Shown here: positions 1 through 64,000 of the stretch, in pieces
How positions within the stretch are numbered: position 1 is the first letter of the stretch
Layout of the letters: each line of letters starts with the position of its first letter
Assembly (NCBI GenBank): GCA_964057225.1
Contig: OZ059900.1
Location: forward strand, 26,350,001-26,414,000
Source: Auanema rhodensis
Lineage: Eukaryota; Animalia; Nematoda
Reading direction: 5' to 3'
Length of the DNA: 64,000 bases
Notes under the pieces: generated by a model
Told to the model about the DNA's origin: nothing
The model's input: the letters and a program-made list of their open reading frames with translations, nothing else
Databases searched by the model: none
Program-made: the position numbers and the translations under genes

Positions 1-13290: not shown

Positions 13291-14200
13291 TAAAATAGGT
13301 GCACTGACCCACACAAGAACCACATGGCAAACGTTTTGTTCATAAAAATATGATAAATAGCTGTACACCACATGTACCAAGTTGTCTAATATTTTCAAAT
13401 TACATGAAAGTATAGTTTAAAGAACCTTTTTAAAAATTTTATATTAGTATATTCTATTATACTAACTCAATAAAACACATATCGAAGGTTAATTCGATAG
13501 GATTCACAAACAATGGTGTTTTTTCCAATGGAACACATATCGAATATTAATTCGATAAGATTGGTGAAACAGATACGTTGACCCACACATGTACCACATG
13601 GCAAAAGTTTTGTTCATAAAAATATAATATATAGCTGTACAGCACAAGTACCTATAACGCTAAAGAATACTTACTATGCCAAGGGGTTATGGGTATATAC
13701 TTTTTATTATCAAAAATGTTAATGGAATACATATCGAATATCAATTCGATAAGATTGTGGAAACAGATACGTTGACCTACAATGAACCAAATGGCAAAGC
13801 ACTTGTCCATTAAAGTATAACAAATAGCTGTATAGCATATGCATCAACATTTCTAATATTCTCAAATTACGTGGAAAGAAGAGTATATAGAAAAAGTTTT
13901 AGTGTGTATATTACTAATATTCTAATACCCTAACTCAAAGAACACATATCGAAGATTAATTCGATAAGATTGTTGAAACAGGTGCGCTGACCACAACAAT
14001 ACATGCGTATTTATTAACAGCGGATTGGCAACTGCCACTGTTGACAGCTGTAATATGATACAATGTTGAGTGTTGGCAACATTGTTACGTGACAATAAAA
14101 CAACTGACTGTTCTTGCAATGAAGTGTAATATAAATGTGTAAAATGAAATATGGATAACTACCTCTCAGAGTTTGCATAATTTTATTCTAACAAGATACA

Positions 14201-17200
14201 ATGGCTGCTAACAGGTTGTTTTTTTTTTTGTTTTTTTTTTAATTAAAATATTTATTTTCAGTTATAAGCGTGTATGTGAAGAGTTGGGGTTCGATTATGA
14301 GGAAATTTATCAACTCAGGTAATTTAACAATATTTTTAAAATATACATCTTTGTTTTTTTTTAGTAAGCGCATAAAACTTACCGAGAGTGGTGGTGTCGA
14401 GCTGTGTGACCCCGCAATAACCACTTCCAATAGTGGTCCCTCGTCATCAAGGGTTATTGAAGTTATCACTTTGGATGACAGCGATAATGAGTAAACTATC
14501 ATATAATGAAAAAGCATGAAATTTTTTTTTTCAGAGAATGGAATCCCGAGATGCCATCAATTAGTGGAGAACAATTAGGAGGCGGTTCATCCTTCAACGA
14601 TGTTTGTCAAATAAAGGTACGAGCTTTTAACCTTTTTTTTTTTTCATGTTACAATTCTTTTCACTCTATATCTTTTATTTGATTACATATCTTGAGCAAT
14701 TTTGAATTCTGCCATCTATTTTTAAACAAATCATTATACATTTGGTGGCTTTTTGAAAAATAAAATAAAATCTTATCCCAAATCCATGCCATAATATCAT
14801 TTATTAAATTTTTATTCATTAAAATACACTTAAATTTAAATATTTTGATGCTCAAAAACTGACACATTTAAATATTTTGTATTTTTTAAATCATTTCACT
14901 CCATCTCTTTTATTTAATTTCATATTTTAAACAATTTTAAATTTTTACCACTACTTTATAATTTTTATTTATTAAACTTTTTAATCACTAAAAAACATTT
15001 AAATTTCAATATTGTGATGCGCAAAAACAGAAACATTTAAAAATTTTGTTTTTTCTAAACCATTTCACTCCATCTATTTTAAACAATTTTATATTTCTAC
15101 CACTATTTCATAATTTCATTTTTAAAATTTTTAATCATTAAAAAAAAACATTTAAATTTCAATATTGTGATGCTCAAAAACTGAAACATGAAATTGATTT
15201 ATATTTTCTAAGCCATTTCACTTCATCTCTTTTATTTAATCACATATCTTGAACAAATTTAAATTTCTATCACTTTTTCATAATTTCGTTTATTAAATTT
15301 TTAATCACTAAAAAACATTTAAATTTCAATATTGTGATGCTCAAAAACTGAAACATTTAAATATTTTGTATTTTCTAAATCATTTCACTTCATCTCTTTT
15401 ATTTATATATATTTTAAACAATTTTATAATTCTACTATTATTTAATTTTTATTTATTAAATTTTTAAACATTAAAAAAAAAATTGATGCTCAAAAACTGA
15501 AACATTTAAATATTTTGTATTTTTCTAATCGTTTTGAAACAAACTAAACATATATTTGAAAAAATTTCAATTAAACAAAAAATAACGACTATAACAAATA
15601 AAGAGACATAATAATTTTAAGCAAAAGATGAAACAATTCATATATATTCTTAAAACTATTTTTATTTAAACTTTTAAAAATAAAAATAAAAAAAGCATGT
15701 AAACTGTTATAAATGTTGTTTATTATAGTGGTCACACCGGCGCATAAAACGCACCGGTCGTTTTACCAACGTGGTCGTTCGATCGCTCACGTTCCCACAC
15801 TTGGAAAATGTTGATGAACCAATGCATGTTATCATGCCGCGGTTATTCAACGAATTCCTTGATCGTTGTCTTGCTGAAAGCGGTGTGCCTGATAAGCAAA
15901 AAGCCTTATTTTGTTTATCAATTGAGCACCCTTCCTTTGAAAAGGGCTCCATATTTATGGACTTTCGTAGAAGGGAGCATCTGGATGGCGTAGCCATTAT
16001 GAATGCCATCAGCAAGGTGCAGCAATCAAAACGAGAGGCTGTGATCAGCCAGGCAATGAATATTGAGATGTATGTGTTTGATGAAAGGCCAGCGCAGCCA
16101 AGCCTGATGCCTGGTGAAGATAGAGTCGGGTTTTATTTTGACCCCGAACTTAAAATACCTGGAACCATTGCCAACACTGACTCACATTGTCTGGCTAGAT
16201 CAGCAGTTGTGGGAATGTGGAAAGCTGACGAGCTGGCCACTGAAGATGGCGATGAGAAGCAAAGGCTGCAAAACCTTCGTCGCAATTACATCTTATTGCC
16301 AAATCAGCCACACCATATCAATTTATTAAATAGGTGTGGTATTTCTGTAGATTTACCAAATTATAATTTAATTCATTTAAACATTATTGCCAGCTGTAAT
16401 ACAAACTATAAGTTTGTAGTATATGCTAGACCGCCTGGACAGCGTATGTACACTATCCAGAAAATATTTAATGAAGCGGCTAGCAAATTGGTAACACTAG
16501 GTTACCGAAATAATCACTATGATTGTATTACAGCTGGTAGTCGTTCGAAAATTTTTGATGGTATTATATGTCAACACTGTAAGTTATCTTACAATACAGT
16601 GTTGCATAGATGTAAAGCCAAATGTAAAAAATGCCACACCTATAATTGTAATGCGATGGGGAATGTGGTTGAGAGTAGCGTGAGGTGTGATAGTTGTAGA
16701 GTTTTGTTTAAAACTCAACAATGCTTTGATAGGCATTTGCGAAAAGCCTGCCGAAAATTCAAAGTATTTTGTGAAAATTTAAAGTTGTACATAACAAGCT
16801 TAAATTCAGACATGTGTGGCGTGTGATCACTATCACATGGTCCGTGCTGATAGACCGCACAATTGCAATGAAAAATTCTGCAAAAAGTGCGGTCAGACAA
16901 AGCCTGAAGAGCACTCTTGTTGTTGGGTTCCACCTAACGACAAGAAGAAGGCTCAGCTAAAAAAGAAGCAAGAAAAGTTCAAGGTTTGTATTTCACATCT
17001 TTACAAGTGTAATGCTTACTTGTTTAAGATTATATTTTATGACTTTGAAACAGTTGTGTTAAAAAACGGCACAAATGTTCATGAATATGCAGATGAACAA
17101 TGGCCCAATATGGTTGTATATAAAAAATTTTGTGAAAGTTGTATAGATGCCAATTCCTGTGAGAAATGCACAACCAAGGAGGGCCATTTTGGGTACCAAC

Positions 17201-19960
17201 AAGGTGATAGTGAATGGTCTGTAACAGATCGTGTCCTTGATTGGTTACTCAACTTTTCTGAGAATGATAATGCAATTTTGATTGCGCACAACGGGTCGCG
17301 CTTTGACATACATTTCTTGGTGTCTAGGCTGATAAACCGTGGAATATATCCTGACCCCATTTTAAATGGGACCAAGATTATTAGCATGGTTGTCAAGCCT
17401 TTAAGAGGTCAAAACATTAACCATTTATGTTTTAAAGATAGTTATTTACTAGTGCCTTTACCCTTATCAGCGTTACCCAAGGCATTTGGTGTACCTGATA
17501 TGAGTAAAGGACAATTCCCATACTTCTTTAACCACCCAATAAATTATGGCAAAGTGCTACCATCCTTGCCACCAAAGCATTACTATTGTACTGCTAGAAT
17601 GAAAGCCGAAGACCTTGCTTCATTCAATGTTTGGTATGAGGAGCGTAATCAAAGTGTGTTTGATTTTGATGAGGAGCTTCTGGAATATTGTAGGACAGAT
17701 GTCCGTATTTTAACCAACTGTATGAAAGTGTACATGAAGTTGGCCACCGCCACCACTGGCTGGAATCCTGTCATACAATGTATGACATTTGCCAGTTTCT
17801 CTTTATTCCAGGCAAGTTTTTTAAAATACAAGCATTTTCAAAACTAGTATATTACAGTTGAAAATGAACCACATTAAAGAGAACCAAGTGGGTATTCTGC
17901 CTAAGACTGGTTATTATGCCGGCCAGAAGCAGAGTATAATTGCCATAAAATACATAAAATGGCTAGAACACGGATTAGGCCGCCCATTAATGCATAAGCT
18001 TAATGGTGGTGAATTTGTTGTGAGAGTAGATGGCCAACGCTATCTACTTGATGCTTATGACAGTGTGGCTAATCACGGCTATGAGGTGAGTAATTTGTAA
18101 TAAATGTAAAAAATGATAAAATTTTGTAGTTTAATGGCTGTATTTATCATGGTTGCCCCCAGTGCACCAACAAGACTGCTATTGCACCAGGCAGAAATGG
18201 TGAAACAATGGAAGAGGTAACCAATACTTTTTTTTAATCATTTTAACCTGAAACATTTAGGTTTATGAAAAAACCATGAAAAGGCTTGAAGCAATTCAAA
18301 GCCAGGGCATTAGTGTAACCACTGTGTGGGAACACGAAATTACTGCTCAAATGTCATCAAATGAGCAAATGGCAAATTTTATGAAGGACACTGAGGTTGT
18401 AACTCGATTGGCACCTCGAGATGCCTTCACCGGCGGCCGAACTCAAACATATAAGCTTTTGGCCCAAGCTTCGGATAGATACTCTCTAGAGTATGTGGAC
18501 TTTTGTTCACTTTATCCATATGTAATGGCATTTGATGCCTATTACCCTGTGGGTAATCATAAAGTGATTACTGAGGGCTTTGAGAGTTTTGAGGCATGCT
18601 GCCCATACAAGGGCCTTGTGAAATGTGACGTGCTTGCACCCACAAATTTGTTGTATCCTGTATTAGGAACACGCATAGGCGGTTAATTAATTTTTACAAA
18701 CTGCCGCACATGTGCAAACAGAGGCAAAAATGTAACATGCCCGCACCAAGATGATGAAAAGGCTCGAAAGCTGCATCTGACTGTAACGCATGTAGAGCTC
18801 GAATGTGCCATACAGCGTGGCTACAAAGTGCTTCATGTTTATGAGGTTTGGCACTGGGATGAATGGCAGCAAGGAGGCCTATTCAAGGATTTTGTACAAA
18901 AGTACATAAAAATTAAGCAAGAGGCATCGGGCTGGCCTAAGCCAAATATGACAGAGGCTGCAAAGGTATGTGTCATGAAAAGTATGGCATTAAATAACAT
19001 TTCACAGCTAAAATATCTCCAAGAGCACGAGGAGAACACTGGTGTTGCTCTGGAGAGCAACAAAATTGAAAAGAATGCGGCCATGCGTAGCATTGCCAAA
19101 CTACAGCTGAATAGGTATGTAAACTTTTAAAAATAAAAATTTACAAATTTGCTTATAGTGTATGGGGTAAAATGGGTCAAAGACCGGATAAAGCCCAAAC
19201 CAAGATTATTGGTGTTGAGGATCCTGAAATTGGTAGGATCATAACTGATCCTGCAAGGGAACTGACAGGCTTCAAAATTGTGGACGATGTGGCGTACTGT
19301 ACAACAGTGCCAGAAGACTCACACTTGGCACCAGCGCCATTTACAAATGTAGCCATAGCGGCTTATACAACCGCTCATGCAAGGCTACTATTGTATAAGG
19401 CAATGGAGAAAATTGGAAAGAACTTGGTGTATACAGGTAATTTCATACTTTGTATACAATTTAAACGCACATCATTTAGACACCGATTCTCTAATTTATT
19501 TAAAATGCCTTGATCAGCCTGATCCAATTGAGGATATGAAAAGTGAATGGTTAGGTAAACTAACCTCAGAAATACCCGATGGTTGATCAATGACCAAATT
19601 TGTTTCACCAGCTGCAAAAGTTTATAGTTATGAGCTAGTAAATGCAGCTGGTCAGGTCAAGTATATCACCAAGGCAAAGGGAGTGGTAAGTATAAAAATA
19701 TATTATTGAGAAACTTTTTAAAATTACAGACGCTGGACCACACGGCAGCCACCGTGGTAAACTATCAAAGTATGGAGCGATTGGTTCGAGGACTCGTGAT
19801 GGATGGAGAAAAATTGGTTTTAAAAACCAAAACAACGTTATTAAAGAGGCAGCTTGGTGCCATATCCACGATGGACAAGACAAAGAGTACCAAGGTCGTA
19901 ATGGATAAACTTTGTTATCTAGACGATTTTAGTACTTTACCCTATGGTTATTGTGAATAA
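14201..19960 (+). pseudogene. Protein-primed family B DNA polymerase of Maverick B, 13 introns, full length with two nonsense codons
   Basis: Collinear paralog of 7490-12439, ending in the typical TLPYGY. In-frame TAA at 18684 and TGA at 19584 stand where copy A has AAA and TGG. Confidence 0.93.
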
Positions 19961-20098
19961 TTTTTAATATATTTGAATTTATAAATTTTATTATTGCGTG
20001 TATATTTGTATATGGTTGTATTTATAGATTTTTATGTATAGTTGTATTAATAAATTTTATTCATCTCATCAAATGTTTTAAAGAGTTTATTACATACA

Positions 20099-21433
20099 TT
20101 ACAAACTGGTATCAATATATGGAGCACGATTGTTGTCAATTGAAAGAATAGAGTCATATTCTGCATAAACAATAGCATATAAACCCTCTTGCGGCGTTTG
20201 TTGGCCAAATTCCAATTTCAGGGCCACATTACCTTGTCGTATAACATCAAATAACTCGAACGAGTGTACAGTCGGTGAAATATCAAATACAAAAAATGTG
20301 AAGCCGGTTTTATACATTGCTGGTGTAATACCATTGGATGAATCTGTACGACCAAGGCCCAAACCTTCCAACATGTCAATATATGCTGTGGCATAGGAAG
20401 AACGCCATTCTAAATTATAAGGGCGGGTAGGTATTACCCGATTGTTGAGCGTCAAGTATATATTTTTCAATTCAAACGGTTCAAAGTTGAATGGCGAATG
20501 TTTAAAAGTACCATTATAGGCGTGTGCGCCGACAAGACCTACTACAACACGTTTCGGTGTTTGCGACGTGAATAATTTGTTATTGGGTGAATCCAAACGG
20601 CCTCCTTCTATGAAATAAGATCGCATTTTCACTGACGTCATGGGGTAGTGTATTCGTTCCTTTACAAGTTTATCTTCTATAGCCATAGCTAATCCAGCGT
20701 TTAGATCAAACTCTTGAATAAGCAAGTGCACATCGTTGATATCTATTTTCAGGTTTGGAAACTCCTCCTTCATTGCAGCATCTTTGCTTTCATTATTCCA
20801 TCCAAGTGTGTCAATTAAGAAATTATCACGGTTTGGATATGCAGTTAGCTCCATTTTTGAATAGTTTACAAACAGTCGTTCCTGATTGAATAAGTCGATA
20901 CTGATGGGAGCAGCCATCTCACACAATATGCCATTTTTAACAAGCCCTTGTCGCGCTCTAAATCCAGGACTGGCTGCATTATCTATATATCTATCCGCAT
21001 AATAGCCTGATATGGCAAGTTTGCTCTCTTTAACATCGTTGCTATACATTAGAATATTCTCAATATATGTTTTGTAGGCATGATTTACGGTAGAGTCATA
21101 CACGCTAACATCACCAATTTTTAAATGATACGAGTGTATCAAACTGGCTGCAAATTGTTGGCATGGTGCAAAAACAAGGTTGTCTGGTACTGGATCGCCG
21201 TTTGTGGTTACAATTTTGAATTTTACATTCAACCAACACCTTCTCAGATTAAGAAATGATTTGGAATTTTGGGCTATAACAAATTCCCATGGTCCTTGAG
21301 GAAGAAAAGTATTTTTTAAAGGAACTTGTACAGTACGAGTGGATTCAACACCTAATGCCGACGCCGGTATGTCACTATAATTAATATTAGGTAAAAGTGC
21401 TTGTGCTGATTTTGAATCTATCAATTTAGCCAT
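20099..21433 (-). CDS. Maverick major capsid protein (double jelly-roll)
   Basis: Intact 444-aa ORF with typical segments PKRVVVGLV...AYNG...SPFNF and GFTFFVFDISP, in Maverick context. Confidence 0.9.
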   Translation of the reverse strand: MAKLIDSKSAQALLPNINYSDIPASALGVESTRTVQVPLKNTFLPQGPWEFVIAQNSKSFLNLRRCWLNVKFKIVTTNGDPVPDNLVFAPCQQFAASLIHSYHLKIGDVSVYDSTVNHAYKTYIENILMYSNDVKESKLAISGYYADRYIDNAASPGFRARQGLVKNGILCEMAAPISIDLFNQERLFVNYSKMELTAYPNRDNFLIDTLGWNNESKDAAMKEEFPNLKIDINDVHLLIQEFDLNAGLAMAIEDKLVKERIHYPMTSVKMRSYFIEGGRLDSPNNKLFTSQTPKRVVVGLVGAHAYNGTFKHSPFNFEPFELKNIYLTLNNRVIPTRPYNLEWRSSYATAYIDMLEGLGLGRTDSSNGITPAMYKTGFTFFVFDISPTVHSFELFDVIRQGNVALKLEFGQQTPQEGLYAIVYAEYDSILSIDNNRAPYIDTSL

Positions 21434-21886
21434 TTAAATACGATACGACCGCTCACGAGTTATGCACAGACGCTTATGAGGTTTTGTGGTTTTGCGTCGT
21501 CGCCGCTTGCCCAAACCGGTAAGATCTCGTATAGCCTGCCGGCCGGCTGTTTTAAGAGTTTGCTTGATATTATCGCCCTTGAGCACCCCATCAACAATTT
21601 CATTGCTAGTTTTCAGCAACTGGCCGCCAAGAGGTGAATTTACAACTGGACTATTGCTTACAGCACTGGATAATGCATTCCTTCCAGCATTGATGAAATT
21701 TTGGGCTATAGGTGATTGAATAATGCGAGGTAAAAACGATGCCAAAGTTGCCAGTATACCACCCAGGCCATGACCTCTCTGCATACCACGTTGAAACATC
21801 ATTTCACTGAATGGCGCCCCACCCATTTGTTGATTCAAAAGTGTTGTCCATTGAATTGAGTTCAAGTCTAGAAGGAGGTGTGGCAT
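21434..21886 (-). CDS. Putative Maverick basic core protein (probable protease substrate)
   Basis: QMGGA, QRGHGLGG and TGLG glycine motifs, a KRRRRK basic tail, and a position abutting the capsid gene. Confidence 0.7.
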   Translation of the reverse strand: MPHLLLDLNSIQWTTLLNQQMGGAPFSEMMFQRGMQRGHGLGGILATLASFLPRIIQSPIAQNFINAGRNALSSAVSNSPVVNSPLGGQLLKTSNEIVDGVLKGDNIKQTLKTAGRQAIRDLTGLGKRRRRKTTKPHKRLCITRERSYRI

Positions 21887-21936
21887 ATTGAACCGCACGT
21901 GCGCAATACAAAAGTTACACTAGATCATTTTACTAA

Positions 21937-22392
21937 ATGTATTCGTCTGAATTAGCGTCACTATTGCGATCTGTCCGCATCACTCGAAAACTATTCCTCG
22001 GTGTATTTAGCGCCGATACTCTACCCAGAACACGTCGAAAGAACTTTGCACTTGTTGTAAATACTGACACACACGATAAACCGGGCACACATTGGCAAGT
22101 CATCTTTGTACGTAATGATCAAGCCTACTTTTTCTGTAGCTTGGGTTATAAAATGAACAAGTACATTCGTCATTATCTGGCCAAATATAAAAATGTAAAA
22201 GTTAATACTTGCAAACCACAACGCATAATTGAATACACTTGTGGTGGTTATGCAATATTTGTAATACTAATGTTGTCAGCTGGTAATACATTTGAAAGCA
22301 TTTGTTCATTTTTTAAACTATTACAAAACGATGATGTCTTTATTAAAGCGTTTATGCATAAAGTATTCGACTATAAATTATCTAGCATATGA
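21937..22392 (+). CDS. Adenain-like cysteine maturation protease
   Basis: VNTD...PGTHW...FFCSLG...PQ...TCGGY places His, Gln and Cys as in Polinton and adenovirus proteases. Confidence 0.9.
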   Translation: MYSSELASLLRSVRITRKLFLGVFSADTLPRTRRKNFALVVNTDTHDKPGTHWQVIFVRNDQAYFFCSLGYKMNKYIRHYLAKYKNVKVNTCKPQRIIEYTCGGYAIFVILMLSAGNTFESICSFFKLLQNDDVFIKAFMHKVFDYKLSSI

Positions 22393-22650
22393 TCAACTTC
22401 GCCATTAAAACGTCACCTGCTACATTAGGTGGTCAGTTATGAATATTCCCTGTCACTGTGAATTATGTATAAGATACACGTTGGAACAATCTGTGCCAAC
22501 ACCCTTGTACAAAAAGATTTTGAAACGTATTTCAGTGCCATTCATTAAAGGAATATCTCTGTGACTAGGCTTTTGTACAACACTAGTCATTATTCCACTC
22601 ATTATATAAAAGTGAGTTGACTGTGTGTGGTTGTTTTTTATTTTCCTCTA

Positions 22651-23115
22651 ATGGAACTTTTATGTAACAAGTATTGTGTTACGTGCAAGGAAATATTTTC
22701 ATCAGCCAAGCATTTTAGTGATCACGTATTGAAAAGACATGACGGGATTCAACCCGTATGTAACAGTTATATCAGCAATGCTGACTTTATTCAAAAATAT
22801 GGACATTTGGATGGTGTTCGTAGACGTTTGTGCCCTTATTGTAATGAAACTTTTGGAACAAGATTCAATTGTCAGCGTCATATTCGGCGTCTTCATAATA
22901 GTAATGGAACGAATGGTAAAGATGGTGATGGAAATGATACCAGCGAACCCTCTGAAAAAACTGAGGAGTTTGTACAGTCAACCGAACCAAAACGATGCCG
23001 CTGCAATAGTAACCGAGAATATTCACAACACGAGCCGCGCATCGAACAAAACGGCGCTGAACTACCTTTTAAACCTTCGAAAATCGTAATGTGGTCTTGT
23101 ATAACTGTTGAATAA
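22651..23115 (+). CDS. Two-C2H2-zinc-finger protein carried by the Maverick
   Basis: CVTC...HVLKRH and CPYC...F...HIRRLH. Confidence 0.75.
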   Translation: MELLCNKYCVTCKEIFSSAKHFSDHVLKRHDGIQPVCNSYISNADFIQKYGHLDGVRRRLCPYCNETFGTRFNCQRHIRRLHNSNGTNGKDGDGNDTSEPSEKTEEFVQSTEPKRCRCNSNREYSQHEPRIEQNGAELPFKPSKIVMWSCITVE

Positions 23116-23120
23116 AACAT

Positions 23121-23875
23121 TTATTTCACATTTTTAACATGTAATGTAACAACTGTAGAACCATAATTAAATTGCATAGGGCGGCCAAATTCATCTAAAA
23201 TTTCAATACGTATGGTATCGAGTGTTTGTCTAGTGATTGGTACATAAGGAATAGGATTAAATGTTTTGGCAATCATTTTACCAAATTCAGTGGGAGGTGG
23301 TACAGGTAAACATGCAAGTAAATTAGCTTTCACATTACCGAAAATGGAATATTCTACAATATCACAATATATATACATTGTATTAATGTTATTTGAAAAA
23401 TCAATGGGGCGCCTGGCTATTAACGTGTCGTTGATAATTTTATTCTCAAAGCCAAGAAAATATGCGAGAGCATCACCGAGTGTTGCATTCATTAATAGTC
23501 GCTTGCTTGTTACAAACTCTATGCGTTGTAGTGTTTTGTTAAACCGAAACGTGGCGTCTGCCAGCATTTCCTTGACAAGTTTAGCCTCAGCTTGTCGATT
23601 ATTATACCACTTTTTTACATCTTCATCTTTATCTATCAAACCCTTTATACGTGCTTCTTCCTCAGCTCCAAGAGGTTTAGTGCTGCTAGCAATAAATTGT
23701 TCTTTTCCAGCATTGATTCCGCGTATTATTTCATCACCATTTGCAGAATAAATTTTCTATTGGAAAAACGTAGTGTATAAGATAAATCTTTTTGAACATT
23801 TAATATAGAACAAGGAAAAATGATGTCTGTCAGCCCAATGCAATATCTATTATTCCGTAGCCTTAGTGTTTCAGG
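23121..23875 (-). pseudogene. Minor capsid (penton) protein, N-terminus missing and frame broken near 23755
   Basis: C-terminus YIYCDIV...YVPI...IRIEILDEFGRP...VVTLH. An upstream out-of-frame piece reads PETLRL..YCIGLTDIIFP. Confidence 0.82.
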
Positions 23876-23962
23876 TCATCCATGACAAACCACCACTTGA
23901 TACGTGTACACTATTGCAAATGAAATCATTTGCATTTTAGGTACATTTACAAGTGGTTTATT

Positions 23963-24609
23963 ACGGTTTTCAGCTTCAAACTACCCAGTCAGACAACTGT
24001 AATAGGGGCAACCCAATGCGGTAAAACAACCCTCATAAAGCACATATGCGAAAATACTGAAAAGTTTTTCAACGTCCCCATTGATAGAATATTCTGGTTC
24101 AGTCAATGTGGGTCATCGTAAGGTGTACCAATAAATGATGAGCGTTTAATAATTATTCAAGGGCCTCCTGATCCTGATTTGATAAAAGAACAAAAGGGAG
24201 TAAATACTATACTAGTGCTGGATGATTTGATGAACTTTTTTTCATCGAATAAAGCAGCAAAGGAATTACTCAACAACATTTTTACAGTATGGCTCATCAC
24301 TGGAATTTGGCAGTGTTTAATCTTGTGCAAGCGGCATTTCAACTGGACAGGACCAGTCGAATCAATAGTACATATATAATACTGATGAAAAGTCATTCAG
24401 ATATATTACAAATACGTAATTGTCTGCAGCAATTATTTGGGCCACGTTTCAAAAATGCTCTAGAGGCGTATGATGATGCAATGTCTACTCCCTATAGTCA
24501 TTTACTGATTGACAATCACCCTTTAACAAGTGAGAAGCAGCGTATACTATCTGATATAACAGCGGAGAACCCTATTGTTTATGTTGCCAGAAATGTGTTT
24601 AGTGTTTAA
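23963..24609 (+). pseudogene. A32/FtsK-like packaging ATPase, disrupted
   Basis: Walker A GATQCGKT, Walker B LVLDDLM, AHH and SRINSTY. Stop at 24119, frameshift near 24288. Confidence 0.9.
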
Positions 24610-24621
24610 AGTGCTTGTTCA

Positions 24622-24930
24622 ATGAGTGGTCGTATTTTGTCAAATTTCAACTTTTTGTCTTCTTGCGCCAAAACTCCTTGTTCTGTTTCCTCATTTTCTT
24701 TTGCACAAATTGAAATTATTGTTGAAATTGTATTTAATATTGTGAAAAATAATAATTTTCTTTTAACTAACAAGGAATATAAAACCCTCTTGCCTATATC
24801 TTCATTATTACGTCAAATAGCTTTGATACGCACACCGGAAAAGGCTAAATCATTATTGGCAACGCTTCCACACAAACAATTGAAAACAATAGTTACATGT
24901 GGTATTGCCTATTTTGGTTTTAAATCATGA
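24622..24930 (+). CDS. Maverick hypothetical protein (102 aa)
   Basis: ATG ORF packed tightly after the ATPase, with an ATGA overlap with the next gene. Confidence 0.65.
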   Translation: MSGRILSNFNFLSSCAKTPCSVSSFSFAQIEIIVEIVFNIVKNNNFLLTNKEYKTLLPISSLLRQIALIRTPEKAKSLLATLPHKQLKTIVTCGIAYFGFKS

Positions 24931-25643
24931 AGCTCAACCATAAATATCGACTAATTCCTGTCGACGAGGAAACAATTAATATAGACAAGTTTGATGCAGA
25001 GCTCAAGCTTTTCCGAGAAAAAAGAGCTATACCCGACTATAAAAAGGCTGAACTATACGAAGACTTGATTGCTCGTCTCAAAAACTATAGAGAAAGTATA
25101 GATGCGCCCATATCAGTACAAGTGGAAAATGCTGATCCAACTCTATTGCCAGAATACAAGTTGCCAAGAAAGTATAACAATTTGTGGGAGAAATTTCCAG
25201 AGGTGCGCACAAACAAGAGTAATCAACTTGTGATTAATAATGAGGCTGTACCAAACACGAATATTACAAAAATTTTAGATTTTGTAATGGATAAAACAAA
25301 AACGGAGCCCAATGGATTTTCAGTCTTGTTAAAGTTTTTAGCCAGTAAAGGCGTACCTAGTTCTAACAAGAAACAAACTAGAAGAGAGTCGGCTGACAAT
25401 GATTCAGTTGATGTTGTAACTAGAGCTGAACCGGCTGTTACAGACTTGGACTCTACTATATTACCTAGAACGCCTCGTCATCGTAAAGCTGTTATTCGAT
25501 ATTCACCATCACCGGTTCGTACACTCAAAAATAAAAGGTCAAAGACTTTTGATACTGCCGCCGAATCATATTACACACCACAAGAAGGAGACTCACAGAA
25601 TGGCCAAGGTCGTAAAAGGTTCTACATTAGATTATGGAAATGA
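24927..25643 (+). CDS. Maverick hypothetical/core protein (238 aa)
   Basis: Intact ORF between ATPase and integrase, ending QNGQG-RKRFYIRLWK (Gly cleavage-like site plus basic Trp tail). Confidence 0.7.
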   Translation: MKLNHKYRLIPVDEETINIDKFDAELKLFREKRAIPDYKKAELYEDLIARLKNYRESIDAPISVQVENADPTLLPEYKLPRKYNNLWEKFPEVRTNKSNQLVINNEAVPNTNITKILDFVMDKTKTEPNGFSVLLKFLASKGVPSSNKKQTRRESADNDSVDVVTRAEPAVTDLDSTILPRTPRHRKAVIRYSPSPVRTLKNKRSKTFDTAAESYYTPQEGDSQNGQGRKRFYIRLWK

Positions 25644-25745
25644 TATTTTGGCGAGCATTTATTACGATATAAAAAACCCAGCTTCATATACATCAGCCAA
25701 GAATTTATTATCGCAAGCACGAAAACATGGCATTTCAAAGGTACA
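25640..25745 (+). pseudogene. N-terminal remnant of the Maverick retroviral-like integrase
   Basis: DILASIYYDIKNPASYTSAKNL matches the Polinton integrase N-terminal pattern (L..IYY...P.S). No DDE core follows. Confidence 0.72.
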
Positions 25746-26042
25746 AGTTTATGTTATAAACAATTGTAATTATAATAAATGATTTATTTGATATATCGAA
25801 TAATGTAACAATAAAAAAACCAGCAAAATACAAAACAACAATTCAACCTGCAAAAAAAAAAAAATGTAGACTATTCAAATTTTCAAATTCTTACCAGTTG
25901 GTTGATCATTCGTCCTCAATTTATGAGCCATTGATGGATATTCGCAAGAGCTGGAAAAAAAAATGTTACGGCTGAGAATATAAAAATGCCACATAACAAA
26001 ACAAGAATAAAACGCCAATTGTACTATTTGTGCTTGTTGTAG

Positions 26043-26627
26043 TCAAAATGAAGGATCAAAGCGGATAAACATGTTCAGGTTGAGTGCTTCTGGACTTAGT
26101 TTAAAGTAGAATACCTTCTGCTTATAACCAAAAGTCTTTACAGTAGCCTCATCTGCATATATAACAATATAGCCCATATTGTTCAACAACTGCTTGCACG
26201 TCATGGTGTTATAAGAGCGCATCTAAAAAATGATAAAATTGAAAATAAATAAATATGCAAGCTTACATTAATAGAGAAATTTTCGGGCTTATAGTGACGA
26301 AATTCCTTCAAAAGACCCAACGCATCATTCCTTCCTCTACACTTTATACAGAGGCTGAAACAGTGATACTCGTCTATAACCTGCAATGATTCCCTACAAG
26401 TTTTGCAGAGACAAATTGGTCTCATTAATACACTCCTTGGTGGAGTGCTCTCTCTCAGAATCTCCATCTGCTTTATTGGTGAATCTAAATTAAAGATTTA
26501 AAAAATAAAAGTTAAGGTTCATACCAAAACTTGTAAAATTTGGAGCTGGTGTGGGTGGTCGTGGTACTTCAGGTTCAGGCGATTTGCGCACAACATTTGT
26601 CACATCAGCAAATACAGCACGCTTCAT
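26043..26627 (-). CDS. Three-exon Cys-rich hypothetical protein next to the right TIR
   Basis: MKRAVFADVTN...FTSF/DSPIKQ...CLCKTC...CIKC...FSIN/MRSY... joins in frame across two short GT-AG introns. Confidence 0.65.
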
Positions 26628-27122
26628 TTCCGCTAAAGATCCAAGTTTCTAAAATATAAGGCAAACTTGCAGAGAGGAGAAGTCTATGGCGATTGGCAAA
26701 GAGTGGCAGAAGATGGTGAAACGTCGGATCCTCGGATAGTTGGCAGAGCTGAAATGTAAATGTAGCAAAATTGCCAACCTTTTATACAAAGATTTTTGTA
26801 AAGTACAACCCATTGTGTTACAATCAAGTTTGCTGATGAAATTCTTTTATTAATTAGATTTTACAGCATATTTATGCAGATATACTCATCTCATCGACAG
26901 TTGCCAGCAGTTGGCGCACTCTGAACCTGTAAACAATCTGCATATTAATTAGTTTTTACATCTCTTTAAACATTATTGTTTACCGTTTGTGCCATAAACA
27001 ACAGCCATCTCTGTAAAACATTTAGGCTTTTCAAACTTTGCTTAATAGCTCATATATTATTCATAGTATACTTTTACACCCATATTGTAGCACAAAACAT
27101 ATGACTGATAATTTAATGTAAT

Positions 27123-27928
27123 ATAATTTAATGTCATTCTTATCGAATTAACCTTCGATATGTGTTCCATTGAATTTTGGTATTTCATATCGTTCTTATC
27201 GAATTAACTTTCGATATGTGTTCCATTAATTTTTGTATTTCATATCGTTCTTATCGAATTAACTTTCGATATGTGTTCCATTGAATTACCCATAACAAGT
27301 ACGGTGAACAAATTTATCTACATGCAAAAATTTTATTGATCTTCAAAAATACAAATAAAATAGTACAAACACAATACAATAAAAAATAAACAAAATAAGT
27401 AAACAAACATTATTAATAAATATAATAAAGAAATAAAGAAATAAATAAAATTTAAAAACAAATTTATATATTTAAAATTTAAATATAATTTATATATAAA
27501 ATTTAAAGTTTAAATATAATTTATATATATAAAATTTAAATATAATTTGAATATTTAAAGTTTAAATATAATTTATATATATATAAAATTTAAATATAAT
27601 TTAAATATTTAAAATTTTTAATCAATTTAAGATTTTTATTTTTACTTAATATATTTAAAAATAATTAAAAATATATACATACATTTGAAAAAGCATATTT
27701 AAATTTGATTTAAAAAAAATCATGCTTTAAATCATGACTTTTATATTTAAAAAAGGAAAATTCATGAACCATAATCCCAAAATATGATTTTAACAGCTGA
27801 CGCTCAAAAATATGTTTTTGACAGCTGACGCGCCCCAAAAGTATGTTTTTAGCAGCTGATGCCCTCAAAAGTATGTTTTTGACAGCTGTTTGGGGGCGTG
27901 GTTAGTAAATTTTGCACGGCTCTCTAAT
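27123..27928 (-). repeat. Right TIR (type A)
   Basis: Ends ...TTTGCACGGCTCTCTAAT, where a perfect match would end CTACT. It matches TIR A, not TIR B. Confidence 0.93.
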
Positions 27929-30900
27929 GGGATTCTTGTCTCTTTTGTAAATACGGCTAGCAATCAATTGTGGTCTATCTGAATATAAATACACCTTTCA
28001 GAACTTTGATGGAAGTATTTTGATTTAGGCACGTACAATTAATTCCTAAACATCAGAATTTGGAAAATGTACATCATTGAACGTGAACATTGTAGGGGCT
28101 TGCGATTCTGGTATGTTCTATGCACACAACTTACAATCAAATCTGGTGTATCTGGATATAAAAACATCTTTCACAACCTTGATGGAAGTATTTTGATTTA
28201 GGCACGTACAATTAATTCCTAAACATCAGAATTTTGAAATTGTACATCATTGAACGTGAACATTGTAGGGGCTTGGGATTCTGGTATGTTCTATGCACAC
28301 AACTTACAATCAAATCAGGTGTATCTGGATATAAAAACATCTTTCACTACCTTGATGGAAGTATTTTGATTTAGGCACGTAGAATTAATTCCTAAACATC
28401 AGAATTTGGAAAATGTATATCATTGAACGTGAAAATTATAGGGGCTTGCGATTCTGGTTTGTTCTATGCACACAACTTACAATCAAATCTGGTGTATATG
28501 GATATAAATACTGTTCACTCAACATTGATGAAAATATTTTGATTTAGGCGCGTAGAAATATTCTGTGAACATCAGATATTTAAAAATGTATATTATTGAA
28601 CATAAAAATTGTAGGGGCTTGCGATTCTAGTCTCTTTTGTAAATACGGCTTGCAATCAATTGTGGTCTATCTAAATATAAAAACACTTTTCAAAACTTTG
28701 AAAGAAGTATTTTGATTTAGGCACGTAGAATTAATTCCTAAACATCAGAATTTGGAAAATGTATATCATTGAACGTGAACATTGTAGGGGCTTGCGATTC
28801 TGGTATGTTCTATGCACACAACTTACAATCAAATCTGGTGTATCTGGATATAAAAACATCTTTCACTACCTTGATGGAAGTATTTTGATTTAAGCACGTA
28901 GAATTAATTCCTAAACATCAGAATTTGGAAAATGTATATCATTGAACGTGAACATTGTAGGGGCTTGCGATTCTGGTATGTTCTATGCACACAACTTACA
29001 ATCAAATCTGGTGTATCTGGATATAAAAACATCTTTCACAACCTTGATGGAAGTATTTTGATTTAGGCACGTACAATTAATTCCTAAACATCAGAATTTT
29101 GAAATTGTACATCATTGAACGTGAACATTGTAGGGGCTTGGGATTCTGGTATGTTCTATGCACACAACTTACAATCAAATCAGGTGTATCTGGATATAAA
29201 AACATCTTTCACTACCTTGATGGAAGTATTTTGATTTAGGCACGTAGAATTAATTCCTAAACATCAGAATTTGGAAAATGTATATCATTGAACGTGAAAA
29301 TTATAGGGGCTTGCGATTCTGGTTTGTTCTATGCACACAACTTACAATCAAATCTGGTGTATATGGATATAAATACTGTTCACTCAACATTGATGAAAAT
29401 ATTTTGATTTAGGCGCGTAGAAATATTCTGTGAACATCAGATATTTAAAAATGTATATTATTGAACATAAAAATTGTAGGGGCTTGCGATTCTAGTCTCT
29501 TTTGTAAATACGGCTTGCAATCAATTGTGGTCTATCTAAATATAAAAACACTTTTCAAAACTTTGAAAGAAGTATTTTGATTTAGGCACGTAGAATTAAT
29601 TCCTAAACATCAGAATTTGGAAAATGTATATCATTGAACGTGAACATTGTAGGGGCTTGCGATTCTGGTATGTTCTATGCACACAACTTACAATCAAATC
29701 TGGTGTATCTGGATATAAAAACATCTTTCACTACCTTGATGGAAGTATTTTGATTTAAGCACGTAGAATTAATTCCTAAACATCAGAATTTGGAAAATGT
29801 ATATCATTGAACGTGAAAATTGTAGGGGCTTGCGATTCTGGTATGTTCTATGCACACAACTTACAATCAAATCAGGTGTATCTGGATATAGATACTGTTC
29901 ACTCAACATTGATGAAAATATTTTGATTTAGGCGCGTAGAAATATTGTGTGAACATCAGATATTTAAAAATGTACATTATTGAACATAAAAATTGTAGGG
30001 GCTTGCGATTCTAGTCTCTTTTGTAAATACGGCTTGCAATCAATTGTGAACTATCTAAATATAAAAACACTTTTCAAAACTTTGATAGAAGTATTTTGAT
30101 TTAGGCACGTAGAATTAATTCCTAAACATCAGAATTTGGAAAATGTATATCATTGAACGTGAACATTGTAGGGGCTTGCGATTCTGGTAAGTTCTATGCA
30201 CACAACTTACAATCAAATCTGGTGTATCTGGATATAAAAACATCTTTCACAACCTTGATGGAAGTATTTTGATTTAGGCACGTAGAATTAAATTCTAAAC
30301 ATCAGAATTTGGAAAATGTATATCATTGAACGTGAAAATTGTAGGGGCTTGCGATTCTGGTATGTTCTATGCACACAACTTACAATCAAATCTGGTGTAT
30401 CTGGATATAAAAACATCTTTCACTACCTTGATGGAAGTATTTTGATTTAGGCACGTAGAATTAATTTCTAAACATCAGAATTTGGAAAATGTATATCATT
30501 GAACGTGAAAATTGTAGGGGCTTGCGATTCTGGTATGTTCTATGCACACAACTCACAATCAAATCTGGTGTATCTGGATATAAAAACATCTTTCACTACC
30601 TTGATGGAAGTATTTTGATTTAGGCACGTAGAATTAATTTCTAAACATCAGAATTTGAAAAATGTATATCATTGAACGTGAAAATTGTAGGGGCTTGCGA
30701 TTCTGGTATGTTCTATGCACACAACTTACAATCAAATCTGGTGTATCTGGATATAAAAACATCTTTCACTACCTTGATGGAAGTATTTTGATTTAAGCAC
30801 GTAGAATTAATTCCTAAACATCAGAATTTGGAAAATGTATATCATTGAACGTGAAAATTGTAGGGGCTTGCGATTCTGGTATGTTCTATGCACACAACTT

Positions 30901-33900
30901 ACAATCAAATCAGGTGTATCTGGATATAGATACTGTTCACTCAACATTGATGAAAATATTTCGATTTTGGCGCGTAGAAATATTGTGTGAACATCAGATA
31001 TTTAAAAATGTACATTATTGAACATAAAAATTGTAGGGGCTTGCGATTCTAGTCTCTTTTGTAAATACGGCTTGCAATCAATTGTGAACTATCTAAATAT
31101 AAAAACACTTTTCAAAACTTTGATAGAAGTATTTTGATTAAGGCACGTAGAATTAATTCCTAAACATCAGAATTTGGAAAATGTATAGCATTGAACGTGA
31201 ACATTGTAGGGGCTTGCGATTCTGGTATGTTCTATGCACACAACTTACAATCAAATCTGGTGTATTTGGATATAAAAACATCTTTCACTACCTTGATGCA
31301 AGTATTTTGATTTAGGCACGTAGAATTAATTCCTAAACATCAGAATTTGGAAAATGTATATCATTGAACGTGAAAATTGTAGGGGCTTGCGATTCTGGTA
31401 TGTTCTATGCACACAACTTACAATCAAATCAGGTGTATCTGGATATAGATACTGTTCACTCAACATTGATGAAAATATTTCGATTTAGGCGCGTAGAAAT
31501 ATTGTGTGAACATCAGATATTTAAAAATGTACATTATTGAACATAAAAATTGTAGGGGCTTGCGATTCTAGTCTCTTTTGTAAATACGGCTTGCAATCAA
31601 TTGTGAACTATCTAAATATAAAAACACTTTTCAAAACTTTGATAGAAGTATTTTGATTAAGGCACGTAGAATTAATTCCTAAACATCAGAATTTGGAAAA
31701 TGTATATCATTGAACGTGAAAATTGTAGGGGCTTGCGATTCTGGTATGTTCTATGCACACAACTTACAATCAAATCTGGTGTATATGGATATAAATACTG
31801 TTCACTCAACATTGATGAAAATATTTTGATTTAGGCGCGTAGAATTAATTCCTAAACATCAGAATTAGGAAAATGTATATCATTGAACGTGAACATTGTA
31901 GGGGCTTGCGATTCTGGTATGTTCTATGCACACAACTTACAATCAGATCTGGTGTATCTGGATATGAAAACATCTTTCACAACCTTGATGGAAGTATTTT
32001 GATTTAGGCACGTAGAATTAATTTCTTAACATCAGAATTTGGAAAATGTATATCATTGAACGTGAAAATTGTAGGGGCTTGCGATTCTGGTATGTTCTAT
32101 GCACACAACTTACAATCAAATGTGGTGTATATGGATATAAATACTGTTCACTCAACATTGATGAAAATATTTTGATTTAGGCGCGTAGAAATATTCTGTG
32201 AACATCAGATATTTAAAAATGTACATTTTTGAACATAAAAATTGTAGGGGCTTGCGATTCTAGTCTCTTTTGTAAATACGGCTTGCAATCAATTGTGGTC
32301 TATCTAAATATAAAAACACTTTTCAAAACTTTGATAGAAGTATTTTGATTTATGCACGTAGAATTAATTCCTAAACATCAGAATTTGGAAAATGTATATC
32401 ATTGAACGTGAACATTGTAGGGGCTTGCGATTCTGGTATGTTCTATGCACACAACTCACAATCAAATCTGGTGTATCTGGATATAGATACTGTTCACTCA
32501 ACATTGATGAAAATATTTCGATTTAGGCGCGTAGAAATATTGTGTGAACATCAGATATTTAAAAATGTACATTATTGAACATAAAAATTGTAGGGGCTTG
32601 CGATTCTAGTCTCTTTTGTAAATACGGCTTGCAATCAATTGTGGTCTATCTAAATATAAAAACACTTTTCAAAACTTTGATAGAAGTATTTTGATTTATG
32701 CACGTAGAATTAATTCCTAAACATCAGAATTTGGAAAATGTATATCATTGAACGTGAACATTGTAGGGGCTTGCGATTCTGGTATGTTCTATGCACACAA
32801 CTCACAATCAAATCTGGTGTATCTGGATATAAAAACATCTTTCACTACCTTGATGGAAGTATTTTGATTTAGGCACGTAGAATTATTTTCTAAACATCAG
32901 AATTTGAAAAATGTATATCATTGAACGTGAACATTGTAGGGGCTTGCGATTCTGGTATGTTCTATGCACACAACTTACAATCAAATCTGGTGTATCTGGA
33001 TATAAAAACATCTTTCCCTACCTTGATGGAAATATTTTGATTTAGGCACGTAGAATTAATTCCTAAACATCAGAATTTGGTAAATGTATATCATTGAACG
33101 TGAAAATTGTAGGGGCTTGCGATTCTGGTATGTTCTATGCACACAACTTACAATCAAATCTGGTGTATATGGATATGAATACTGTTCACTCAACATTGAT
33201 GAAAATATTTTGATTTAGGCGCGTAGAAATATCCTGTGAACATCAGATATTTAAAAATCTACATTATTGAACATAAAAATTGTAGGGGCTTGCGATTCTG
33301 GTATGTTCTATGCACACAACTTACAATCAAATCTGGTGTATCTGGATATAAAAACATCTTTCACTACCTTGATGGAAGTATTTTGATTTAGGCACGTAGA
33401 ATTAATTTCTAAACATCAGAATTTGGAAAATGTACATCATTGAACGTGAAAATTGTAGGGGCTTGCGATTCTGGTATGTTCTATGCACACAACTTACAAT
33501 CAAATCTGGTGTATCTGGATATAAAAACATCTTTCACTACCTTGATGGAAGTATTTTGATTTAGGCACGTAGAATTAATTTCTAAACATCAGAATTTGGA
33601 AAATGTATATCTTTGAACGTGAAAATTGTAGGGGCTTGCGATTCTGGTATGTTCTATGCACACAACTCACAATCAAATCTGGTGTATCTGGATATAAAAA
33701 CATCTTTCACTACCTTGATGGAAGTATTTTGATTTAGGCACGTAGAATTAATTCCTAAACATCAGAATTTAAAAAATGTATATCATTGAACGTGAACATT
33801 GTAGGGGCTTGCGATTCTGGTATGTTCTATGCACACAACTTACAATCAAATCTGGTGTATCTGGATATAAAAACATCTTTCACTACCTTGATGGAAGCAT

Positions 33901-35193
33901 TTTGATTTAGGCACGTAGAATTAATTTCTAAACATCAGAATTTGGAAAATGTATATCATTGAACGTGAAAATTGTAGGGGCTTGCGATTCTGGTATGTTC
34001 TATGCACACAACTTACAATCAAATCTGGTGTATCTGGATATAAAAACATCTTTCACTACCTTGATGGAAGTATTTTGATTTAGGCACGTAGAATTAATTT
34101 CTAAACATCAGAATTTGGAAAATGTATATCATTGAACGTGAAAATTGTAGGGGCTTGCGATTCTGGTATGTTCTATGCACACAACTTACAATCAAATGTG
34201 GTGTATATGGATATAAATACTGTTCACTCAACATTGATGAAAATATTTTGATTTAGGCGCGTAGAAATATTCTGTGAACATCAGATATTTAAAAATGTAC
34301 ATTTTTGAACATAAAAATTGTAGGGGCTTGCGATTCTAGTCTCTTTTGTAAATACGGCTTGCAATCAATTGTGGTCTATTTAAATATAAAAACACTTTTC
34401 AAAACTTTGATAGAAGTATTTTGATTTAGGCACGTAGAATTAATTCCTAAACATCAGAATTTGGAAAATGTATATCATTGAACGTGAACATTGTAGGGGC
34501 TTGCGATTCTGGTAAGTTCTATGCACACAACTTACAATCAAATCTGGTGTATCTGGATATAAAAACATCTTTCACAACCTTGATGGAAGTATTTTGATTT
34601 AGGCACGTAGAATTAAATTCTAAACATCAGAATTTGGAAAATGTATATCATTGAACGTGAAAATTGTAGGGGCTTGCGATTCTGGTATGTTCTATGCACA
34701 CAACTTACAATCAAATCTGGTGTATCTGGATATAAAAACATCTTTCACTACCTTGATGGAAGTATTTTGATTTAGGCACGTAGAATTAATTTCTAAACAT
34801 CAGAATTTGGAAAATGTATATCATTGAACGTGAAAATTGTAGGGGCTTGCAATTCTGGTATGTTCTATGCACACAACTTACAATTAATTCTGGTGTATCT
34901 GGATATAAAAACATCTTTCACTACCTTGATGGAAGTATTTTGATTAAGGCACGTAGAATTAATTCCTAAACATCAGAATTTGGAAAATGTATAGCATTGA
35001 ACGTGAACATTGTGGGGGCTTGCGATTCTGGTATGTTCTATGCACACAACTTACAATCAAATCTGGTGTATTTGGATATAAAAACATCTTTCACTACCTT
35101 GATGGAAGTATTTTGATTTAGGCACGTAGAATTAATTCCTAAACATCAGAATTTGGAAAATGTATATCATTGAACGTGAAAATTGTAGGGGCT
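27929..35193 (+). repeat. 173-bp satellite, ~42 monomers, with variant monomer types and local higher-order structure
   Basis: GGAAGTATTTTG at 28011, 28184 and 28357. A variant block recurs at an offset of about 865 bp (5 monomers). Confidence 0.95.
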
Positions 35194-35229
35194 AATTATA
35201 ATTATAAACCTGTCTTTATGACTTAAGTT

Positions 35230-35930
35230 AGTTTATACCGTTTTATCTATGGTTTCTGAAAGGAACAGCTCGTCTTCTAAGAAAGCAAATATTATGTTGT
35301 TGTTTTTTTTTAAACAAGGACAATCGCATATAGTTTCCAAAACAATCTGTAAAAATTTCAATTATTTTTCAATCGTTTGAGATACACTCACCCACAACAA
35401 TAAAATTTCTCTTATATCAATTGGAAGTTTTTTCAACGTTTCATAAAATGTGAGAAGATTGATTTTTTCTTCATTGGAGAGAAATGGGTTACAAACAATG
35501 TCTTTCTGCAAATGATTCCAGAATGAATAGTGGATTTAAGTTCTGAATTAAATTTTTTTCTCACCTTCACTATGTACATTTTCATCAAAATATCAGGTAG
35601 TTCTTTAAAGTTTTGAAGAACTTCTTTATGTATACTGCCGTATTTTAAAAGTATAGAGCTACAAGGAACAATAGCTAAATTGTCTCCATCATTCCATTGC
35701 AATAACTTGCTTATTCTGTCGAAGCTATTTTTCTGTGTTAATGCCTAATTTTGAAAAAAAATTTCTGAATATAATTTGAACAGAACCCACATATCGATCT
35801 TCCATGTTTTCAAATACTCTCAAAGTAGGACAAACAGCAGACATCATCTGGCAGCGGTAACAAAATCTGTCAAAAGCTGAAACTGAACAATACAAATTAA
35901 CTCACAGATTTTAAGTTACGGATACCAAAT
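35230..35930 (-). pseudogene. Spliced gene of unknown function, decayed (mirror copy ~58800-59700 +)
   Basis: Exon-like frames (LQWNDGDNL...MYIVK) bounded by GT/TTTCAG sites, with in-frame stops. Confidence 0.45.
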
Positions 35931-37408
35931 AAGAGTTGAACAAAACAGAATACATTGTCATCTTAACAACACGTGATAAAATGATAAAACAAAGTTTTTC
36001 AAATAACAAAATTCTTATATGAACAGTAAGAGAGTTTGAACAACTCAAAATTTTTCAATCTTTTTTTGATTATGCTAAACGCAATAATAATAAATGAATA
36101 TCATGTCACTTATCGGCAAATATAAATATCCAGTTGTTTTCATCTTTAATCAACAAAATTTACAAACAGAAAATATTCTCGAAAACAAAAAAGATTGCTA
36201 TAAGCAGAGTTGTGGCGGCATACATCAAATACTCTCATACTAAAATGAGACATGTGTCAGAAACAAATGCATGATACACTTGGGGTGCAATTGATTCTTC
36301 TGAAGCGTTTGCGTACATGCATTATGAATTAATAAACTTGACAATTTTACAATCTATTTACAATTTTCCATAAATCATTATCTTAACAGACAGTTCAATA
36401 AATGGTATAAAAGAGAAAATTCCAAAGCCAAAGAAAAAAAAATTAAAACAAACCACATTGTTCTCATTTTTTCCACAACATGGAAAATACAGGACGCTTC
36501 ATAAATGGAGTTTCTCAAGTGATAAAATAATAAAACAAAGTTTTTCAAATAACAAAATTCTTATATGAACAGTAAGAGAGTTTGAACAACTCAAAATTTT
36601 TTAATCTTTTTTTGATTATGCTAAACGCAATAATAATAAATGAATATCATGTCACTTATCGGCAAAACTTGTTGATTGTCATAGAATTTTTATGTAAGTG
36701 ACTTTTCGATCTGAACAATTTTTTCAAAAGCTAATAGATCGATAATTATTTAAAATTATTTATGATTTAAAACAGCAGTGCAATCAATTAATGGAAGATT
36801 TTTCGCAATCGAAAGTTCATTCAATTACATTAATTGGTGGAAGAGTTTCTTCCATGAAAAGCCTTTTTTCAAAAATGGTCTTTCTCATTTAGGAAAACCA
36901 AATATTCATAACTGGAATTTTGCTTGTATACATTCGTGAAAAATATCCATTCGTAAAGTTTTAAATAATAAATGAAATGCAAATATGAAAACAGAAATTG
37001 TTGTAGCGAATATAAAACATAAATTATGGAAAAGCAAATATTAAAAATTTATAAATATCCAGTTGTTTTCATCTTTAATCAACAAAATCTACAAACAGAA
37101 AATATTCTCGAAATTAAAAAAGATTGCTATAAGCAGAGTTGTGGCGGCATACATCAAATACTCTCATACTAAAATGAGACATGTGTCAGAAACAAATGCA
37201 TGATACACTTGGGGTGCAATTGATTCTTTTGAAGCGTTTGCGTACATGCATTATGAATTAATAAACTTGACAATTTTACAATCTATTTACAATTTTCCAT
37301 AAATCATTATCTTAACAGACAGTTCAATAAATGGTATAAAAGAGAAAATTCCAAAGCCAAAGAAAAAAAAATTAAAACAAACCACATTGTTCTCATTTTT
37401 TCCACAAC

Positions 37409-38850
37409 ATGGAAAATACAGGACGCTTCATAAATGGAGTTTCTCAAACTGCTCAATATGATTTTCTAGATCGGGCAGCGGACAAAGATGCTGAATATGT
37501 ATCACATTCTGTGAGTTTTAAAACATTTTTACGCATAGGTTTCTACAATTTCAGACTGAATTCAATGATACAATAGTTGGTAATGAACAATTTTTCGAAA
37601 CTTCAATTGAGGGAAATGTTGCAGAGGAATTAGAGGAAAACCCATCAAACCAAAAAGTAAGCATTGTGTTCAAGAAATTTAAAATGTAAAAATTTTGTTT
37701 TCAGATGAATGAAATCGCATTATATCACGAACAGAAAAATAAAAATATTTCAGAAAAACTTATGTTGCAAAATGAAGACAGTAGTTATAGGATTGATGAA
37801 ATGAAAATTGTTTGCAGAAATGCAATTACCAGCTTTTTCGCTGATAGAATTTCAGCAAATGGCGAATCGGCACCAACCCACTCAGGAATCAACAACTATA
37901 ATATTGTAAAAGTTGTAGAGGAAAAAGATTATTTGGAGAAACTAATCGAAAACGAACAATTTATGGATTTTGACAATTCGAACAATGTCGACTGGTTAAA
38001 CGCACCAATCAAAACAATTATTAAAGAGGTGAAACATTTAGGCTTGATATTTAAAACTTTTTCTGTAGATAAACGCCACGAAGGAACCGTCAAATTTCGA
38101 TGTGATGATAAGTGTTTTCTGTTTAATTCAGTTCACAACAACACTACAAATGAACAGGTTTGGAAAATGGTTAAAATTCTGTTTTTCAGAACAACAATGT
38201 GACCATGTTGTGAACGTCAATTCGTTCAAAATACGGGCAATTGAATGCGGTTTTCCCAAAAATTGCGATAATACAGTACATGTAAGTTATCACAATCTTT
38301 TCCTGAATGCTTATCCATTTTTCTATTTCCAGATAATTTTGCATTTTGAATCTATCACAAAAAGAAAAGTGATATCCTCGTTTTTCAATCATCTCTTGAA
38401 TGTGAACAAAAATGAAGAAGAAACAATGATCAAACTGACACCCATTCAGTGTCAAAGAGAACTTCAAAGAATGAGAAAATTAATGGCGGAAGATGTCATC
38501 AGCTATCAAGGTTTTTTAATTTCAAAAATATTACTGATTAACAAAAATATGAAACATTTTAGGAACTGTAATAAACAACATATCTCTTCATTATCTCTAT
38601 ATAATGGAAAACGAAATACAAAAAAACAGCTGGAAGTTGACGGTAAGTAATAAGTTTTTCGAGCAATATTATTTTTTTAGAACTGCATGGAATTGCGTTA
38701 CGATGTAGCTATGCGGCATCAATCACAATTAAAACACTTAATATCCCCTGTTGACGATGCTGAATGTGATAGAAAGGATGTACGAGTATATATACTCTAC
38801 GGAGATTCTGAAGCAGGCAAATCTTATTTTGCTGAGAAATATCTCGGTAT
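37409..38850 (+). pseudogene. Intron-containing CRESS-Rep-like SF3 helicase gene, paralog 1, truncated after Walker A
   Basis: About 7 exons from ATG 37409 to RVYILYGDSEAGKSYFA. The 3' exons present in the mirror copy are deleted here. Confidence 0.78.
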
Positions 38851-39579
38851 GAATTTTGAATTATGTTTCATCGCGGAAGAAATTCTTCCATCTGAAAATG
38901 TAGATTAAAAAAACTGTTGTGCAGCAGAACTTTGTGATTATTTCAAGAAAATTATTTGAAAACTAAAGAAAGCAGAATTTATAAATATTGGAGAAATTCT
39001 TCCATAATTTCCATGATTCTTGTTTCATCATATACTATATTCAGTTTTCCCGAAAAAGATAAAAAGAAAATTCTACCTATATAAAAAGGTAAATGATTTT
39101 TTTTTCTAATTTACTTTGACTATATATACACATGTTTATATGTGAGATTTGTTTTAACTAGTTCATGTATACAAACCCAATCTTTTTTCAAAGATGTCCT
39201 TTTTACATTTTTTCAACAAAGAAAAATGATTAGCTGTTTTTCATCAATATCAATTTTAAATTCATAGTTATTGCTTTACAAAAAAGTATATTTAGGTTTT
39301 TCTAAATAAAGGTGAAAATCAATTTCTTCGATCAACTTATTTTTGAAAACCTTTTGCTTCTGGCATAGTATTCAAAAAATACGGACATCATTGTCAGCCG
39401 ATAGCAAAATGTTAACTTACTAGCATCATAAATGCAATAAACTATCCAATCTTTTACCGCTTTGCCACCCTGGGCTATAAGAATTTGATAGTCAGAGTAT
39501 ATATAAATAGACATACATCTTTTTTTCTTGTATTTTTTTTAGTCTAACATTAATTACTTTGTTATTTGGATATTTTCCA

Positions 39580-40577
39580 GATTTAAATATCCGTAATCAT
39601 GTCAATGATCAGTACCAACATTGAAAAGAAAACTGCTACTACGTATAAACATACTCTACTTTGCGCGGAACAAATAAATACAGAACTTGATTCATTTGAG
39701 TTTCAGAATGAAAATTTGGATATTCTTCCAAATGGTCAGGTTTTTAAAAAATAATTTCTTTATGTTATCAAATTGTTTTCAGATTTACAAATTGTTGATA
39801 TTATCGAGTTTCAAGGATTGCGATGTTCAACACCTTTGAGCGAAAGAAAGTTACCAAGTGTCGATAAGTTCATCTTAAAAAGTACAAACGTGTAATGAAT
39901 AACAAATTTTTTTATCAAATTTTCAGAAGAACCATTAGACGTTTCTGATATTTTATGTAAGAAAGTTGAAGAAGGTTTGATCATTGTAAAAATGTCTGTA
40001 AAGATTTTTATTTTGCAGTTGTAGCTGTTTCTAATGAACCTCATAGGGCTCAAAATGACTGTTTCTTTACTGAAATAAAGAAAAAAAGAAGAAGTTCGGG
40101 AGATGTGATTATTGAGTGCAAATGTGAGATTGCACATCTCAAAAATAGGGCTATTTCAAAAATTGCTAGTGAGAATTTTAAACATATTCAAATCTCAATA
40201 AATTGTACTTTTCTAGAAAATATTCAACTGATTGACGAACGGCAATGCATTCCTGATTATTGCACAATCGGTTGCAAACCATTGGTATATCATAAAACTA
40301 CACGCTCCTGGCGCCCAGCCATTATTGAAGATATTTCCGATGTATATAGTAGCATAAAGTATTCGTTGATGACAGTAAATTCCACAATCTGAGTATTGTT
40401 ATTTTCAGAGCGATGACGTGCCAGATAAAATGATTGCAAAAAAATAACATTTTTTGCTCACAAAAACAAGACTTGTGGGAAAAAAAAAATTGGCCGAAAC
40501 ACATGTATAGATTAGTTTGCGATGATATTTCTGAGCCACATCTCTACTTGATTCAATCATTAAAAGATCTTGCTTGA
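39580..40577 (+). pseudogene. Spliced gene of unknown function with possible Tudor-like C-terminal barrel (mirror copy ~53346-54360 -)
   Basis: Several short introns. Segment GCKPLVYHKTTRSWRPAIIEDI...IKY resembles a Tudor strand pattern. Stops and indels are present. Confidence 0.45.
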
Positions 40578-41560
40578 ATATATGTAACCTTTTTCATATA
40601 TTCTCATTTTTATAATTTACTCGTTTTTACATTTTTCATGCCATCAATCCTCATTTTATGATCAAAAATAAAAAGTTTTACGATCGATTTGAGTATTTTT
40701 CTACATGTCAGAGCATATTGAAATTGTGTTCAATCATTAAAACAAGTTTAGTTCAGTCTTATGAAACGTTTTATATTTTATAAAAAAATCATATTTTAAC
40801 AATTGAATTGTTGTTCTTTGATATCTGTTAAAATGCTCAACCTTTGGCCTGTTTTGTTTTGTTACAACTAACAAATTTATTAAAAAAAATACCAGAACCC
40901 AATCAATTTTAGAAGTTCAATGAAATATAAAATAAAAAAATATAAAAATATTTTAAACATATCTTGAACTAATTCTATATGTAAAAAGCAGTTGTCTATT
41001 TGTTCAAATATTCTAAATTAGTGAAAGAACTTCTTCCATTCACAAGAAACTTAAATTGGTGTGAGAGTTTGTTTCATAATTTATTTTGCGGAAATCAAGA
41101 TATAGGTTTTTTTAAATATCAATTTACAATTCATTTTCTATGCGTTTATTTTCAGATAAACTAATTTAAATATTTTATTCAATTATATTATTCACTCTGA
41201 GGTTTAAATAATATTTGAAGTTCTTCCATCTGGGAATGTACACAGAAAATAAAACCTGTTATGAAGGAGAATTTCGTCAGAACAAGTAGTTGTATTTCAG
41301 CTATTTCAGAACAAGTATGTGTCTGATCTCAAAAAAGTAGGATCTACGAATTTTTTTTCTCTATATATTTTGTTTAATGTGTGGATATTCCATTCTTACT
41401 TGATTTTTATTGATTTGGCAATTTAATTTAACTACCTCATTTTTTCATGTGTCAGTGATATGAATTTTGCATATGTTGCTGAAAATTTAGGCAAACGCAG
41501 ACTTAATCCTTCAATAGGTATATTTTCGATTTTTCCAGAGTTCTCAAAATTATTTTTTAG

Positions 41561-41965
41561 GACTAGATATGTGGAGCGCGAACGGAACTGCAGCTGAAGG
41601 GCTCACGGAAGAAGAAAGAGATTTCATCGATGACTCATATGGTGAGTGGATTTATTCAATGTAAAACGTGAATCTAATATTCCTATCTTTCAGATTTAGA
41701 AAAAGAAAAAGTTGAAATGTTTTCTTTATTGAGCGGTGAGAAACACGGACAAGAAAAAAGAGCTGTAAGCAGAAGAATTGAATCGAGGAAAGATGTATTC
41801 ATCTTAGACAAACCACGCAGAATTCAAGTTAGTTTTCAATATATGTGTTCTAACTCGACAAATTTAATGCAATTTCTATTGATAGTTTTAAAAATTCCCG
41901 AAGAGCGTAATTATTTGCTCGAGCTTAAAAAAAACAGTTTGGAGAAAAAAAGAAAAACTCGCTAA
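41561..41965 (+). pseudogene. Spliced gene fragment, unknown function (mirror copy ~51956-52360 -)
   Basis: Exons GLTEEERDFIDDSY and DLEKEKVEMF...KPRRIQ with GTGAGT and TTTCAG sites. Confidence 0.4.
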
Positions 41966-42054
41966 TTAATGGTTTCTCTAGGTGTGCTAGAGAAATAACG
42001 GTACGTTTCAATATTTTTCCAATTTCCATGAGACATTACAGTTTTGTGCCAGTT

Positions 42055-43195
42055 CAAAGTTATCTATTTCATCTATGATAATTGCTTCTTGGTTTTTGTA
42101 TTCTGTAATTGAAACATTAATAATTGAAATATGTCATACTTATTCACTTTCGAAATGTGCCGAATTATCAGCTACTATGTGATACACACTATTACCTGGA
42201 AAATGAAACGTTAAGTGAAACAAAGTGTTAACCAAGAAAAAACCTAGAAACTTTGAAGCAAAATGTGTTTTTCCTGTTCCTACATCACCATATAGTACAT
42301 AAACGCGGACATTGGTTCTGTAAGCTTCCTTTGGTTCTTGGAAAGCACACAATTGTTTCAATTGTGTCTGATGTCGCATGGCAGCATCAAGTTTCAGTCC
42401 CATGCAGTCACGAAAACTCCAGCCATCATTTTCGATTTTTTTATCATTATGTCTAAATATCCGAGACTGAGTTCATTATCCTTGGTTCCTTAACGTTTCC
42501 AATAGGAAAACAACGAAAAAAAATTTTTTAACTATACCTCTGACACAGTAGCTATTATGGTTCATGGACTCTCTGAACTTCTTCAAATCCACAGCATTGA
42601 TTATTTTAGTAACTGTGATATTGAAAGAATTAGTCAGCTCATCATGCCGTAATAATTTAGTGAAGTACTGGATTACTTCAGTTTCAGTGGTGAGCGTATT
42701 GAAGTGTATTATCATCTGAAAAAATCCATAAAGAGTGAAACATATTGATAAAGTACTTACGCTTATATTATCATCACCGTCATCATCATTGGAAAATTCG
42801 ATACATTTCATGAATGCATTTTTTGAATCAATGGTCACATCAGTCATCCATTGCACAAATATATCAGTGATCACTTTGAGATAAAATGAAATGAATACAC
42901 AACAGCAAATGATTTTTCATCTTTAGTAGATTGTCTTATCTAAAAAAATTTTTTTTTTTTACAAACAGCAATATTACTTTTTTCATTTGATCCGAAATAG
43001 ATAGTGGCGCTGGAGTATTTGTATCATTTTCAATCGAACGCGTTGATTTAGAAACTTGTGTTAGTATTCTGTTCTATATTCAAAAATTATTAAATGAGAA
43101 AATTCAAGAACATACCCATTCCTGATAAATTATAGAGTTTTCTTCATCGAAGTTTTGAGATTGATTGGATACTGGTATTTCTTCTTCTACATCTT
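42055..43195 (-). pseudogene. CRESS-Rep-like SF3 helicase gene, paralog 2 (left copy)
   Basis: RVYVLYGDVGTGKTHFA ... YKNQEAIIIDE split by short introns. The 5' end is replaced by the 37-bp array. Confidence 0.78.
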
Positions 43196-43543
43196 CATGA
43201 GATCTATGACTAAGCATATGACTAAGTCTAAGCATGAGATCTATGACTAAGCATATGACTAAGTCTAAGCATGAGATCTATAACTAAGCATATGACTAAG
43301 TCTAAGCATGAGATCTATGACTAAGCATATGACTAAGTCTAAGCATGAGATCTATGACTAAGCATATGACTAAGTCTAAGCATGAGATCTATGACTAAGC
43401 ATATGACTAAGTCTAAGCATGAGATCTATGACTAAGCATATGACTAAGTCTAAGCATGAGATCTATGACTAAGCATATGACTAAGTCTAAGCATGAGATC
43501 TATGACTAAGCATATGACCAAGTCTAAGCATGAGATCTATGAC
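43196..43543 (-). repeat. 37-bp telomere-derived array (~9.4 units)
   Basis: Reverse complement of the repeat in 104-6282. Confidence 0.95.
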
Positions 43544-44820
43544 GAAATCAAAGGTGAAAGTTTCAACTCTCTCAAGTTTCTCCGAAAAAAACTCCGGTTC
43601 GGCCCCCAAGTCAAATAATAGCATCCTAGTGGGCATCCCTCTCTTTCAATAGCTGATGATGCTGTGTTGAAAAACCCAGAAATGCATAAATCTACACCTA
43701 TCAGCCTTTTAGTCAAGTCTTCATGCATTTTGGAGACTATCTTACTACCTCTCAGCATTTCTACGCCGTTGCTATATACTCTATTTAGGAAGGTGCTACT
43801 TCTCCAACTTATTAGCGTTTTAGTCTTGTCAATCAAGAAACCTAAGTCACCGTAAACTCTACATAGAAATTCAAAAAAGTGCTCGCTTTTGTTGAGAAGT
43901 GTTTGAACAGTTCCATTCCCTTTAGTGTGCAATTCCAAGGTGGCATCATCTATCATTACCTTAACCTTACAAATATCAAATCTGCTAATTATCTTTGCTC
44001 TTCTAGCACACCTAGATGTGTATGCACAAATGCACGAGTGAATAATAGTATCTAAAGAACCAAACCATCCTTGAATTCCACCATTGTCAAGGGTAGAAAT
44101 CATCCTTATGCCTCTCCTGTTAGTTACCATCATTATTCTTTTAAAGAAGTAACTTATCTCTTGAAATGGGGAATATTCAAAGAGACTAGTATGGACTTTT
44201 CATTGCACATAATTGGCCCCTTTACAATAGTATCTAATAGCTCATTATTTCTATACCTATGAATTGGATCAATTTCACCAGTAGCCTCCTCTATGTTACT
44301 ACTTATGCGCGTGACATCATGTGCGTCCAAGTATGCTGTGTCTGCATAATCTACCCATTTTAGGAGCCTCTTAAGGCTGCACTCACCTAAATCCTCATCT
44401 GGTATGGACACCTCTAAACCTTGCAGTAACCTCTTCATCCAAGTCTTTTTCTTAACTTTATCATAATTTTCAATATGAGACGTGATATCTCTATCATGAT
44501 ACCCCTTAGTCTTCAGATGCCTTACTACAGCAACCAGCAAATGACCCTTCATAAACTTAATGAACTCATCCCTTGTTTCTTGTCTGAAGGGATTTTGGGA
44601 ATTCATTTTGACATATGTATTTACGTGAAGATCTTGTATACTGCAATCAGCAGTAGGTAGTAGGTGGTATAAATAACTGATGCCTATCCTGTGCCTCTCG
44701 GGAAATCCTTGCAGTATACAATGCCATGGGGTGAAATTAGGCATAAGATCAAAAATCTCTTGCTCTAACACTCTTTTCTTGGACTCCGAACCAGTCTAAC
44801 AAGACATAGCAACCTTGTAC
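43544..44820 (-). pseudogene. Endogenous negative-strand RNA virus L (RdRp) fragment, qinvirus-like (left copy)
   Basis: Mirror of 49065-50341. Confidence 0.85.
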
Positions 44821-45940
44821 AAAAAAATGAACATCAATCAATGTTTATGAAAGGGTGTGTGGCGGGATTTGAAAAAAACGTTTTGTTTCACGTGGTGTAA
44901 TTGATTATTCGCGCGCTTTGGAACATTTTTAGCGCTAGTGCGTTTTTGCGATCCACCCTGTTAAACATAGTGGCCATACCAAGCCCTAAAAGGTTTTTCT
45001 CGAGCATAGTTGTATAATTTTTCAAATCATCAACTCTTATACGGTCAGTTGATTTATTATAAGGTAATGGGCCACCCGAATGCCAAAAATGAGTAATTAA
45101 AGGTAAATCGTTTTTGCGACAACCAACATACTGAACGAAACAAGACTCATTGAGAGAATGTAACTGGAGTTTCAAAAGCTCCGTTTCTTTTTCCCACACT
45201 TCCATTGAGTCAAAAAATTTATGATCGTTGTAGCGACATAAAGGACTCAGTAATACTATATGCGCTTGCAATACTACCCCCAAACGTGACAAAATTCTCA
45301 AAATTTCTTGAATTTCGGAAGTATTTGTAATCATTGGTAGTGTTACAAAAACATATTTCAAATTTACTTTGTTTAGTAAATATCGTGGAATATCTTCTTT
45401 CATTGAAGAATACTCAACTGAACGACCATAAGGAAATTCAAATTCTGTTAACCCGCTATAGTTTTTAGGGTAGAAGAAAATATCTTCTTTAACTCTCTTT
45501 TCTTCCCGAGAGATTTTTCCTAACGAAAAAAGAAATGCTTTTGAGGCGTTGTCTTCTGACATTCCAAAAAGGGCGCATTCTGTGAATGTTAGATGATAAT
45601 TCTCTAACAATAAATAATCTATTTTAGCGTGTAAACAATTTTTCCGTTGAATACAAAATGCTTCAGCCATGTTTATTGCTTGCGGCATGACTTGCATACG
45701 ATTAATAACATTGAGTTTTTGATCAATCCATATTTTTGGATTCTCTAAAACTTCGATAAACTGGGCCAGACGATATGTATTTGAAATTTGTAGTCCTTTG
45801 AGTGGTATCGGACATTTCTCTTCAAAAATGGAGCCATAAGTTGCTGTTTTCCAACTGCACTGTTCTTCATATCCGTTGTTTCTTTGTTATTTTCCCGAAC
45901 ATTTATACAAAGGGTAATCATAATGTTAAACATGATTTTT
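44821..45940 (-). mobile_element. Inverted copy of the 3' region of the LTR retrotransposon
   Basis: ORF 44888-45697 mirrors 48275-48997 and continues into sequence absent from the + copy. Inner boundary is approximate. Confidence 0.65.
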
Positions 45941-48900
45941 TACAGGTTGAACAAGTAACCGATAGAAAATTCATGAATCTGTCAATTACAAATAGTCAAA
46001 AAGGTTCGTTAGTAAATTCTAAACTGAATAAATCCTTTTCTTCTTTACAGCTGAAGAGCTCAGCAAGAAAGAACGAACTTTACAGCCAGGAGTGCAGTTA
46101 TCAGGGTGAGTCCTTTTACGATATTGCAAAACTCATGAAAACCCAGTTACTACCTGAAGTTGAGGCTTATAAGGGTGGATCGTATAGTGAATTCGTTGAT
46201 TTCACAGAACGATTTAACTATAAATACCCAGATGATGTTTTTTCTCAACGTGAGAAAAAACTTTTATTCATCAATAAACTCTAAGGCGAGATCAGAAACC
46301 GCTATAGAGAGTTACCTGAAGCCATAAAGCAAAGTTCCTTAGATGTCATAGTGAACAGTTTACGTATAGAGTCAACCGTTTCACAAAGGCAGGGAAGAAT
46401 GCAGGCTACTGAAAACTTGAGAAGTTTGAAATGGAATAGATCCCAGTCGTTAGTAAATTACTGCGATGAGTTAGAAAAACTAACTCAACTGGCTAATCCA
46501 GATTTATTTCCTGGTTTATTATCGTTCGAAAGAGCTAATAAACTGTCCCAAGAACTTTGTAACTGTTCTTGTGGAGTTTCCATTCTTGAAAAAATAGAGG
46601 ATGAGGAGGACGAAGAAATTTACGAAAAAGTAAAACAAATCGCCCTCAGATGTGAACGAAATGAGTTAACTCGTTCAATCAATCAATCCAATAAATCCGA
46701 GCAGAAACAAAACTTGAGCCGGAAACATTATCCTCATATTTTCGATGAGAGAACAGTGAGAAACACTAATAATAATGAAATTATTTGTGTAAACTGTAAT
46801 AGAAAAGGACATACTGCAAACGTATGTTTTAAAAGACAAAATGAGAGAATAGAGAATGAAAGTAGACTTAATACTCCTCGAGAACCACCCAGCATTAACA
46901 GAAAAGCTGAGAGTTGGAATCGGGCAATCCAAATCACTTCATGTGATTTGGGAAACCCCCCATTGTTTTGTAAACCAGCATTAGGGAGAATGACTTTATG
47001 TCAAGTTCATTAGCATGATGCATTAATAGATACTGGATCACAAATTTCAGTTATCAGTTCATCATTGCTAGTTCGAGTAATCGACGTGTTGAAACAAAGA
47101 AAAATCAACGCAGATGAAAGAATAGTAGAACTACCATGGACTAATAAAAAGTTCATAGTCAACGCATCAGGTGACCAAATGTATTTTGTTGGCGCCGTGC
47201 GAATGTCTGTTTTGTGTGATGAAAACCACAAAGAGGCAATTGTTGACTTTTTAGTCAGCAAAAACAAAGAAAATCAAATGATATTAGGTACAAATTGTTT
47301 GAATTCTTTAGACATATGCTTGAAGTTCAATAAAACTCAAGCAATGACTTTAAAAAGAGTGTATTTACCTCCTTTTTCGCAAAATCAAGTGTTAGTTTCT
47401 TGTCACGCGATCTCAATAAAAAGAGAAATGTTTTTTAACGCTCTTACTGCTGTTGCAGTTTCGGGAATATATCCCATCAAAGATAATGTATCAACCGTGA
47501 ATTAACATAATAACACGGACAACCCTGTGATAATTAAGGCAGGAGAATTTATAGGTCACTGGAGATCTGGTTTTGAAACAATAGAGCCAAATCCAGCGAT
47601 AAAAAAGATCAGTTTGAGAGAAAAACCTGAACACGAATGCGAAATACAGCATCAGGACTCTTACCGATTGGATAAACGAACTTTTGAGAGTCAAAAGTTT
47701 AAAGCTCCTAATTTGGGGTTAGTTAAAAACAATGTGCAGGTTGCTCTAAATGAAGCCGACCTAACACATACTGATATGGTCACAAAACCAATCAGACAGA
47801 AAGTTCTAATTGTTCCTATTAGAGTCAGGAACGGATTTAAGAAGGTTTTCAAAAATCTTCTAAACAAGAGAATGAATGAACCTAGCATTAATGCTATGGC
47901 TCTTCCTATTGTTTCAATAGAAAATAAAAATAGGAATGATGAAACCAAAAAAAGGTTTAAATCATACTATGAGAAAAAGAGTGAGAAAAAATCCGATTCA
48001 CCAAAAATAAGTGATCGAGTTTTCATTAAAACACCTTTTGAAAAAAGAGGTGATCCGAATAAGAAACAAGCTTTCGAATTTCGATGACGGCACAAAGTGA
48101 TAACAAAGCATAACACTTTTGCATTTATTAATGAACTAGAGGAAAATAATGAACCTCTAAAAGTTCAAACAGATCTACTACATAAAATCCCTGATAAAGT
48201 GGGAGTAGTAACTGCTGAAACAAAACGTAACAGGGAAAAAATGTGTTTGTTTACACGCTAAAATATATTATCTATTGTTAGAGAATTATCATCTAACATT
48301 CACAGAATGCGCCCTTTTTGGAATGTCAGAAGACAACGCCTCAAAAGCATTTCTTTTATCGTTAGGAAAAATCTCTCGGGAAGAAAAGAGAGTTAAAGAA
48401 GATATTTTCTTCTACCCTAAAAACTATAGCGGGTTAACAGAATTTGAATTTCCTTATGGTCGTTCAGTTGAGTATTCTTCAATGAAAGAAGATATTCCAC
48501 GATATTTACTAAACAAAGTAAATTTGAAATATGTTTTTGTAACACTACCAATGATTACAAATACTTCCGAAATTCAAGAAATTTTGAGAATTTTGTCACG
48601 TTTGGGGGTAGTATTGCAAGCGCATATAGTATTACTGAGTCCTTTATGTCGCTACGACGATCATAAATTTTTTGACTCAATGGAAGTGTGGGAAAAAGAA
48701 ACGGAGCTTTTGAAACTCCAGTTACATTCTCTCAATGAGTCTTGTTTCGTTCAGTATGTTGGTTGTCGCAAAAACGATTTACCTTTAATTACTCATTTTT
48801 GGCATTCGGGTGGCCCATTACCTTATAATAAATCAACTGACCGTATAAGAGTTGATGATTTGAAAAATTATACAACTATGCTCGAGAAAAACCTTTTAGG

Positions 48901-49064
48901 GCTTGGTATGGCCACTATGTTTAACAGGGTGGATCGCAAAAACGCACTAGCGCTAAAAATGTTCCAAAGCGCGCAAATAATCAATTACACCACGTGAAAC
49001 AAAACGTTTTTTTCAAATCCCGCCACACACTCTTTCATAAACATTGATTGATGTTCATTTTTTT
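45940..49064 (+). mobile_element. Gypsy/Ty3 (Cer-like) LTR retrotransposon, internally deleted and decayed
   Basis: Gag with zinc knuckle CVNCNRKGHTANVC, protease ALIDTGSQIS, the start of RT (KPIRQK...EPS...LPIV) fused near 47930 to the integrase C-terminus (FKSYYEK...DRVFI...KKQAFEF), then a 3' accessory ORF. Many stops. Confidence 0.85.
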
Positions 49065-50341
49065 GTACAAGGTTGCTATGTCTTGTTAGACTGGTTCGGA
49101 GTCCAAGAAAAGAGTGTTAGAGCAAGAGATTTTTGATCTTATGCCTAATTTCACCCCATGGCATTGTATACTGCAAGGATTTCCCGAGAGGCACAGGATA
49201 GGCATCAGTTATTTATACCACCTACTACCTACTGCTGATTGCAGTATACGAGATCTTCACGTAAATACATATGTCAAAATGAATTCCCAAAATCCCTTCA
49301 GACAAGAAACAAGGGATGAGTTCATTAAGTTTATGGAGGGTCATTTGCTGGTTGCTGTAGTAAGGCATCTGAAGACTAAGGGGTATCATGATAGAGATAT
49401 CACGTCTCATATTGAAAATTATGATAAAGTTAAGAAAAAGACTTGGATGAAGAGGTTACTGCAAGGTTTAGAGGTGTCCATACCAGATGAGGATTTAGGT
49501 GAGTGCAGCCTTAAGAGGCTCCTAAAATGGGTAGATTATGCAGACACAGCATACTTGGACGCACATGATGTCACGCGCATAAGTAGTAACATAGAGGAGG
49601 CTACTGGTGAAATAGATCCAATTCATAGGTATAGAAATAATGAGCTATTAGATACTATTGTAAAGGGGCCAATTATGTGCAATGAAAAGTCCATACTAGT
49701 CTCTTTGAATATTCCCCATTTCAAGAGATAAGTTACTTCTTTAAAAGAATAATGATGGTAACTAACAGGAGAGGCATAAGGATGATTTCTACCCTTGACA
49801 ATGGTGGAATTCAAGGATGGTTTGGTTCTTTAGATACTATTATTCACTCGTGCATTTGTGCATACACATCTAGGTGTGCTAGAAGAGCAAAGATAATTAG
49901 CAGATTTGATATTTGTAAGGTTAAGGTAATGATAGATGATGCCACCTTGGAATTGCACACTAAAGGGAATGGAACTGTTCAAACACTTCTCAACAAAAGC
50001 GAGCACTTTTTTGAATTTCTATGTAGAGTTTACGGTGACTTAGGTTTCTTGATTGACAAGACTAAAACGCTAATAAGTTGGAGAAGTAGCACCTTCCTAA
50101 ATAGAGTATATAGCAACGGCGTAGAAATGCTGAGAGATAGTAAGATAGTCTCCAAAATGCATGAAGACTTGACTAAAAGGCTGATAGGTGTAGATTTATG
50201 CATTTCTGGGTTTTTCAACACAGCATCATCAGCTATTGAAAGAGAGGGATGCCCACTAGGATGCTATTATTTGACTTGGGGGCCGAACCGGAGTTTTTTT
50301 CGGAGAAACTTGAGAGAGTTGAAACTTTCACCTTTGATTTC
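49065..50341 (+). pseudogene. Endogenous negative-strand RNA virus L (RdRp) fragment, qinvirus-like (right copy)
   Basis: Intronless. Motif B-like GGIQGWFGSLDTIIH, motif C VMIDDA, motif D/E YGDLGFLIDKTKT...FLNRVY.NG. The N-terminal part is in another frame and motif A is not seen. Confidence 0.85.
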
Positions 50342-50726
50342 GTCATAGATCTCATGCTTAGACTTGGTCATATGCTTAGTCATAGATCTCATGCTTAGAC
50401 TTAGTCATATGCTTAGTCATAGATCTCATGCTTAGACTTAGTCATATGCTTAGTCATAGATCTCATGCTTAGACTTAGTCATATGCTTAGTCATAGATCT
50501 CATGCTTAGACTTAGTCATATGCTCAGTCATAGATCTCATGCTTAGACTTAGTCATATGCTTAGTCATAGATCTCATGCTTAGACTTAGTCATATGCTTA
50601 GTTATAGATCTCATGCTTAGACTTAGTCATATGCTTAGTCATAGATCTCATGCTTAGACTTAGTCATATGCTTAGTCATAGATCTCATGCTTAGACTTAG
50701 TCATATGCTTAGTCATAGATCTCATG
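50342..50726 (+). repeat. 37-bp telomere-derived array (~10.4 units)
   Basis: Same unit as 104-6282, one unit longer than the mirror array. Confidence 0.95.
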
Positions 50727-51866
50727 AAGATGTAGAAGAAGAAATACCAGTATCCAATCAATCTCAAAACTTCGATGAAGAAAACTCTATAATTTATCAG
50801 GAATGGGTATGTTCTTGAATTTTCTCATTTAATAATTTTTGAATATAGAACAGAATACTAACACAAGTTTCCAAATCAACGCGTTCGATTGAAAATGATA
50901 CAAATACTCCAGCGCCACTATCTATTTCGGATCAAATGAAAAAAGTAATATTGCTGTTTGTAAAAAAAAAAATTTTTTTAGATAAGACAATCTACTAAAG
51001 ATGAAAAATCATTTGCTGTTGTGTATTCATTTCATTTTATCTCAAAGTGATCACTGATATATTTGTGCAATGGATGACTGATGTGACCATTGATTCAAAA
51101 AATGCATTCATGAAATGTATCGAATTTTCCAATGATGATGACGGTGATGATAATATAAGCGTAAGTACTTTATCAATATGTTTCACTCTTTATGGATTTT
51201 TTCAGATGATAATACACTTCAATACGCTCACCACTGAAACTGAAGTAATCCAGTACTTCACTAAATTATTACGGCATGATGAGCTGACTAATTCTTTCAA
51301 TATCACAGTTACTAAAATAATCAATGCTGTGGATTTGAAGAAGTTCAGAGAGTCCATGAACCATAATAGCTACTGTGTCAGAGGTATAGTTAAAAAATTT
51401 TTTTTCGTTATTTTTCTATTGGAAACGTTAAGGAACCAAGGATAATGAACTCAGTCTCGGATATTTAGACATAATGATAAAAAAATCGAAAATGATGGCT
51501 GGAGTTTTCGTGACTGCATGGGACTGAAACTTGATGCTGCCATGCGACATCAGACACAATTGAAACAATTGTGTGCTTTCCAAGAACCAAAGGAAGCTTA
51601 CAGAACCAATGTCCGCGTTTATGTACTATATGGTGATGTAGGAACAGGAAAAACACATTTTGCTTCAAAGTTTCTAGGTTTTTTCTTGGTTAACACTTTG
51701 TTTCACTTAACGTTTCATTTTCCAGGTAATAGTGTGTATCACATAGTAGCTGATAATTCGGCACATTTGGAAAGTGAATAAGTATGACATATTTCAATTA
51801 TTAATGTTTCAATTACAGAATACAAAAACCAAGAAGCAATTATCATAGATGAAATAGATAACTTTG
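50727..51866 (+). pseudogene. CRESS-Rep-like SF3 helicase gene, paralog 2 (right copy)
   Basis: Walker A GDVGTGKT and Walker B IIIDE. Frameshifts are present and the gene breaks off after Walker B. Confidence 0.78.
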
Positions 51867-54800
51867 AACTGGCACAAAACTGTAATGTCTCATGGAAATT
51901 GGAAAAATATTGAAACGTACCGTTATTTCTCTAGCACACCTAGAGAAACCATTAATTAGCGAGTTTTTCTTTTTTTCTCCAAACTGTTTTTTTTAAGCTC
52001 GAGCAAATAATTACGCTCTTTGGGAATTTTTAAAACTATCAATAGAAATTGCATTAAATTTGTCGAGTTAGAACACATATATTGAAAACTAACTTGAATT
52101 CTGCGTGGTTTGTCTAAGATGAATACATCTTTCCTCGATTCAATTCTTCTGCTTACAGCTCTTTTTTCTTGTCCGTGTTTCTCACCGCTCAATAAAGAAA
52201 ACATTTCAACTTTTTCTTTTTTTAAATCTGAAAGATAGGAATATTAGATTCACGTTTTACATTGAATAAATCCACTCACCATATGAGTCATCGATGAAAT
52301 CTCTTTCTTCTTCCGTGAGCCCTTTAGCTGCGGTTCCGTTCGCGCTCCACATATCTAGTCCTAAAAAATAATTTTGAGAACTCTGGAAAAATCGAAAATA
52401 TACCTATTGAAGGACTAAGTCTGCGTTTGCCTAAATTTTCAGCAACATATGCAAAATTCATATCACTGACACATGAAAAAAATGAGGTAGTTAAATTAAA
52501 TTGCCAAATCAATAAAAATCAAGTAAGAATAGAATATCCACACATTAAACAAATAATATAGAGAAAAAAATTTCGTAGATCCTACTTTTTTGAGATCAGA
52601 CACATACTTGTTCTGAAATAGCTGAAATACAACTACTTGTTCTGACGAAATTCTCCTTCATAACAGGTTTTATTTTCTGTGTACATTCCCAGATGGAAGA
52701 ACTTCAAATATTATTTAAACCTCAGAGTGAATAATATAATTGAATAAAATATTTAAATTAGTTTATCTGAAAATAAACGCATAGGAAATGAATTGTAAAT
52801 TGATATTTAAAAAAACCTATATCTTGATTTCCGCAAAAAAAATTATGAAACAAACTCTCACACCAATTTAAGTTTCTTGTGAATGGAAGAAGTTCTTTCA
52901 CTAATTTAGAATATTTGAACAAATAGACAACTGCTTTTTACATATAGAATTAGTTCAAAATATGTTTAAAATATTTTTTTTATTTTTTTATTTTATATTT
53001 CATTGAACTTCTAAAATTGATTGGGTTCTGGTATTTTTTTTAATAAATTTGTTAGTTGTAACAAAACAAAACAGGCCAAAGGTTGAGCATTTTAACAGAT
53101 ATCAAAGAACAACAATTCAATTGTTAAAATATGATTTTTTTATAAAATATAAACCGTTTCATAAGACTGAACTAAACTTGTTTTAATGATTGAACACAAT
53201 TTCAATATGCTCTGATATGTAGAAAAATACTCAAATCGATCGTAAAACTTTTTTTTTTTAATCATAAAATGAGGATTGATGGCATGAAAAATGTAAAAAC
53301 GAGTAAATTATAAAAATGAGAATATATGAAAAAGGTTACATATATTCAAGCAAGATCTTTTAATGATTGAATCAAGTAGAGATGTGGCTCAGAAATATCA
53401 TCGCAAACTAATCTATACATGTGTTTCGGCCAATTTTTTTCTTTTCCCACAAGTCTTGTTTTTGTGAGCAAAAAATTATATTTTTTTGCAATCATTTTAT
53501 CTGGCACGTCATCGCTCTGAAAATAACAATACTCAGATTGTGGAATACAAAAATATGAACTTACTGTCATCAACGAATACTTTATGCTACTATATACATC
53601 GGAAATATCTTCAATAATGGCTGGGCGCCAGGAGCGTGTAATTTTATGATATACCAATATTTTGCAACCGATTGTGCAATAATCAGGAATGCATTGCCGT
53701 TCGTTAATCAGTTGAATATTTTCTAGAAAAGTACAATTTATTGAGATTTGAATATGTTTAAAATTCTCACTAGCAATTTTTGAAATAGCCCTATTTTTGA
53801 GATGTGCAATCTCACATTTGCACTCAATAATCACATCTCCCGAACTTCTTCTTTTTTTCTTTATTTCAGTAAAGAAACAGTCATTTTGAGCCCTATGAGG
53901 TTCATTAGAAACAGCTACAACTGCAAAATAAAAATCTTTACAGACATTTTTACAATGATCAAACCTTCTTCAACTTTCTTACATAAAATATCAGAAACGT
54001 CTAATGGTTCTTCTGAAAATTTGATAAAAAAATTTGTTATTCTTTACACGTTTGTACCTTTTAAGATGAACTTATCGACACTTGGTAACTTTCTTTCGCT
54101 CAAAGGTGTTGAACATCGCAATCCTTGAAACTCGATAATATCAACAATTTGTAAATCTGAAAACAATTTGATAACATGAAGAAATTATTTTTTAAAAACC
54201 TGACCATTTGGAAGAATATCCAAATTTTCATTCTGAAACTCAAATGAATCAAGTTCTGTATTTATTTGTTCCGCGCAAAGTAGAGTATGTTTATACGTAG
54301 TAGCAGTTTTCTTTTCAATGTTGGTACTGATCATTGACATGATTACGGATATTTAAATCTGGAAAATATCCAAATAACAAAGTAATTAATGTTAGACTAA
54401 AAAAAATACAAGAAAAAAAGATGTATGTCTATTTATATATACTCTGACTATCAAATTCTTATAGCCCAGGGTGGCAAAGCGGTAAAAGATTGGATAGTTT
54501 ATTGCATTTATGATGCTAGTAAGTTAACATTTTGCTATCGGCTGACAATGATGTCAGTATTTTTTGAATACTATGCCAGAAGCAAAAGGTTTTCAAAAAT
54601 AAGTTGATCGAAGAAATTGATTTTCACCTTTATTTAGAAAAACCTGATGAAAAACAGCTAATCATTTTTCTTTGTTGAAAAAATGTAAAAAGGACATCTT
54701 TGAAAAAAGATTGGGTTTGTATACATGAACTAGTTAAAACAAATCTCACATATAAACATGTGTATATATAGTCAAAGTAAATTAGAAAACAAATCATTTA

Positions 54801-55784
54801 CCTTTTTTATAGGTAGAATTTTCTTTTTATCTTTTTCGGGAAAACTGAATATAGTATATGATGAAACAAGAATCATGGAAATTATGGAAAAATTTCTCCA
54901 ATATTTATAAATTCTGCTTTCTTTAGTTTTCAAATAATTTTCTTGAAATAATCACAAAGTTCTGCTGCACAACAGTTTTTTTAATCTACATTTTCAGATG
55001 GAAGAATTTCTTCCGCGATGAAACATGAAATATGGCCGTGATAATCAACGTCAGATCTCAGGTGTCTTCTCTCCAATTTGATATATTCAATTATTTATAA
55101 AGTATTTATTTTCAATCAATTGTCTTAACTGCCAAAAAAAAATTATGTGATATATTCAATGGTTTATACATAACCGTGGAAAAATTTTTTCCATTGTATT
55201 TATCTTCAAGTAATTGTTTTAACTTCCAAAAAAAAGTTTGAGATTGAATTAATTGTTCATACATAACGGTGGAAGAATTTCCTCCATAGTATTCATTTTT
55301 AATTAATTGTTATTGCTCTAGAAAAAATTAGGTAATTTATTTAATTGTTCATATATATCATTGTTTGTTTACCTATATCGTGATGAGAACAAAAAATAAT
55401 TATGGAAGAAACTTTCACGTTTTTTTTGTAAATGGAAGAAATTCGTCTACTTTTGATACAACCAAACAATTTTTCATCTAAATTAGTTCAAAATATATTT
55501 TTTTTTATAAATTCAATTATTTTCATGCTAGGTGTGTACAGCTCGAAAGCGAATATGAAAAAAATTTATTCTACAAATTTGCGAGAAAAATTTGAACCTG
55601 AATGATAATATTGAGATCATTTTTATGAAAAGAATGAAATGTTAATAACTGATCATTGTAAGAAAAAAAATAAAATAATTCTAATCTCAGTTTAATTCCA
55701 CAAAAGGGACATCTATTATATAATTAGGATTAATTTTCAACACTGTTTCAAATGCTTTTCCTCTCCTCCATTTCGGTTGAGATT

Positions 55785-58247
55785 TCAATTCGGTTTGCCA
55801 ATCCAATGTATTCGTCTCATGAACGCTGTCAACTGAAACCAAATGTAATTTTTAACCTTTTCGGGAACTCACTGTTATATGATCATTCACAAACCATTGC
55901 GAAGGTTCTATGTTCAAAATAAGAAAGATATGATGGGCTTTTATGACACAAATTAAAAATTTAACGTTCAATCTGAAAAAATGGGTTTAGTAATACTATT
56001 TTTGTGTTCAACACTTACCTGCAGGTACCATCATTACACATCATTAAGAGCTGTTTTCCTGTCATGTACCCACGTTGTCCGAACTGTTCAACTTCATCAA
56101 TTATAATTCCATTTTGCTTGTTATATTCTATAAATTATTTTTTTTATCGGAACAAAGTTGAAACTCACTTTCAAAATAACTAGTACAATCAGCAGATGTT
56201 GTATACACAGATCCGGCAACTTTTTCTGAAATAGTTCTTTCAAATTTGAAAATTAATTTAAAAAATACCGAGATACTTCTTAGCAAAATAAGATTTGCCT
56301 GCTCCAGAATCTCCGTAGAGTATATATACTCGTACATCCTTTCTATCACATTCAGCATCGTCAACAAGGGATATTAAGTGTTTTAATTGTGATTGATGCC
56401 GCATAGCTACATCATAACGCAATTCCATGCAGTTCTAAAAAAAATAATATTGCTCGAAAAACTTATTACTTACCGTCAACTTCCAGCTGTTTTTTTGTAT
56501 TTCGTTTTCCATTATATAGAGATAATGAAGAGATATGTCGTTTATTACAGTTCCTAAAATGTTTCATATTTTTGTTAATCAGTAATATTTTTGAAATTAA
56601 AAAACCTTGATAGCTGATGATATCTTCCGCCATTAATTTTCTCATTCTTTGAAGTTCTCTTTGACACTGAATGGGTGTCAGTTTGAGCATTGTTTTTTCT
56701 TCATTTTTGTTCACATTCACGAGATGATTGAAAAATGAAAAAAAAATGACGGCAACTTTTTCTGAAATAGTTCTTTCAAATTTGAAAATTAATTAAAAAA
56801 AATCATACCGAGATACTTCTTAGCAAAATAAGATTTGCCTGCTCCAGAATCTCCGTAGAGTATATATACTCGTACATCCTTTCTATCACATTCAGCATCG
56901 TCAACAAGGGATATTAAGTGTTTTAATTGTGATTGATGCCGCATAGCTACATCATAACGCAATTCCATGCAGTTCTAAAAAAAATAATATTGCTCGAAAA
57001 ACTTATTACTTACCGTCAACTTCCAGCTGTTTTTTTGTATTTCGTTTTCCATTATATAGAGATAATGAAGAGATATGTCGTTTATTACAGTTCCTAAAAT
57101 GTTTCATATTTTTGTTAATCAGTAATATTTTTGAAATTAAAAAACCTTGATAGCTGATGATATCTTCCGCCATTAATTTTCTCATTCTTTGAAGTTCTCT
57201 TTGACACTGAATGGGTGTCAGTTTGAGCATTGTTTTTTCTTCATTTTTGTTCACATTCACGAGATGATTGAAAAATGAGGATATCACTTTTCTTTTTGTG
57301 ATAGATTCAAAATGCAAAATTATCTGGAAATAGAAAAATGGATAAGCATTCAGGAAAAGATTGTGATAACTTACATGTACTGTATTATCGCAATTTTTGG
57401 GAGAACCGCATTCAATTGCCCGTATTTTGAACGAATTGACGTTCACAACATGGTCACATTGTTGTTCTGAAAAACAGAATTTTAACCATTTTCCAAACCT
57501 GTTCATTTGTAGTGTTGTTGTGAACTGAATTAAACAGAAAACACTTATCATCACATCGAAATTTGACGGTTCCTTCGTGGCGTTTATCTACAGAAAAAGT
57601 TTTAAATATCAAGCCTAAATGTTTCACCTCTTTAATAATTGTTTTGATTGGTGCGTTTAACCAGTCGACATTGTTCGAATTGTCAAAATCCATAAATTGT
57701 TCGTTTTCGATTAGTTTCCCCGAATAATCTTCTTTTTCTACAACTTCTACAATATTATAGTTGTTGATTCCTGAGTGGGTTGGTGCCGATTCGCCATTTG
57801 CTGAAATTCTATCAGAGAAAAAGCTGGTAATTGCATTTCTGCAAACAATTTTCATTTCATCAATCCTATAACTACTGTCTTGATTTTGCAACATAAGTTT
57901 TTCTGAAATATTTTTATTTTTCTGTTCGTGATATAATGCGATTTCATTCATCTGAAAACAAAATTTTTACATTTTAAATTTTTTGAACACAATGCTTACT
58001 TTTTGGTTTGATGGGTTTTCCTCTAATTTCTCTGCAACATTTTCCTCAATTGAAGTTTCGAAAAATTGTTCAGTACCAACTATTGTATCATTGAATTCAG
58101 TCTGAAATTGTAGAAACCTATGCGTAAAAATGTTTTAAAACTCACAGAATGTGATACATATTCAGCATCTTTGTCCGCTGCCCGATCTAGAAAATCATAT
58201 TGAGCAGCTTGAGAAACTCCATTTATGAAGCGTCCTGTATTTTCCAT
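55785..58247 (-). pseudogene. CRESS-Rep-like SF3 helicase gene, paralog 1, most complete copy, with a 540-bp internal tandem duplication
   Basis: YGDSGAGKS, YNKQNGIIIDE, QLLMMCNDG.CR/LNVK, IFLILN...QWF and Arg finger AFMRRI, spread over about 11 exons. Confidence 0.82.
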
Positions 58248-60423
58248 GTTGTGGAAAAAATGAGAACAATGTGGTTTGTTTTAATTTTTTTTTCTTTGGC
58301 TTTGGAATTTTCTCTTTTATACCATTTATTGAACTGTCTGTTAAGATAATGATTTATGGAAAATTGTAAATAGATTGTAAAATTGTCAAGTTTATTAATT
58401 CATAATGCATGTACGCAAACGCTTCAGAAGAATCAATTGCACCCCAAGTGTATCATGCATTTGTTTCTGACACATGTCTCATTTTAGTATGAGAGTATTT
58501 GATGTATGCCGCCACAACTCTGCTTATAGCAATCTTTTTTGTTTTCGAGAATATTTTCTGTTTGTAAATTTTGTTGATTAAAGATGAAAACAACTGGATA
58601 TTTATATTTGCCGATAAGTGACATGATATTCATTTATTATTATTGCGTTTAGCATAATCAAAAAAAGATTGAAAAATTTTGAGTTGTTCAAACTCTCTTA
58701 CTGTTCATATAAGAATTTTGTTATTTGAAAAACTTTGTTTTATCATTTTATCACGTGTTGTTAAGATGACAATGTATTCTGTTTTGTTCAACTCTTATTT
58801 GGTATCCGTAACTTAAAATCTGTGAGTTAATTTGTATTGTTCAGTTTCAGCTTTTGACAGATTTTGTTACCGCTGCCAGATGATGTCTGCTGTTTGTCCT
58901 ACTTTGAGAGTATTTGAAAACATGGAAGATCGATATGTGGGTTCTGTTCAAATTATATTCAGAAATTTTTTTTCAAAATTAGGCATTAACACAGAAAAAT
59001 AGCTTCGACAGAATAAGCAAGTTATTGCAATGGAATGATGGAGACAATTTGTCTATTGTTCCTTGTAGCTCTATACTTTTAAAATACGGCAGTATACATA
59101 AAGAAGTTCTTCAAAACTTTAAAGAACTACCTGATATTTTGATGAAAATGTACATAGTGAAGGTGAGAAAAAAATTTAATTCAGAACTTAATTCTACTAT
59201 TCATTCTGGAATCATTTGCAGAAAGACATTGTTTGTAACCCATTTCTCTCCAATGAAGAAAAAATCAATCTTCTCACATTTTATGAAACGTTGAAAAAAC
59301 TTCCAATTGATATAAGAGAAATTTTATTGTTGTGGGTGAGTGTATCTCAAACGATTGAAAAATAATTGAAATTTTTACAGATTGTTTTGGAAACTATATG
59401 CGATTGTCCTTGTTTTAAAAAAAACAACAACATAATATTTGCTTTCTTAGAAGACGAGCTGTTCCTTTCAGAAACCATAGATAAAACGGTATAAACTAAC
59501 TTAAGTCATAAAGACAGGTTTATATTTATTCCAGAATAAGCTAAATGACCTCATTCTGCTTTTTTTGCAGCAATTGGTCGTAAGAATGTCTGAACAGAAG
59601 GTAAACATTTTTTCAAAAAATCTTATTGATGAAAACAAGACATCTTGTGTATGTGGATTACAATGGACGAAATTTGAAGACAGTTTCGCTAAATGGAAAC
59701 CAGCAAGTCAACAAGAATTCAATAATTTGAGGTCGAACTAACTTTTTTCTTTGATAATTTTTTGCTTTTCAGAAATGGAAGATTAGTTTATGCTTGTGTC
59801 AAAACAAGATATAAATTTATGAGATGGAAAAAAGTTTTTATTCATAGTAAAAATCGAAATAAGTCGTTCTATAAAGTGACAACCGAAAGGCATGGAATTC
59901 CAAGCAGAGACTGTATTCCTCTATGCGAATCTTGTTTGATTTATAGAATTCATTCAGAGACCAACCTGCGGTTTGAATTTTTTGTGAAAAAGGAAGAATA
60001 TCCAAATTTTCATTCTGAAACTCAAATGAATCAAGTTCTGTATTTATTTGTTCCGCGCAAAGTAGAGTATGTTTATACGTAGTAGCAGTTTTCTTTTCAA
60101 TGTTGGTACTAATCATTGACATGATTACGGATATTTAAATCTGGAAAATATCCAAATAACAAAGTAATTAATGTTAGACTAGAAAAAATACAAGAAAAAA
60201 AGATGTATGTCTATTTATATATACTCTGACTATCAAATTCTTATGGCCCAGGGTGGCAAAGCGGTAAAAGATTGGATAAGGCATGGAATTCCAAGCAGAG
60301 ACTGTATTCCTCTATGCGAATCTTGTTTGATTTATAGAATTCATTCAGAGACCAACCTGCGGTTTGAATTTTTTGTGAAAAAGGAAGAATATCCAAATTT
60401 TCATTCTGAAACTCAAATGCATT

Positions 60424-61204
60424 TTTTTCACAAAAAATTCAAACCGCAGGTTGGTCTCTGAATGAATGTATGCAATTAAACTATCAGATTGCTACAAAAC
60501 ATATAAAAGAGTTCACAAAAATGATGAACGAAGCAATAAACCCGTCGAGTGATCGAGAAAAGGTTAGAGTCTATGTATTAATTGGACCTTCGAGGACTGG
60601 AAAGAGCTACTTCGCGAAGAAATTTCTAGGAACTGAAAACACATACTTCTGCTCTGCTGATTGCACTAACTACTTCCAAGGTTTGCCAGATGTTATTTCA
60701 TATTGAGCACAAAATTCAGATTATAAAAGTCAAAGGAATATAATAATCGATGAATGTGACCAGTTTGGAAAAAAAGGATACATGTCTGGCAAACAACTAT
60801 TATTGCTCTGCAATGACGGACCTTGTCGACTCAATGTGAAATTTAGCAGTGTTCAGATCATAGCTACAAAAATATTCTTGATTTCTAACAGACCTATCGA
60901 CGAATGGTTTCCGAATAATACCATAACAGTTAAGCTAAATTACGAAACAGTTGTATTTTATTAATTGTTTTACTAACAGGAGGAAGCTTTTACAAATCCT
61001 ATACACTGGATGGGAAAAGCCACACGACAAAGAGAACAACCACATTGGAGCCATGGAGCAGCGATGGCCGAGGTATTGCGCTATAATGAGCAGGATATTG
61101 AAGAAGAGCCTCACGTTTTTTTTAATGTAACATACTCATGGAAAAAATATGTTCTTAGTTTAATGTTTCTGTTTGTCAATAAAAAAAATCTTGTCTGTTT
61201 CTAA
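60424..61204 (+). pseudogene. CRESS-Rep-like SF3 helicase gene, paralog 3 (3' half only)
   Basis: RVYVLIGPSRTGKS...YFQ/DYKSQRNIIIDE...LLLLCNDGPCRLNVK...IFLISNRPIDEWF with two short introns. The 5' part is replaced by a rearranged mosaic. Confidence 0.85.
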
Positions 61205-61699
61205 ATTTATGACATAGAAAAAATTTAAAATCTTGTCTGCTCCTAAATTTATGAGATGGAAAAAAGTTTTTATTCATAGTAAAAATCGAAATAAGTCGTT
61301 CTATAAAACCGAAAGTGACAACCGAAAGGCATGGAATTCCAAGCAGAGACTGTATTTCTCTAGTTGTGTAGTCTAGTTTTATTTTTCAGTTTAAATAGTT
61401 CACCGGTAAAATGTGTACCTTCCTAAGACTTGTTTGATGTACATTTCACCTGTGAAATGTGACTACGAATGAGAATCAGGTGGTTGTTTTTTTTTAAATC
61501 AAAATAAGGTAGTTGTTTTTTTAAAATCAAAATAAGGTAGTTGTTCTTTAAAGTTTAACTAATGAAATAAAGTGTTAAATAACAACATAAGTCTATTCAC
61601 ACTCATGAATAATAAACCTCAGTTTTAACAGTTGACCGGTAAAATGTGTACCTTTTTGATACTTGTTCGATGCACGTTTCACCGGTAAAATGTGCACAT

Positions 61700-64000
61700 T
61701 CCGCGCCTAAATCAAATATTTTCATCAATGTTAGGTGAACAGCATTTATATCCAGATACGCCAGATTTGTATTATAAGCTGTGCGCATAGAACATAACAG
61801 AATCAAAAGCCCCTACAATTTTCACGTTCAATGATATACATTTTCCAAATTCTGATGTTTAGAAATTAATTCTACGTGCCTAAATCAAAATACTTCCATC
61901 AAGGTAGCGAAAGATGTTTTTATATCCAGATACACCAGATTTGATTGTAAGTTGTGTGCATAGAACATACCAGAATCGCAAGCCCCTACAATGTTCACGT
62001 TCAATGATATACATTTTCCAAATTCTGATGTTTAGGAATTAATTCTACGTGCCTAAATCAAAATACTTCTATCAAAGTTTTGAAAAGTGTTTTTATATTT
62101 AGATAGACCACAATTGATTGCAAGCCGTATTTACAAAAAAAGACTAGAATCGCAAGCCCCTACAATTTTTATGTTCAAAAATGTACATTTTTAAATATCT
62201 GATGTTCACAGAATATTTCTACGCGCCTAAATCGAAATATTTTCATCAATGTTGAGTGAACAGTATTTATATCCATATACACCACATTTGATTGTAAGTT
62301 GTGTGCATAGAACATACCAGAATCGCAAGCCCCTACAATTTTCACGTTCAATGATGTACATTTTCCAAATTCTGATGTTAAGGAATTAATTGTACGTGCC
62401 TAAATCAAAATACTTCCATCAAAGTTCTGAAAGGTGTATTTATATTCAGATAGACCACAATTGATTGCTAGCCGTATTTACAAAAGAGACTAGAATCCCA
62501 AGTCCCTACAATTTTTATGTTCAATAAAATACATTTTTAAATATCTGATGTTCACAGAATATTTCTACGCGCCTAAATCAAAATTTTTTCATCAATGTTG
62601 AGTGAACAGTATTTATATCCATATACACCACATTTGATTGTAAGTTGTGTGCATAGAACATACCAGAATCGCAAGCCCCTACAATTTTCACGTTCAATGA
62701 TATACATTTACCAAATTCTGATGTTAAGGAATTAATTGTACGTGCCTAAATCAAAATACTTCCATCAAAGTTCTGAAAGGTGTATTTATATTCAGATACA
62801 CCAGATTTGATTGTAAGTTGTGTACATAGAACATACCAGAATCGCAAGCCCCTACAATGTTCACGTTCAATGATATACATTTTCCAAATTCTGATGTTTA
62901 GAAATTAATTCTACGTGCCTAAATCAAAATACTTCCATCAAGGTAGTGAAAGATGATTTTATATCCAGATACACCAGATTTGATTGTAAGTTGTGTGCAT
63001 AGAACATACCAGAATCGCAAGCCCCTACAATTTTCACGTTCAATGATGTACATTTTCCAAATTCTGATGTTTAGGAATTAATTGTACGTGCCTAAATCAA
63101 AATATTTCCATCAAAGTTCTGAAAGGTGTATTTATATTCAGATACACCAGATTTGATTGTAAGTTGTGTGCATAGAACATACCAGAATCGCAAGCTTCTA
63201 CAATGTTCACGTTCAATGATATACATTTTCCAAATTCTGATGTTTAGAAATTAATTCTACGTGCCTAAATCAAAATATTTTCATCAATGTTGAGTGAACA
63301 GTATTTATATCCATATACACCAGATTTGATTGTAAGTTGTGTGCATAGAACATACCAGAATCGCAAGCCCCTACAATTTTCACGTTCAATGATATACATT
63401 TACCAAATTCTGATGTTTAGGAATTAATTCTACGTGCCTAAATCAAAATACTTCCATCAAGGTTGTGGAAGATGTTTTTATATCCAGATACACCAGATTT
63501 GATTGTAAGTTGTGTGCATAGAACATACCAGAATCGCAAGCCCCTACAATTTTCACGTTCAATGATGTACATTTTCCAAATTCTGATGTTTAGGAATTAA
63601 TTGTACGTGCCTAAATCAAAATATTTCCATCAAAGTTCTGAAAGGTGTATTTATATTCAGATACACCAGATTTGATTGTAAGTTGTGGGCATAGAACATA
63701 CCAGAATCGCAAGCTTCTACAATGTTCACGTTCAATGATATTCATTTTCCAAATTCTGATGTTTAGAAATTAATTCTACGTGCCTAAATCAAAATATTTT
63801 CATCAATGTTGAGTGAACAGTATTTATATCCATATACACCAGATTTGATTGTAAGTTGTGTGCATAGAACATACCAGAATCGCAAGCCCCTACAATTTTC
63901 ACGTTCAATGATATACATTTACCAAATTCTGATGTTTAGGAATTAATTCTACGTGCCTAAATCAAAATATTTCCATCAAGGTAGTGAAAAATGTTTTTGT
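61700..64000 (-). repeat. 173-bp satellite, reverse orientation (~13 monomers, runs off the window)
   Basis: Reverse complement of the monomers in 27929-35193. Confidence 0.95.

Follow-up and report, generated by a model that had tools for sequence, protein, structure and literature searches.

Endogenous Rep sequences of ssDNA viruses are usually single, intron-less and degraded open reading frames (ORFs). RepHel, the gene of another eukaryotic chromosomal element, the Helitron, combines a Rep-type module with a helicase; in Helitrons, an HUH nuclease is fused to a Pif1-like helicase of superfamily 1. Rep-bearing transposon-like repeats occur in fungi and lower animals, where their copies are separated by short genetic distances and come with transposase ORFs and terminal inverted repeats (PMC3198968). 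In nematodes, circovirus-like endogenous Rep sequences have already been recorded, as CRESS-like sequences of filarial species (PMC3198968) and as a nematode cluster (PMC6186406). Here, a gene family was analyzed in a 64,000-nucleotide stretch of the Auanema rhodensis genome (contig OZ059900.1; hereafter, the window). It shares with the Rep of circovirus-type CRESS viruses (PDB 7lar/7las and 8xms; Pfam PF02407 and PF00910) the order Walker A, Walker B, motif C of the SF3 helicase core, but is chromosomal and decayed, carries an acidic extension at the N terminus, is interrupted by eight to ten introns of host type per gene, and lacks a detectable HUH nuclease, an origin stem-loop and a recognized capsid neighbor. 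Like the nematode CRESS-like sequences, it is Rep-derived, multicopy and degraded; it differs from them in that its N-terminal half does not resemble Rep and that numerous introns occur at positions shared among paralogs. The word "intron" is absent from the full text of PMC3198968, indicating that the main text there does not discuss introns. Since neither of two protein searches returned annotated nematode proteins related to the family, it is probably not close to the nematode sequences on record, from which it is set apart by description. We consider it likely (probability roughly 0.7) that the copies are pseudogenised members of a multi-exon gene family specific to a nematode lineage, the ATPase core of which was derived from the SF3 helicase of a CRESS-DNA virus Rep or a related replicon. 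Virus-derived sequence with host-type introns, inside repeat-flanked chromosomal DNA, represents an endogenous viral element, a kind of viral fossil already known in nematodes; its multi-exon, gene-like form is unusual.

The window contains five copies belonging to three diverged paralogs, as a preliminary description of this DNA had proposed: P1 and P2 are each present twice, once per arm of a palindrome, and P3 is present once. The Walker A exon is common to all copies; Walker B, motif C and the tail are found in addition in the fuller ones. The Walker A exon was found six times: at 38681-38848 (+), twice in P1′ (−), and at 42242-42409 (−), 51512-51679 (+) and 60464-60679 (+). The Walker B stretch (IIIDE) was seen in P1′, P2, P2′ and P3, the LL..CND...LNVK stretch with motif C in P1′ and P3 only, and AFMRRI in P1′ alone. 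Exons of different paralogs matched one another at E values of 1e-8 to 1e-18 when the exon pieces were used in tblastn, the Walker A exons of different paralogs being 39-55% identical; a search of the whole window with all pieces detected no copy beyond the five.

P1 (37409-38870, +), in the left arm, consists of acidic N-terminal exons, two N-domain exons (38132-38281 and 38333-38509), a short exon and the Walker A exon; its retained exons contain no stops, and, compared with the right arm, a single deletion has removed everything 3′ of the Walker A exon. The fullest copy is P1′ (55690-58247, −) in the right arm, with the same N-terminal exons as P1, the Walker A exon, a small exon ending in YFE, a Walker B exon (56021-56125), a motif C exon (55873-55971) and the AFMRRI tail. 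Its damage comprises one internal tandem duplication of about 0.5 kb, by which the Walker A exon was doubled, and one frameshift. P2 (42053-43199, −) carries acidic exons, N-domain exons at 42761-42871 and 42539-42715, the Walker A exon, a small exon ending in HFE and the Walker B stretch; the acidic exons abut a 37-bp satellite that cuts the 5′ end, and a single 3′ truncation removes all that lay beyond Walker B. Its mirror, P2′ (50723-51869, +), was identical to P2 (100%) in every exon piece tested and shares its truncations. P3 (60464-61204, +) retains the helicase half only, namely the Walker A exon, an exon spanning Walker B to motif C (60722-60928; hereafter, the diagnostic exon) and a tail exon from 60980. 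One 5′ truncation against a repeat accounts for the missing N-terminal half, and neither an internal stop nor a frameshift was found in what remains. The circovirus-like SF3 motifs, the acidic extension (here in P1 and P2) and the damage noted in the preliminary description were thereby all verified, the motifs at the coordinates given there.

The copies are split by introns of 38-52 nt with GT..AG ends and nematode-type acceptors. All 10 introns checked were GT..AG, 39-51 nt long, with mostly (T)TTCAG acceptors; four more P1 introns (38-52 nt) were positioned solely by their junction strings. Intron position and phase were common to different paralogs at four sites: a phase 0 intron immediately before IILHF/MIIHF (P1 and P2), a phase 1 intron after YL/FL (P1′ and P2, missing from P3), a phase 1 intron after YFE/HFE/YFQ (P1′, P2 and P3) and a phase 0 intron after HIT/TIT (P1′ and P3). 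Short nematode introns, some at shared positions, had been claimed previously and are borne out by these results. The shared positions are explained if the paralogs arose by DNA-level duplication after intron gain. Three independent integrations of three CRESS-like viruses, with no history as a host gene family, would agree with the strong divergence of the paralogs in the Walker A exon and with the several Rep integrations per genome reported elsewhere (PMC3198968). This scenario is very improbable, because separate viral insertions would have no host-type introns in common, and P1 and P2 share, besides, the non-Rep-like N-domain.

P1 and P2 lie convergently in the left arm of the palindrome (35198-45638), and P2′ and P1′ lie in the right arm (48247-59529), which is approximately 1.7 kb longer. 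The arms (10-11 kb) are 97.8-100% identical: identity is 100% over the inner 2443 nt and 97.8-99.5% over the remainder. Large palindromes are a known form of mis-assembly, and the perfect identity of the inner part would suit a fold-back artefact, in which case the real content would be three single genes. A fold-back would give identical arms; the divergence of about 2% elsewhere, the difference in length and the local duplication confined to one arm therefore count against this explanation, which we regard as quite improbable. The family had also been called amplified. The count of five copies stands, but a five-fold amplification does not, since the number is largely the product of one palindrome; copy number would have risen passively, P1 and P2 being doubled together in satellite-rich, transposon-rich DNA.

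The origin of the ATPase core was most clearly indicated by the diagnostic exon. When the P3 stretch at 60707-60961 was compared with the PDB, just two matches were obtained, 8xms ("Replication-associated protein", E 0.031) and 7lar ("ATP-dependent helicase Rep", E 0.044), and chains of both entries were recovered with the Walker A exon too. With a three-row profile built on the diagnostic exon, the PDB gave zero matches. A profile of this exon, searched against 1.84 billion proteins, gave three matches at E ≤ 0.001, of which P0002 alone spans the profile (E 3.1e-4; profile positions 1-65 aligned to residues 197-257). P0002 is a 298-aa protein with the Pfam domains Viral_Rep (3.4e-18) and RNA_helicase (3.4e-10). 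Alignment of the exon with P0002 by hhalign gave a probability of 97.4, an E value of 1.4e-11 and 42% identity across 62 columns. In Smith-Waterman comparisons, the P3 exon reached z = 26.8 against shuffles at P0002 197-257; the Walker A exons mapped to 142-175 (z 3.0-3.7), P2 Walker B to 197-209 (z 3.6) and the P1′ motif C exon to 229-257 (z 6.5), so that the exon-by-exon matches were colinear along P0002. Given the z value of the P3 exon and the E values among paralog exons, the similarity is far above chance; the database-level significance of the Rep match depends on one protein (E 3e-4). These comparisons support the proposal, made earlier from the motifs, that a Rep SF3 helicase of the CRESS-virus type gave rise to the ATPase core.

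A cellular P-loop NTPase family resembling Rep by chance would be in keeping with two observations. The Walker A exon alone matched just generic P-loop families and chains below threshold, as expected at about 55 residues, and the exon-by-exon Pfam search yielded only sub-threshold generic P-loop families, with Viral_Rep and RNA_helicase absent even at E ≤ 1. For the Walker B-motif C exon, however, Rep helicases were the sole matches in the PDB, the only full-span match in the protein database carries Viral_Rep, and cellular families never appeared. A better match to a cellular P-loop family or a transposon helicase had been named as the test of the viral assignment, and the diagnostic exon has none better than Rep. 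We therefore find a chance resemblance hardly credible.

In the N-terminal domain, the HUH nuclease of Rep (metal-binding His motif and catalytic Tyr motif; PF02407) was undetectable, as the preliminary description had surmised. The N-domain segments had no match in Pfam, their comparison with P0002 was at noise level by both hhalign and Smith-Waterman, and the N-domain profile matched one designed protein in the PDB and nothing else. Two structure models of the domain were weak (pLDDT 56.6 and 39.7); Foldseek gave zero matches at E ≤ 0.001, many ferredoxin-like folds scored TM 0.32-0.50, and some of these were HUH nuclease domains. A single conserved His, within I(L/I)HF, and a Tyr close to it were read directly. 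As for the tail, the P1′ exon has RR within AFMRRI, examined as an arginine finger following motif C; in P3, RR is replaced by other residues, and the tail did not align with P0002. The helicase here is of the SF3 type of CRESS Rep and the nuclease is undetected, which separates the family from Helitron RepHel; Helitron or Pif1 families were not found in the Pfam, PDB or protein profile searches.

Between paralogs, dS was saturated or at least 1.5, while dN was 0.26-0.67 per exon, and dN/dS was approximately 0.24-0.37 where dS is defined (short exons). Saturation of synonymous sites at such dN values indicates that the family was once constrained. By contrast, among the 366 codons compared between the left and right copies of P1, 20 changes are nonsynonymous and 4 synonymous. 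Considering these changes together with the breaks in all five copies, the copies here are pseudogenes: they evolve neutrally, and the family is no longer maintained within the window. The past purifying selection is equally compatible with a host gene and with the gene of a selfish element, and the current neutral decay fits neither a domesticated gene nor a mobile element as an active state.

The surroundings consist of satellites, (TTAGGC)n blocks and other repeats. The unique center of the palindrome (45639-48246) contains an ORF (46351-47013, +) with no Pfam match, in which a CX2CX4HX4C knuckle pattern was read directly. Three consecutive orphan ORFs of 269, 205 and 198 aa (43537-45697, −; mirrored at 48275-50348, +) had no relatives in family, PDB or word searches. 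They are separated from P2 by a block of the 37-bp satellite (43196-43543, mirrored at 50342-50726), which also occurs at 80-6283. A 173-bp satellite forms an array of 41.8 copies on the left of the palindrome (27961-35193) and another on the right (61705-63998), inverted relative to the first and approximately 86-92% complementary. It had been suggested that the orphan ORFs and the 173-bp satellite form one unit with the Rep genes. This was not upheld, since the satellite merely flanks the whole palindrome in opposite orientations and the neighbors belong to no recognizable families. CRESS capsids are hard to recognize from sequence, and no family match pointing to a capsid gene was found among the neighboring ORFs.

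These surroundings bear on the possibility that the family served an undescribed DNA mobile element with introns as its replication or helicase gene; the copies would be dead insertions of this element, on which the past selection would have acted. The copies sit in repeat-rich DNA, together with satellites and the knuckle-bearing ORF, and a Maverick/Polinton element adjoins in the same window. Moreover, P3 is bracketed by direct copies of a repeat (59812-59942, + and 61244-61384, 89%), Rep-bearing transposon-like repeats are known from other eukaryotes (PMC3198968), and related annotated nematode proteins were not found, so that conservation of the family across species is not indicated. On the other hand, the repeats beside P3 are different, separately dispersed ones. 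The interval from the first of them to P3 holds a 391-bp unit, duplicated in part, with a 287-bp repeat (59992-60278) that recurs inverted at 39443-39729 and directly at 54210-54496. In tblastn, exon pieces gave chance-level matches only (E 0.012-0.37) outside 36480-61129, the Maverick included. No terminal inverted or direct repeats bounding the P1 and P2 units were found, and none of the 16 nonanucleotide-like sites in the window was flanked by a stem of at least 6 bp; hence, the origin stem-loop is absent from the window. A transposase or nuclease domain was undetected in the copies and in the neighboring ORFs. Near-identical copies are accounted for by the palindrome and one local duplication, and saturation of the paralogs at silent sites speaks against a young burst. 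The family thus resembles the fungal and lower-animal repeats in that Rep-derived genes were multiplied within a eukaryotic genome, but differs from them in its divergence and in the termini and transposase, which were not found. As a whole, a mobile-element origin appears unlikely.

In the favored interpretation, that of a decayed nematode gene family with a viral helicase core, a Rep gene would have entered the germline, gained host-type spliceosomal introns and given rise, through DNA-level duplication, to three or more paralogs. These would then have diverged to synonymous saturation with their helicase exons under purifying selection, which suggests that the proteins acted as SF3 motors driven by NTP, while the original N-terminal nuclease domain may have diverged past recognition or been replaced. 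A past host function is hinted at by the dN/dS of short exons.

The copies in the window are dead, and their value therefore lies in pointing to where intact members may be sought. Elsewhere in the lineage, such members might form a selected host family, in which a viral Rep SF3 motor was domesticated with many introns and a new or unrecognizably diverged N-terminal domain, or they might be the core gene of a new intron-bearing Rep-helicase mobile element, with the copies here as dead relatives; we regard this proposal as possible but doubtful. If the interpretation is correct, the family records a long spell of a viral replication helicase as an ordinary spliced nematode gene or a selfish-element gene, and would bear on the co-option of viral motor proteins and on the possible nematode-associated CRESS virus lineage suggested in PMC6186406.

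The gene family, located by stop-to-stop translation, regular-expression and tblastn scans, comprises three diverged paralogs in five copies. P1 (+ strand) and P2 (- strand) lie in the left arm of a palindrome, their copies P1' (- strand) and P2' (+ strand) lie in the right arm, and P3 (+ strand) is present as a single copy; the tblastn scan detected no additional copy within the window. Self-comparison placed the left arm at 35198-45638, the right arm at 48247-59529 and the unique palindrome centre at 45639-48246, and P3 is located in a unique stretch (59530-61700) flanked on one side by the right arm and on the other by the right-hand array of a 173-bp satellite. The copy number is mostly due to this one palindrome. 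Identity between the arms reaches 100% in their inner 2443 nt and is 97.8-99.5% elsewhere. The right arm is approximately 1.7 kb longer than the left and carries a local tandem duplication absent from the left, and these differences, together with the imperfect identity, speak against a plain fold-back artefact of the assembly. The graded identity of the arms (35198-59529) is the pattern expected of arm-to-arm gene conversion near the palindrome centre.

Three-frame reading of the DNA yielded multi-exon models. All introns verified by script (10/10) were of the GT..AG type, 39-51 nt long and 65-84% A+T; four further P1 introns (38-52 nt) were placed by junction strings alone. Intron sizes in the family span 38-52 nt, and the acceptors mostly read (T)TTCAG. 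Several intron positions are common to different paralogs: a phase 0 intron directly before IILHF in P1 and MIIHF in P2; a phase 1 intron after YL in P1' and FL in P2, with no P3 intron at that site; a phase 1 intron after YFE in P1', HFE in P2 and YFQ in P3; and a phase 0 intron after HIT in P1' and TIT in P3. The intron after the second exon of the N-domain (the domain in the N-terminal half of P1 and P2, where the HUH nuclease of a Rep protein would be expected) occupies the same or nearly the same place in both paralogs, the P2 junction being ambiguous, and one intron, inside CR|LNVK, is private to P1'. A 32-nt intron after the third P1 exon, before the first N-domain exon, was rejected, as its phases are incompatible and the frame is lost; a candidate alternative junction approximately 100 nt upstream preserves the P1 frame, and its placement is uncertain. 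The translations, regular-expression and tblastn scans and intron checks confirmed the spliced paralogs with Rep-like motifs, three in five copies, of the preliminary description.

Pfam, PDB and pairwise comparisons were made exon by exon. In Pfam, the ten segments matched generic P-loop families only, all below threshold. The P3 exon at 60707-60961, which carries Walker B (IIIDE), then LL..CND..LNVK, then motif C, is diagnostic: it matched only two PDB entries, 8xms (E = 0.031), a "Replication-associated protein", and 7lar (E = 0.044), an "ATP-dependent helicase Rep", and both were also listed, among generic P-loop proteins, for the Walker A exon. A word search with the P3 exon found no match among proteins of 47-149 aa. 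An alignment (A1) was built with this exon and its counterparts from P1', two exon pieces, as separate rows. The three-row profile found nothing in PDB, though the single exon had matched two Rep chains, and a Walker A profile found generic P-loop proteins only. When A1 was searched with HMMER against 1.84 billion representative proteins, three proteins were obtained at the cut-off of E<=0.001. Two of them were rejected as multi-stretch matches to unrelated proteins with unrelated Pfam families, one covering 14 profile positions only. The third, P0002, is a 298-aa protein from the Logan assemblies (longest contig, 1080 nt) that contains Viral_Rep (E = 3.4e-18) and RNA_helicase (E = 3.4e-10) domains; profile positions 1-65 aligned to its residues 197-257 (E = 3.1e-4). 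Aligned to P0002 by hhalign, A1 gave a probability of 97.4 (E = 1.4e-11), with 42% identity across 62 columns. Single exon pieces were also aligned to P0002 by Smith-Waterman with 300 shuffles each, and the placements were colinear: the Walker A exons fell on residues 142-175 (z = 3.0-3.7), Walker B of P2 on 197-209 (z = 3.6), the motif C exon of P1' on 229-257 (z = 6.5) and the diagnostic exon of P3 on 197-257 (z = 26.8). For the tail exon (AFMRRI in P1'), no similarity to P0002 was seen. On the strength of these PDB, HMMER/Pfam, hhalign and colinear Smith-Waterman matches, the helicase core is judged homologous to the SF3 helicase of CRESS-type Rep proteins. The derivation from a CRESS Rep helicase put forward earlier is thereby supported, the P3 exon having only Rep matches in PDB and the sole full-span profile match having a Viral_Rep domain, an hhalign E-value of 1.4e-11 and a z-score of 26.8. 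A Maverick packaging ATPase was also considered as the identity of the core and rejected; no similarity was found, and the best matches were to Rep.

The N-domain is common to P1 and P2, whose stop-free segments share 22-23% identity (blastp E = 1.5e-7). A conserved His stands in I(L/I)HF, and there is a Tyr close to the exon end. Pfam gave no match to it, hhalign and Smith-Waterman comparisons with P0002 stayed at noise level, and an N-domain profile retrieved one designed protein only from PDB. None of these comparisons links the region to a Rep nuclease, in agreement with the earlier remark that it lacks clear HUH motifs. Because the intron inside the N-domain is in frame and stop-free in both P1 and P2, AlphaFold models could be made from the DNA as it stands, with the intron read through. 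The P2 model had a pLDDT of 56.6 and a pTM of 0.50, and the P1 model a pLDDT of 39.7. Foldseek of the P2 model (pLDDT 56.6) against PDB found no match at E<=0.001; the list obtained for this low-confidence model consisted mostly of ferredoxin-like folds, and included the HUH replication nuclease domains of Vientovirus Rep, pMV158 RepB and SIRV1 ORF119 (TM 0.32-0.50). This list would be compatible with a degenerate nuclease fold, and proves nothing.

Rates of dN and dS were computed per exon, with exons kept separate. Between paralogs, dS was undefined or saturated (1.5-2.2) and dN was 0.26-0.67 in the helicase exons; with a defined dS, dN/dS was approximately 0.24 for the Walker A exon of P1' and P2, and approximately 0.37 for the motif C exon of P1' and P3. 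These values show that the paralogs are old and were formerly constrained. Of 366 codons, 24 differ between P1 and P1', and 20 of these differences are nonsynonymous, which is the outcome expected of neutral drift. A truncation, deletion, duplication or frameshift was found in all five copies, so that the damage previously reported was borne out. P1 has lost every exon after Walker A through one deletion, its retained exons being stop-free; in P1', approximately 0.5 kb is duplicated in tandem internally and the frame shifts once; P2 and P2' are truncated 3' after Walker B, their 5' end being cut by a 37-bp satellite; and one 5' truncation has removed the whole N-terminal half of P3, which has no internal stop or frameshift and whose tail motif has other residues in place of RR. 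The family copies in the window are pseudogenes. A recent viral insertion or contamination was rejected on account of the introns, the divergence of the paralogs and the host repeats.

The window is AT-rich (GC approximately 0.27-0.39). Its start is occupied by the 37-bp satellite (49-6283), in which exact (TTAGGC)3-4 blocks are interspersed (49-6199; 22 matches, 0 expected by chance). TTAGGC is the canonical telomere unit of nematodes, and this region resembles a subtelomere or a stretch of interstitial telomere repeats. The TTAGGC blocks, together with the short introns and their acceptors, agree with the nematode source assumed in the preliminary description. Within the palindrome, the 37-bp satellite recurs at 43196-43543 and 50342-50726. 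In self-comparison, the arrays of the 173-bp satellite to the left (27961-35193) and right (61705-63998) of the palindrome had opposite orientations.

One or more Maverick/Polinton-type virus-like elements are located at 6323-27888. Two copies of a protein-primed family B polymerase (PF03175; E = 6.6e-21 and 5.2e-16), each several times interrupted, were found at 8508-12444 and 15771-19513, and an adenovirus-type protease ORF at 21937-22392 (PF00770, E = 0.0015, under the Pfam gathering score). For a 444-aa ORF of this region (20099-21433, - strand), an exact look-up returned no record; its closest relatives were Logan/ENA proteins alone, at 49-73% identity, and a moth protein (27%) was a distant one. 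Blocks resembling terminal repeats occupy 6323-7101 and 12480-13286, a further block at 27126-27888 is inverted, and an AT-rich tandem array (14790-15528; periods of 153-167 and 320 nt) separates the two polymerase-bearing segments.

Three consecutive orphan ORFs (269, 205 and 198 aa) at 43537-45697 (- strand) and 48275-50348 (+ strand) had no Pfam, PDB or word-search relatives. The last has a polymerase-palm-like motif order by eye only, with no tool support, and we do not claim it as such; its frame runs into satellite. The palindrome centre (45639-48246) holds + strand ORFs, one of which (46351-47013) contains a CX2CX4HX4C zinc-knuckle pattern, as in retroelement Gag, and had no Pfam match. 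A 162-aa ORF in the right arm (53346-53834, - strand), mirrored by 95 aa in the left (40105-40392, + strand), matched no significant Pfam family and by eye only resembles a small chromatin-reader-type domain.

A scan of the window detected no nonanucleotide stem-loop origin. No capsid, transposase or nuclease was recognisable among the ORFs neighbouring the family, which had no relatives in Pfam, PDB or the word search, and self-comparison revealed no P1 or P2 unit delimited by terminal repeats. A different repeat stands in direct copies on either side of the P3 fragment (59812-59942 and 61244-61384, 89%), and at its 5' edge the fragment abuts a partly duplicated 391-bp unit with a 287-bp repeat that is also present in both arms; this arrangement resembles dispersed repeats that have been rearranged rather than the ends of an element. 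The duplication of the 391-bp unit is in tandem and is followed by a hairpin-capable 44-bp inverted self-copy, the whole structure occupying 59887-60467. We regard it as less likely that the family belonged to a spliced mobile element than that it had the history favoured below.

Endogenous circovirus-like Rep sequences, some of them expressed, are on record in filarial nematodes (PMC3198968), and in a later Rep phylogeny three of four nematode sequences cluster, from which its authors proposed a CRESS lineage that infects nematodes (PMC6186406); this kind of sequence is therefore already known. No annotated nematode protein, the published Rep ones included, was among the matches of the word search (47-149 aa) or of the A1 search (1.84 billion proteins). 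Beside the published endogenous Rep sequences of nematodes, the present family appears unusual in its multi-exon, paralogous, gene-like form and in its non-Rep-like N-terminal half. The history that we favour, with a probability of about 0.7, is that of a once-domesticated gene family, or at least of one whose members spent a long period as ordinary spliced genes.
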